DNA of 63,848 nt, counting the filler, from Neolecta irregularis DAH-3 (Eukaryota), in the NCBI GenBank assembly GCA_001929475.1. It is 9 parts of 9 records of this genome, joined end to end, with 100 filler letters (N's around TTAATTAATTAA, not from the genome) between each part and the next. Parts side by side here need not be neighbours in the genome. Positions count along the whole stretch, not along the records: positions 21,635 to 36,784 come from LXFE01000431.1; positions 36,885 to 59,595 come from LXFE01000434.1; 7 more parts are not named here. One strand, written 5' to 3'. Below, piece after piece: positions 1 to 63,848 of the stretch. Position 1 is the stretch's first letter. Each line of letters begins with the position of its first letter. A model generated the notes under the pieces. The model saw only the letters and a program-made list of their open reading frames with translations. It searched no databases and was not told the origin of the DNA. Position numbers and translations under genes: made by a program.

Positions 1-17
1 CCCCCCCCCCCTGGCTA

Positions 18-3000
18 CTACACGACATAGCACGGCACCCCATACACCACCGGTGCAGCGCCGTTCAGATACTTCAAGACACACTCGTCGCGGGACCTGG
101 CCACCGCCTCCACAAGCGACACCCGGCGGTCGCTGCGGAACAGCTGCCGCGAATCACACGGGCCAGCCTCCGCAAACAGCCCCCATCGGCGAAACACCCC
201 GCTGCTGAACCGGTCAATGTCCTTGTCCGTCACGTCCCACAGATTCGCTACAAGCGCGGGGCTGCAGCGTTACTCGCCGTTCAACAGCCGCCATACCAGC
301 CTGCAATCATGTAGTTGTACGGCGTCCCCCACGGCTCAAATTCCCCCGCACTGTGAAGCGCTCCGCTGCTGCATCCCATCAGAAGAGTGACGGCACACTT
401 CAACAGCCGCTTCACCACAGGCGACCGGATGTACTGCTCGCCCCCGCCATGGCCAAAATACCTATGCTCAGCCAAGTCGAATGACCACATACAGAAACAG
501 ATCGTTCTCCTCCAGCCCGGCTTTCATTTGCTCTTCGCTGGGCGCAACCCCAACAAGGCCGCTCCATCCGGATATATTGCTGAAAATGGCTTCAAACTGG
601 CCCTGAGTATGCTCAAGGTCCGAACTCGGATTGAGAACATAAAACGCGCTGTTTTTGCTAATACTGATTCCCGTGTTTACATGTTCCTTCGTGCTTGGCT
701 TCGTTCGCTCGTAAATACAAGCAAGCGAAGGAACCCGCGATATCGATTTATTCCGAAGACACGGAAGCGACTCCCATGGAAACAAATGCAATGCCTTGTC
801 AAGAATTAATAAAACATGTTCGTCCTCTACACCGGTCCTCTCCCCCGCGGCTTCATGAAAACTGCGAATCGCTTCCTGCAAATCAACCACAAACTATTGT
901 TAGCGAAATGCTATAGCCCTCTTGCCTGGTCAAAGTCAATCTCGTCATACGCAATCGTCTCTCCGTGGAATTGATAAATATCCAGCACAAAGTATATCAA
1001 ATCTTCCAGCAGTTCGTGCGATTTATCAGTCTCGTCAAATCCGCGCCATTTGCTATCGTCTAATCCAAGAAATAACCCAAGAAGTCGATGGTCAACGTTA
1101 AATGTCGCACTCCTTCTTGTTCGCCCGTGAACATGTTTACCCAGTATCTGTAAAAAAGACGCATAAAATCTGCCAAATGCAGATGAACTAGCGTTGAACG
1201 AGCCAAATATCCCTTTAAACCCTCCCAACCAACAATGCTCGATATTCATCAACAATTCTTGTAATTTCCTATCCAGACTCTTGCGGTCAGACCACCACGA
1301 TGCCTTGGCTGATTTCTCAGTGATATCTCTCGCCGTCTGCGCACTGCTATTGTTGCTTTCGATAATTTCAAGTAATTCAGTATACGCAATTTCATATGTA
1401 AATGCATCATCGTCCACGTCCCGCGCATTGTGTCTCGAGACAGGTAGTCGTAAAGATACAGGCACCTGCCCACTCTGATAACGCGAGACAAGTAGATCGC
1501 TTTTGCTTTCACTGAGCGTAAGAGAAACTACAACCCAATTCGTAGGTAACTCGTCGATTTTATTCTGCTGCGAGGATACAAGTTCTCGCAAAAAACTCGC
1601 AGACGGTTTACCTTGCGCTGAAATGGCCCCCTTCAAATCCGGCGCTTGTCGCTCTTCAACGATATCTTGATGTTCGCGCGCCAGTGTCATGCCTTTGGCT
1701 TGCTCTAAAAGTAATGGGATGGGAGCAGCTCGATATGCAATTTCGTCGCCTGGTAGCGCGGTTGCACACTGCAGCATCACAACCGAATTCAAAAGCAGCG
1801 CAAGCGAATAAACTAGAGACGTCGACGATCGACTATAAGCAGTCTCTAAAACTTGTAACAGAGTTTCCTTTGCATCTTGAAGGATCTTGCGAACAGTCTT
1901 TATCGAAATATCGTTTCTAGATCTACCTCTTCTCGAAATCTCTCTTCTAGTATTCTTCGAATCGGATTTAACAGGCTGAATATTTGGTATCGAAAGAGCT
2001 TGCAAGAATCAGAATTGGATTATACCCTTTTTACCAGAGTCTTGGAGTACACCAAAAGTAGGATCTTGCTGCAACAGAGACTCTGCCTGTTTCAAAAAGA
2101 TACCGGCCTGGGAAAACATTTGCGAAACCTTTGATCAATAAATCAAAGGCACAAGATATACCACTTCCTCCATGCTGCGATTAACAACAACTGCACTCTT
2201 TAGCAAAACATTCGCTTTCTCGAAACCGCCCTCCGCGGCAATCGCACATGCTTCATATCACCAATAGCTTTGAACAGCCCAAACCTTTTAATCGCATCAA
2301 CATGCCCTCCAATTTAGAAATTACCAAGGCTTCGCCGTCGATACTTGATGGAGCCTCTAATTGTCATTAAACAAGTTTGATAATTTCATACTTTTCGAGC
2401 CTTTTGTCGGAGGCAGTCGAGGAGACGATAACGACATTTGAGCAAGTCTAATTCTTTTAATATCCTCCCCAAACAAAGAAGAAAGGGCCAAGGTACCCCT
2501 GAGTCAATCCAGTTAAAACGTAATCGTCCAACCGTTTGATAAAAGAAATATCAGTAATCTGCGCCAATCTTTTCTCTGCAGCGGTATAATATTCAAGTTC
2601 ATGTTTAAAATCCCGTTGTAAGCGGTAGGTACCAGCGATTGAAATGTCGAGATTAACACCTTCTTTTACTGCCATTAGCGCTTGTTCAAGGCCCTTTGCT
2701 TTTTGTAAATTTATTTGGCCTTGTTCTAGGTCCATTCGAAGCTGTATACCGCCCAACAGTGTCAAAATATGAGCTTCGTAGACGGATGCTTGAAGACTGC
2801 GAGAGATTTGTAGCGCTTGTTTAAAGTAATATTCGGCTTCTCGTACCGTTCCCCGATGAATATTTTGCACGGCAACTAGGATTAAACTCTTGAGCATCAT
2901 CTTGTTTTAGATTCAACATGCAAGGGTCACGTACCGTAGCTATAGGCCACTGCCATCTGGAGAATTCCAGCACGGGAGCGGATTGTGACGACTCGAGTGA

Positions 3001-5840
3001 TGGAGTTTCAACTGCAGGTAATGCTCTCTTTAGCGTTCGTAGACCCTGTGTTGCAAATTGCAGGGCTCGCAAGGCATCGCCCTGTTAATTAGACGCGAAT
3101 TTACTTGATTCTTGCAGATTCTGAAAAAACCATCGATCGAAGATATGAAATGCGTCCGTTCATACACAGACGACTAGCTTTTCTCTCTCCTCTTGGAAGA
3201 AACTTGAAAAAGTCATCGTCTTGTATTGATGTTTCCGCCAGGTTGAGATGATGTAGACTAGCATTAGACATGGAATCTCACAGAATTACGCTTTGTCATT
3301 TGAACCAATAGTCAGCATATACTCTGCATATGCCAAATTCCAAAAGAGTTTCGAAATCTTGGGCACTTGTTCCTTCTTCATTATAGTCTGGCCTTTAGCC
3401 AAGGAAATCCCCGACTTTCCAGTATATCCAAGTTGAAGATACGTCAAAGCCAGCGAGGTAAAAACATCAATCTCGCCTTGACGTAAACCAATTTGTCAAA
3501 AAAACTACTTACCCGGCCGCTTATGCCGATTCAAGACTTTATAACGCAACTGTAGGCTTGTTAAACAAACAAATGGCAATGCTCGAAGTTCAGCCCAGTC
3601 TGATATTAAATGAAGTAAATGATCTAATTGGAATGGATCGTAGATTTTTGCACGTTCATTTGATATACATTCGCAAAAATATCCCAATGCGCTTTGTATA
3701 TTCTTATACGCTGCATCAGTTTGTTGTGGTTCAAGCATTGCAAGCCAAACAAAACAACAGCCAGCATGGTATTTATCAGAATCATCAACGAGCTAGAATT
3801 AGGTTGTGCATGTGAAGAAATGACCTGGAGATTCATATCTGTTGATAATTTCCGGATATCTAGATTCAGAAATTTATTTTGGGTGTCATATTCGAATTTG
3901 AGCAGCATTGCCAGTACTCTTAGAATTAGAAATATTAAAGGTATGGAGTATACCGGAGTCTTTGACAAGGGTAGTCTGATCCGTACATTCGGAGGAGAAT
4001 ACCGCAAAGTAATTCGAGCGATTCTGGGGAATATTCCTTTTTGATAACTGATCGAACTAGACATTCGACAACCATACTTTGCGATTGACAATCCATGTTA
4101 TTCGTAAATTCCAAGAGTTGTTCGAGCGTGATTTCTTCACTGACAATGTAGCTAGAGATATGCGAGATTAATCTGGTAAAGAGATCTGAACGAGACAGGG
4201 ATTCTTCTAGCAAATTTGACGATAAAATAGAACGTCCGGGAGAATCAAGGCCTGTAAAAAAGACAGACAAGGCTTCGCAATGGGCAGTCATAGCGAGCTC
4301 TTGATTAATATCAACTATCAGGAGCAATACCTTGAAAGCCAGTGTTTTGGCATGGCAGGACCCCAGTAAATCGTACTTTCGAGCGGCGTTTTCAGCTTCG
4401 AGGGTGCTAGTTGGCGGGACGGCGCAAATTAAACTTGATTGAATTGCGTCTGTTGCTTCTGGAATTGCTTCTTGAGAAAACAATGTCCCCGAGATATTGT
4501 AGAGCATGTTTGACAACCAGCCGGAGCATTCGTTGTCGTTTAATGTAGCAACAAGGTTTGTAGTTGTTTTGATGATTGTGCGGAGTAATGGGTATGTAGA
4601 GGATGTGACTGGGTTCTTTTTCATTACAGTGATGAGACCTTGGACTAGATTTTTCGAAACGGAGCGGTAGAGTTCAGAGGGCTGTTGATTAGGTTTGTTT
4701 AAGAGAAGGGTACTTTGTTTGGCGATTGACCGAGAGAGTGAAGGTATTTTACTAGGAGGCCTAGGATGTCTAGCGGGATTGATGGCTGGAGGACGTTTGT
4801 GCAAGTGTTGTTTTGCATGTAGTTGAGGCAAGCTTGGCGCAGTCTATCGAGAGAAGCGATTATGCGATCTGACTGAGAGTCGATGGGGATTTTTGCGGGA
4901 TTTGTTTGGAGAAAGCTTTGTGCGCCGGAGATGAGGGATTCATGTTCGTCGAGGTCAAAGTGGTTGTGCTCAGCGGCGATGTTGAGAAGATGGGAGGTCA
5001 TTGTTGTTGTGTAGACAGCCTGGTCGATAAAAGAGGCATTATCAAAAAAGGACTGGGAGAGGAGGGTCCATTCTACCAAGATTGAGTGGAGAGCGGTTTT
5101 GACGGCAAGGGAGGAGAGGATGTTTGCGATGTGGAGGACAACTGCGGGGTCTGGGGCGAACGAGTCGAGGGCAAAGAGAGCTTTGAGGGCGGGGTGGATT
5201 ATTTTGAGAGTGCGTTTGGGGGCTGATTTTGTAGCCTTTGCAAAGACGGAGACTGCGCGGGAGACAGCGTCTGATATCTTGAGGCTATTATTTTGGGCGA
5301 GGAGGGCGAACTGGACGGCGAGGAGCCTAAGGGCGAAGGCGTGTTCTGGGGAATAGAGGAGTGCGCAGGCAAATATTGTTCTGTAAAAGGCCTCTGCGTG
5401 TTTCTGGGCGGGGTTGTGCGGGGCGAGGGCGAGCCTGGAGCACCAAGCGAGCGGGGCGTGGGCGTCGTGGCGGAGGAGGTCTGCAGGGGCGGCGGGAGGC
5501 GGGAGGCGGGCGATGCAGCGAAAGACGTGGAGCTGGAAGGTGAGGACGATGTGCTGGAGCGCGTGGGACTCTGCAGGCTGCGGTGGGAACGCGAGGAGGG
5601 GCGGCAGGCGGTCTGCGAGGGCGGCAGGGACAGGACTGGGCGGGGAGAAGGGCGGGCAGAGGGCGGCGAGTCTGGGTCTGAGGTCTGCGAGTTCGTGGGC
5701 GGCGCGTAGAAGCAGCGTCGTAGCAGTGGCAGCAGTATGAGTACCAGCAGTAGTACCAGCAGTAGTACCAGCAGCAGCAGCACCAGCAGCACCAGCAGCA
5801 CCAGCAGCACCAGCAGCACCAGCAGCACCAGCAGCACCAG
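18..5840 (-). CDS. cut1: Separase (peptidase C50), multi-exon; 5' end runs into the assembly gap
   Basis: The C-terminal exons encode YFGHGGGEQY (catalytic His), LLMGCSSG (catalytic Cys), VANLWDVTDKDIDRF, FPWESLP and WW..RK.LD. About 12 introns of 31-50 nt join the ORF pieces, and the frame stays open from about 4715 up to the gap at 5840. Confidence 0.93.
5711..5840. repeat. 9/12-bp microsatellite (CAGCAGCAC / CAGTAGTAC), encoding Ala-Gly-Ala / Ala-Gly-Thr-Thr repeats in the separase frame
   Basis: Tandem units are directly visible and end at the gap. Confidence 0.9.
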
Positions 5841-5940
5841 NNNNNNNNNNNNNNNNNNNNNNNNNNNNNNNNNNNNNNNNNNNNTTAATTAATTAANNNN
5901 NNNNNNNNNNNNNNNNNNNNNNNNNNNNNNNNNNNNNNNN
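5841..5940. other. Artificial contig linker N44-TTAATTAATTAA-N44 (also at about 10017, 12583, 17414, 21535, 36785, 59596 and 61438)
   Basis: The same 12-mer, which gives stops in all six frames, sits inside N runs eight times. Confidence 0.97.
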
Positions 5941-6119
5941 AGCAATCAGAACTAGTTGATGGAAATGATGAATTGGACCAACCCAAATTCGATGAAAATA
6001 ATACAGAGCAATCAGAAACCGTTGGTGAGCCGGCGGGACCTAACTTTGAAAGTAATACAGAGCAATCAGAACTAGTTGATGGAAATGATGAATTGGACCA
6101 ACCCAAATTCGATGAAAAT
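5941..6119 (+). repeat. Isolated copy of the 120-bp COG1 internal repeat (probably a misplaced small contig)
   Basis: Near-identical to 9831-10016, in the same orientation, and flanked by N runs on both sides. Confidence 0.85.
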
Positions 6120-6129
6120 NNNNNNNNNN

Positions 6130-6355
6130 CCGCGCCGGTGTCTATGACCGTGTCGCCGGTGTCTGCCACCGCCGCCGCCAGCAGCAGCCGCAGCAGCAGC
6201 GCCTGCACCTGCGCCTGCACCTGCGTTTGCGCCTGGCCGTGGTGCGCAAGCTGCTCCAGCGCGTCCAGCGCCGTCAGCACAAAGAACGGCCCCCGCCCCC
6301 GCCCAAGCTCCCCTTCGATCCGCGCAATCCGCTCGGCGGCAGTCACCCCCGCCAT
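6130..6355 (-). CDS. 5' coding segment, probably the N-terminus of separase
   Basis: ATG at 6355 opens MAGVTAAERIARIEGEL...ALDALEQL...DTGDTVIDTGA. It is on the same strand as separase and ends in a T/G/A low-complexity run like the repeat at 5840. Confidence 0.45.
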
Positions 6356-6458
6356 CCACAGTCGTCAAGTGGCTCAAGATCCGAGTCGGTATCGATTCGA
6401 GAGTCGTCGGTTCTATCGCGGTCGCTCGTAGTCCAATCCACGTGCTGCTGCACCCGCC

Positions 6459-7419
6459 ATGTCCCTTGCTCGTTTCCCCCGGCCCACTCTCGCCCTTATC
6501 CACAAGCGCTGGAGCGGCCACTCGCGCTGGAGCAAGATCAAACATGCAAAGTTGCCCCTGCTGCTGTCCCCGCTCACCTCCCGCAGAGGCGCAACAGACG
6601 CGGCCAAAGGTCAGGTCTACACCCGCATCCTAAAAGACATCACCGCGTCGGTCCTGCGTTCGCTCTCCCTCCCCCTCCCCCTCCGCCCTAATCCCAGGCG
6701 ACGGCCCAGATCCCTCAAAAAACATCCGTCTCGAAACAATCGTCACCCACGCTAAAAAAGGTCGTCTTCCCCATCCTCCCTCCCTAATTCTCAGAAAACA
6801 TCCCAAAAGCTACAATCGACTCCGCAATCAAGCGCGGCTCAGGTATCGGCACTGCCGCTGGAAAACCCCTCACCTGCCTCCTCTACGGCGGAATAGGCCC
6901 CGCTGGCGTCGCCCTCGTCATGCATGTTCCCTCAACGCCCCTCTCTCATCCTCCAGTGAAGCCCTCACAGACAACAGAACAAGAGCTGTCTCCGTCCTCA
7001 AGTCTCTCATGAAAAAATACAGAGGCTCAATCTCGTCCTCTGCCTTGTTCAACTTTGAACACAAAGGCCGTATAGTCCTCAACCAGGACTCCCACTCGTT
7101 CGACAAAGTCTTTGAACACGCCATAGACCATGGCGCAGAAAACGTCGAGCAAGACCAAGATTCAATACATGTAGTCTTCTCTTATCCCCATCTAACACCC
7201 CAGATCATCGTAGAACCCCCACACACTACTTCCACCGCAAAATGTCTCCAGGAAAAGTACGGCTATAGTCTAAATTCCGTAGAACTCGCTTGGATTCCAA
7301 AATCAGATAGTCGAGTCTGCTTGGATCCAGATTCAGATGATGGTCACACATTTGCAGAGTTGATTAGATGTTTGCAAGAGGAGCCTGATATTGTTAAAGT
7401 GTACCATAATGCTATATAA
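6459..7419 (+). CDS. YebC/TACO1-family mitochondrial protein, 5 introns
   Basis: Presequence followed by SGHSRWSKIKHAKG, NIPKATIDSAI, YGGIGPAGVALVIEALTDN and C-terminal DIVKVYHN. Confidence 0.9.
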
Positions 7420-7456
7420 TTGAATCCTCAAACTATACCAATAATAGGTTGAATAC

Positions 7457-7761
7457 TCAGGGATCCTTCCCTTCCTGCCGTTTCGCCAGCCGTTCTTCCC
7501 TCAAGCGCTGTAATTCCGCTATCCACTCCTCCTTTTGTGTCGGAATGGTTTGCGTACACTCCTTTTGAGGCCAGAATTGAACCTGCCCATTAGTACCAAC
7601 AACCCACATTGATACCGGCTTGACGTGGTTGTCGTAAAACAGCGGGCTTCCAAAATACCACATTGCAGCCACAGGAAACATCACATACATGCCAAACTAT
7701 GAGTAAGCTACACATGTTCCATTCAACATGCGCGAAATAACTCCAGGTTGGGCCCAGCCAT
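7457..7761 (-). CDS. PET100: PET100 cytochrome c oxidase assembly factor, 2 introns
   Basis: Spliced product MAGPNLELFR|FGMYVMFPVAAMWYFG...|VQFWPQKE...ELQRLREERL matches the Pet100 pattern. Confidence 0.85.
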
Positions 7762-7805
7762 CGTTCTGAGGTTATGGTTGGATCGGCGACCTCACCTCCC
7801 ACCCC

Positions 7806-10016
7806 ATGGACTCTCTTCTAGACAAAACAGAGTCCTGGCAAGACGTCTTTATAAACTACTCTATACCCAATACGCGAAAATTTGAACAAATCGCGCGGTA
7901 CCCTCTACCTGTAATTTCACTAACCGCCAGTGAGAATGCAATCGCTAAAAAACAAGAGTTGCAGGCTCTTGTCAGTAAAAGTTATCGCCATGTAATGAAT
8001 ACCGCCGATACCATTATCCAAATGCATCGACAAATGGATCTAACCATGGACCAGATATCGGCTATGCGAATTACTTGTACCGGCATTTCCCTGCAAAAAC
8101 GAATCAAAGTAACAAGATACATGGAATCCAACTTGCATCCTTCAAATCATACACACTCCACTTTCCGCTTCATTCACGAGTGTCTGTCGACAAGTCGGAA
8201 AATGCAATGTTGCAACAAAATACTGCCTGCCTGTCGACTTTTCCTCGTTTGTCAAAAACTCGTGGCATACCTCTCGAGTCATTCAGAAATGCGGCTACCG
8301 CGTCTACGAGATGACCTTGCTTTTCATAAACTCTCGCTGGCGAATGCGATTGACCGTGTATCTACCTCTCGCGATTCCCCAATCTCTACAATTTCAGCTT
8401 CCTTGTGCGCTTTTGCACTGGTAGCAGGATCGAGTACCATCGACACCCTCAAATATTTCCTCAACGCTCGCAAAAAGTATATTTATAATCAGTTGGTTGA
8501 TGGAGACTCGGGTACCCGTGTCCATGCACTCATGCAGATAATCAGTTCGACGATGCACGATTCAGTCGTCATTTTCACCGACTTGTATCCACATCTCGCA
8601 AACCTTATTTGTTCCGCGCCAATTATTCAAGATGTAAAAGAACCTGAAATCGATTTAAATCTGATTAAACATTTAAAAGACCACCTCGATACATTTGTTC
8701 CTTGGATTAAAGCAGATCCGCTACCGTCTTCGATCATAAGCGGGATATGTCAACAATGGTTAAAAGACGTTACTCGTCTACTTAAAGAGAACATTGGACT
8801 CAAAATCGCTGGGTATTCAAGTATAAAAGGCATTCTGGCCGAGGAGAATGAAATCGTCTTGATGATACATATCGACGACGAAGCGTCTGCAATGGCTGAT
8901 TGCTGGAACTTTACACTCAAGCCTTGTGTACATGAACGGATACTAGAATTGTTCAACCAGTCCCTCCAACAATTTACATCCTTGTCTGTCGATATCGAAT
9001 CCACAGATTCCCCGGTTTTGCCCTTGTGGAATACAACCGTCTTTTTAGAGTCGTCACAACCTCACATACTTGTTAAATCACTCGATCTTGCCGCAAAGGG
9101 ATGTACCCACCAACTACAAACGTTTTGGGATAAACACTACACCATTGTTTTAGCTATAAATGCTGATCTGGAGCTTTTACACAAAAATGTTGATGGCACT
9201 GCAAATCTCGAGCTTCTCGGCGAGATTGAAGCTCGTATACAGGCTGCATATGAACATATTCAATTGAAATTGACAACGGTCTATCAAAGTCTGTATAGTC
9301 CCGGTACTATAGAAACCATATTTTACACTAACCCTAGACTGCGCTCAAATCTGTGCCTTGTTGCGGGTGATTTCAAGGTTTCGCGCACACCCTCTTGCAC
9401 CCAGTCAATACCGTCCCTCGGAAATGTTTGGTTTGGACTTGGTTGAATGCATGTCTGAAGAGCTGGCAGAACTAGTAATGGGAAAACACATCTCGAGATA
9501 TTCTGAATTTCTGAATATGCAGACTTGGAGCACGGAAATTCCCGAAGCCGCTTTGTTTGAAGGTGGGTTTGATCACGCATCTAGTTGATTTTCTAGGGTC
9601 CCCGGGTATCCCTCAGAACCCCCTCGCTGCAATCTCCGTGTTACTCGCGGCATCATGTAGAGATATTGCCATGCTCGGACCAGATCTTTTGCTCGATGAC
9701 TTGGTTCAGCGGTTTCGGTTCAAGATTCTGCAGGATGTAGATCATATTTCCAGGCGTCTTTTGGAGAACTGCAAGGTTGAAAATATTGCAATCGATAAGA
9801 ATATCGAGCTGCCCCAACCAAAAGTTGACCAGCAATCAGAACTAGTTGATGGAAATGATGAATTGGACCAACCCAAATTCGATGGAAATAATACAGAGCA
9901 ATCAGAAACCGTTGATGAGCCGGCGGGACCTAACTTTGAAAGGAATACAGAGCAATCAGAACTAGTTGATGGAAATGATGAATTGGACCAACCCAAATTC
10001 GATGAAAATAATACAG
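7806..10016 (+). CDS. COG1: COG1-like (Vps51-type N-terminus) Golgi tethering subunit; 3' end truncated by gap
   Basis: N-terminal ELQALVSKSYRHVMNTADTIIQM motif, helical body, three short introns. Confidence 0.7.
9831..10016 (+). repeat. 120-bp (66+54) tandem coding repeat, acidic 40-aa unit QSELVDGNDELDQPKFD.NNTE-QSETVDEPAGPNFE.NTE
   Basis: About 1.5 units are directly visible before the gap. Confidence 0.9.
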
Positions 10017-10115
10017 NNNNNNNNNNNNNNNNNNNNNNNNNNNNNNNNNNNNNNNNNNNNTTAATTAATTAANNNNNNNNNNNNNNNNNNNNNNNNNNNN
10101 NNNNNNNNNNNNNNN

Positions 10116-11420
10116 NGATGTCATGAGAATCATAGTCACCCCATCGAAGCTGGACATCGATCCAAAATTTATTAGTCGTAGTACCATCAATTTGATCGCG
10201 GGAATCATTCAAGGGCGAAGGCTTCGAGACATTCCATTTGTAAGTGTTCAAGAATGCCTTCTATACCACCAAGCGCTTGGAGCATGTCGGTCCTGTAGGA
10301 ATTAAGATTCAATAATCTTCCGTCATGCCGTTCGTTGGTCCACCAGAAAGGATTGTTCTTGAGTAACTGGTATTCTTTGAACTGAGTCCGCACTCGCCAC
10401 CCCTTATCCATCATAAGAGTATGCCGATATTTTTGGAAGAGTGTGCTAATACGAGGAATGCCTCAATCCCAGGAATCCTCGAGATCTTCGAGAGTTAGTC
10501 GACGGTTCTGTTGTGCTGCCTCTTGTCGTTTCATAGTGTATTCGGCCCGCACTCTTGGGAATCGATGAATTCAGCTTCCCATGACTGGATATATCGGTAT
10601 AAATTCGGAATCTGTTGGTCTTCATCGTGCGACTACCTGCTCGGAAAAGGGTGATCCCAGCATCAATTTGTTTCGAATATCGCATATCGGATTGAGGAAT
10701 AAGAACACGATCCATTGATATCATACCCACGTCTCCAAGTTCTTTAGGACAATAGAATACAGCTGGTGGGAAACGACTTGGCATCTACAAGGATGAGAAT
10801 TTGGCAGAGTAAGATATACCTTGGAAATCAAACCAATCTTGACTCTCGTTTGAACCTTAGTTCCGCATCGAACAAGAAGATCAAGCAACTCAGGAATTGT
10901 TATAACGGCCTCTCGATAATAAGTCAATATACTGATTAGTGCAGTGTTCCATTTGTTGACGATCTTCGTGAATGTCGTTGAACCAGAAGATATCAAGATT
11001 TGTCAGACGCGATTGTTAAATTTCATCTGGCCTTCTTCGCTTACCCTGAGGAAAGCAGAGGCAGTCGTTCCTTCCTTTCTTCATACGTGAGACTCCAAAC
11101 GCCATCTTTCTGACTGAATTCTTCTGTTTGCGCTCGCACTTTAGGTAGTATTCGGACCTCAAAACCACCGATATCGAGCAGAAGGCTCGGATTATCGCGA
11201 CTATAGACAGAGACGAATGTGGTTTCGTCCCATTCAGTTGTTGTAATGCTTCGAGGTAATCGAATCTTAATATCCTAAAACACAGCTTTCGCAAGATGAA
11301 CATCATGTTTCATCAATCACATTCGGTCATCCCGAGGCCATGCCTTTTTCTTCGTGGGTAAGCCGAAAATATCTTCGAAATTCGGGTCTGGATGTTCAGT
11401 TAGGTAGCATTGAATAGGTA
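10116..11420 (-). pseudogene. PRP8: Degenerate partial copy of spliceosomal PRP8
   Basis: Prp8 peptides are recognisable: [69 protein letters not shown]. They are broken by stops at 11317-19 and 11275-77, frameshifts and an internal deletion. Confidence 0.9.
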
Positions 11421-13039
11421 AACTTCATTTCTCTCAGAATCATTAGCAGATGATTTCTGTGCCAAAAGGACTTTATTTAGCTAGAAATTAGTTGAATGAA
11501 TGAAACCTTTGGGAAGCGGTATATGGGTGAGGCCGTGTACAACCAAAAGGGTACCGTAAAAGATGGGTCTTCCGTTGATTTTGCAGATGACATCCACTAC
11601 CCGACTTTAACTGTCGAACAGACTCTCGGTGGAAAAATGAGGGGCTGAAGTCGGCGTGACTGTGGTTGTAATTGCTGCTGGGCATACTAGGCTGGGCGGG
11701 GCCCGGTCAAAGGATGTCCGCGATGAGGGAGACCGAGTACGGCGGGAACAGCCAGGCAGTAGAGGAGAAGGTGATGCTGGTGGTCTCAACCGCAGTGTGT
11801 ATTTTGTTGCAGGGGTAGTCTGCAGCGGGGGTGCGATCATGGTCGAGGCAGTGCTGCGGGAGCGGGGTGTTGAAGGCGACGGCGTGGATCTGCGGGGCAG
11901 ATTTTCGAGTAGTGCAATATGGTCGAGGAGGGCGGAGTGGGCGGGGGGGCTGCCATACGAGGATGCTGCGGGCGGTGCTGAGGGGCAGGGAGAAGGTGTA
12001 GTCTGCAGACAAGCTGTAGTCTGCGGTGCAGAGGAGCGAGCAGGGCGCGGGATCCAGGAGAGCAGGGCGTCAGTAATTCCAGCCAGAGAGATGTGTGCAA
12101 GCCAGGGCAAGGAAGCCGTGGTTGTTGTAGCGGCGCGGGTACATCGAAGGAAAGGAAGGGCGCGAGCTCCTAGTCCGCAGGGTGCAGTCTGGGAGGTCGC
12201 CGGGAGTCTGAGCGGGGATCTGGAGGGACATAGAGGTCAGCGAGGGCGAGGAGGGCGCCGTGGAGAGAGGTGAGAGACGGCAGGAAATATCTGCGCGTAG
12301 AAAAACTGCCAACCCGAGAAGCCTGCTCCAACAATATACATTATTATATTAAACTACTGAACACTCTAAGCCCCGTCTCTATCCTCAGCCCTGCTAATTG
12401 TCACCTGCCGAACGACCAGATCAAAGACAGCCATTAAGTTTGTCATATCGATTCCGTAAATCTTTTCTTTGTGCTTCCTGCCCAACCATGTCGCGTATTG
12501 TTCTACCGCCCTGCCTCCATCAAATGTCTGCCCGGCCAACCTAAATATTTGCTCCCTCAATGACTTGTGTGTCAATGCTGCTNNNNNNNNNNNNNNNNNN
12601 NNNNNNNNNNNNNNNNNNNNNNNNNNTTAATTAATTAANNNNNNNNNNNNNNNNNNNNNNNNNNNNNNNNNNNNNNNNNNNNCACGAGTACGACCGGCGG
12701 ATAAGCCGCAACGGCAACCACCCGCCTCCGGCGCCGACCGGCGGGAGTGTTGGGTACGTCGAGGGCAACGGGCCCGCGTGGATGCACAAGGCTCGCTACC
12801 CGCGCCGCGCAGGCCCGCAGTTTGGGCGCGGGGCGGGGCGCAGCGCGGGGCCGTGGCTTGCGCGGGCAGGGCAGCGCGGGACGGACACGTATATTCCGCG
12901 CGAGCGCAGCAGAGAGCGCACCCGCAGCAGAGAGCGCGCATCCCGCCCAGGCAAAGACTCGTATGTTCCTGCGCGGGACGGGGCAGGCGGCAACCGCTCG
13001 CGCACGCCGGTGCTGGACTACTAGTGCTGGCGGTGTCCT

Positions 13040-13330
13040 GGCAATGTTGCTGGTATTCTGGCTGCTGTGTGCGGTTGTATAATTGCTGGCCTGTTGTGGT
13101 GCGATGGGATGCATGGAAAGGTCTCGCTGCAGTGTGCGGCTGTATACATGGCGAGCATTGTTGGTATTCTGGCTGCAGTGTGCGGTTGGATACATGGAAA
13201 GTATTAGTATTGCTAGCCTGCAGCGTGCGGTTGTATACATGGCAAGTATTGTTAGTATTGCTGACTGCAGTGTGCGGCTGTATACATAGAAACGGTCGTT
13301 ACCAGCCTGCTAGTATTACTGGCTGCTATT
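13040..13330. repeat. Degenerate minisatellite of about 45 bp (core CTGCAGTGTGCGGYTGTATACATGG)
   Basis: Five to six imperfect copies upstream of aspartate kinase. Confidence 0.8.
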
Positions 13331-13411
13331 ATATGCCTGTCTGCATTTGCCCCCCCCGCCTCTGACTCGCTATAGCCCCAACCCTGCCAGCGCGCTCTGC
13401 ACTTGGCCAAC

Positions 13412-15263
13412 ATGTTGACTCGTCCGCCCTTGTCAAACGCGACCTCCTCCAAAGGCTGGATCGTGCAGAAATTCGGAGGGACTAGTGTGGGTAAATTTGC
13501 CTCAAATATCGCCACACATATCGTGCCGTTTGGCTTGCTCTCTTCCTGCCGCTTGTTGATTCTTGAAGATCCCATCTCGACCAAAACAGACTCGTCGTCG
13601 TATGCTCCGCCAGAAGCTCGGATACAAAGGGCCAGGGAACGACAAACATGTTTCTCTTGTAACCTGGCTCCAGTCTGATCAACAAGGCTTCTAAGAGCAG
13701 CCGAATCAGCCTTGATAAGGGATTCGAACGACTTTCTGCAGATTGTCGCACAAGTTCGCGAGGATCATCTCAAAGCTGCCCGAGAATTAATCTCAAACAA
13801 GGACAAATTGGAAATTTTAACAAAAGAGATCGCAGCGGATTGCGAACGATTGTCTAGTTTTCTGACAGCTGCCCAGGTAGGTCATGCAGAACCTCCTACC
13901 AACTGCTAGATTATTGGGGAGATCAGCCCAAAGACAAAGGACGTTATCGTCGGTGCCGGCGAGAAATTGAGCTGTATATTAATTTCGGCTTTGATGAATG
14001 ACAAGGCATTTTTCTTGGAAATTCCTGGTTCTCTAACCCGATAAGGGAGTGGATGCCCAGCTCGTGAATTTAGAACACGTCATACCAATAGATTACAGCC
14101 TTCCAAAAGACGGCCTTGATGAAGCTTTTTATACATACCTATCCGCAAAACTTGCCGAAGAAATCGATAAATGCAAAGGCAAGGTTCCAATTGTGACAGG
14201 CAACTAACTGTTCTTTCAATGTTGGTCTAACGAAATAGGATTCTTTGGGATTGTTCCTGGCAGTCTTTTGAATCAGATTGGTCGAGGTTACACCGATCTA
14301 TGTGCCGCACTGTTGGCAGTTGGATTGGATGCAGATGAACTTCAAATCTGGAAGGAAGTTGACGGAATATTCACAGCAGATCCAAGAAAAGTTTCTACTG
14401 CAAGATTACTACGCACAATCACGCCTGAGGAAGCCGCTGAATTGACCTTTTTTGGTTCAGAAGTACTACATCCTGCGACTAGTAAAAAAACCACTTTTCC
14501 CAGTTTGAATTCTAATATGATACAGTGGAACATGTTATAAAAGCAAGAATACCAATTCGTATCAAGAATGTAGAGAATCCAACTGGTAGCGGCACAATCA
14601 TCTTTCCAGACACAGTGGCTCGAAAGGGCGCAGAAACCCCTCTTCACCCGCCAAGACTTCTTCAAACAGATCTCCTCACCGATTCACACGTTTTCAGAAG
14701 ACGTAAACCTACAGCTGTTACAATAAAAGATAAAATCGCTGTTCTAAACATTCATTCAAATCGAAAGACATTATCGCATGGCTTCTTCGCCAAAATATTT
14801 CATATTCTAGATCGTTGGAAACTTGTAGTTGATTTAATTTCTACATCTGAAGTTCATGTTTCCATGGCTCTACATGCTGAAATCCGGGAAAGCGACTTGA
14901 AATATGCAATAGAGGAACTCAAATTAGTAGGGACTGTATAATCATCTTTTCACAATCCTTCGTAACAAAATACAGGTCGATGTCCTTCGAGGAATGGCGA
15001 TTCTCTCACTTGTCGGGAAACAAATGAAGAATATGGTTGGAATTGCAGCCAATATGTTTCAGACGCTTGCTCAATCAAATATTAATATCGAGATGATTTC
15101 ACAGGGCGCCAGCGAAATTAATATATCTTGCGTCATTGATGAGAAGGACGCCATCAAGGCTTTAAATGTTATCCATCTACAACTTCTAGGAAGCGGTGAC
15201 GGCGATGATGGGTTCGCTGTAGCTTTTAGTAAGCTGGAAAAGAAACCTTGGTTATTCAGATAA
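13412..15263 (+). CDS. HOM3: Aspartate kinase, 7 introns
   Basis: VQKFGGTSVG, GEKLS, IGRGYTDLCAAL, WKEVDGIFTADPR and C-terminal ACT domains (ISTSEVHVS, MISQGASEINIS). Confidence 0.96.
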
Positions 15264-15787
15264 AATTATTTGGCGTGAACGGTCCAAATTTGATACATAG
15301 AAGTTGGATCGTACCTTGTGATCTTGGCCTCAGATCTGCAAGACTTGAAGAAGCGACGTCAGTGTCGATCAATAGTGACGAGGTCGGGCCGTTGTGGTAT
15401 TCTCTAAAGGCGGATTATTGACGAGGAACTTTTATACATATTCAAATATGTCCTAGCTCATAGTCTGCCTTCTGCCAGTATTACAATAGTTTTTGATCTG
15501 GTTATAGTTATATCCAACAATAATACAAGAATCGAAACGTGGACGGGATAGAATGTTATTCTTTTAGATTATGAAATACAACCAATCAACTCTTGTTCTA
15601 CATCTTGCTAATCATGCTTTTATTTCAATTTGTTTCGGCTCTTTGCCATCAATTGTGATTCTGTGATTCTCTTCAACTTAATCACGGAACAATATTCAAC
15701 TTGTAAATTTCTTCATCTTTTTATCAAAAGATTGCAATCTATATGCTCAATTTGCTGTAACTTGGAGATCCAGACTCCAAAATCTCA

Positions 15788-16623
15788 ATGGAGTGGACTG
15801 CGTTAAAGCCAACCCCAGAATATCTACTGCAAATGTGTAACATCCCTTTACCAGAGCTTTCCTTGATCCAACAACTCCCAATATTTCCTCCTGATTCAAC
15901 TCCAAAGTCGTTATTGCCATATTTGTCTCCTATAACCCGACATCGCGTTGAACTTTTGTCTCTCGGACAAGCAAGCTGGACTAATGCGATCTCCTGGCTG
16001 CCACCAGAGTATGGGTCCGGAATTGCATCGCATCTGAGTCAGTTGAAGCGCAAAGATATAGACACGGCTCAGTTTTTCGGGTTCCAGAAACCAGATCAGG
16101 ATACCCTCTTTGCTAGCTACAGAATTGACGGTCTGAATTTTGTGTTCCTCTGGGTGGTCGACGACGACGACCAGGGATGTCCCGCAGCATGGAAGTTGCA
16201 TAACATTATCTCCACCACCCATGAAGATATTTCTCAATGGTTTGGGAAATTAGAGGATGCCCGAATGGCCTTTGAAAGACAAAAGGCAATACCCTCGACC
16301 TCAACCGTAGTTAATCTCTGCAGAAAACTTCAGTAAACATACCACTAGGTGAAGATCCTTCATATTGGGAGCAATATGACGAAACTATACCACTAGAAAA
16401 GAGTTTACCGACCACTTCTGACCCCGTAAAGACTAATCCATGCTTTATAAAGTATGCGAGTCAACAAGTTCAGGGAGATGACATTGCAAATACCCCTTTG
16501 GAAATCCATATTTTCGATGTTGTTAGAAGCCTTCGCAATCTTGCCATTTCGAATAACATGTCGAACGAAGAGTTTAGAGATTTGGTAGAAAAGTGTTGCT
16601 CGAATGATACACTGTTTCATTGA
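15788..16623 (+). CDS. Conserved fungal hypothetical protein
   Basis: 182-aa ORF, a short intron at about 16308-16349, then an open exon (SYWEQYDETIP...VRSLRNLA...EEFRDLV) to TGA at 16623. Confidence 0.6.
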
Positions 16624-17074
16624 GTCTGCATTTTGTTAGGCTGTAGGTTTGAATCACAGCTATTCTCATTTTATGTCTGGGGATATGTCTTATTGTGCTT
16701 CCGTGAGGCACTCACATACGTAGTTGCCTTTATCCTCAGGATCCCGGTATTACACATCAACCTAAACCTCCAGAGCGACCAGCCCGGACACCCAACGGTC
16801 ACAGAATTACTCTACGAAATATACAACTAAGATCCTCACCGAGTAAGAGAACGTCCACAGTTTAGTACTCACAACTGTCGAAATAATTGCAGAAATACCA
16901 GGGATACCTTGCTAAATTAACTCTAGAACGCTACGATTCCCTAATCAATCCCGTCACCTTAGATCTCTTATCCATGATTTCCATGCCTACAATGCTATCT
17001 TGAAAACGTTTCAATGGGCTTTTAGCTCACAGGTAAGTCCAGGCAACCTACCTATATCTTTCAAAACATGAAAG

Positions 17075-17413
17075 ATGGAACCCCAGGGACTTTTTAAACG
17101 GTCAGTCCGAAAGCATAAACGGACACTATGGAGGTATCCAGACACTAGATCTGGTGTTGCGATAGTAATAGTGAACAAAATTTTATTGAGGGTGACTGCA
17201 TTCAACAAGTTGAAAGAAGCATTGACGAATCCGCCTATCCTATCGGACCTTGACGAAAATTCGGGAGAACCTATCTGGCTGTCATTCGATGCATCGATGG
17301 TTGGAATAGGAGGCAAACTCTCGCAAGGTATAAAGAAGGGTGCAAAGACAATTTCCTATGCGTCGCGATCGTTTTCGCCTGCAGAAGTTAATTATCCAGT
17401 CCATGAGCAGGAA
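17075..17413 (+). mobile_element. Ty3/gypsy LTR-retrotransposon pol fragment (RT connection/RNase H), truncated by gap
   Basis: AFNKLKEALTNPPIL...FDASMVGIGGKLSQ...ISYASRSFSPAEVNYPVHEQE is the typical Ty3/gypsy RNase H signature. The upstream sequence is degenerate. Confidence 0.88.
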
Positions 17414-17513
17414 NNNNNNNNNNNNNNNNNNNNNNNNNNNNNNNNNNNNNNNNNNNNTTAATTAATTAANNNNNNNNNNNNNNNNNNNNNNNNNNNNNNN
17501 NNNNNNNNNNNNN

Positions 17514-17992
17514 AGCAAACACTAAGGTCGTGGTCTCAAGTCCCTCAAGATTGGCAAATGCTTCTTCCTGGATATTGTTTTATGAGTTTGGAAAAAGACC
17601 AGAGAATCACAGAAGAGCAAGTTGTGTATAAAGCCAAGTCATCAGTTTGCACACATGCGTATGGAGTGCGGCATAGTTTGCTGAGCAAGCTGATTGAACT
17701 ATCTGCCCCGAGAGTAGGAGTGGCCATTGATATACAGGCATTTACGGATCCTCTTTCGAATAAGGAATATACGGCGTATGCGTGGATACCTCCAGTGTTT
17801 AATCAGCGACCTCTTACGATAAAGTATGGATCGACTGTACAAGGCGAGGATGGTAGTGTGCAAAAAGAGGACCGACTTGTTCGAGATGACTGGAGACGAA
17901 AGAATAATCACCAGTTCCCTTTGGATCAGAGCACGGCTCATGCCACTGGATCTGATTACTGGATAGGTCTTGAAGAAGAGCCAGAGACTTAG
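17514..17992 (+). CDS. 3' part of an unidentified protein (5' end lost in gap)
   Basis: Open frame of at least 144 aa from the contig edge; no family recognised. Confidence 0.35.
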
Positions 17993-18338
17993 ATAATGCT
18001 ACTATATAATCACCACTAAATTATTAATGGACTGCGCCAGCGAGGGAGTCGCCCTTTGTATTTGCGTCTGTTACAAGGCTGGCTTTGTGTGGGTGCCACC
18101 ATGGTGCCTGACCTGTAGTCACGCCCATCTCCCGTCTAAATTTATGTCTCGCGCTGGTTAATATGAATATTGGAGACGATTGCAATTTTCAGTTGAGCAG
18201 CACTAGAAACGGATAATTGTAAGACTTCTAGGTCTAATACTTGTGAAGCTGCGCTACAACCAAACGATTGGGTTGTTCACATGCATATGGAGGTTTGCAT
18301 AGAAGGATCTCTCTACAGGACTAGTTGAAGATACAAAA

Positions 18339-18776
18339 TCACGACTCGACGACCAATACTACTGTGCCGACGAGGGAATCGCCCTTGGGAGCAAGGATGT
18401 AGTACAGCGTCTCGGAGCGGCTCTTGGCTGCTCTGAAAAACAAGACATCAGCGCCCGCGTCTGCGTGCTGCCTGACGAGATCGACGACGTCTGCGTACGA
18501 GTTGTGCGGATCAAAGTCGCTCGCTGTGGTTTGGCGGACGGGCAGCTTGAACACGCGGCCGATGCGGGTTTCCGGCGGCAGGTGCGGGAAATCGGCGATG
18601 TGCAGCGAGCAGAAGGGTTCGTCGGCCTCGCTGACGTAGAGCCTGCCGCAGAGGGGCGCGTCGAGTGGTGGATATGCGCATACAGGCCATTCGGCGCTGG
18701 CGGGTTCTGCGGCGGGTTCTGCGGCGGGGGTTTTGTTTGCAGCGGCCAGAAATTGCTGGTACTCTGGATCAGCCAT
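18339..18776 (-). CDS. NuiA (nuclease A inhibitor)-like small protein
   Basis: MADPEYQQFLAAAN...LYVSEADEPF...YYIL...VGTVVLVVES resembles the NuiA LY.SE.D.PF motif and terminal VE(T/S). Intronless. Confidence 0.65.
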   Translation of the reverse strand: MADPEYQQFLAAANKTPAAEPAAEPASAEWPVCAYPPLDAPLCGRLYVSEADEPFCSLHIADFPHLPPETRIGRVFKLPVRQTTASDFDPHNSYADVVDLVRQHADAGADVLFFRAAKSRSETLYYILAPKGDSLVGTVVLVVES

Positions 18777-18809
18777 GGTGGTGTCTCCGGGTCCGCCGGC
18801 GGTAGCGAT

Positions 18810-18924
18810 CCACCCGGGGGATTTTGTTCCACCCGGGGATTTTGCTCCACCCGGGGATTTTGTTCCACCCGGGGATTCTGCTCCACCCGGGGATTCTGCT
18901 CCACCCGGGGATTCTGTTCCACCC
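18810..18924. repeat. 18-bp tandem repeat CCACCCGGGGATTYTGYT, about 6 copies
   Basis: Directly visible between the divergent NuiA-like and PDK genes. Confidence 0.95.
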
Positions 18925-19255
18925 AATGTATCCAGTCCCAGCGGCCCTCTCCACCCGCGGCACTGTCGCTCCACCGGTGCCCTGTGCTGTTCCGCCAGCA
19001 CCCTCACACACATCTGCCGCGCGCCCCGCTCGCGCAGCAGCAGTGCGCATCGCAGGCGACTGGGAGCTGCAGTGCCTGCGCGCCGCCCAGGTGTCCGCGG
19101 TATGGCCCCACACAGGCGCCGCTGACCCAGACAGACCCCGCTCAGAGTGCGCAACATGCAGCTGGATGCTTTGTATGGGCACAAGTAGTTAAATGACCCG
19201 CCGTGGCCCATATGGCAGAATGACTAGATTATCGCTGTAGCTGCAATCCACCACC

Positions 19256-20668
19256 ATGTACCGCATCACCCCCCATCTTTATGACCAGATCCGCCACTTT
19301 GCCGCTTTCCCCCAGACTGGCGTCTCCCTCCAGCAAATGGTCCAGTTTGGCTCAACGCCCAGCGATGGCACCCTCTTCAAGGCCTCCCAATTTCTCGGCG
19401 GTATCTTTCTTGTCCTTCGTCCCACCCACTAATCCAGACGAACTGCCAATCCGCCTCGCCCACAGAGTAAAAGAACTAGAAGAACTTCCAGACCGCCTCA
19501 ACGAAATGCCCAGCATCCAAAAAGTAAAGCTCTGGTACGCACAGTCGTTTGAGGTATACCACCAATTCACCCATACTAACTTCCGCAGGAACTCGTTACC
19601 CTCCCAAAACCAACTCTCTCCGCAGATCTGCGCCAATTGATTGCAAAAGCAGGAAACGGCAATGCTATTCCAGAAGCAAAACCAAACCCCTCCCTCATCC
19701 CAGATCTCCGCAATGGAAAGTACCACAACGGCCGCACTTCAGTTCCAGTAAGCAATAGGCGTGTCTCTCTTTAAACAAATCTCACCCACAAGATACTTTG
19801 GGAAACTAGACGACATCCCTTTTCCCCCAGAAATAAGCGCCTACAACGAGAAATTCACAAAAACCCTCTCCATAATCAAACGCCGCCATGACGCAGTAGT
19901 CGCCACCATCGGTACTTGGACACCCCGTCTCTAGTCTAATTTCCAGCCCAGGGAATCTTGGAATACAAAAAATCGCGTCAACGCTCACAAATAGACTCGT
20001 CCATCCAATCCTTCCTAGACAGGTTCTACATGTCCCGCATCGGCATCCGCATGCTCATAGGCCAGCATATCGCTTTAACAACTGAACCCCCTCGAACAGA
20101 CTACGTAGGAATAATCTGCACCCGCACAAATATCCGTCAATTATGCTCAGAAGCAATTGAAAACGCCCGCTTCATCTGTGAAGATTACTACGGCTTATAC
20201 GAATCCCCTCGCGTTCAACTCGTCTGTGATCCAGATTTATCGTTCATGTACGTACCAGGTCACTTATCTCACATGACTTTTGAAATCATGAAAAATAGTC
20301 TTCGCGCAGTTGTCGAAAAACACGGGATAAACGCATCTTCATTCCCTCTCATTAAAGTCGTCGTGGCTAAAGGAAACGAAGACATTACTGTGAAAATATC
20401 TGATGAAGGAGGCGGAATACCACGATCGGCGATGCCATTGGTTTGGACATATATGTACACCACCGCCCATGAACAAGATTTAGCTGCTGATTTCGATAAA
20501 TCCGATTTCAAAGCGCCGATGGCAGGGTTTGGATATGGACTACCTATTTCTAGACTTTATGCTAGGTACTTTGGTGGAGATTTGATTTTGATTAGTATGG
20601 AAGGATATGGAACTGATGTCTACCTGCATTTAAATAGGCTGAGTAGTTCTTCGGAACCGTTGGCTTGA
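19256..20668 (+). CDS. Mitochondrial pyruvate dehydrogenase kinase (BCKDK/PDK family), 4 introns
   Basis: ELPIRLAHRV, FLDRFYMSRIGIRMLIGQH, EIMKNSLRA, ISDEGGGIP, AGFGYGLPISRLYARYFGG. Confidence 0.95.
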
Positions 20669-21634
20669 TGCCATGTTGATTAGTTCTTGCATGATCCTGT
20701 TTGTAGATTGATCTAAAAAATATATATTTCCAAGCATGATACAAATATGATACGATTCGCCTGGTTATTGGATTCATATACCACAAATTGATACTTAGGA
20801 ACTAGAACCTTCGATTACCAGATGGTACGACACATTTTCTCAATATCACCATTCTCAGCGCATTAATTGCTCACTACCATAATTCCCTGCGACATATACC
20901 CTCATTCATCCAAGCACGCTGTCGCCTAATTCAATCCTTTGCATCCCCCCCCTTTTCCTCTCTCCCTCATGGCCGCTAAGACAAACACTCTGTCCCCCTT
21001 TTTTCCCCAACGCCATACTCTCGAACCCATCTCGCAACTAACTACAATACTTTCTCTCCTCCCCTGCAACAACCCTAATTTGGAAACCCTTTCTACTAGC
21101 AAACTGGCAGAGTCGCCTAATCCCCAACTATGAGTCTCGTTGGCGGTATGGTAAGCACTAACCACCCAACGGTCATTTCTCTTTCTTTCTCTACTTTTTC
21201 CACACTAATATTTTCCTTCTCTCGCTGTCTTTCTTAAACTACTTTTCTCGCTCCTCTGCTGGATAGGAGAACAGTGGGGCTATAAATATGGGCCTGGAGC
21301 CAGTCTTTTCGGATAGTCTCAATATACCGTCTTACGCGGCTCCCTCGTCCGCGCCGTTCACTAATAGTTTAGTAGTGATCACATAAGAGCATTACTTAAA
21401 TCTTTGGCTATTCTACAAGATCAATCCAGTAATCAGATCCAGTGGCATGAGCCGTGCTCTGATCCAATGGGAACTGGTGATTATTCTGTCGTCTCCAGTC
21501 ATCTCGAACAAGTCGGTCCTCTTTTTGCACATTANNNNNNNNNNNNNNNNNNNNNNNNNNNNNNNNNNNNNNNNNNNNTTAATTAATTAANNNNNNNNNN
21601 NNNNNNNNNNNNNNNNNNNNNNNNNNNNNNNNNN

Positions 21635-22659
21635 CAGCCGCTGCCGGCCTGCCCTCCGCCGCCGCGCTCGCCAGCCCCACCTCGCTCGTGCCCGCCCAGT
21701 TCAACTCGTGGGGCCCCGGCTCCCTCCGAAACGGCCCGCTGTCGCCCGCCATGCTCCAGGCCCCGCAGCCCGGCCTGCCCTTCGACTCCGCCCTCAGAAC
21801 CGGCCTCACCCCCAACGAATCAAACCTGCGCTCGGGCCTCACCCCCGTCGGCTTCCCCCTGCCCTCCCCAACCGCCGCCTCCCATCTTTTTGGCCTCCCC
21901 TCCTCCACAGAGCCCCTCTACCCGCACCCGCACCCGCACCCGCACCTCAATCCTCACATCCGCCACAGTTCCTCAGGCGATGCCTCCGTAGCCGCAAACA
22001 GCCTCTATCTCCTCGCCTCCGCCCCCGCCCAGCGCGCTGGCCCACAGAGACCTCCCACCGCAGCCCCCCCTAAATCCCGCAACGCCTCCATCCCCTTCGA
22101 TTCAGGAATGTCCTCCTCCCCCCCCAACGATGGCTCAATATCCCCAGAACTAAACACCGGCCCCCCCTCAAAATCCCGCGCCCGCAGAAAAGCAGAAGAC
22201 GATCTGTCAAATTCACACCAGTCAAAAAAGTCAAAAACCCTAAAAAGCTCAGAGATCATCGACGATGGCAAAGAAACAGAAGAAGACAAGAGAAAAAACT
22301 TTCTAGAACGAAACCGCGTCGCTGCCTTGAAATGCAGGCAACGCAAAAAACAGTGGCTCAATAATCTCCAGAGCAAAGTCGAATACTATAGCCAAGAAAA
22401 TGACCAACTCATGTCCCAAATCACCTCCCTTCGCGACGAAGTAGTAAACCTCAAAACACTCTTAATCGCCCACAAAGACTGCGCAATAGCCAAAGCCCAG
22501 GGCCTCGACACAATCCTAAGCAGAGGCGTCCAACCGCACTATGGTCCTCCCCCAGGCGTCATGCTCAGAAACGGCCACATCAGCGTCATGCCACAACAGC
22601 AACAGCAGCAACAACAACAACAACAACAACGCTCTTCTGCCCAACCAAATTCCTTTTAA
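21635..22659 (+). CDS. atf1: Atf1/AtfA bZIP transcription factor (5' end truncated by gap), with C-terminal polyQ
   Basis: LRNGPLSPAML and LRTGLTPNESNLRSGLTP (Atf1 HRA region) plus bZIP KRKNFLERNRVAALKCRQRKKQWL. Confidence 0.93.
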
Positions 22660-23933
22660 CGCCTTCTATCCTGTTCCATCCTTTATAAACATTTGGAGTT
22701 TGGGGTTATCTTCCGGAACTGCGTCCTGGGAACTGTATCGCTTATGGCATATGACGTGGAATCACCATCTCGTCTTCCACCATCATTGAATCGCGTCTCT
22801 CTTCTCTCCTCTTCCTTCTCTTCTCTTCTCTGTTTTTCTTCTTCCTTGTTTCAAGTGTTCTTTCGTATCACCAAAAACTCCACCACCACCCAGCAACACT
22901 TTGCACTCATCTGTACCTTTTCTCACTCCACCCTGTTAAACATGTACATTTTCCCCGAATCGATCACTTGAAGCACTTTCTTAGTTTGGTATTTTTACTT
23001 TTCTTTTTTTTTATTCGAGTTGAGAGATATACACGGCTTATACTGCTCTTGTTAATCATTTGATTTTTGGTTCTATGTCTTATGGCTTGAAAAGTACTTT
23101 TTTGCCGCTTGTCTCTGAGCCAGAGTCTTTTCTCCTGTATTCAATCGAGAGTTGTTCTCGTTTCCTTTCATCCGTCCCCGCTTTCCCATATTCATGCGAG
23201 ACATATTCCTGATTTCCAACTCTTCACTATCTGTAGACTCTACAGATTCGGTGTCCCAATCTGCGCCCATTCCCAGAACCTTTCTCATCTGACCAGTAAC
23301 CCAATCTCTCAAATACCCCCAAACACACCCCTCAATCTCTTCCGAAACAATTTCCTCTTCACGTTGAATAGTACCCCTTGATAATTAGCTTGGAAATAGA
23401 GTTTTTTACGCGCTTTTGTTCAGATGGAACCTCGGACATTCCAATCGGTCCCTGAACAAGCCTCTTTCCATCCTGAAAAACAAGTCCGCAACCGCCAATC
23501 GGTAACAATCCAGCTCTTCGCATAACAATATCACCCGTTTGAGGAAACAATATTGATCTAGTCATATCTAGAAACAAAACGCCAAACAAGGTTACTATTA
23601 TTATATCTTGATACTATGACAAAGGATCGCCTTGGATAAAGAAACTTGTCTTGCAGCTCATTTTTATTGTCATTAGCAAGATAAGGTAAATATGGCTTCG
23701 CGATAATGGAAAGGGAAATGCGTCATAGTATGCTCCGGATCTCCGTTATGACGTTTAACGCCCGCAAAGAATAACTTCAAAACATGTGCGAAATTTGTGT
23801 CAAGATATCATGGTACCTAGAATCCAGATGAACTTTATTTTTCAAAATGACCTCCGTTTTAAATGACCTCTGCTCTAAATCACCTTTTGGTGTTTGGGTC
23901 AAATTTGGTGTTTTAATGGTGTGGCGTAGGGCT

Positions 23934-23957
23934 TTCCAGGCTGTTCCAGAAACTTCC
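23934..23957 (+). promoter_or_regulatory. Heat-shock element
   Basis: Perfect gTTCcaGAAacTTCc at 23943-23957 with a further in-register TTC at 23934-36. It lies about 95 bp upstream of the Hsp20 ATG, and a TATA-like TATATTTAA follows at about 23983. Confidence 0.8.
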
Positions 23958-24051
23958 AGGGTACTCTGGTAACACCCTTTTGTATATTTAAGCGACAAAA
24001 TGCAGTGCCAATTCTGCCAACAGATCCATCTTTACCAGATACATCTCAAGT

Positions 24052-24516
24052 ATGCTCCACTATTATCTCACTCCAAGTATCTTTGACTTGTGCGACCCTG
24101 CATACGATCAAGACTCGCTCGTTAGCAAAGTCGAAAATTCGAATAGTAACATCCACAAACAACATGATTGTTTCTCAAATGCATCACCGTCACTAGACGT
24201 CTTTGAGTTTTCCGATCAAACAGTAGTCACCGTCGAACTCCCCGGCATGTCAAAAGCAGACGACTCGCTATCAATAAACTATGATCCACAAACACGTCAT
24301 CTAAAAATATCAGGCCACCTGAAACGACCAACAGATTTCCACCCCGAAAACGCAATCAAGGAAACCAGAATCGGCGAACGGAAAATTGGAAAGTTTGAAA
24401 AAGAGGTGGTTGTAGAATGTAACATTGACAATGAAAACATTACGGCGAAATTAGAAGATGGGATGTTGACTGTTGTACTTCCAAAGAAGGAATCAAAGAA
24501 GATTTGTATTCAATAA
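24052..24516 (+). CDS. Small heat-shock protein (Hsp20/alpha-crystallin)
   Basis: LDVFE...VELPG, ERKIGKFEK, ITAKLEDGMLTVVLPK. Intronless. Confidence 0.93.
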   Translation: MLHYYLTPSIFDLCDPAYDQDSLVSKVENSNSNIHKQHDCFSNASPSLDVFEFSDQTVVTVELPGMSKADDSLSINYDPQTRHLKISGHLKRPTDFHPENAIKETRIGERKIGKFEKEVVVECNIDNENITAKLEDGMLTVVLPKKESKKICIQ

Positions 24517-24674
24517 GACGTCGCTTTTAATTTGTGGGGGAGAGTTATTTTGGGTTTTATCGTGTGTAAGCAATATACTCTAGTCGTAAATGAACACCAA
24601 AAATATGAAAACAAGTGGCAAGTCGTTACATCAAGTATCATCTACTCAGAAATTGATCAATTATAATTATGACT

Positions 24675-27633
24675 CTACTCGGGGTTCATATCATCACTAG
24701 GTTCTTTTACCCTCCCTGTAACAGCAGGTTTCTTATCACGATCGCGTTCCTTTGAAATTCGAGTCCGCAGTTTATAAAATTCATTGTAATTCAGCCGTAC
24801 ACCGAGAAATCGCATCTCCAGATCTGGTTGGTGTGCTAATTCTGTTAAAAGGGAGGTTAAAACACCCCGAAAATTGGCGATTAGATTTGGAATTAGCTGG
24901 CGGAAATTATTTAGCTGATTTGCGTGGGGGACGGTTTCGTCTTGATGTGTTTGACGATCGTCTTCTTCTGTGACTCCCCATTTACCCTGTCAAGTCAGCT
25001 GCCTAATGATGAAAAAAAGTTTACGGCTGCTGTTCTGGCTTCAGCCCTTGATTTCCGTTGGAGATTCTTTAAATAAATCTGATGTGTAAGGCCATTTAAT
25101 TGTTCCTCGTAGTCATTTACATATCAAATAATGGAAAGTACCACAGCGTCCTTGAAATTAAGGATTGTTTTGAAGATTTCATGCAACTGATCCATCAAGT
25201 TCTGGTCCCGGCCATGTCTCATAGCACCTAATAATCCTTTATGCGTGATTTGGCTTAGATACCGTTCGTGAGCCTGGATGTATGTATCTAACGTACAGTC
25301 CGGCTTCGCAACCATAGCCTGTAATTTCTCCCATGAGGATTCAATAACCTATGTCTAGTCAACTACCCCCTCAAGCCAGCAAACCTCAAATTGGATGTAA
25401 TATTGCAGCTGACAAATAAAATGTGTCATTTCTGCAGACGCACAACGCACCGTTTGCCAATCTGACCCACACACATCCTTGACGACATTCAAAAAAGCTC
25501 TCTCTCCAATCACACTCGTTCTCCAAGTATTATTCAGCGCAAATTCCACGCGTTTCACCCTCCATAAGAAATTGAAAATTTTGAGATATTGTCTTGCGGA
25601 CCATGAAGTGACAATGACATCAAGAGGTGAATCGACTTTATACTCTAGAGTGAAAACATCCCATCCGATATCTCCGTGTGCCAACTCGAGCAGTCGAGCA
25701 TCTAGACGGCGTGTTATATCATCTGGATCATACTGAGCATTGGATCCTCGAATGGCGCTTTCAAGTGTTGCAGTCAAATTGTGACGATATAATAGACTGG
25801 CCTTTTGATCAAGACTCGACCTGGATTATCAGCAATAAACTGTTTCAATCATACTGTAATGAATCCATAAGAAGAGCAATGAAATCTCCTTGTCCAAGCA
25901 TAAGATATTTCTTAAAAGCGTGTAAATGCTCGAAAAGCTTAAATCGAGTTGTGATAAGATCATTTAATCGAGCGGTGGTGGTTTTGTAAGCCGAGTCTAT
26001 TGATACATCAAGTGTAGAAATATCCTCATGCGATAGACCTAACTGATGAGCGTATACTGGTCAAATAATCACCTCTGGAAGACGCTTTACTATGACTCTC
26101 CACCCATTGAACATCTCCACATCCATATCTTATAAAATTGAGACTCTTCCCGATTAAAAATATCTTCTGGGCAAGGATATCGGAAAGAAAAGGCGGTATC
26201 ATTCTCTCATCAATGGAATATCGACCTTCCCAAACATATCCGCTAGACTCTGATCGGCTATCCTGATTCCTGTTTTCCACAACAAAGAATTCTAGGAAAG
26301 GATCTTGAAGTTCGCCATCATAAATCCAGCGTTGCAACATTTCGTAAAATGATCGAGTGACCTCCTTCAACAACTTTTCTGCAAAAGCGTGGACAAAGGG
26401 ATCACCATGTGAAGAAAACCCGTGAAGACAACTAATCAATTGACCGCCCTTCTTGTCTATATCGTCAGCATCAAGTCGCGGATTCGACAAGCTACTCCGA
26501 GATTCATCTTTAATAACACTCATCAATCGTAAACCCAATGTGGCTTCTCGAAGCCATACAAGACACCTCTTCAAAGTTACTCCACCAGAGGCTTCATTAT
26601 CGGGCAGTCCGAGTTCTCTGCGAATTTCTCCTTCCAACGCAGCCACCAGATTTAAATATCCTATCAATTCCGTCGATAATGCAGCTACTAGACTTTGACC
26701 TACTAGTCCAGTAAGGGACAGTGGATCATGAGAGTTTGCGATATATGTTGATATGTCTTTGTACAGTAATCCGGGTTCTGATAGTGCTCGTAAGAGAGAC
26801 AATACGGGTAAAGGCAGTGTTTGAGGCAATGTCATCGTCGTAGGAGTTGAGAATTTGATATGTGTTGATGAAATTCCTTGTAAGAGAAAAGGTATATCTC
26901 GAAGTAGAGTTCTTTCTGAGGGCTCTTCAGGTCAATTTTCATGCTTGAAGAACTTGTGATTGGTACCCATCGGCCCTGGACCCCATCTTTGAATACCTTC
27001 GTTTCCACGCCCTCTGCTTTCTCGACCTTCTCTTCTATCGTCACATCCACGTCTCGGACTAGATTGAGACACAGAAAGACGAATATCAGAAATTCGATTG
27101 AGACCTTTGTTAGTTGATCTCGAAGTCGGACGCTAAAGGTTGGATTGAAAGGGTTCTAAATTTAGACGTACAGTGGATGCATTAGGCTCGGCCGAGTTGG
27201 CAAGCGATAAGCTGTATAGTAGATACAAGATTCCCCATTTATTACGAATAATTGGCTTTACTCAATATTGAACTGGTCTTGGAGATCATACCTGACTCTG
27301 TAGCCTAGAGAATAAATTTGAATAGCGCAATGTTGCTTCCGGGGAGGTGTTTTCACGCATGACTAGTGGTTAGGACGAGTATTCCTTCGAGCCCAAAGGT
27401 ACGCTTTGTCCGAATTTGTTCGGAAATATGATTTAGGTCTTCTTCAACGCTGGGAATTGGATTCCTCAAAGTAGTCAGCGTGCAATTAAGAACACAATAT
27501 ACGATGCGACAACGTTTCGAGCATGTTCAATTGCTTCTTGGCGAAGAGAAGCGGTTTTTTCGTCTTCGGGATCCAGTTCAAGTATTCCATCAACTAAACG
27601 CGCCAAGGCATCGGCAATTCGAGCTTCACTCAT
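24675..27633 (-). CDS. alp6: Gamma-tubulin complex component GCP3/Spc98 (Alp6)
   Basis: HGDPFV, WIYDGELQDPFLEFF, IFLIGKSLNFIR, YLMLGQGDF, GDIGWDVFTLEYKVDSPL. About 9 short introns. Confidence 0.92.
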
Positions 27634-28542
27634 CCACAAATTTCGAGTAACTGGTGAAAAATATGCGTTGAAAGGGATTGAAAAGATCGCGTTAAATGGA
27701 ATGTCGGTATACAGTCTGAGGTTGATGTCACGTTTCAATCCATGTTGCCCACCTGAATAAACTGGTTTACGCGTTTATGCCAGAAAGTACGCATTATAGA
27801 CCGGGAATCAAAGCATAAATCCTTACCTTGTAAACAGAGAACACCACAAGGAAAAGATATCGGGGTGGTCACAATATGAGGTGGGCTCAGATCTTGGGGC
27901 ATTGATGGTTCAGGTGTTGGGATCATATTCAATTAATGCGCCAGTTAGGACACTTTGCAGGCCAAGCGGCGCTAATGATGCTTGGTGTCAAGTTATGTGA
28001 AAACTTCCCTTCTCCATTCTACGAGATAGCTTTTAAACTTGTCTCATAGAGTACTGAGGCTCGAGAGGACGAATAATGTTGGCTTCAATACTCTTGTCAT
28101 ATATTAGAGCTATAGAGTCTTAAACTCAGCTGACAAGCTCAATTTGGCAAAAGGCTAGCTTGTCACTATTTCAGTCCAGGATAACGAGACCATCGTTTAT
28201 TGACAGCCTGCTCTATCTGATGATTCCGAGAAAATAATTTCTTATCTGCACTTGAATCGCCAATATCGAAAAGCTGCCTCGTTGTGCGCTCCCATATAGG
28301 ATTAGCGGGAACTTGGACTTAGTAACGATTTGCTCTCACTGGGCACTGAATAAAAGCACATGTAGTGATCTGTTCTACTGTCATCAGTTTCATGACTCGG
28401 GCGGTTAGGCTCAATGCAGTGATTAATGGAAAAAAAAGAGTGATCAACGCGTACTTTGAGACGCTCGAGGGGGCCAAGGTCACCACCACCACCATAATAA
28501 ATTTGTCTCAAAAAGATTTTCATATTTACAACTCTCATTCGA

Positions 28543-30213
28543 ATGGCTCATGCAGCACCTCGCTTACAGCCGCTAAAATTCCCAACTCTACCCGCGAATG
28601 AAACTTCAGATCAAAAGTATTGGAAGAAATTCAAGGTTTACCAGTGATTGCCCAACTTCCCACTCATCGATCTAGTCGCACCTTATCGTCAAAGAGTACG
28701 CTTCAGTCTCGCATGTGAATTTTTCTGCCACATCTCCGCATGATTTCGCCGTTACTTCGAGTACTCGCGTGCAAATTTATTCTTCGAGAACAAGAACTAC
28801 GATCAAGACGATCTCGAGATTCAAAGATACAACTTACAGTGGAGAGCTGAGACCGGATGGAAAATTACTGGTTGCCGGAGATGCCACTGGTTTGATACAG
28901 GTAAATATTCTTTATGAGCTATTGTCTTGATGGTTCGAAAGATTTTTGATACCTCCTCTCGTGCGATTTTACGTTCGATTGATTCACACAAATATCCCGC
29001 TCGCGTTACAAAATTCTCCCCTACATCATCAACTACTCTTCTTTCTGCATCGGATGATAAAACCCTCAAGCTTTGGGATATTCCTACACAAACCGCTATG
29101 AATACTTTCACAGGTCATGAAGATTATGTTCGGACAGCAGCGTTTAGTTCTAATTTGGTGATAAGCGGTTCATATGATGGGACGGTTAAAATATGGGATT
29201 CCAGGGCGAATATTTCTGTCACCAATCTGATACATGGAGATGGCATTGACTGTGTATTTCCACTGATCGGAGGGACGAGGTTTCTCAGTGCAGGAGGTCC
29301 GCTGGTTAAGGTGTGGGATATAATTGCTGGAAAATGTTTTAAAGAGCTCCGAAATCATCAGAAAGCTGTCACAACAATCACATCCGATTCGAATTGTGAG
29401 AGGATACTGACTGGTGGGCTCGACGGTCATATGAAAATCTATGATGTGAAAGATTGGAAAGTCGTCCATGGCGTAAAATATTCAGCGCCGATCTTGAGCC
29501 TTGCGTTATCTGTACACAAATTCTATTTCGCAAAACTAACTTGCAGCCGGATGATAAGCATATCGTTTGTGGAATGACAAGTGGACTTCTTTCAATACGA
29601 ACAAGACAGAATAAACCTCAAAATTCCACATTACCTAAAAAACCCAAACCGACTTCGTACCAACGGTTGACTCGAGGAGCAGACTACAAAGGCGATAAGG
29701 AGGATTTGTACGTCGAAGAATCCCGTACAAAGAGATTAAAGCCCTATGATAAAGCTTTAAGGGCATATAGATATGACTCGGCTCTGGACATGGTGCTGCA
29801 AGAAGTATGAAATTCTGAATGTAACAATTTCTGACCAGAAAGTCCAAAGATCCTCTCATCACTCTCACACTCTTCTCCGAGCTCATGCATCGAAACGGAC
29901 TTCAACAAGCATTACATAATCGCGACGATCATCAACTAGAGCCTGTACTTCGATTTCTCATTAGATATATTACAGATAGCCGTTTTGTGAACATTGTGAT
30001 CGAGGTAGCACTTACCATAATCGGTATTCAAAATTTACTCGCCCTTTTCTCACTCTAGAATTATATGGAAATGCGATTGGACAAAGTACGTTGACTGATG
30101 GATTGATACAGAAGCTCCGAATGCGTGTATCGCAGGAAGTTGAACGAGCCAAGGAAGCTTGCCGGACAGAGGGCATGCTTGAATTATTATTTGCTGGCTC
30201 AAGTATACGGTGA
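28543..30213 (+). CDS. UTP15: U3 snoRNP WD40 protein UTP15
   Basis: PHDFAVTSSTRVQIY, RPDGKLLVAGD, HEDYVR, NHQKAVT, GGLDGHMKIY and a UTP15 C-terminal domain. Five introns. Confidence 0.92.
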
Positions 30214-30374
30214 ACGTAGAATATACCTGGTTTTCAAATAAATTAGCGGAATTGGTGAACGCGACACAGCGCGTTTTGTCGATCTGAAATGGCGTCGACT
30301 ACGCCTTGTTGCTCTCTTACCACAACCTCCATCCATCTCACCCATTGTACTTCTTCGCTGTAACTTATACTGTA

Positions 30375-31040
30375 ATGCCTTCAAGGCCTACTACACTGTC
30401 CAAGCAGAAGACAATTAGCTGTTTTTTAAAGGGTTCGAAGACCTCGACACTTTCTGGGAAAGTAAACAATACCCCCAAAAATCGCCTATTCTGATTTTGA
30501 GATAATCAAGTCATCTTCAGCCAAGTTCAAACTAGATGTTTTGGAAAAGAAGTCTACGATCTTGAAAAAGGCGAGTGAAAAACCTCAGAAGGAGGCGTTG
30601 ACCGCTCGGAAAACGACCCTTTTGGACCGTGTATGCATTTCTAGCATTCACTATTAACATCATACAGATACGTGCAAAACAAGCAGAGAAAGAGAAAATA
30701 CCTATACTCACGCCTCGAGAACGGTTAGAAAAACTGGCTTTTTCGAAGCTTCCTGCAATTGTTGACGCGCTATATCTGTATGTTTTTTCGATGATACAAG
30801 CCCTAACGTGAAAGCATGACAATGCAGAAATCCTCCTTTGGTCACAGCGAGCTTTGTGAGAAATTGGTTCAAAGCTCACGCAATCCAATGTCGGTAGAAG
30901 AAGCTGCAATGTCAATTGACTTGTTATCGCGGCAAGTACCCGATTGGTGTACTGCAATTGTAGTTGGGAGAATAAAGGCTGTCAAATTTGATAGGAAAGT
31001 TCAGAGGAGGACAGTTCTCGAGACGATCAGATCGTTATGA
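30375..31040 (+). CDS. Short Cdt1 C-terminal-domain protein (about 183 aa), 3 introns
   Basis: TLLDRIRAKQ and LVQSSRNPMSVEEA...LL...VPDWC resemble the Cdt1 C-terminal winged helix. MCB-like CGCG motifs lie upstream at about 30259-30275. Confidence 0.65.
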
Positions 31041-31219
31041 ATGTCTGAGTAATACCAAGATGAATGGAATACCGGAGTATAGAGTCATAATTTGTATAGT
31101 TATAAATGTAATTGTTGATGATATTCAGGAATCAATACAACTCGATTGATAAGCTTGTGCAGAATGCGTACACCAAATCCCGACCATTATAAACAGAAAT
31201 CTTTTTGAATATTCCAAAG

Positions 31220-31702
31220 TTAGGTGAACCAACCTTTGTCTTTCTTCTCTTCAGCAGCTTTCCCTTTGGCGTCTGTTTCATTCACCATTTGGTTGAACAG
31301 TTTCTTTCCCTCTTCCTCTTTTTCAGCTATTTGGTCTTTTCGCTTCCCAAGTTCCTTTTGACCTGATCGGATGGCCCCACTCAGCCTTTCCTTGCCTTGA
31401 CCATAGGCCCCGTAAATCTTCTGGTCGACCTGATGGCCAATCTTCTGAGCGTCATTTCCGAGATGCTGGACATCCTTCTTCGCATCATTGGCAGCCTTGT
31501 TCACTACCCTGTGAGACAAGTTTTCAAGGATGGGATTACCATCACCGCTATTGTTATATAAATAATATCCAACGGCAGCTGCTGCGGCGGCAGTAAGCCA
31601 AATCGGTAGTGTAGATTTTCCTTTCAGAACAGTGCCTATAAAGTGAGCTTGGTAACTGGCAAAAGTAGATTTACGCGGTGGTGTTGGTGGTGGTTGTGTC
31701 AT
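31220..31702 (-). CDS. Small protein with an N-terminal membrane anchor and a LEA/hydrophilin-like charged tail
   Basis: Hydrophobic WLTAAAAAAVGYYLY, then a K/E/Q/A-rich helix ending in KGWFT. Confidence 0.65.
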   Translation of the reverse strand: MTQPPPTPPRKSTFASYQAHFIGTVLKGKSTLPIWLTAAAAAAVGYYLYNNSGDGNPILENLSHRVVNKAANDAKKDVQHLGNDAQKIGHQVDQKIYGAYGQGKERLSGAIRSGQKELGKRKDQIAEKEEEGKKLFNQMVNETDAKGKAAEEKKDKGWFT

Positions 31703-31770
31703 TTGAGCAAGGATGGAACAGAAATTGGAGGCGCGGAACTGGCATGGGATTTATAGGGGAATTCAAAAAA

Positions 31771-31779
31771 TTACGTCAT
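31771..31779 (-). promoter_or_regulatory. CRE/M26-type ATGACGTAA site (ATF/CREB, Atf1)
   Basis: About 70 bp upstream of the 31702 ATG, followed by TATAAA (about 31750-31755 on the minus strand). Confidence 0.5.
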
Positions 31780-31837
31780 GTACTGATAAATGTCTCACCA
31801 GTCCTAATGATCCATTCTCGAGCCTTTGAGAACTCTG

Positions 31838-33871
31838 TTACGATTCATAGGTTGCGAATACGTTTCCATACGACTTCCCATTACATATTAGCTCGAATAT
31901 TATCATCGATGATCCAAACGACATTGCTAGACCATACTCTATCCGGTAAAATTTCCGACCATCAACTCCGTCTCGGATCTTCAGTTCCTCCTTTGGGATC
32001 ACAGAAAGATCAACAACTAATTTACAAAGTGTTTTGACATCTGTGAAAATCAGCACTTTGCTATATTTATGTATTTGGAACCTGAATTCTTCAGAGGCGG
32101 CGGACTTTTGGAATCGGATACTTTGAGTTTGTTGGTGAAGACGAGCGAGTCCTCGAGAGCACAGTCTTCAAAGAATCGCACCAGGATTCTTTTTCCCGTC
32201 TTCACTTCATCACCCTCGATAAATTAGTCGGACCGAGATCCAGAGGACTACCTTGACACAAAACCACGTCATATTTCCCGAAGCCCAATATCTCCCGCTC
32301 AAACCACAGTAATAGAGGCTCTCCTTTGGGTGGATTAGAGGGTCGTATATTTTTGACATGACAACACCATAGCTTCTTCGTGCTATTCGAGAAGTAATGA
32401 TGTCATTTTTCATACCATGAATCACAGCTCCACGGACAACAGCAGACCAGCTAGCGCGTTAGCGTAGGTCGAAATATGGGTTTTACGCGTCCATGGGTTG
32501 CTGAATTGACACTTTAGGGAACAGTGCTTGCAGCACCTTTCGGAGATACACATTGCTTCCCAGACCTCCTACAAGAAATAAAGTCTGGTAATCAGTCAAG
32601 TTATTGTTATTCATCTCACCTTGACTTCTTTTTGTGCAGTCCGCACTATCGAAACAATCTGAGTCGAGACCAGCACGACGATCTTGGTCACAACAGGTTG
32701 AAAAACTATTTTCAAATCTGCCCTGTACGAATCAGTCGTCAGTTTTACAGAAAGTCGTACCTGGAAATTGTTAAAACCCCATCCGCGATGCCCGCTTCAG
32801 TATCGTCAACGTCATAGCCTGGCAACGATATTTTATACACCTCATTCTCATCGTCGGTCTCTCCGAATCGGACCTTGATTATTGAATTGAACTCTTTAAT
32901 CAAGCACGCTATGGATGTTTCAGAGAGAAGCTTTACATGTCTCTTTAAACGATTTCTCAAAAACTTCTCAAACCCTTGATTCAGGTCTGTAGACCCACAC
33001 AATTCGCCTATTCTCGGCATGGAGCTGGAGGCACAACGTACCTATCCCCGCAATTGCCTCCTTTAAGCTTAGAGGTTTATCTTTGAGGACTTTGTATGCA
33101 ATTAGATCTACAGTGCCTCCACCAGCATCAGTCACGAGGAATACATCGCCCGTCTAGCATCAACATCCACAACAAGGACAAAGCATACCTCGAAATGAAC
33201 ATAATTCTGCGCTACGCAAGCTAGAGCAGCAGCCTCCGGTTCCGTCACGAAACCTAATCTCATTTCCTCAAATCCGGCATTGACAGCCGCAAGTCGCAGT
33301 ATATTTCGTTCTTTATCATTCCAAAATGCCGGAACAGTCATGGTGGTTCGAACCTCGACTCTTGACAAGACATCAGTCCCAAACGTCAGCTTGAGCTGCC
33401 CGTCTAGGTGACTCTTTAAAAACTCTAAAAACGCAGTGACCACTTGCGAACCGGTTTTATTTGCAACTTGCGGTGCAAGTTGTTGTAATTCCGCGGGTGC
33501 GATATCATAATACTCTCCACAACGATCAGTCAACAACAATTTAAACCAAACTAAACGCTGATCGCCTCTTTGCAAAGTCTTTTCTAGAGCAGGTGCACCC
33601 CATGCCGAAATCTCTCGAGAGCTATTGCAGAATAAAACACTGGGACATCTACTAAATGATGAGTCGAGTTGTAGTTTGATGTCCCGATTTACTTGTCGTT
33701 GGAAAGGTTGCCCAGTCCCGGCCATGATTTGACGACTGCGATATTCTTGGGATTGCTGGAATGAGCAAATGCTAGACCCGAGAACGTCGTCCCGAAATCA
33801 ACTCCCACGACCTGTCCAGTCGGTGCTTTCTTAACTAATTGTCATACGATATAATCACTCTTTTCACTCAT
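31838..33871 (-). CDS. Atypical Hsp70-superfamily ATPase (HSPA12-like fungal family)
   Basis: VVGVDFGTTFSG, TVPAFW, VTEPEAAAL, DAGGGTVDL, LVGGLGSN, WSAVVRGAV, SRIARRSYG. Confidence 0.88.
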
Positions 33872-34379
33872 CAATAATCTGGGGTAGGGATGAACGTTGT
33901 TTCCGGAGAGCCAAGCGGATTCGCGTCTCTTGATACACGTGCATCACGGTCGGACCATGCATTAGTAGTGTCTTTTTAGAAGTGAATTTCGATCTTCATC
34001 GTGGTCTGCTTGACAAATCTGTACCCAGGATATCATCAACATTGTCCGTCAAATTCTAGCCTCCAGCGAGACAAACGTAACCGACATTTTAGAATTTGAA
34101 CACGGTGCTCGTACGTATATCTAGTTCCTCAATTAAATCACGTTCTGCGAATTCAAAAGCATGAAGCAGTCAAGGCAAAATGGGGTTTGCTAGATAAAAA
34201 TGGTATCATTGTTCATTGTAACTGCTAAACTATAATTACATTCGAGAAGGAAAAGATTTCAAGTATCGCTATACAGCGCCACTAATAAATGTTCCGTGCG
34301 AGTAATGAATACTAGCGTTCTCAATAGGTACTTTATAGTTAACAAGATAGCCGAGGATAGATAATGAGTGACAAGGTAA

Positions 34380-35712
34380 TCACAAAAGGGAACAGAAAAC
34401 AACAGAATCTCCAGCGATAACCATTCCATCTGATAAAAACTCTACAACTTTTCCATTGTCCACTATTTCCCCATCATCCTGCAAAATTTTCTGCACGGAA
34501 TATTTTGCCATGACGCCGCCCGCTTTAATAAACGCATGATTGGAATCATTGGTGCGTATGAAGGAGCCGTTTTGTAAGAGAATATCGTAATATGCATCTA
34601 ATTTATATATCGTCGTTGGCACCACTTTCTTTTTATGATGAAGAGTTGATGATTGGAGGGAGAGAGTTCGTAGGTGGTAGGCGGATGATCCAATCGCGTA
34701 GATTGACGAGTTTGAAATGGCAATATGATCTATCGGAATATCCAGAGTTTTAAAACTATGGGCGATAAACAGCGGATTATAAATTTCGATATTATTGACG
34801 CGTTCAACATGCATCAACTATGGTAAGTTTTTCAAAGTCAAGGGGAAATACATCTTTTGTGAAGTGTTGGCGGAATTCAGAGATTTCAGCAGACATTGTA
34901 CTGATAAGTAGTCGTTCTCCTGCGTCTAATACTTGTACCGCAGAAGGAAAATCTAGGCCCCAAATAACCTGCGACGCAGCATCGATTCGCGCATTATAAA
35001 AAAGAACAGATCCTCTTCTACCAAACAGTCTGTTTTCCAAAGATTTCCAAAGACCGGTGAGTCCATAGGTATTTGAAATGTAAAACGAGGGGAGAAAAGT
35101 GCCCGGTTGATCAGAGACGACTGCGATTTTATTGGGGTAATTAAACAAGGGATCTGAAATGCTTTGTTTCCAGAGTAAAATATTGTTATTTTGGATTTGA
35201 AAGACATCGACTACGAATACCGTTGAATTTGGATAATTAATAATTAATAACAGTCCATTGTGAATGAAAAGTCCGAGGGGATGAAAAGCATGTGGGATTC
35301 CACGAATTTCAAGTTTCTCGACAGGAGATCCAGAAGAGTATTTATATACTGCGCCATCGGGTTCATTCTGAGGAAGGAGGGAGGCTCTGTTGAGGGTATG
35401 CAGATGTGCAAAATTCGAAGGGTCGCACGATAGATAAGCCGTGTTTTCCGAGCGGTCCACCGCGATATCGAAACAATTGTGTGTTTCTTGATTCAGCGGG
35501 ACTATGGGACGAAAGAGTACGAGAAATGATTGTACATTTATCAGAGTGCAATTTTTCTACAGCGATGGGGCGGGATTTTCCATGCAAGATATTTTGCTTG
35601 TAGACTCTTGATTAGCGGGGAAGAGGGGTTTAATACTTGGGAGGTAAGAGAGGGCAGAGAGAATGAGGATGAAGAAGGAGAGGAGGATGTATTGAGGAGA
35701 AGGTTGAGACAT
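34380..35712 (-). CDS. Paraoxonase/arylesterase-like six-bladed beta-propeller with an N-terminal signal/anchor
   Basis: Hydrophobic N-terminus plus FHPLGL, PLFNYPNKIAV, FYISN and GLDFPSAV, which resemble PON-family blade motifs but are divergent. Confidence 0.6.
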
Positions 35713-35882
35713 GGGGTTGGGGGGAGGGGATGGTGGCTGAGATGAATTGGGAAGTGGCAGCGATGCGATTGGTGCGGCGGTGGACATGGGATTGTCTAGC
35801 CGACCGGGATGTGCAGCAGCAGGCTGGGCGGGCTGATCAACCACATCACATACTCCTTAAAGCGCGATCTTTGGAATCCGGC

Positions 35883-36405
35883 ATGAATCGTGGCCAAAAG
35901 CAGCAACAGGGGGAGGAAGGGGAGAATGCGGGTTGGGCGCGCGTGGGCTCGCGTGGCTGACTGTGAAGGGCGCGCGGACAGCCACAGGGGCTGTGTAGTG
36001 GCGGCGGCCGGACGCCCGCAATGCAAAGGAGGGCAGGCGGAGGCGGCCGAGGCCCCAGCGGCGGTGCCAGTGTCGCCGCGGGGGAGCGAGTCGAGCCAGA
36101 TCTTTGAGCGGTCGGTCGTGAGCGGGCTGGGGCAGGCGGGGCGTCCCGGGCAAGGGGCGCACCTGGAGAACCTTGTGCCGCCGGTGCTGGACGAGGCGGC
36201 GGAGGCGATTACGGATGCGAGCCTGGACCCTGCGAGCGTGGACGTGGTGACGGAGGCGGCGGAGTGGCAGCCGTGGGCGGAGAGCGACCGGCGGCGGCTG
36301 AGCTTTATCAGCTATGCCTCGCTTGTGAGCGCGGAGGTGGACGAGCACGGCGGGGAGCGCCGGAAGGGCAGCGGATGCACGCTGGGCGAGTGTATGCTCA
36401 GATGA
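35883..36405 (+). CDS. Conserved fungal hypothetical protein
   Basis: QIFERSV...ENLVPPVLDEAAEAITD...RRRLSFISYA; one intron at about 35932-35968. Confidence 0.6.
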
Positions 36406-36582
36406 GAGGGCGGGAGTGTGTGCTCAGATGAGAGGGTTATGCGTGGCAGATGAGGAGTATGCGAGGGGCCGTGCTTGTGTATGCTCAGCCAATAGGGATT
36501 GCGTCGTGGAGTGTATGCTCAGCCAATAGGGATTGCGTCGTGGAGTGTATGCTCAGCCAATAGGGATTGCGACGAGGAGTAT
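36388..36582. repeat. Minisatellite: three copies of 34-bp GTGTATGCTCAGCCAATAGGGATTGCGTCGTGGA (36477-36580), preceded by shorter related units
   Basis: Copies start at 36477, 36511 and 36545. Related GTGTRTGCTCAGATGAGAGGG units lie at 36390 and 36416. Confidence 0.92.
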
Positions 36583-36884
36583 CAGACGATAGGCGGACTC
36601 AGCGGGGCGGCCAGAGGGTGGTGGAGCACCCGGCAACACCCGCGCCGCCCGGCAGTCTCCGAGCGCTTCCCCCCTCCTCTCCAGCGATGGCCAGTGCGCC
36701 GGATGGCCTGTTTGCCCGCAGCAGCGCCGCCGAGCCGCACAGCCCTGTCTGCAGCACCAGCAACAGCCCCGCGCAGCCGCAGCCNNNNNNNNNNNNNNNN
36801 NNNNNNNNNNNNNNNNNNNNNNNNNNNNTTAATTAATTAANNNNNNNNNNNNNNNNNNNNNNNNNNNNNNNNNNNNNNNNNNNN

Positions 36885-37555
36885 AGTTATGTATGTGATC
36901 TCATCATGGGATGGGCCAGCTGTTATTGTCACATAGTTGCCTGAATCAAAGGGAAGGACCAATACCCGGGGAAAACTAGTTCGATCGGAATAATCATCTA
37001 GATCCAAATCATGATCGAGTACGGCAAAGAAATACTCGCTGGAAGAATAGGAAGTCATATCTCGGTATCCATCATATACCTTGAGAAAAAGCAATACAAG
37101 TTGATAAAAGGAAGTCGAAGATTGAGGACGATCAGCATTCCATGACTTGAGTGCGGAAATGAGTGGCTGCCGAGTAAGAATATCCGATTGCGAAACCGTC
37201 ATAGTACGTGATGGTATAGGACCCATTTTGCGTATATTGCGCCAATGACAAGCCTCATAGCAGAGTTCAAGAAATTTATCCAAGTGCGAGTATTCTTGGA
37301 CCGGGAGCAAGCCGCCATATCGATCCATTGCCATATTTAGCCAATCTTGGTATGGAATTTGGAGATAATTTTCAGACAATTTTGAAACAGTGGACACAAA
37401 ATCGTAATTGGTGGTGAGACTAGAACATGAGACGACTTTTCAAATCTCAATTTCATACTCATATAGTGACCGCAACTTATATCGTGGATCATTAGTATTA
37501 CCCATATTTCATGCTGATTCAAGAAAGTAGTGGCATTCGAGTTGATTTTCGACAT
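36885..37555 (-). CDS. Unidentified protein, 3' end truncated by gap
   Basis: Open frame of at least 170 aa running into the gap, with smaller ORFs upstream; no family recognised. Confidence 0.35.
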
Positions 37556-38864
37556 CTGTCAAAACGAAAGAGCGACAGAAATATGGGGCATCCAAGCAAC
37601 CTGTAGCACAAATTTCTTCGGGAGCTATTGTGGAACCCAAAGTGTCGGAGAGAACAGGCGTATGATCAGCTTGCAAGACAAATTTGAACATAGTAGCCTC
37701 AACCTCTGAAAGAATCGAGCTTCGGCTTTGCAATGGAAAACTTTGCGCACAACGCGATGAACATCAAAATCGACAACATGCTTTGTGATAAGTAGAAAAA
37801 AGTTTCACAGCGGATTTCTCTGGATTAATCATGACGGAAAGAGCAAATGGCTGATGCTCCCTCAGCGTGAATGTCCGAATGTGGGAATGTGCCATTCTCC
37901 ATTTGGGTGAGGCTGAATCCATCTGCAACAAAGCTCTGGATTAACCCCAACATGGGAGCGTAGCCCTGGGGCGCACATCGGGGAGGCAGTTGTACGTCGT
38001 GGATCTGGAGACGGGTTAGGGTCGGCGGACAGACGGCAGTGCTTGCAGTCAGGCAGCCAAGATAGCATTTACAATATATTCATCATTCAGTCTGCCAACT
38101 TGACTATATAATATTCACGTACTGGATCTGATTATAGTTTGAAATATCATGATGTAACAATATGGATAATATATAAAAATATAGAGATAATATGATTGTG
38201 ACCAATGACATGTCGGAGAGCAGCGCGCCGGAACGGATTGTATATCAAGACTCTATACGGTGCGGGTGCCAGATACGCGGCTGACGCAGATACTGGGAAT
38301 CTGCGCCGGCTATGGTGGACGGGGGAGGGGAGGTGCCGCGGGTGGACATTGAGTGGTTAGGGTTAGTTGAGCCGGTGAAGAAGTTTGCGGCAGAGGCCGG
38401 GCGGGGCGAGTATCTGCGGGGCGTGTGGGGCTGGAGGCGGGGCAGGGGGGCGTACGATCTGATATGGTTGGCTCTGAGTCAGAATCGATTGCAAATGAGC
38501 TCCAGGACAAGAAGGCAAGGAAAAGGGTATCAAAAAACCCCCGATTTGCCAATATTGAAAATATTCAACACAACAAAGGGCAAATTTCGTAGCTAGAGCA
38601 CCAGAATTAGAAGCTAAAAAACAGCAAGGGCATTAGAAAGAGCTAGTATTGATAGCTGCATGTTTGGATGGCAGCTAAACTTTGAACAGAATGTTGGGGA
38701 GACGGATATATGTGTCGCGCAAATTCTCTTGTGGTGGCCGGTTCTGGGTGGTGGCCGTTTCATCGCCGCTGAGCTTATGGTTTCGACTCAAGTCATTTCA
38801 GATATTAAACCAAACCTCCATCGCAACCCGTCCAGGACAAATCAATTGACATCTCTCCTTGATA

Positions 38865-41617
<2,753 letters not shown>

Positions 41618-41781
41618 GCAATATTTGTATTGCAAGTCCTACTCTGTATATCAAGTAGAAAGCCTGTTTCTGTTTGGATTTAGATGATTCAGATATGGAA
41701 TAACCAAAAATATTGTTCACTTGACAGTGTAGCTGCTATCAGTATACAAGTTATATACAAAGTCATTCTGCCTAAGATGCT

Positions 41782-43589
41782 CTAAAACTCGCCCAATTGA
41801 AAATCACCCAGATTCATCTGACTTGGAGGAAGGAAACCATGTTCCATTCCCATTGACTCAGCGGCGTCCATTGATTGCAGAGCGAATGAATCTCCTTGTA
41901 GACTGTTCATACCAGCTTGCATTGCGAGCTGATACCCCTCTGGCCCACCAATGTTCAAAGCATGCCGAAGTTGTTCTTGGACAGCATTCGTTTGCTTCTT
42001 GACTGTCAATCTGTCAAGGTAGAGCTGATGTCGAGCTTTCTCCAACTCGTGCCGCTCAGCATCCAATAAGGCTTCTAGCTGGTCAAATTGTTTAAGCTTG
42101 AGATCAATTTTGCGAAGCTGAGCAGTCACCGCCGATGACACCAACCGCGACATCTCGCGTTCCTCGAATGTTGCGAGAATATGCGCTCTAGCAGCGGCAG
42201 ATCCTAGGGCAACCGAAGCCGCCTTTTCTACAATGTTTTGCTTCCCATCACCATCAACATCCATACCATCCGACTCGACGGCAACGCCATTATTATCTTT
42301 ATTTTCAGTCTTCTTTTTCAGATCCTTCATAAGTTCCGTCAACGCTGTTTGTGAGGCGGCGGCCGCGACGGCCGGATCAACGACGCTAGCAAGAAATGCA
42401 ACAACACTCATAACTGGATTATCGCCTTTCGAAAAGGGTATATGTTCGCCGGTCAGACCAGATAGCTCATCTTCTTTCGATTCAAGATACGGATCTTCGA
42501 TGGGAAGTTGAAGAAATTTCATAACGCACTGCTCCCGAGTTCGCGTTCCAACATGTTCTGCAATCGCATTCCAATCCTCCTCATACATTTCCAGTCCTTC
42601 TAGCAAAAGTAAACTTTCTTGATCACTCCATTCTTCATCCTTGTCGGTCTTCAATTTCGATTCCTCCATTCGGACGAAATCGCAGCTGTGAGAAGTGCTC
42701 GGGAAGCGTCCTTCCATATAACAATTTGGGCATAATTCGAATCTCTTGTTCTTAAGACTATGGTAACGAACTCGACTGCAGTCTACGCCGCAGGTGTAGC
42801 AATTATATTGTTTTCGACCTTCGGTTGCATCGACTGTACCGTTTACTGTGGATGTCTTAGTAACAGAACGCTCGTTATAGATATCTTTTCGCAGCTCCAT
42901 GTTGAGATCTGAAATTGGTTGACGAGAAACTTTCTCAGTAGAAAGATGTGACTTCCCAGGAGTAATAGCATCATTTAGACCGGGTTGGAATGGTTGCAGA
43001 CCTCGTGGGGTGTCTGCAGTGATTCTGAAATGACCAGTAAATGGGGGACCTATTGAGGATGGTCTCGTTTCAGGATCAATCTTGAAGAATAAGCAAAATT
43101 AAGAAGCATATATACTTGATAATTGATGAGGCCCCATTGCTCGAGAAAGGCGTGAACACGCATGATGGCACAGACATCACCTGCCAGATTCCTACGACAA
43201 GCGGTGACTGTGAGATATTCCGGGGGGTTTAGACGATAGGTATTAATCATAAAATCGCGATAGTCCTTGTAGACAGTTGGTGTCTTGGACCTGTTGCGGT
43301 TGTTGAAGAATTCCGGCAACGATCTGGTCTCAATATCGTTGATTTTGGCCATGTCGAACCATGCTGCATATGATGGGATGATCACTTGGTGGGTCTGTTC
43401 GACAAGAAAGGCCCGAGCAGCATCCTCGAGCTTTTTGCGTTGAATGTCGACTTCTTCATCTTCCTTGACCATCAAGAGTTCGGGTTCGACGCGAGTAGTG
43501 GAATCCGACGTGGAAGCCGGCCGCTCTTCGCCATTTGTAACGAGAGACTGGATGTTTGAGGCATCGGGAGTGTCCATGTCCATGTCCAT
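41782..43589 (-). CDS. ssr2: SWI/SNF-RSC subunit Swi3/Rsc8 (Ssr2): SWIRM, ZZ and SANT domains
   Basis: [50 protein letters not shown]. Confidence 0.94.
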
Positions 43590-44153
43590 GCCGATAAAAC
43601 AGAACTGGGCTGGTGTTTTATTCGGGGGTGAGTGCAGAGTGCTACGAGGCACGTGACAACCTAACCTCCATGTTGTTGTTCCTCCACGTGTCTTAAATGG
43701 ACTATGCGTTTCCCCAGACTGATTTTCGGTTGCCCCTGAATACATGAAACACAGCCAATGATTACATACAAGAGCAGCTGCATGCGCGGCATCTAGATCA
43801 AGCGTAGTCCGTGGTATCAAACAAGAGGAATGTGCCTGTAATAGATTGCAGTTGTTCTCACCAGTATTCTCAGTGTCAAGCGAGACGCGGCTGACAGATC
43901 TTCTCCATGAGTAATGGCAAATGTGTTTCTATGTTGCATGTTGCTGGTGCATCTCCATTCTAAACCAGTCTTTCTTTCGAGAGGGCGACCATGTGTGCCT
44001 GATGACAGTGAGAGTGGGTCTACAAGCCGACAAATCCGAAACTGAAAGCCTGATTATATATGGAGATTGTCCTTTTTTTAGGTGGGATGGAAGGAGAGTC
44101 TGCTTTTTTACACCCGTCTACTCCACACACTACTCCCGCGGGATCGCATTTCT

Positions 44154-45358
44154 ATGATCACTGCCCGTTATGTATCGGTACTGTGCAAACCCAAAACTGC
44201 TTCGCGCTTTGCAGCAACTCTAGCCTTTCTCGAACATCAGCACTCTTTATTCAATCCCGCGAGTCTCTCTGCTCTCACCGCCGCCTGCTCTCTAAAACAT
44301 CCCGTCACCGTCCTGGTCACTGGTTCGCAAGCAGGAAACATTGCAAAACAAGCTGTAAACCTGGAAGGGGTTGCAAAGATTCTCTGTGTAGAAGACAGCC
44401 AGTACGATAAAGGCCTGCCGGAGAATCTTGCCAATCTCCTCGTACAAGTCATTAAAACAGGCAATTTCTCGCATGTCTTCTCTGCACACAGTGCTACAGG
44501 TAAAAATGTTATGCCTCGCGTCTCCGCTCTCCTCGATGTGCAGCAATTGAGCGATATAACGGCGATCCTGGATGACAATACCTTCACCCGCCCAATTTAC
44601 GCAGGTTCGTCTTCTCTACTCAGACTACTCTACTCAAACTCGTAGGAAACGCAATCTTGACTACACAGAGCCAGGACCCTATTAAAGTAATCACTGTAAG
44701 AGCAACTTCGTTCACTGCAGCAAAACCGGGAGATTCACAAGCATCTGTTGAACACATCCAGAGCCCTCAATCATCACAACAGTCAGAATGGATTAGCGAA
44801 AATCTGGCTTTTACTGAAAGACCAGATCTGGGAAGTGCTTCGAGAGTTGTCAGTGGTGGTCGAGCAGTCAAGACTAAGGACAATTTTGACAAGGTGATCG
44901 TACCACTCGCTGATGCTCTTGGTGCCGCTATTGGTGCAAGTCGCGCTGCTGTTGATGCGGGCTACGCGGACAATTCCTTACAAGTCGGACAAACGGGCAA
45001 GATAGTGGGTTCTTCACCTTGAAAATTGTTGTCTCTGATCTGAAGCACCGGAACTTTATATTGCCGTAGGCATCAGTGGAGCGATTCAGGTATTTTCTCG
45101 GAAACTGAGCAAATGCTCACTGATAGCATCTGGCAGGCATGAAGGATAGCAAGACAATCGTGGCAATTAATAAAGGTATGTTGAATCTATAGACTAGTTC
45201 TCTGAAATGTAGATGCTGATGCGCCCATATTCCAGATAAGTCTTCCTATTCCCTATATACACGTAGCATGTACTGACCTGGAGTACGTTGCTGATTTTGG
45301 GCTTGTGGCAGATTTATTTGAAGCGGTTCCTGAGCTGACAGAGAAACTCAAATCATAA
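44154..45358 (+). CDS. ETFA: Electron transfer flavoprotein alpha subunit, 5 introns
   Basis: [74 protein letters not shown]. Confidence 0.96.
45236..45286 (+). other. Candidate AT-AC intron (51 nt) with U2-type signals
   Basis: CAG|ATAAGT...TACTGAC CTGGAGTAC|GTT. Removing it restores the conserved [11 protein letters not shown] exactly. Confidence 0.72.
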
Positions 45359-45477
45359 ATGCAAATATTGATTAATAACACTTGAAACGCGAATTTAGTA
45401 AAATCCAACCACCATACATTCCTTCCCGACATTTTCTTCATTCATTCGCTCAATCGTATCGTATATATTTATATGCC

Positions 45478-48425
45478 ATGCTCTCCGAGGTCTTGGAAAC
45501 CAATGTTGCTACCAAGCCCTTGGAGTCTGCAGAAAATCGCGTGCCTTTGGAAATACCATTAATCAGAGCTACTTCCGCCCAAACCCACAATCATAAATAC
45601 CCGATCAATAACATGATTAAAGAGGAGCAAAAAGTAGAGGAAGAGCAGGAAAATGCGCAAGAAGAGCCAGCAAAAACGGCCCCGGTTTACTCTACGATCG
45701 TAGCCGTAGCTTACTTTAGGCAGCAAACTCTTTTTATGTAAACGAGGGAACAAAAAGAGTACTCTTTATTATCGAGCGCTCCAAGGTTTATAGCAATTTT
45801 GTCGCAGAACAAATGCTTCGTCTCTCCAATCGAACCCACATGACAGAGGAAGCAATTGAACAGAAACAAAAACGCAAAGAAGAGCGGGAGGCGAAGAAAA
45901 CTACTACCTCCTCTAGGAAAAGCACTCGAAATTCCGCTAGCGCTACTCAATCGAAATCTAACGGAAGTACCAGCAATAGCAAAAGGTCCGCTGCAGGAAG
46001 AAATATCAAGAAAAATGTGACTCTACTCTCACAAGAAGTTGATCTCGACGTTGTTTCCCCAGTTGATTGTTGTTTTAATGTTTTTAGGTAATTAAAAAGG
46101 CTCAAGTTGCCCAGACTGCAAAAGAGGCACTCGAGATTGGGGCCAAAGAAGAAAAGGATTCTAATATGGAAGGAATGACCAAGCCTACAAAAGGAACCCG
46201 TCAGCCGGAACTCGTCACTGGTGGTACCATGAAAGACTATCAGCTTGCTGGTCTTGAGTGGTTGATTTCACTATACGAAAACGGATTGAACGGCATCCTT
46301 GCAGACGAAATGGGTCTCGGCAAAACTTTGCAGACTATATCTTTTTTCGCATTCCTTCGCAGTAAACAGATCTATGGACCTTTCTTGGTTGTCGCTCCTC
46401 TATCGACACTTTCTAACTGGATCAATGAGTTTGAAAGATTTACCCCAGATATTCCGGTGTTGATGTATTATGGACCACCCCCAGAACGTCAGCAATTACG
46501 TACCGAATATCTGACTCGAACTGGTTCCGATTTTCCAGTAGTAGTCACTTCATACGAAATGATTATGCGAGATCGTCCCATGTTGAATAAATTGAAGTGG
46601 AAATATATAGTCATTGACGAGGGTCATCGGATCAAGAACTTGGACTGCAAGTTAGTGCGTGAATTGTCAACTTATCAGTCCGCCAACAGGCTATTGCTCA
46701 CGGGAACACCTTTACAGGTATCGTTGATCTAGCTCACTATGCTAATTCTCAGAATAATTTAACTGAACTATGGAGTTTATTGCATTTCCTGCTACCCGAT
46801 ATATTTGCTCTTCAGGATCTTGATTATTTTCTGAGTTGGTATGTTTTTTGATAACTATTTCCTGATGTCAAGGTTTGATTTTTCTGCGCTCCACACTGAA
46901 GGTGGCATGGATCAGATTCTTGATCAAGAACATCAAAACAAGATTGTTTCAAATCTTCATCAGATTTTGAAACCTTTCTTGCTACGGCGACTCAAGTGTG
47001 ATGGTATTTTGCCTCTTTGCTTTGACTCATGACACATAGTCGAACTTTCACTGCCGAAAAAACGCGAGTATATAATATATGCACCTTTGACTCCCAAACA
47101 AGTAGAACTTTACGAGAGTACTATAAATCACCAAATACGAGAACTTCTCACAGCTCAAATGGATAGCCGAAATTCGCCTGCTCCATCCGCCGCTAGTAGC
47201 CGAAAACGTAAATTCGAGGATGATACATCGGATACCGATTCTCTCCCAAGCAGTAAACGGCCAAGAACGCAATTATGTTACAGAGAATTAAATGATGAAG
47301 AGTGGTTTACACAAATGGAAGCCCTTGTGAACAGTGCTCCTCGAGAAGCGGATACAGAGACATTAAATCCTGATACAAAAATCACGACAAGTATGTTGAC
47401 ATAGTCTTTTTATTTTCCAATATTTTAGAAAAGCGAATAGCCAGCCTGAGACTTCAAAATCTCCTTATGCAATTGCGCAAAGTATCAAATCATCCTTACC
47501 TCTTTGACTGGCCGACTGTTGGGGATACAGATCTACTACTCCTCGATGAAAAGCTTTTAGAATCATCAGGCAAAATGATTTTGTTGGACCGATTGTTGAC
47601 CGCTTTGCTTGAACGAGACCACAAAGTATTGATATTCAGTCAGTTTACTACGATGCTTAATATCATTGAACTTTGGGCTGAAGATCTCAAATTCTGGAAA
47701 GTTTGTCGTATTGACGGGGATATTAAGCAGGAAGATCGTCGTCAAGAGATCCAAAATTTCAATACAGATCCCTCTATCCGTATCTTTTTACTTTCAACCC
47801 GAGCTGGTGGTCTCGGGATTAACTTGGCTGCAGCAGATACTGTGATCATCTTTGACTCGGACTGGGTATCTATGTTCTTTGCATCTTTTAATCTATATAG
47901 AATCCACAACAAGATATACAGGCACAGGACCGTGCACACAGAATTGGGCAAACTAGGGTTAATCACTTGCATTTTTCACTGCATATTCGCTAAATCAATA
48001 GCCAGTCATTGTCTACAGATTCATATCCGCAAACACAGTCGAAAGCAAAATTCTCGCAAGGGCAACCGCAAAACGAAGATTGGAAAAACTAGTCATTCAA
48101 AAAGGAAAATTCCAATCATTCATTCCTGTCAAAAAGACCGAACAAGAATCATTTAATGAATTATCAGAATTGTTAAAACGAGACGATTCCGAGAAATTTA
48201 TTGTGGAGAATGTGAAGGATCAGATTTTAAGTGATGCCCAGATTGATATACTTTTAGACAGAAGGTACCCGGTATTGCTTGAAGAGAATCTGCTAAAAGA
48301 AATCTAGTGATGAAGCATATGAACAAGCACTGGCTGGTAAAGATGTTGTTGATAAGCGGTTTCAAGTGGTAAAGGAGCAAATCAATGATGATTCACTCGG
48401 TATCAAAACCGAAAAAGAGGAATAG
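45478..48425 (+). CDS. SNF2-family chromatin remodeller, HELLS/LSH/DDM1/Irc5 subfamily
   Basis: QPELVTGG.MKDYQLAGLEWLISLYENGLNGILADEMGLGKT, DEGHRIKN, LLSTRAGGLGINL, KRRLEKLVIQKG. No HAND-SANT-SLIDE or bromodomain tail. Confidence 0.88.
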
Positions 48426-48434
48426 TATTCATTT

Positions 48435-49981
48435 TTATTTTTCAGTATGTATTGCACGTTTGAGCATTCCACAAAAACTTTGAAAAAGCAAGGGTTCAGT
48501 TCCTTGAAGCCATTTTGTAAAAATTGTTGAAGTGTCATCGAGAATGTTGAATTGAATTTTGATTTTTACGCGCATGACTGGTTCTTTTGCTGCTGTTACT
48601 GATACTCCTCTGCTTGCAGATCGTCGGGCAGCTCGGGACCATGTATTTCCAAAGATCTCTGCACATCCTTCAAGATGGTGAGATGACCAGGTCCATTGGA
48701 GCTGATTTCGCCGAATTATGAGATTGATTGTATTAATCCAAGTCTGTTTGGTAAACCCTTTAGGACATGAAATTTTAAATTCTGTAGATGGAGGAAGAAG
48801 AGATGATAGTGAACCGACTGGTGGATGAACGATTATCTTTCAATTAGCCAAGTAGCTTTTCTATCGCTTACATTGGAAGGCCGTCGATCGCTAAATGACC
48901 ACGCTACAACCCATCTTTTTGTACGATTACCCTGCATAACCGTTCCCAAAGCATAGTTGCTGATCTAATAAATCAGTAAACGAAAATACCCCAAAAAAAC
49001 GTTTTCTTCTTTCAGTTTTTCAACGATAATTGTTAGCGATGATAATTTTCCTAGTATCGAGGTGAACCATTGTATCTTATCCCTTACAGCTTTGCTCTCT
49101 TCAATCATTCTAGCTACGAATGCAGCTTCTCCGCCTGGCGTAATCATCTCGCTTTCAGAACCGGTACAAGAACTGAATGCAGGATACGATTTCTCACGAG
49201 CTGACTGCAACATTTCCTCGACAGATTCATAAAATGGAGGGTTACACATGGTAAAATCGAGTCTATTCTTGTGAAATTACCCGTTTTCACTATTATACCT
49301 GTCTATTTTGAATTCAAGTAATGGGAATAAGGATGTTTCTTTTAATGTGAAAAGAAGCTTGATTTGTGATTCCAAGTGATTCCGTTCAACGTTTGCGACT
49401 GCATAATTATACGATTTTTCATCAATATCTATAAAGTCAATATTATATTGCAAGAAACACTAAACCGGTCCCATATACTTTCCATTTCGGCCTAGTCTTG
49501 CAGGCCAAAATAGGATATATACACGTTGATCCGGCGCCTATATCCAGTCCACTGACATCTCGTTCAAGATCATAATCGAAATCATCGGTTGATGGATCAG
49601 TCGAGTCAACAAGATCTTGAATCCATAGAATATAGTCGAGTCTCCCTGGAACCTTGATTTAACAATCTGTTTGATTATATTGGAATACTGGAGGGCATAG
49701 TCTATCTTGAGGGATCTCGAGGTCGACTCCAAAATCACGTTTCATAAGACATCGTGTCAATTCACTGTGAACCATGTTAAACCCTGGAGACATCGATTCT
49801 TACACGAGCGCTTTAGGGTTGTTGAAATCAATGGTTAAACGGCCGGGTTCACATTCAACAACACTTTCTGCTCCACAATCCATATAAATGGAAACGGTAC
49901 ATACTATGGTGCGAATTCCGGATATTTATTAGCAAGTTCTGAAAAAGCTGGTGGTGAAGAATATGGATTTCGAGGGTGCAT
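48435..49981 (-). CDS. mtl16: METTL16/RlmF-family RNA m6A methyltransferase (U6 snRNA methylase), 7 introns
   Basis: MHPRNPY start, [47 protein letters not shown]. Confidence 0.9.
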
Positions 49982-50026
49982 GTTGATATAGACTGTATTT
50001 TACTTTTTTTAAAACTGCGACGACGG

Positions 50027-51642
50027 ATGCCGACTGTTCGTTTATCTGTGCCGCGAATTGGAATAGTTGGTTCGGGACCTGCTGGTTTCTATACGGCGTA
50101 TAAACTGCTCGGTCTTGTTCAAAATGCAATTGTTGATATGTATGAGGCTCTGCCTGTGCCTTTTGGTTTAGTCAGATACGGAGTCGCTCCAGACCATGCA
50201 CAAGTCAAAGTCAAAAATCCCACATTGTCAGAAGAATGCTGAGACCGTTGTTAGAATTGTAGGCATAAATTCGAAGAGGTTGCGTCGTCTTCGAGGTTTA
50301 ATTTTATTGGAAATATCTCAGTCGGTCGGGATATCAGTCTTTCAGAGATGAAAATGGCTTACCACGGTCTTGTACTGGCATATGGAGCGTCAAAGGACAA
50401 AAAACTCGGGATTGAAGGTGAAAATACTCTTAATGGTGTATATTCTGCCAGATCCTTCGTTGGATGGTACAACGGGTTGCCTGAATTTCGCAATCTTGAA
50501 CCGAGTCTCAAGTGTGGAGATGTTGCAACGATAATAGGTCAAGGTAACGTTGCTCTGGATATTGCGCGGATTCTTCTTTGTGATTTCGATCATCTGCGGA
50601 AAACGGATATACCAGAGTACGCTCTCCAGGCATTACACCAAAGCAAAATTAGAAATGTGAGGATTGTTGGAAGACGGGGGCTATTGCAAGTCTCGTTATA
50701 CTTTAATTATGTACTGATAACTAGGCAGCATTTACCGTGAAGGAACTTCGAGAACTGTCACGCCTCTCAAATGTCACTTTTGTGTCTGCGGGCGTCATAC
50801 CAACTGTTTCTGAGAGCGGGGACTTGACTCGAGCGCAGAGACGTATGATTGAGTTGATGAATAGTCTTGTGAGCAATAGTGCTCTGGCAAGGTCGTGGTC
50901 GCTAGACTTTCTGCGGTCACCGCGCAAACTGCTTGCAAAAGAAGCCGATTCTAAAAGCCTCGGTTCTGTTGAGTATGAAGTGAATATGCTGCAGTCTGAT
51001 GGCAATGGAAAAGTTGGAGCTGTGGGCACGGGAACATTCGTGATGGAACCAACTGATTTGTTGTTTAAAAGTATAGGGTACCAAAGCAAACCACTTGAAG
51101 GGTACCAGGAGATTTCTCTTCCATTTGATGTACGGAGAGGATTTGTTCCGAATGTCTCCGGAAAGGTCATTGATCCAGTGAGTGGAGATTTCTTGCCGGG
51201 GGTGTATGTCAGCGGGTGGGTCAAGCGAGGGCCGACTGGGGTCATTGCAAGCACAATGCAGGATGCGTTTGAAACGGCGGAGAGGGTTGCTTTGGACTGG
51301 ATGGAAAGAGGTTTGTTTCTCCAGCCAAAGGAAGAAGCGTGCGGGGGATGGGAAGAGTTGAGGGAAGTTACGGCGAGACGAGGGCTGTTTCCTGTCTCGT
51401 GGCAAGGATGGAAAAAGATCGATGCGGCAGAAGTGCAGAGAGGGGCGATAGCAGGAAAGGAACGAGAAAAGGTTGTGAATGTGCAAGATATGCTGAATAT
51501 ACTTGAAGATTACCGCGGTTGTCAGAGATTCAACAGTTTTTCTACTTCCTCGGCGATAGCGAGTGCACTTGTCAGCCCAGGTGATTCTATGCCGAGGAGG
51601 TTGACGATGCCGGGTTGTGGGTCCTGTATGATAAAGTCGTGA
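50027..51642 (+). CDS. ARH1: NADPH:adrenodoxin oxidoreductase
   Basis: [50 protein letters not shown]. Confidence 0.95.
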
Positions 51643-52725
51643 AACGATCCGGGAGGACCGAGCTTTGGGCGAATACCCGCATAATCGGGGCGCAGGTGAT
51701 GACCTCTAATGCTGCGCATGTAACGCGAAATAGCAATTACGGCCTCCTGGATGCGGGAAGATTGGAGGGTATAGTCATCAGGATTATCGATCTACAGGTC
51801 AACGTAGCCCAAACAAATGCCGTGCCCATTCTGTATCCGGCCCAAAACGGATTTGCCCGGCAGTGTCGAGTGTCAGATGGATGCCCAGGCCCGCGAGATC
51901 TTTGTTTGGACATCTGGAGTCAGCACATACAACCAGGGGCGAACAACGGATATATAAGGTGCTTGGGCCTCGCAGGGCCCGAGTATGCGAAATAAGTGCC
52001 TTTGCAGTAGTGTGGCGTAAATTTCTCCAGACTGGTAAGATTTGCCAAGCGGCAGCTGTCGTGTCCGGCTGCATTGACTACACAGTCTGCAGATATTGAA
52101 ATGGATGGGAGGTCACCGCAGGATACATCGAGGATCCATCCGCTACCCACATCTGCCCGACGGATCCCTGTCACGGTAGAACCAAAGGCTATGTCAGCGC
52201 TGTGCGTTTGCACATCTGCAAGAAGTGCCGCAATAAGGGCGCTGGTATCGACAATTGCGGTATTGGGTGACAGCAGCACTGCTTCGCCGGCACAAATGTC
52301 TGGCTCTAGCATGAGAAGGCGCCCGCGGGTGAGGAACTGCGTGGGGACTGCGAGTGCACTCGCATGCGCATGGAGGTTATGCAAAAACGCAGCCTCTGGT
52401 TGTGACTGGGCAACAACTAGTTTTCCCACACGATGAAAAGGGATATCGCGGGTCTCACAAAATGTTTGAAGCAGCGCGGCCCCTCGGAGACAAAGACGAG
52501 TCTTGAGCGAGTCTGTACTCAGACTAGCTCGTAGACAAGAAACGTACTGGGCGGATGGTACAACCCAGCATGGACAATTCCCGAGTTGCGGGCCGAAGTT
52601 AGGGTGGCAGGTGCAGGTAGTCGTTCGAGGAGTAGCGTGGGCGTGCGTGCAGCCAGCGCGCGAGCAACGCTGATTCCGACTACGCCTGCCCCGATGACTG
52701 CAGCCCCAAAGTCTAGTTTGGGCAT
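51522..52725 (-). CDS. L-2-hydroxyglutarate dehydrogenase-like FAD oxidoreductase, 3 introns
   Basis: [57 protein letters not shown]. Confidence 0.92.
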
Positions 52726-52986
52726 GTGTGTGTGATGGAATTAATGGTAATGGTAGTGGTGGGCTAGGCGATGGTGGTTGGTTTAGGGGATAAGTAACAG
52801 GCGACGGTGGTTGGCAGACGGCGACAATCTAGAGGCAACCGATCATAGCTGGTGGTTAGGGTAACGGTGCTCGGTGATAGACAAGCCGGTGGTGGTTGGC
52901 TCAATGACAGGCCGCAGGGATGGCAGGAAGCGGTCGCGGGCCGCGTTGAGCCGACTGGATTTGCGAGCGGCGCTCCACTGCACTCC

Positions 52987-54084
52987 ATGTCTGGCGATCC
53001 CCGCCGCCGCAGCCTGCTCTCGATTGTCTCGTACAGGAGCGACTTTTCGGCGGAGTCAACATCGCCGAATGGTTCGCCAATGAACTCGTCTGTGGCCCTG
53101 TCGTCTGCTCCGCTGTCGCCCAGCCTGACTGCCTCCCCGACTGCGTCGTCGCCCACCATCATGTCTGCCCTCGACTCGGCCCTTGACTCGGCGCTCCTCG
53201 TTGCAGAACTGCCCGCCCTCGTCCCGCCCAAACGGCCCTCTTCGACCGGGTCGGGCATCTTTCGCAAGCACAAACCCGCGGCACCCGTCCTCTCCTGGTC
53301 CCCCAAACTCTACGTCCTCGTCCGCGGCACCCTCCTGCGTTTCAGCACAGACAAGCGGCACCAGCGCGTGCCCGAGAGCGTCTTTGTCTTCACGGCGGCC
53401 TCCATTGTGCGGGTCACCGATGCAATCCCGGGCTCACAGTGGGTCCTGCAGGTCTCGCCCACCGCCGCCCGCTCAGCCGCCGTCGCCTCGTACTTTGCAG
53501 ACTCCCCGACCGAGTTGCCCGCCGACTGCTGGTACCTGGTCATGCCTGATCCCGGCCGCATGACCGTGTGGATGCGCACCATGCGCGACCAGATTGCCGC
53601 AGCAAAGCGCGACCAGATCGCAGCCGCACGGAGCGAAGCCAGCAGTCCCACCCCCGCACTCGACGCCAATGCCCGGCCAGTGTCCACGGCATGCCTCTTT
53701 GGCACCGACGCTGGCAAAGACGCGTTCTGTCCCGCAGCCGCCTCCAAGCCCTACTTCAAAGACGCTCTCTCGTCACTCACCACCAGCCTGCTATCGCGAG
53801 ACTCCATCACCGAAGAGCCATCCCGCCCACAGACACCGCATTCATCCCAAGAGCCTTCGCCCAGAGAATCTTGTTCGTCAGACAGTTTCGCTCCAGCCAC
53901 GCTTGCTACTCGCCGCGACCAATGTTCAAAGCTCGCAAATCTCCACATCCTGCCGCCGTTGAAACCCCCACCGACTTCTCCCTTGCCTCCGCTGCCGGCG
54001 TCTCCAGCATATGTCTCCCGCAGGAGACGTCGCATAGTAAACGCCAGCGAATCCGACCAAACATCCTCCGAGGACCAAGACTAG
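52987..54084 (+). CDS. Ser/Pro-rich protein with a probable PH domain
   Basis: Intronless ORF with a PH-like core W..KLYVLVRGTLLRF...VTDAIPGSQWVLQV...MTVWMRTMR. Confidence 0.7.
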   Translation: MSGDPRRRSLLSIVSYRSDFSAESTSPNGSPMNSSVALSSAPLSPSLTASPTASSPTIMSALDSALDSALLVAELPALVPPKRPSSTGSGIFRKHKPAAPVLSWSPKLYVLVRGTLLRFSTDKRHQRVPESVFVFTAASIVRVTDAIPGSQWVLQVSPTAARSAAVASYFADSPTELPADCWYLVMPDPGRMTVWMRTMRDQIAAAKRDQIAAARSEASSPTPALDANARPVSTACLFGTDAGKDAFCPAAASKPYFKDALSSLTTSLLSRDSITEEPSRPQTPHSSQEPSPRESCSSDSFAPATLATRRDQCSKLANLHILPPLKPPPTSPLPPLPASPAYVSRRRRRIVNASESDQTSSEDQD

Positions 54085-54168
54085 GCCTGTACTCTTTCCT
54101 TATTCATCTCATAGCATATATAAAGTGGAGGCACTTTTGGCGCACTCGGCAATCAATTAGAATTACAC

Positions 54169-55068
54169 CTATCCTTCTACGTCTTCAATCTTGGTCTTCA
54201 GGTCTCGTGCTACAGCATTTGCTTCAGACTTGACAGCAGTGGACTTTGCACTCCCTTCTTCCTTCCCAGACTTCCCAGTGTTCTTGCTCTTCTGTTCCTT
54301 CTTCTTCTTGGGCTATGAAATATTAAAAATGAAACAAACACTGCATATACCTTGTCCCAAGCATAAAGAGGTCGGAAACTATCGATAACTCCAACATCCG
54401 CAAACAGGTTTGGATAGAGCCATAGTCCCGGAGGATGTGTGAAAATCGTGACGAGGTACAGAATCAAACGGATGATTGCAATAACGAAGAATAATCCGAG
54501 CAAACCCAACATCCCCATCGATAAATACCATACCCCAATTCGAAGACTCTGCGGCCAGAGAGGAAACAACACGGCCGTAAATGCAACAATTACAAGACCA
54601 AGGCTAGCGAGTATGGCCATCAACTGTGACCCTTGGAACAACCAAACATAGTAGCAGTCGTCACCGAATTCTTGGACTTGCTCAAGCCGCAAGAGCTTGG
54701 GATCGCCTTTCTTCCCCTTCTTCCCGCCTCGAACTTTGATTGCTTCTTCTTTGGAAAGTTTCGTAACACGAAGGACGAATCCAGCGCGGGGAAGCTGGGA
54801 CAAAACCTTGACAGCATCATCGCGAGTCGCAATCTGTGGCATAATAGCCTTGCGCTTTTTTTTGTATTCCTCAGATTGCAGAGCCTTGAGAGCATGCTTG
54901 ACTAAAAATTATCAGCCGAGATGATGCCTTGATTCGAGGACCCTTGAAAAACTCGACACGTTTGTTATCGAGCACCCCTGCTTGCGACTTCACAACAGCA
55001 TGATTTCGAAGATACTTGGAGACAGCCAAAAGTTCTGGATTAGGGGCAGCAGGCGCTTGGTCGTTCAT
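54169..55068 (-). CDS. SEC62: ER translocon subunit Sec62
   Basis: RVEFFK, YYVW, VLFPLWP..LRIGVWYLS, PGLWLYPNLFADVG...SFRPLY. Confidence 0.95.
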
Positions 55069-55148
55069 TGTAAATTTGTGGTCCGTATTTTGCGTATTTT
55101 GGAGGTTGGGTAGATAAGAGTTCCCAAAACAATCTATTAAACGTATTC

Positions 55149-57135
55149 TCACAACCCATAAAGATGATCTAGCTCTGTTTGTAACCTCTCTGCTTCCTGC
55201 TGCAATTCTGTTAGACTATCTTTTAAAATGGACGCTTCATCGTATTTCCGGCGGGCGTTCGCCTCATGTAACATCTCCTGGACGAGAAATATCTGTTCTT
55301 CGAGCACCATTAAAGCCTCCCTCCTAGCCGTTTCCTCTTTCTCAGATATACCTGTACTAAACGGGATTTGAGGGGACTGTGTACTTGTCGACGTTGGCGT
55401 TGAAATGCCCTGCACTCTGAGAGTTTTAGGAAGCATCTGCAGCGGTAACATATGCTGTTGAAGAAACGCGGTGGCTCTTTGATGAATTGCATCTTGAATT
55501 CGGTGTTCTGCTATTCCTTGTGTTTGCAACTGTTTTATCCGTTTGGCGCAGGCATCATAATTTCCAAAAGCATCCAACAATTTCTTTCTAATTCTAGAAG
55601 CTTGACTAATTTCTAGTTCCGACGGGGAATTTTCTGTATCTCTAGATAAATTAAAAGGTCTCTATGGAAATGCACGGTACTGTAGAAGAGCAACCATTTG
55701 ATGGAATTTTGGCAGGAGTAACTCTATCCCCGTTTTGAAATCATTCAGGTTCTTTGAAAATCAGCGATGAGAAACATACTAATCGTGACCTTGTAAAGAC
55801 GAAAAAGTCTAGAAAGATCTCCATCTTCATGAGCCAAACCAGATCTCCCAAAAGTGAGTCCGTGGCATCCTCGACATATTCGAATATCAATAACATCATT
55901 ATTCTCGCTTGCTGTGTCTCCGAGAACTTGGGACTTGGTAAACAGTAATAATCGAGACATACCATCAGCCACGTCGATGCCTATTTCCGCTGAACATCTG
56001 GAGCTAGAATCGGCACATACTACTCTCCCACAAAGTCGGCAGTGATGTTTTCTTAATATAAAACTAAACATCTGACTAGAAAATTAGACACTGCGTAGGT
56101 AGATTATCATAACTTGCAGAAGGGACAATGCAGCACAGAAGGATTTTCCTGCCATGCCACTACAGACTGTTCCAGCATTTTTCTCTGACTTTTCATAGAT
56201 GCAATGCTTCGAAATACTCCTGATGGCAGCTCTATAGTAGGAGGCTGAATTAAAAGTCGAACAAGCTGAGATTAGATGCCAATAAATTCCAACAAATAAC
56301 CTTTTGCAACCGTTTTGCATGACGATTTGCTTCCATCGACTGTTTCTCCACTCCTACTTGACGAATACATTTAAAAGCCTCAGTATGATCTCGACTAGAC
56401 CCTGGAGAATTAACAAATATTAGATTTCGATGTATACCACTATTATCTAAATAACCTTGTCTCGATTTAAAACATCCTTCACATACTCGAGCCCACACAC
56501 CACGAACTGGTTCATGACTCGCAGATCGAGATAATTTGATTTGAAAAAATGTATGCACATTACAATACAACCTTCCACATTTCCGACAATTAATTTTACC
56601 TGTTCTTGAATTCAGGAAATCTTTACACATGGGATCAGAACAATAGTCGCAAGCGGACTCGGGTTGCCAATGCGCTCTTGTAATCATATCATCTGAATCT
56701 CGACTAGTTTCAAGTAAACTCGATTCAAAGGATATTTCTCCATTGCGTTCAAATGGTTCTGGTAAGCCGAGTTTTTGGTGAATTGCAGCGACAGGAGCTA
56801 AATTGCGAGCTTTCGATACTCGCTGTTTTAACCATGCTTTTATTCCAACTTGGTGCACGATATCGGCGTACTCTGAATGAACGTCATCGAGGTGTTGATT
56901 AAGCTGAGAGAACGCAATCTGAGAATTAGCCTAGCGGATCCGGAAAATAGACCATCGTCTCGGAACATATAGGACAAACTAGATTTGGTTCTATATCTTC
57001 GGTAGCCGATAGCCTGACCGGTTGTAATGGTGTTTTCCGGCCAATGACTCGGGTTTGCATTATATACCGTATTAATATCTTCACAACTCCTATCGATTGT
57101 GGAGGTGAGGTTTCTGCCCCCGCGCCCCTCAACAT
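55149..57135 (-). CDS. PEP7: Pep7/Vac1 (rabenosyn-5) double-FYVE protein
   Basis: C2H2 CPIC...QLNQHLDDVH, NCRKCG, RKHHCRLCG and a C-terminal Rab-binding coil (LEEQIFLVQEM..A...RKYDE). Confidence 0.92.
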
Positions 57136-57156
57136 TTCTAGACAAATCTTTTATAA

Positions 57157-58232
57157 ATGATAGACGATATTCATTCACGAGCTCTCGAAACTGCAGATTT
57201 CCTCAAAAATTCTCTACCAGATGCAGTTAAAACACCACGAGTCGGTATCATTTGTGGTTCTGGGCTCGGAGGTCTCGTAAATGCTCTTTCGGCAGAATCT
57301 CGGGTACAAATCGCATATTCTGCGATCCCGAATTTTGCCATTAGCACTGGTATCAAACCCCAAATATAACAGGGGCTGAAACAAAAACCTCTAGTCCAAG
57401 GTCATGCGTCGAAGCTCGTTTTTGGTCTTCTTGGAGAAAAACAAGTGGCGACCGTTGCTATGGTTGGTAGATTCCATTTCTATGAGGGATATGATATGAA
57501 AACCGTCACTTTTCCCATTCTTGTTATGAAACTTTTGGGAATTGAAGCTCTTATTAGTATTTTCCTTCAGTATAATGCTAACTACGAGTTACAAATGCAG
57601 CCGGAGGATTGAACGAAAATTATGCTGTAGGCGACATTGTTCTCGTTAAAGGTATATTTATTTTAATTTTTTGTCTGACAATCAAGATCATTTGAATCTA
57701 GCTGGAATGATTGGAATGCATCCTCTTCGCGGACCAAACGATTCCAATTTTGGGGTCCGATTCCCTGCTTTATCTGATGCCTATGATCTTGAATTACGCA
57801 AAGCTGCATTTTCAGTCCGGAAAAAGGTTATGACTGGTAAAAGAAATATGTATGAAGGAATCTACGCCTTTGTTGCCGGTATTCAAATCATCTGTTCATT
57901 CTTACATTTCAGGGCCAAGTTACGAAACTCGTGCAGAGGCAAGAATGATTCGAAATCTTGGTGCAGACGTCGTAGGAATGTCGACATGCCCAGAAGTCAT
58001 CGTAGCAAGACATTGTGACATTCGTGTTCTTTGTTTGAGTCTTTGTACAAATAAGGTCATTCTAGATGAAGGACCCTCTGCACTCGGTCAAACAGACTCG
58101 AAGCAACAGAGCGCAAATATTTCTTTAGCAGAAGGCAAAACTAACCATGAAGAAGTCCTCATCGCTGGACTCGAAGCATCAAACGATTGTGAAAAAGTCG
58201 TTGCGGGTATTGTAGATATGTGCTTTTCCTAG
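57157..58232 (+). CDS. PNP1: Purine nucleoside phosphorylase, 4 introns
   Basis: IICGSGLGGL, GRFHFYEG, TNAAGGLN, GPSYETRAE, GADVVGMST. Confidence 0.96.
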
Positions 58233-58260
58233 TATATAGAGTGAATAGAAGTATGACAGT

Positions 58261-59595
58261 TTATCTTAAATTCACATGTGCCATAATCGCTAGGTGATCT
58301 GATGCAAACCGTCCCTCTGAAGGTTCCCCTTCAGCCGCCATCTCATTCTCTTCAGGCAATCGAAGTAACCCAGTCAACTTGATAGAGTTTCCATTTTTCT
58401 CTTTGGTCATGAAGATATAGTCCAGCGTGCCTCGATAAACCTCGAAATTAAACTTGTGCTTGAAACAAGCATACCTTGGCCCAATTGGTAAAAGGGGGTT
58501 CTCCCCATGGTTTACGAGCATTACCTGGATGCACGCTTGTGTATCCGAGCCCATATAGACTCTGTAAACATGGCAAGCTGTTGTGTATCTGTAAAATGCG
58601 AGGTAATTTATCACGGAGATCTGAAACATCAGTCTGATAATACACTTCAGGATCCATAGAATCGACATCCTCGTCTTCGCATTCTTCTTCAAGTTTCTTT
58701 TTATACCGATAATTCATCGATTCTTCAAGAATTTGGATTTCAGTCTGGTCAAGTTCAATTGGACGTTGCGTCATGGCTCGATAAGTCGGATCGACTGGTT
58801 CTGTATTAAAATCTGCCGCAAAAATCGTTTCGTCTGCGAGAACTTTGGATTCTTTCGTAAATTTCATCACTTGGTCGATAAATTTTGCCGATTGTATCAT
58901 TCTTTCATATGTAGCAGCAGGATGCCAAAACAAATGAGTAGTTGCTACAGCAATGTGTTTTTGCGGGGTAGTATTAATCATGGTGAACAATGCCACAAGC
59001 CCAATATTCCTTGTTTCCATCCGAAGTCTGATATCACTGTGCAAAGGTTCATCGAGATCAATAGTTTTCCGAGAAGACAGCGCGAATTTCTGTTTGCTCC
59101 ACATGACGAGTAAGCCATGTGTCTTTCTTGCTCCACTGTCAAAGATATGTCCATAGTTGAGTTTTTCCGCTAAAGGGGCGAAGAAAGAATCTAATTGAAC
59201 TATATCTACTTCCTTGTGGTCAGCAGGGCAGCCAGAGACGGAGGTACTTGAAGGCACAATATATCAGGTTGATAAAACTCAAGCTCGGCTGCCAGCATTT
59301 TAGATCGATTCTTCCATTTCAATGTTTCTCCTAGAGAATCGTCAACGTCAAGCTTTTTGAGTAGAATTTTGTACCGTTAGTCGGAAAAAGAGTCCGCCGA
59401 ATCAATGTCTGTGCCAGAACGTTGTATGTCATGATTGAGACTGAAGAAGATGTTGGACAGGAATTTTTTCGATTTAAAAATAACAATTCCCGTTTGATGA
59501 AGTTTGTATTAAATTCATTTCGAGGTGCCGCTTTGTATGCGAGGGGTTTCGCTTTCTTTTCTGCATCTTTACGAGCTCTCTGAGCAGCAATGTAC
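58261..59595 (-). CDS. NGL/Ccr4-like EEP-family RNA exonuclease (5' end truncated by gap)
   Basis: MTYNVLAQ, CLQEVD, TTHLFWHP, ADFN, LDYIF, SDH. Confidence 0.9.
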
Positions 59596-59711
59596 NNNNN
59601 NNNNNNNNNNNNNNNNNNNNNNNNNNNNNNNNNNNNNNNTTAATTAATTAANNNNNNNNNNNNNNNNNNNNNNNNNNNNNNNNNNNNNNNNNNNNAAATA
59701 CTGACCAACAA

Positions 59712-61115
59712 ATGAGGACACACCAAATCTCGCCAGGAACATCTGTTGACCCCAACACCCACCCCTCAGATACAGCTCAACAGCCATCTGTGACTATGGC
59801 CTCTGGATTGTATGAGGATGCAGAATCTGATAATCTCTATAGATCTGATGAGGAAGTTGACCTCGACCCACGTTCTGTCACTCAGTCCTCTCAACACAAT
59901 ACCACTCCACTACATCACAATTCCCAAGATGACATGCCTGTCACTACGATTACTCTGAAATCTAGTCAAATGACGTTTCCCTCTCACACACTCTCCCAAC
60001 AGACCAAAACTCACAAATCTCATCAGACAAATTTTCTCTCCCAACGGACCGAAACTCACAAATCTCATCACACAAATTTTCTCTCGCAACACACCGAAAC
60101 CCGCAAATCCTATCAAACAAATCTTCTCTCCCAACGGACCGAAGCTCATAAATCTCATCAGACAAATTTTCTTTCCCCACATTCCGAGACTCGCAAATCT
60201 CATCAGACATATTTTCTCTCCCAACAGACGGAAACTCACAAATCTCGCGAAACAAATTTTCTCTCCCAACGGACCGAAGCTCACAAATCTCGTCACACAA
60301 ATTTTGTCTCCCAACATACCGAAACTCACAAATCCTATCAGACAAATCTTCTCTCCCAACGGATCGAAGCTCACAAATCTCATCAGACAAATTTTCTTTC
60401 CCCAGATACCAAGACTCGCAAATCTCATCAGACAGATTTTCTCTCCCAACAGATCGAAACTCGCAAGCCTTATCAGAAAAATGTTGGCTCCCAATGGACT
60501 GAAACCCATAAATCTCATCAGACGAATTTTCCCTCCTATCCTCTCTTCCAACAGACTGCAACTCGCAAATCTCATCGAACGAATATTCCCTCACGCTCTT
60601 TCTCCCATCGGACTGAAAAAACTCAGAAATCTCGTCAAACCAATTTTTCCTCACACAGGTTCTCCCAACGGACCGAAAACCCCACCATAGTAGAGCTCAA
60701 TGCTGTCGAAGGAAAACCGTTTCTCTCAAGCATGCAAGTCAGGCTATACTCTCATGAAGCTCGCGCAAACGCTCATGCTGATGCCTATGCTAAGATCGAA
60801 GCAACTGCTTTCCAGGGACAAGTCCTGGCGGCCTCTAAACCTTCTAGCCAAGTCAAAGTTCAAGTCTTCCCTGAATCTGGCAATGCCGAGACTGTAGTCA
60901 CCCAGAAACCTTTGAATCCCTTCCCGCAAGATCTCTATCTAGAATCAGTTGGACAACTCAAGACTGCTACTCATCTTACTGGCCTTGCATCAATGGGACA
61001 GCTTACTTCACCTACTAGCTCAAGGCCTCCCATTCCTAGTTTCACTGCAGGCTCGCTTAGGAACAAAATGTCATACCTTGTAGGTGTTGTTTTGCTTGTT
61101 GGCCTTATTCTCTAA
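59712..61115 (+). CDS. S/T/H/Q-rich tandem-repeat protein with a C-terminal GPI-signal-like tail
   Basis: 467-aa ORF with about 15 repeats, ending ...SYLVGVVLLVGLIL*. The 5' end abuts a gap, so the true start may be missing. Confidence 0.7.
   Translation: MRTHQISPGTSVDPNTHPSDTAQQPSVTMASGLYEDAESDNLYRSDEEVDLDPRSVTQSSQHNTTPLHHNSQDDMPVTTITLKSSQMTFPSHTLSQQTKTHKSHQTNFLSQRTETHKSHHTNFLSQHTETRKSYQTNLLSQRTEAHKSHQTNFLSPHSETRKSHQTYFLSQQTETHKSRETNFLSQRTEAHKSRHTNFVSQHTETHKSYQTNLLSQRIEAHKSHQTNFLSPDTKTRKSHQTDFLSQQIETRKPYQKNVGSQWTETHKSHQTNFPSYPLFQQTATRKSHRTNIPSRSFSHRTEKTQKSRQTNFSSHRFSQRTENPTIVELNAVEGKPFLSSMQVRLYSHEARANAHADAYAKIEATAFQGQVLAASKPSSQVKVQVFPESGNAETVVTQKPLNPFPQDLYLESVGQLKTATHLTGLASMGQLTSPTSSRPPIPSFTAGSLRNKMSYLVGVVLLVGLIL
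59991..60680 (+). repeat. 45-bp coding tandem repeat (LSQRTETHKSHQTNF), about 15 units
   Basis: Directly visible in both DNA and protein. Confidence 0.95.
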
Positions 61116-61537
61116 ATGACTAATGGTTCATTCGATTATTATCACTGGTTGTAAAATGTTTTATTAAAATGTATAGTAGACGTAACGGAAAAGTTTGTGG
61201 GATAGATATTAAATTTAAAATGACCTTCCGTCGCATGCTCTTTTGCTTCTCACATTGAACTGGGTTGTAAACAGACTTGCTTGCTTGGACTTGCTATTTT
61301 CTTGCAATTCTGGACTTGCTTGTCTGGACTTGATCAATATATCACGTGATCCGTGACAAATCTTGCTTGTATAACTTTGAGCAAATTGCAAATCAATTCA
61401 CAGTTGAACAACAAACCAACGTATTCAAACGAAACAANNNNNNNNNNNNNNNNNNNNNNNNNNNNNNNNNNNNNNNNNNNNTTAATTAATTAANNNNNNN
61501 NNNNNNNNNNNNNNNNNNNNNNNNNNNNNNNNNNNNN

Positions 61538-62507
61538 TCGATAGTCGTGTATAACAGACCATCCTGCAGTAATTCTTCTACGGCTACACGTAAATCACCT
61601 CCTTTTACATTTTGTGCAATGATATTCATGGGAACGCCTTCATTTGAAGCAGGCTGGTTCATAATCACCCTCATGATTTGAGCATGATAAGGTGGTAACT
61701 TGTGCTCTGCGATCTTTTGCTCGATACCAGCGTTGTTGTTGTACCCTTGACTCGCCCCTGTATTTTGAATTCCCTGCATCATCATTGAACTTGATTCATG
61801 TTTCGGGTGGGTTCCATCGATCGGTCCTCGAGTGAAATACAAGTGAATTGTAGTCGCCTCCAAGAAATGGTAATGGACTTCATTCATATCGGTAATTCTT
61901 CGAATATGATGACTTCCTACATGTCGTTTCCCGCTAAACGACTTCAACTGTCCGACTACACGGACATACATATCGTTTGAAAGCTCGTTCCGTCTGTCCA
62001 AGTCGGTTGTATCGCTATCGAGCCATTGCTTCACTTCAATCAACCCGGTGCCGTCTTCAATTCGATACGTCACATTCGTAGAAGCCATCGCCACATTGCG
62101 AATTTGTCCAACAAAAGTCACCTATCAAATTGTCAGAAGTGATGATCGGAAAAAACAATGACACACGTAACCAATCTCTGCGTTGTCGATTCTGAACTCG
62201 GCGTCAGGATGGATTTGACTTGCTTCCAGGATTTGTTTGATGGTAACTACACGAGTTGTATTTCCACTTGATCGCTGCTTTGTCAATGAAATAATTAAGC
62301 TCGTCGTTACTTTTCCTCCACTACCAGGACTCGCGTTGCCAGGCGATTCAAATGGGTTTGATGTGGCGTTGTTGTTCATGAATCCGCCTCCGTCTTGCGG
62401 ACCCCCGGAATTGTAATTTGCAGATTGATAGGGATTGTAATTGTTGGAATATCCGCCTAGTCTTGTGTTAGACACGGATTGGATGAAAATGAGAGTGTAC
62501 CCATCAT
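61538..62507 (-). CDS. ssb2: Replication protein A 32-kDa subunit (3' end truncated by gap)
   Basis: GGGFM, VTIKQI, VTFVGQIRN, IEDGTGLIEVKQW, NEVHYHFLE and a C-terminal winged helix (GLLYTTI). Confidence 0.93.
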
Positions 62508-63848
62508 TTTGCCTATAAATTTCTTCGAGGCTGGGTTGTGGTCGGGATATCTCGTGTGTTTTTTCCCAATGAGTACGAGTAATTGGATGTATCAATTGCA
62601 TATAAAACTTTTAGTATCTCTTTAATCAATCTTGTTTAGAAGCATTCAGCCTGAAGGAATTGATAGCAGCATATAGTGAAACACAACCAGTCAGCGTTGG
62701 TGTCATCACATCCAACTTCACTCACACCATATCCCCTGCTTCAACCATGGAAAAACGCTAGTTACCAACTCAAGGGGCTGATGAGGTTTGGAAGGGACAG
62801 ACTGTCACGGGAGGATATAACAGATTCATATCAAGTACTGGATGGTGTTGGTGTATCAGCATCCTCAAGCAACCTCGATTTACAAGCTATTCCATCCAAG
62901 CATGATAATGGCGAGTTGACTGCTCCAGGGAGACGAATCTTCAAAATATGGAAGGTCAGGCAGAAACTTTACTTGCCCATCAATCGACAGGTACAAACGG
63001 CCTCCACGAAATCCGGGTACAGCTACACTTCAAATTATGGTGGAGTGTTCAAAAAAAAGGGCATTTTCTCGTTATCTTTCTTGCCAGAGGAGATGATTGC
63101 TGACGTGGCCAACCTTTATTAAGACATGACTCGTGTTTCTGTATCTAAAATTGTCATCAGAAACCAATGGGGCAAAGTACTAGACATCAATGAGACTCTC
63201 TTTCTACGATATTGAAAATCAGTCTACTCTTTACATTGACACCAGACTCCGTGTTGGAAAGGCGGCTATATATTTTTATCCACCAAGCATTTCTGCAATC
63301 CAAGTCAAACTTCGTCTTCACCCCAAATGGACTCTATCACGTGCCTATCCATGACCTCTACAAATTATTCAAGAATCGAATGAGCATATAAAGCGAATGA
63401 CAGCAACGCCCGTCTCTGGAAACCTCGTAGACTTTCCAAATCGACCTGACCATTCATTCTCATCCATATTCTGGGAAGCCGAGATATGGTCTTCCACTAT
63501 TTCCTCTTAATTTTCGCCGCAAAAGTATCTTTGCATCAGAGTCGCAAGTTGTCTTTCAATCCTCCAGTGTCTTCAGGTGTGCCACTTTCTGAAGCAGATA
63601 AATATTCTGTTTTTGGCAATGAAGATGGTGTTGGTGAAGATGAAAGCCGCTGCTCTCGTGGGGTGAAAAGTGCTCCACTGAGATAGAAGTTGGTAGAATT
63701 TTCAGTTTTTCACATTCGGTTGACATTTGTAACTGTTTTTGGACATTTGAAACAATATACCATGCTAGGCACTTTATTCCTCTGTTCCTTGTATGCACCC
63801 CACCCAACAGCTCAACAGCCGCTAGAGCACTCTCCAGGCGGGCTCTTC

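Follow-up and report, generated by a model that had tools for sequence, protein, structure and literature searches.

Only three bases define a 3' splice site, and the pyrimidine at position -3 is among them. What has been learned to date about the Prp8 alpha-finger glutamine, which reads the -3 base, and about Prp18, which acts as a distance ruler, comes from yeast mutants. In the classical scanning model, a GAG competes poorly and is bypassed, while U12-type introns combine a short, fixed distance between branch and 3' site with a loosely defined 3' end. For fungi, PMC5677156 gives a pyrimidine at -3 in 93% of Fusarium introns, RAG accounting for 5.69% of the 2022 introns, and cites 89% for five other fungi, a pooled figure that includes S. 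pombe. The shortest natural distance between branch and 3' splice site in yeast is 10 nt, according to PMC10711555. Our literature search for -3 tables located none for S. pombe or for Pneumocystis. We analyzed a window of 63,848 nt (filler included) made of nine contigs of Neolecta irregularis joined end to end, in which frequent GAG and AAG acceptors had been predicted from the sequence. According to the genome paper (PMC5309816), RNA reads were sequenced for this fungus as well.

The Neolecta introns are very short, with a median of 36 nt in our curated set (n=110). All 110 carry GT...AG ends by construction, the validated ones also by homology, and protein continuity was restored at 45 junctions fixed by HMM, Pfam, or PDB. 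Judged by their sequence, they are ordinary U2-type GT-AG introns, only very short. A U12-type identity was rejected: chance alone would give 4.13 occurrences of the RTATCCTT donor in the window and there are four, none of them at a GAG intron, and each GAG intron begins with a U2 donor of the GTA type. An Rfam search of the window returned no family. One additional separase intron, outside the curated 110, appears to be GC-AG.

All eight intervals that the original prediction listed as GAG introns are present as described, beginning with GTA and ending with GAG. It had also held that most of them must be spliced, and indeed seven of the eight are not a multiple of three or contain an in-frame stop, separase being the exception. 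These intervals, together with an Hsp70-like intron missing from that list, are the following:

39858..39890, plus strand, cullin-1 intron, 33 nt, GAG, in-frame stop, annotated (P0122)
57557..57588, plus strand, PNP intron, 32 nt, GAG, PDB and Pfam continuity
58441..58474, minus strand, NGL-type nuclease intron, 34 nt, GAG, annotated (P0121)
25106..25141, minus strand, GCP3 intron, 36 nt, GAG, in-frame stop, annotated (P0001)
27465..27502, minus strand, GCP3 intron, 38 nt, GAG, annotated (P0001)
32215..32251, minus strand, Hsp70-like intron, 37 nt, GAG
35605..35636, minus strand, paraoxonase-like intron, 32 nt, GAG, from annotation (P0193) and reading frame only
30462..30501, plus strand, Cdt1-like intron, 40 nt, GAG, from frame analysis
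4298..4330, minus strand, separase candidate intron, 33 nt, GAG, in frame, no stop

At five of the eight predicted sites (cullin-1, PNP, NGL, and both GCP3 introns), homology tests blind to the -3 base placed the GAG acceptor at the exact junction. In cullin-1, the upstream exon ends at Pfam Cullin position 206 and the next starts at 207; this intron ranked first of 13 alternatives (44 homologs), the runner-up scoring 28.3 bits lower, and its predicted branch A lies 6 nt upstream of the 3' G. The PNP exons map to the human PNP chain as residues 63-112, a split codon, and 114-133, and to the Pfam profile as 74, a split codon, and 76; here the proximal GAG is chosen despite a CAG 12 nt downstream. 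The annotated NGL product aligns to PDE12 without gaps over residues 257/258, spanning the junction. Both GCP3 introns ranked first among frame-preserving GT-AG alternatives in an HMM of 50 homologs: 25106-25141 of six, with the best CAG-acceptor alternative 12.3 bits lower, and 27465-27502 of four, with the best CAG-acceptor alternative 9.2 bits lower. The Hsp70-like intron, which ranked first of 11 alternatives (HMM, 22 homologs), adds a further homology-confirmed GAG; the public model of this gene (P0194) ends short of it.

The other three predicted sites fared less evenly. For the paraoxonase-like intron, annotation and frame agree on the GAG; an AAG 2 nt upstream would break the frame, and the sole match in a homolog search was Neolecta's own protein. 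The Cdt1-like acceptor is plausible in that it is consistent with the frame; an in-frame AAG 9 nt downstream, ending at 30510, is equally open, and the CDT1_C domain sits in a downstream exon. The separase interval stands as a candidate only, and its N-terminal exon gave no match against PDB.

AAG acceptors had been described as even commoner than GAG, which our curated set bears out (27/110, 24.5%, vs 8/110). Eight of them were fixed at the exact junction:

57652..57686, plus strand, PNP intron, AAG, PDB chain residues 133, split codon, 135
49653..49688, minus strand, METTL16-like intron, AAG, Pfam Methyltransf_10 positions 78/79
39281..39315, plus strand, cullin-1 intron, AAG, better of two alternatives, the other 8.5 bits lower
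39484..39519, plus strand, cullin-1 intron, AAG, HMM alternatives test, annotated (P0122)
27256..27291, minus strand, GCP3 intron, AAG, HMM junction tests and annotation
26925..26966, minus strand, GCP3 intron, AAG, with an AG directly after it, HMM junction test and annotation
13528..13568, plus strand, aspartokinase intron, AAG, ranked first of seven alternatives
13650..13686, plus strand, aspartokinase intron, AAG, ranked first of nine alternatives

For the cullin-1 intron at 39484-39519, a TAG version shifted by +4/+4 scores a mere 0.6 bits lower. Together with six GAG acceptors, these give 14 purine acceptors placed to the residue by -3-blind Pfam, PDB, or HMM tests. This bears directly on the suspicion that the purine acceptors are boundaries misplaced by the original prediction, the public annotation, or the gene finder. 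Such errors do occur: the gene finder called short introns falsely in five places, each time with a GAG end, and we removed them by hand (26923-26966, 38867-38897, 51102-51137, 55148-55185, and 24506-24544); in the public annotation, the Hsp70-like model is truncated and one cullin intron lacks GT-AG ends. The alternatives to the 14 junctions nevertheless score lower, which already contradicts an artefact for the validated set, and we regard this explanation as highly improbable.

The composition of the sample matters for the counts that follow. The de novo gene finder alone supplied 64 of the 110 curated introns. Its short introns were correct in 18 of 20 checkable cases (~90%), both errors being GAG, and its mistakes favour GAG and perhaps AAG; AAG makes up 19/64 of the gene-finder-only introns vs 8/45 of the validated ones. 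It also merged neighbouring genes (UTP15 with the Cdt1-like gene, a Rabenosyn-like gene with Sec62, and the Hsp70-like gene with a downstream ORF). Pfam continuity was too coarse at SNF2 46839-46872, UTP15 29805-29842, and some cullin loops, and a scan for introns by motif alone was unspecific, with 238 and 203 matches vs ~300 in shuffled sequence. The validated set is in turn enriched in GAG, because its genes were selected for GAG.

Across the curated introns, the -3 base is T in 42, C in 33, A in 27, and G in 8, giving 32% purines. The pyrimidine share of 68% (75/110) falls below the canonical ~90% YAG, and the eight GAG acceptors (7.3%) agree with the roughly eight per 100-120 introns estimated beforehand. 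The homology-validated introns (n=45) show C16, T15, A8, and G6; they comprise 42 introns (C15, T14, A7, G6) and three PNP introns added later. Measured against the composition of the intron interior (A 26.6, C 23.5, G 15.0, and T 34.9%), the -3 position of the 110 introns carries 0.05 bits. With A at about 17-25% and G at about 5-7%, and a G share of 8-15% at positions -4 to -10, some discrimination at -3 remains, since G is still depleted about two-fold.

As a control, we applied the same -3-blind method to GCP3 loci of other fungi, a sample of one gene family from metagenome fungi, and obtained 37 unique introns (C25, T8, A4, G0; 0.75 bits) with a median length of 51-52 nt and a median branch distance of 11. 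Of the 11 known GCP3 introns in Neolecta, the underlying de novo HMM junction search recovers only 4, each of them correctly; it replaced an attempt based on annotated metagenome proteins, which yielded two introns. Purines at -3 are more frequent in Neolecta (35/110 vs 4/37, Fisher p=0.017), and for GAG alone the difference is not significant (8/110 vs 0/37, p=0.20). Judging from these sequences, the -3 base seems barely to matter in Neolecta, which would be unusual among fungi. One could object that Taphrinomycotina with short introns generally show little preference at -3, Neolecta merely sitting at the end of a continuum. S. pombe branch points are also close to the 3' end, at ~12 nt on average (PMC9508853), and AAG is spliced well in yeast reporters (PMC8496845). 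Against this, the pooled value published for fungi with S. pombe among them is 89% pyrimidine, as cited in PMC5677156, and the control introns likewise show 89% pyrimidine (33/37) and no G, so we consider the objection unlikely to hold.

What seems to guide the choice of acceptor instead is distance. Expectation-maximization yielded a branch motif, (G/T)(C/T)T(A/G)A(C/T), a degenerate yTrAy. The search covered the last 30 nt before each known 3' end, and its result represents a motif prediction rather than mapped lariats. The distance from the putative branch A to the 3' G has its mode at 7 and lies at 6-10 nt in 72/110 introns. If the acceptor is taken to be the earliest AG lying 5 nt or more past the branch, the prediction agrees with the used site in 100/110 introns, and in 40 of the 42 validated at that point, although this fit is partly circular, since the position of the 3' end entered into the motif search. 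AGs standing 4 nt past the putative branch are skipped, and each validated GAG is the first AG past the branch motif, with the next AG at least 7 nt further. We therefore propose, with somewhat more confidence than doubt, that the 3' site in Neolecta is set mainly by its position relative to the branch, whatever base stands at -3. On this view, the distance between a degenerate yTrAy branch and the 3' end would be no more than about 6-10 nt. Splicing would take whichever AG comes first once at least ~5 nt separate it from the branch adenosine, irrespective of the preceding base, and -3 would consequently drift towards intron base composition. The GAG acceptors stand in introns, taken to be constitutive, of essential genes. 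The proposal supposes that the predicted motif marks the true branch point, that the introns are spliced efficiently, and that the machinery for exon ligation accepts a purine at -3.

Efficient splicing would fail if the GAG introns, though real, were poorly spliced and therefore regulated or retained. In wild-type yeast, exon ligation proceeds poorly with GAG (PMC12707134), and the GAG introns show a hint of compensation: all eight in the curated set have a GTA donor, five have G at +1, and their mean branch-motif score is the highest (4.58 vs 3.3-3.9). Yet they lie in single-copy core genes (cullin-1, GCP3, and PNP), and retention would truncate the protein for seven of the eight, which makes poor splicing a rather improbable account.

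The original prediction had also called for an altered 3' splice-site recognition. That part stands insofar as the near absence of information at -3 (0.05 vs 0.75 bits) means that in effect 3' site choice departs from the YAG rule; with regard to an altered spliceosome, the data are explained no less well by the positional architecture. These two are compatible, since a specific change that removed both the steric or proofreading check at -3 and the minimum distance between branch and 3' site, in the Prp8 alpha-finger glutamine, Prp18 or Slu7, Prp22 proofreading, or U2AF35, would be the molecular cause of the positional reading. In PMC10711555, Prp18 is described as a ruler setting a minimum distance, and prp18-delta in yeast activates branch-proximal sites (down to 7 nt) as well as GAG and AAG sites; Prp8 Q1594A relaxes -3, and a proximal GAG then beats a distal UAG (PMC12707134). 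The same pair of features occurs naturally in Neolecta, where the branch distance peaks at 7 and purines make up 32% of the -3 bases. The resemblance to the yeast mutant phenotypes is, however, an analogy, and the sole Prp8 DNA in the window is a single fragment broken by frameshifts and a stop. We raise such a change as a tentative possibility. In the same speculative spirit, exon ligation in Neolecta might be measured from the branch by a ruler of ~6-10 nt with -3 no longer read, owing to a lost or remodelled element of 3' site fidelity (the loop of Prp18, the alpha-finger contact of Prp8, the check by Prp22, or U2AF35), which would make it a natural counterpart of prp18-delta and Prp8 Q1594A.

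If these proposals hold, a wild organism that ignores -3 in its constitutive introns and places its 3' sites 6-10 nt from the branch would offer a natural test of the Prp8 and Prp18 models, and would bear on how 3' sites are chosen once introns shrink to ~36 nt. In addition, gene finders trained on YAG will mis-model the Neolecta genome; errors are already present among the window's public models.

Overall, the Neolecta introns resemble several known systems without matching any. Like the short introns of the S. pombe type, they are GT-AG introns with a yTrAy/CTRAY branch so near the 3' end that a pyrimidine tract does not fit between it and the AG, but they are shorter (median 36 nt), their branch-to-G mode is 7 rather than the ~12 average of S. 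pombe (PMC9508853, counted differently), and the -3 pyrimidine preference is almost absent, compared with the 89-93% reported for fungi in PMC5677156. As in S. cerevisiae prp18-delta and Prp8 Q1594A mutants, GAG and AAG acceptors and AGs under 10 nt away from the branch are used, with 32% RAG and a predicted branch distance of at most 10 nt in 80/110 introns; in the mutants these events are cryptic and low-level, whereas in Neolecta the pattern is that of a wild-type organism and of constitutive introns in core genes. In line with first-AG scanning, the first AG past the branch is used in 100/110 introns and AGs 4 nt away are skipped, but, unlike in that model, PNP takes the proximal GAG despite the downstream CAG. 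Finally, Neolecta shares with U12-type introns the short, fixed distance between branch and 3' site and the loose 3' end, while its GAG introns carry GTA-type U2 donors in place of RTATCCTT.

All eight intervals for which the original prediction held that conserved frames require introns ending in GAG begin with GTA and finish with GAG when read from the sequence. Splicing is obligatory for seven of them, whose length is non-3n or which contain an in-frame stop; this forcing does not extend to the separase interval (33 nt), a candidate intron that is in frame and open. We sought support for junctions in three ways, none of which uses the base just before the final AG (position -3). In HMM competition, profiles built from homologs without the Neolecta protein itself were used to score all frame-preserving GT-AG alternatives lying up to 45 nt away (up to 60 nt in aspartokinase). 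In Pfam continuity, exons were scanned singly and profile positions had to carry on over the junction, and in PDB continuity, exons were searched singly against PDB sequences and residue numbering was compared within one chain. For GCP3, whose exon matches the spindle pole body component alp6 of Neolecta irregularis DAH-3 (protein search, 95% identity), all 11 annotated introns scored top in HMM competition, and the GAG junctions at 25106-25141 and 27465-27502 lay 12.3 and 9.2 bits, respectively, above the best alternative with another acceptor (CAG in both). The cullin-1 GAG intron was upheld by Pfam continuity, with Cullin profile position 206 closing the upstream exon and 207 opening the next, and its junction scored 28.3 bits or more above each of 12 alternatives. 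Five PNP exons (57157-58232, + strand) matched residues 22-60, 63-112, 114-133, 135-196, and 198-248 of the human PNP chain; the residues missing between matches are split codons plus, in exon 2, a single unaligned residue, which places all four introns, including the GAG intron, to the residue. These four use TAG, GAG, AAG, and CAG, i.e. every NAG acceptor. In NGL, the predicted GAG intron is used in the public product, which aligns with PDE12 ungapped over the junction and onward through the C-terminal catalytic motif. We also found a GAG intron that had not been predicted, in an Hsp70-like gene (32215-32251), which was the best of 11 alternatives (HMM competition, 22 homologs). For the paraoxonase-like gene, the support consists of the public model and the frame. 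In the Cdt1-like gene, GAG is the first AG to follow a CTGAT motif; the acceptor may instead be an AAG that lies 9 nt further on in frame.

To count -3 bases, we used a gene finder based on codon usage and intron signals, with no -3 term. Where a gene had an independent model, its predicted short introns could be checked: 18 of 20 were correct, and both errors were GAG. Five false GAG calls were taken out before counting: a shifted GCP3 junction, a 5' extension of cullin, a small heat-shock gene extended at its C-terminus, a Rabenosyn-like gene merged with Sec62, and a stretch that we take to be adrenodoxin-reductase coding sequence, judging from the bovine enzyme. Substituting validated models for gene-finder models gave a curated set of 110 introns with T42, C33, A27, and G8 at -3.

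Bases at -3 in the curated set, by class of support
Homology-validated introns (n=45; an earlier 42 plus three PNP introns validated later): C16, T15, A8, G6
Annotation-only introns (n=1): C0, T0, A0, G1
Gene-finder-only introns (n=64): C17, T27, A19, G1

The validated class is enriched in G because its genes were picked for having GAG, and the window total is therefore the unbiased figure: six homology-proven GAG introns, or eight to nine with unproven ones, among approximately 110 (5-8%). This agrees with the predicted frequency of about eight in roughly 100-120 introns. AAG makes up 18% of the validated class versus 30% of the unvalidated class, and we therefore take 17-25% as a fair range.

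The composition at -3 (A 24.5, C 30.0, G 7.3, T 38.2%; n=110) diverges by just 0.05 bits from that of the intron interior (A 26.6, C 23.5, G 15.0, T 34.9%), and resembles positions -4 to -10 too. As a control, introns of other fungi were placed de novo with the identical -3-blind HMM competition in 80 GCP3 loci taken from metagenome contigs. The search yielded 53 tight junctions in GCP3 loci, of which four came from Neolecta (4 of its 11 known GCP3 introns, all identical to the known ones) and 49 from others, giving 37 unique introns in 33 loci (median length 51-52 nt). These introns, from one gene family, had C25, T8, A4, and G0 at -3 (0.75 bits), and three of the four with A are one orthologous intron. 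Purines at -3 occur in 35 of 110 Neolecta introns versus 4 of 37 control introns (Fisher p=0.017), and the comparison restricted to G gives p=0.20. In the available text of PMC5677156, pyrimidines at -3 reach 93% in Fusarium (RAG in 5.69% of 2,022 introns), 92% in N. crassa, and 89% in five other fungi pooled, and in that of PMC8496845, Schirman et al. describe AAG as seldom seen in fungal genomes; our control agrees with these figures. Against expectations of 5.7% and 11%, 35 purines in 110 give binomial p=2e-17 and p=4e-9, respectively. The relaxed -3 seen in the sequence is real and beyond chance within the window.

The Neolecta genome is described in the available text of its genome paper (PMC5309816) as 14.5 Mb (N50 16 kb, 44% GC, 5,546 genes), with 99.4% of genes 'supported by RNAseq data'; the words 'intron' and 'splice' are absent from its main text. 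Cisse et al. list 4,202 Neolecta introns across 1,211 orthologs (PMC7940399, text as available). Three long, GC-richer intronless ORFs lie among intron-dense neighbouring genes, and no feature is to be read across the joints of the nine contigs (a 12-base six-frame stop string flanked on each side by 44 N).

21751-22656, + strand: bZIP/Aft1-like factor
52987-54081, + strand: weak PH-domain protein
59697-61112, + strand: 472-aa ORF without Pfam match
5841-5940, 10017-10116, 12583-12682, 17414-17513: first four spacers at contig joints
21535-21634, 36785-36884, 59596-59695, 61438-61537: last four spacers at contig joints

Several gene models deserve comment. A Prp8 fragment at 10117-11310 (- strand) matches Pfam U5_2-snRNA_bdg 37-103 in one frame and 98-134 in another. 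Blocks beyond these in the downstream direction, presumably Prp8-like judging from the human sequence, are broken by frame changes and a stop. The fragment is apparently either a pseudogene or part of an error-rich contig, and it is of no use for alpha-finger inspection. The public cullin-1 model drops 43 nt (39165-39207, + strand); no placement of this gap has GT-AG ends (best GT..GC), and its product scores 10.6 bits above the sole frame-preserving GT-AAG alternative (39165-39222; homolog HMM), which could reflect non-canonical splicing or an assembly indel. Separase (- strand) runs on beyond the stop at 911-913, with Peptidase_C50 2-187 in ORF 914-2008 and 188-327 in ORF 471-893; + strand ORFs at 3-809 are therefore antisense shadows. 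The joining 32-nt intron (894-925) has CTAAC 6 nt ahead of TAG and, since there is no GT between the ORFs, appears to be GC-AG. For the Hsp70-like gene (31220-33725, - strand), the public protein model P0194 (335 aa) enters an intron and then stops, finishing ahead of the GAG intron; a longer model has at least seven introns, and homologs align along ~510 residues. Two annotated aspartokinase introns within 14028-14276 (+ strand) look doubtful: the HMM puts a 22-nt version, impossibly short, 11.8 bits ahead of 14028-14073, and in the case of 14184-14276 (93 nt) it favours, by 6.9 bits, a donor lying 9 nt further downstream. The second paraoxonase-like intron (- strand) is ambiguous between the public 35487-35520 (AAG) and the gene finder's 35502-35535 (TAG), versions of equal length and frame 15 nt apart, and a homolog search found no homologs to choose between them.

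Neolecta introns are short (median 36 nt) with weak donors (GTA in 77 of 110; of the 41 validated by then, 17 have G at +5). Within the final 30 nt, an EM search found a branch-like motif, (G/T)(C/T)T(A/G)A(C/T), whose putative branch A lies most often 7 nt from the 3' G (6-10 nt in 72 of 110); a regex-based finder gave a median of 8 versus 11 (mode 10) in the control. A rule by which splicing takes the first AG at least 5 nt past this A holds for 40 of the 42 introns validated by then and for 100 of 110 overall, a fit that is partly circular because the motif search itself started from the known 3' end. AGs 4 nt from the motif are skipped in validated introns, every validated GAG supplies the first AG past its predicted branch motif, and in PNP a CAG 12 nt downstream of the GAG is unused. 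The GAG introns (n=8) all have GTA donors, show the highest mean branch-motif score, and carry G at +1 in five of eight, which could be compensation, the numbers being small. We rejected a U12-type reading of these introns, as RTATCCTT donor matches occur at chance level in the window. The pattern is a variant of ordinary U2-type splicing of which the literature searched contained no description, and no publication on splice sites in Neolecta came up in searches on its introns and spliceosome.

Together, the close predicted branches, the first-AG fit, and the comparison systems lead us to favour 3' site choice by position in these very short introns, by machinery that would tolerate purines at -3; the originally proposed alteration of spliceosomal 3'-site recognition is a plausible hypothesis. 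In the available text of PMC12707134, Prp8 Q1594A loosens -3, and a proximal GAG then beats a distal UAG. S. pombe spacing averages ~12, counted differently, and a 6-nt reporter there depends on Sde2 (PMC9508853, text as available). The Neolecta mode of 7 nt contrasts with a shortest natural distance of 10 nt, counted alike, in S. cerevisiae, where, as the available text of PMC10711555 describes, Prp18 is the ruler setting the minimum and its deletion opens sites down to 7 nt and switches on GAG and AAG sites as well.

Follow-up and report, generated by a model that had tools for sequence, protein, structure and literature searches.

A candidate 51-nt U2-type AT-AC intron splitting the conserved C-terminal motif of the ETF-alpha gene in the ascomycete Neolecta irregularis DAH-3

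In an engineered yeast intron studied by Parker and Siliciano in 1993, changing the first G to A reportedly blocks the second step of splicing, and changing the last G to C restores it. The ETF-alpha gene of Neolecta irregularis DAH-3 contains a 51-nt candidate intron with the same terminal pair, otherwise of consensus U2 type and likewise in a fungus without the minor spliceosome. Unlike the laboratory construct, the Neolecta case would be natural, presumably constitutive and located in a conserved metabolic gene. In animals, 24 U2-type AT-AC introns are recorded in SpliceRack, where their /ATAAGT consensus is strong, and two human sodium-channel AT-AC introns were shown to be spliced by the major spliceosome, according to the accessible part of PMC1557818; /ATAAGT is also given as the donor consensus of the U2-type AT-AC class in excerpts of PMC5029451 and PMC1557818. 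The Neolecta candidate resembles these animal U2-type (type II) introns, such as those of human SCN4A and SCN5A as described in the same excerpts (PMC1557818, PMC5029451), in its AT and AC ends, in its /ATAAGT donor and in having neither the donor nor the branch site of U12-type introns, from which dependence on the major spliceosome is presumed. Unlike them, it belongs to an ascomycete whose introns are ultra-short (34-44 nt) and whose splicing signals are degenerate; the use of U2-type snRNAs, which is presumed for the Neolecta candidate, was shown experimentally for the animal introns.

Three further comparisons can be made. An AT-AC intron nested in the RPL30 intron of S. cerevisiae is also endogenous to an ascomycete without U12 machinery, but, as far as the available text of PMC5029451 describes it, this event involves about 1-2% of transcripts and a donor unlike /ATAAGT, whereas the Neolecta donor is an exact match. 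In addition, and again unlike RPL30, the conserved protein is obtained from the Neolecta gene only by removal of the 51 nt. 'Other AT-AC' introns of non-U12 kind, supported by ESTs and described in the accessible part of PMC2846911 from species without the minor spliceosome, are similar to the candidate in that U12 splicing is excluded, and the same applies to the AT-AC II introns hypothesised for fungal xylanase genes in the accessible part of PMC1557818, for which either the signals or the lineage exclude U12 splicing; both groups belong to different genes and lineages and are compared here by description, not by sequence. The U2-type AT-AC class is already known, and the Neolecta candidate would add one example to it without opening a new class. 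Our literature search found no paper on an AT-AC intron in Neolecta, and its yield on fungal U2-type AT-AC introns consisted of surveys and hypotheses with no Neolecta case among them. In the paper on the Neolecta genome, introns and RNA go unmentioned in the main text, and the methods, which may bear on the making of the gene model, are placed in supplements.

The window, which is the whole stretch of 63,848 nt of DNA analysed here, is composed of separate contigs joined by eight 100-nt artificial linkers (44 N, TTAATTAATTAA, 44 N) at 5841-5940, 10017-10116, 12583-12682, 17414-17513, 21535-21634, 36785-36884, 59596-59695 and 61438-61537, with a further 10-N gap at 6120-6129. Genes flanking a linker are not established as neighbours. 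The ETF-alpha gene occupies 44154-45358 on the + strand of the contig piece 36885-59595 (22,711 nt) and comprises six exons (Table 1). Its exon 2 product is 100% identical, over the 120 aa queried, to the deposited ETF-alpha of N. irregularis DAH-3 (P0001), which identifies the host of the locus as this early-diverging ascomycete. The predicted protein matches Pfam PF01012 (ETF domain, E 3.5e-44) and, after it, PF00766 (FAD-binding domain, E 2.3e-33), and human ETF-alpha (1T9G) aligns with it in HMMER at E 1.7e-89. With PF01012, then PF00766 and then the conserved C-terminal tail, the gene is an ETF-alpha gene. The residues near the split motif presumably bind FAD, which plays no part in the argument here. 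P0001 shares the 22,711-nt contig with the window piece; since both represent one assembly, neither confirms the bases of the other, and P0001 is no independent confirmation of the two terminal bases of the candidate.

Table 1 Features of the ETF-alpha gene and of the candidate AT-AC intron, with positions counted along the window.
Feature	Position	Strand	Basis or remark
Exon 1, ATG at 44154	44154..44604	+	Translation equals P0001 N-terminus; Pfam PF01012 match
Intron 1, GT-AG, 41 nt	44605..44645	+	Exact P0001-to-DNA mapping; removal restores PIYAGNAI
Exon 2	44646..45008	+	100% identical to P0001 over 120 aa queried
Intron 2, GT-AG, 37 nt	45009..45045	+	P0001 mapping
Exon 3	45046..45089	+	P0001 mapping
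Intron 3, GT-AG, 37 nt	45090..45126	+	P0001 mapping
Exon 4	45127..45175	+	P0001 mapping
Intron 4, GT-AG, 37 nt, phase 1 at INK/D	45176..45212	+	P0001 mapping
Exon 5, 23 nt, ends DADAPIFQ	45213..45235	+	Translation; excision test
Candidate U2-type AT-AC intron, 51 nt, phase 0	45236..45286	+	Signals; homology gap; excision test
Candidate 5' splice site CAG/ATAAGT	45236..45241	+	Matches CAG/GTAAGT at 8/8 positions outside +1
Candidate branch-site motif TACTGAC	45271..45277	+	Presumed branch A at 45276, 10 nt before 3' end
Candidate 3' terminal AC (TAC/G)	45285..45286	+	First AC 3' of the branch motif itself
Exon 6, stop TAA at 45356-45358	45287..45358	+	Translation; excision test; human alignment

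The conserved ETF-alpha motif PIFQ/VADFG is split by 45236-45286, whose first bases are ATAAGT (45236-45241) and whose last bases are TAC (45284-45286). The stretch is a multiple of three in length (3n) and has no in-frame stop, so that its translation would add 17 residues after DADAPIFQ. A first-pass annotation made from the sequence had described it as 51 nt starting with ATAAGT, ending with TAC and holding TACTGAC 10 nt from its end, and every one of these statements proved correct on re-reading. The donor CAG/ATAAGT contains the U2-type donor /ATAAGT in full.

U12-type introns are characterized by the donor RTATCCTT and the branch site TCCTTAAC. These consensus motifs are partly given in the accessible text of PMC2846911. 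Both are absent from the candidate, as the first-pass annotation had stated: its donor is ATAAGTCT, not RTATCCTT, departing from the latter at four of the last five positions, and its branch motif is TACTGAC. The closest likeness to TCCTTAAC is TCCTATTC at 45243-45250, which agrees at 5/8 positions and lies over 35 nt away from the 3' end. Correspondingly, the candidate has neither the donor /ATATCCTT nor the TCCTTAAC branch site 10-20 nt from the 3' end that mark a U12-type AT-AC intron. For Ascomycota and Basidiomycota, the available portions of PMC10639083 and also of PMC2846911 report no convincing minor introns and the loss of most or all minor snRNAs.

We compared the candidate with 20 GT-AG introns obtained by exact mapping of three deposited N. 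irregularis proteins onto the same contig, namely P0001 (ETF-alpha), P0121 (a Pep7/Vac1 homologue) and P0152 (a HELLS-like helicase). These introns represent computational annotation made without RNA; RNA of N. irregularis was first extracted in 2026, and poly-A RNA-seq data are deposited as GEO GSE300630 (PMC13263728). The annotated introns vary little in length and are very short (median 36.5 nt, sd 2.7, range 34-44 nt), and the candidate, at 51 nt, exceeds all 20 of them and is a length outlier relative to this small sample. Outside position +1, it matches CAG/GTAAGT at 8/8 positions, compared with 1-6 of 8 for the annotated introns, and it matches TACTRAC at 7/7 positions, compared with 4-5 of 7. 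The annotated donors are very degenerate, with G at +5 in 5/20 and GTAAGT in none of the 20. The distance from branch site to 3' end, 10 nt in the candidate, is near the usual 6-9 nt. The expectation of the first-pass annotation that the internal signals would be stronger than those of neighbouring introns was borne out, the donor and branch site being the best among the 21 introns. Such strong signals fit the compensation known in other non-canonical U2-type introns. The genes containing the 20 annotated introns lie at 44154-45358 (+), 45477-48425 (+) and 55642-56952 (-), and in most of these introns a YTRAY motif precedes the 3' end by 6-9 nt. The recognition of donors this weak in Neolecta merits attention of its own.

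The deposited protein P0001 (350 aa) carries 17 extra residues between PIFQ and VADFG, and in this it translates the 51 nt as the 17-aa insertion that the first-pass annotation had anticipated of annotation pipelines. Among 120 fungal proteins examined, 109 were matched by the motif expression, and 108 of these have no insert, P0001 alone having the 17 extra residues. P0074 and P0106, two full-length proteins among the 11 unmatched ones, have a contiguous motif with variant residues, and the remaining unmatched proteins are truncated or run into introns at other points. Similarly, the insert is absent from all motif-matched metagenome loci (75/75), which belong to a set of 80 intron-free and mostly ~50% identical loci, five of which gave no match. 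In the HMMER alignment with human ETF-alpha (1T9G chain R), Q309 and V310 are the residues that directly border the 17-residue gap. The flanks of the insert, i.e. A306, P307, I308, F309 and Q310 before it and V328, A329 and D330 after it, vary little or not at all across a 44-sequence alignment. The Pfam PF00766 match ends 18 residues before the insert, which leaves the curated domain model uninterrupted. AlphaFold2 models based on the same 44-sequence alignment had pLDDT values below 50 over residues 264-350 of the insert-bearing P0001 and were equally poor over residues 247-325 of an insert-free control, P0003, so that they carry no weight for or against a tolerated insert.

No sign of an intron at the PIFQ position was found in the 120 fungal proteins, which is weak evidence because proteins seldom reveal introns; the read-through or truncation points in this set occur after INK, DAP, DPE and GLV(G), and never after PIFQ. 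Three partial fungal ETF-alpha proteins (P0004, P0047 and P0096) stop after INK with read-through-like residues. These protein sequences suggest that an intron at the position of Neolecta intron 4 is common to other fungi, and the short C-terminal region of ETF-alpha seems to hold introns at several differing positions across fungi.

To find out which excision restores the protein, all excisions of at least 20 nt starting within 45222-45274 and ending by 45304 were scored against the orthologue tail. The excision AT(45236)-AC(45286) had the top score, 49, compared with 31 for retention, and was the only excision tried that restored the consensus. The dinucleotides AT at 45236-45237 and AC at 45285-45286 are indeed the sole borders that restore PIFQVADFG. 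No GT-AG or GC-AG pair among the excisions tried keeps the frame without adding residues.

The bare pattern ATAAGT..CTRAY..AC occurs in the window at chance level, with three matches compared with 1.66 expected, and three were reached in 23/100 shuffles; the two other matches sit in stretches with stops in all frames. The improbable part is the coincidence of the pattern with the homology gap. The chance of a match starting at one given base is ~1.3e-5 (1.66 over 2 x 63,848 start positions), and its end is required, in addition, to coincide with the other border of a gap that is independently defined by protein homology. The codon-usage log-odds of the 51 nt was -0.5, a value reached or undercut by 3.5% of 399 coding windows of the same length, and one of 15 ETF exon windows had a lower value than the candidate; this measure is weak, its intron background being a heuristic set of 17 introns. 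The heuristic set came from ORF bridging, which is noisy, and was replaced by the 20 annotated introns; at least one heuristic intron, 56919-56979, is wrong. An intron test based on ORF bridging was discarded, as its terminal-dinucleotide control ranked AT-AC 130th and placed GT-AG outside the top 12.

Judging by the anatomy of the stretch, the gap relative to homologues, the strength of the signals and the fact that only the AT-AC borders fit, we infer both that the 51 nt are spliced and by which spliceosome: 45236-45286 is likely a U2-type AT-AC spliceosomal intron, removed by the major (U2-dependent) spliceosome. The AT-AC interpretation of the first-pass annotation is supported on these sequence grounds.

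The strongest competing explanation, which we consider unlikely, is that P0001 is right and the 51 nt are translated, either as a lineage-specific insertion of 17 residues or as a dead GT-AG intron that is read through after a change of its first G to A. It is in line with a stretch that is in frame and stop-free, that is located outside the PF00766 match and that is longer than every one of the 20 annotated introns. In principle, exonisation could occur, about one in ten fungal introns being 3n and stop-free according to the accessible part of PMC7072748. By the same token, the 3n length and lack of stops are unremarkable in an intron, because such introns make up ~9-11% of annotated fungal introns in that source. 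Against translation, the insert would split a motif that is contiguous in 108/109 fungal proteins and 75/75 metagenome loci and whose flanks are invariant, and its ends agree to the base with ATAAGT...TACTGAC...AC, for which the chance is ~1e-5 or less. For a dead intron, the change at the first base would suffice, and the change of the last base from G to C, which is the partner needed for function, would be a further coincidence; moreover, all 12 signal positions (TAAGT and TACTGAC) are still intact. The codon usage, within the lowest 3.5% of coding windows by the weak measure with a heuristic intron background, also speaks against translation.

Splicing from the same donor A at 45236 to AG at 45282-45283 would remove 48 nt in frame as an AT-AG intron and give the product PIFQYVADFG with one extra Tyr. 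This excision scored 45, compared with 49 for AT-AC, and its AG follows the branch A at 7 nt, which is also the distance between branch and 3' end seen most often among the annotated introns. However, a first-base A together with a last-base G reportedly blocks the second step, which a last-base C restores, GAG is a poor acceptor with which none of the 20 annotated introns ends, and the extra Tyr is present in no orthologue among the fungal proteins and metagenome loci examined. We therefore regard the AT-AG intron as very improbable.

Slightly less credible still is a canonical GT-AG intron, whether at 45240-45283, 45240-45266 or 45263-45283, or a GT-AG intron whose ends appear as AT and AC through assembly errors. 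The first of these has a typical length of 44 nt and a branch-to-AG distance of 7 nt, but the frameshift attributed to it by the first-pass annotation was indeed found: the product ends in FQIIRC followed by a stop, or else the TAA at 45237-45239 falls in the frame of the last exon. The 27-nt option at 45240-45266 had been said to leave an insertion, and eight extra residues do remain, whereas the 21-nt option at 45263-45283 leaves ten; both are below the annotated minimum of 34 nt, and the 27-nt option has no YTRAY branch motif. Assembly errors would have to be two independent miscalls situated exactly at both terminal bases. A U12-type AT-AC intron removed by the minor spliceosome is favoured by the terminal dinucleotides only and is hardly worth entertaining in view of the donor ATAAGTCT in place of RTATCCTT, the lack, close to the 3' end, of any branch site resembling TCCTTAAC, the reports, in the accessible parts of PMC10639083 and PMC2846911, that Ascomycota are without minor introns and most minor snRNAs, and the absence of any Rfam match in the window, snRNA families included, although 64 kb tell little on this point.

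If the 51 nt are a U2-type AT-AC intron, U1 and U6 would recognise CAG/AUAAGU, a perfect U2-type donor except for A at +1, and U2 would pair with UACUGAC so that A45276 could attack the donor. In the second step, the first base A would pair non-canonically with the last base C, replacing the pairing of G with G, and this pairing would set the 3' site at AC 45285-45286 rather than at AG 45282-45283. TTCCAG would thereby be joined to GTTGCT to encode a protein of 333 residues in which the universal motif PIFQVADFG is intact, and the predicted mRNA junction is ...CCCATATTCCAG joined to GTTGCTGATTTT....

The candidate probably arose from a GT-AG intron through a change of the first G to A and of the last G to C. 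Since the 51 nt are 3n and stop-free, an unspliced intermediate would leave the reading frame intact, which may have eased the passage from GT-AG to AT-AC. It is possible, although we advance it tentatively and with slightly more doubt than confidence, that Neolecta constitutively splices a natural AT-AC intron by its major spliceosome as the wild counterpart of the yeast first- and last-base suppressor pair, one that descended from a GT-AG ancestor by way of an intermediate that was frame-neutral, being 3n and stop-free, and tolerated poor splicing, and that is maintained by textbook donor and branch signals amid introns nearly lacking them.

The deposited ETF-alpha (350 aa) probably carries a false insert of 17 residues, the real protein probably having 333 aa, and the candidate intron would thus entail a correction of the public gene model for N. 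irregularis ETF-alpha. If true, it would also provide a clean natural example of the A-first and C-last combination, which so far rests on few animal introns and on engineered yeast constructs. Non-canonical introns that are 3n and stop-free slip past gene finders restricted to GT-AG, which affects counts of non-canonical introns in fungi, and, if the present case is true, further AT-AC introns may hide as in-frame 'insertions' in fungal proteomes predicted by such gene finders. Moreover, the candidate with its perfect U1 and U2 pairing and its 20 weak-donor neighbours of 34-44 nt offer a natural test of signal compensation. The case is relevant to splice-site recognition and to fungal annotation.

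Directly 3' of the ETF-alpha gene, 45477-48425 (+) is occupied by a gene with nine introns that encodes an SNF2-family helicase of 870 aa (P0152, deposited under the name 'Lymphoid-specific helicase'); among the matches listed, its closest relatives come mainly from Mucoromycota and Glomeromycota, with Pneumocystis next. Further along the same contig, which otherwise has 39-48% G+C, a 2-kb block at 52001-54000 has 60.6% G+C and contains long open frames on either strand, such as one of 411 aa at 52849-54084 (+).
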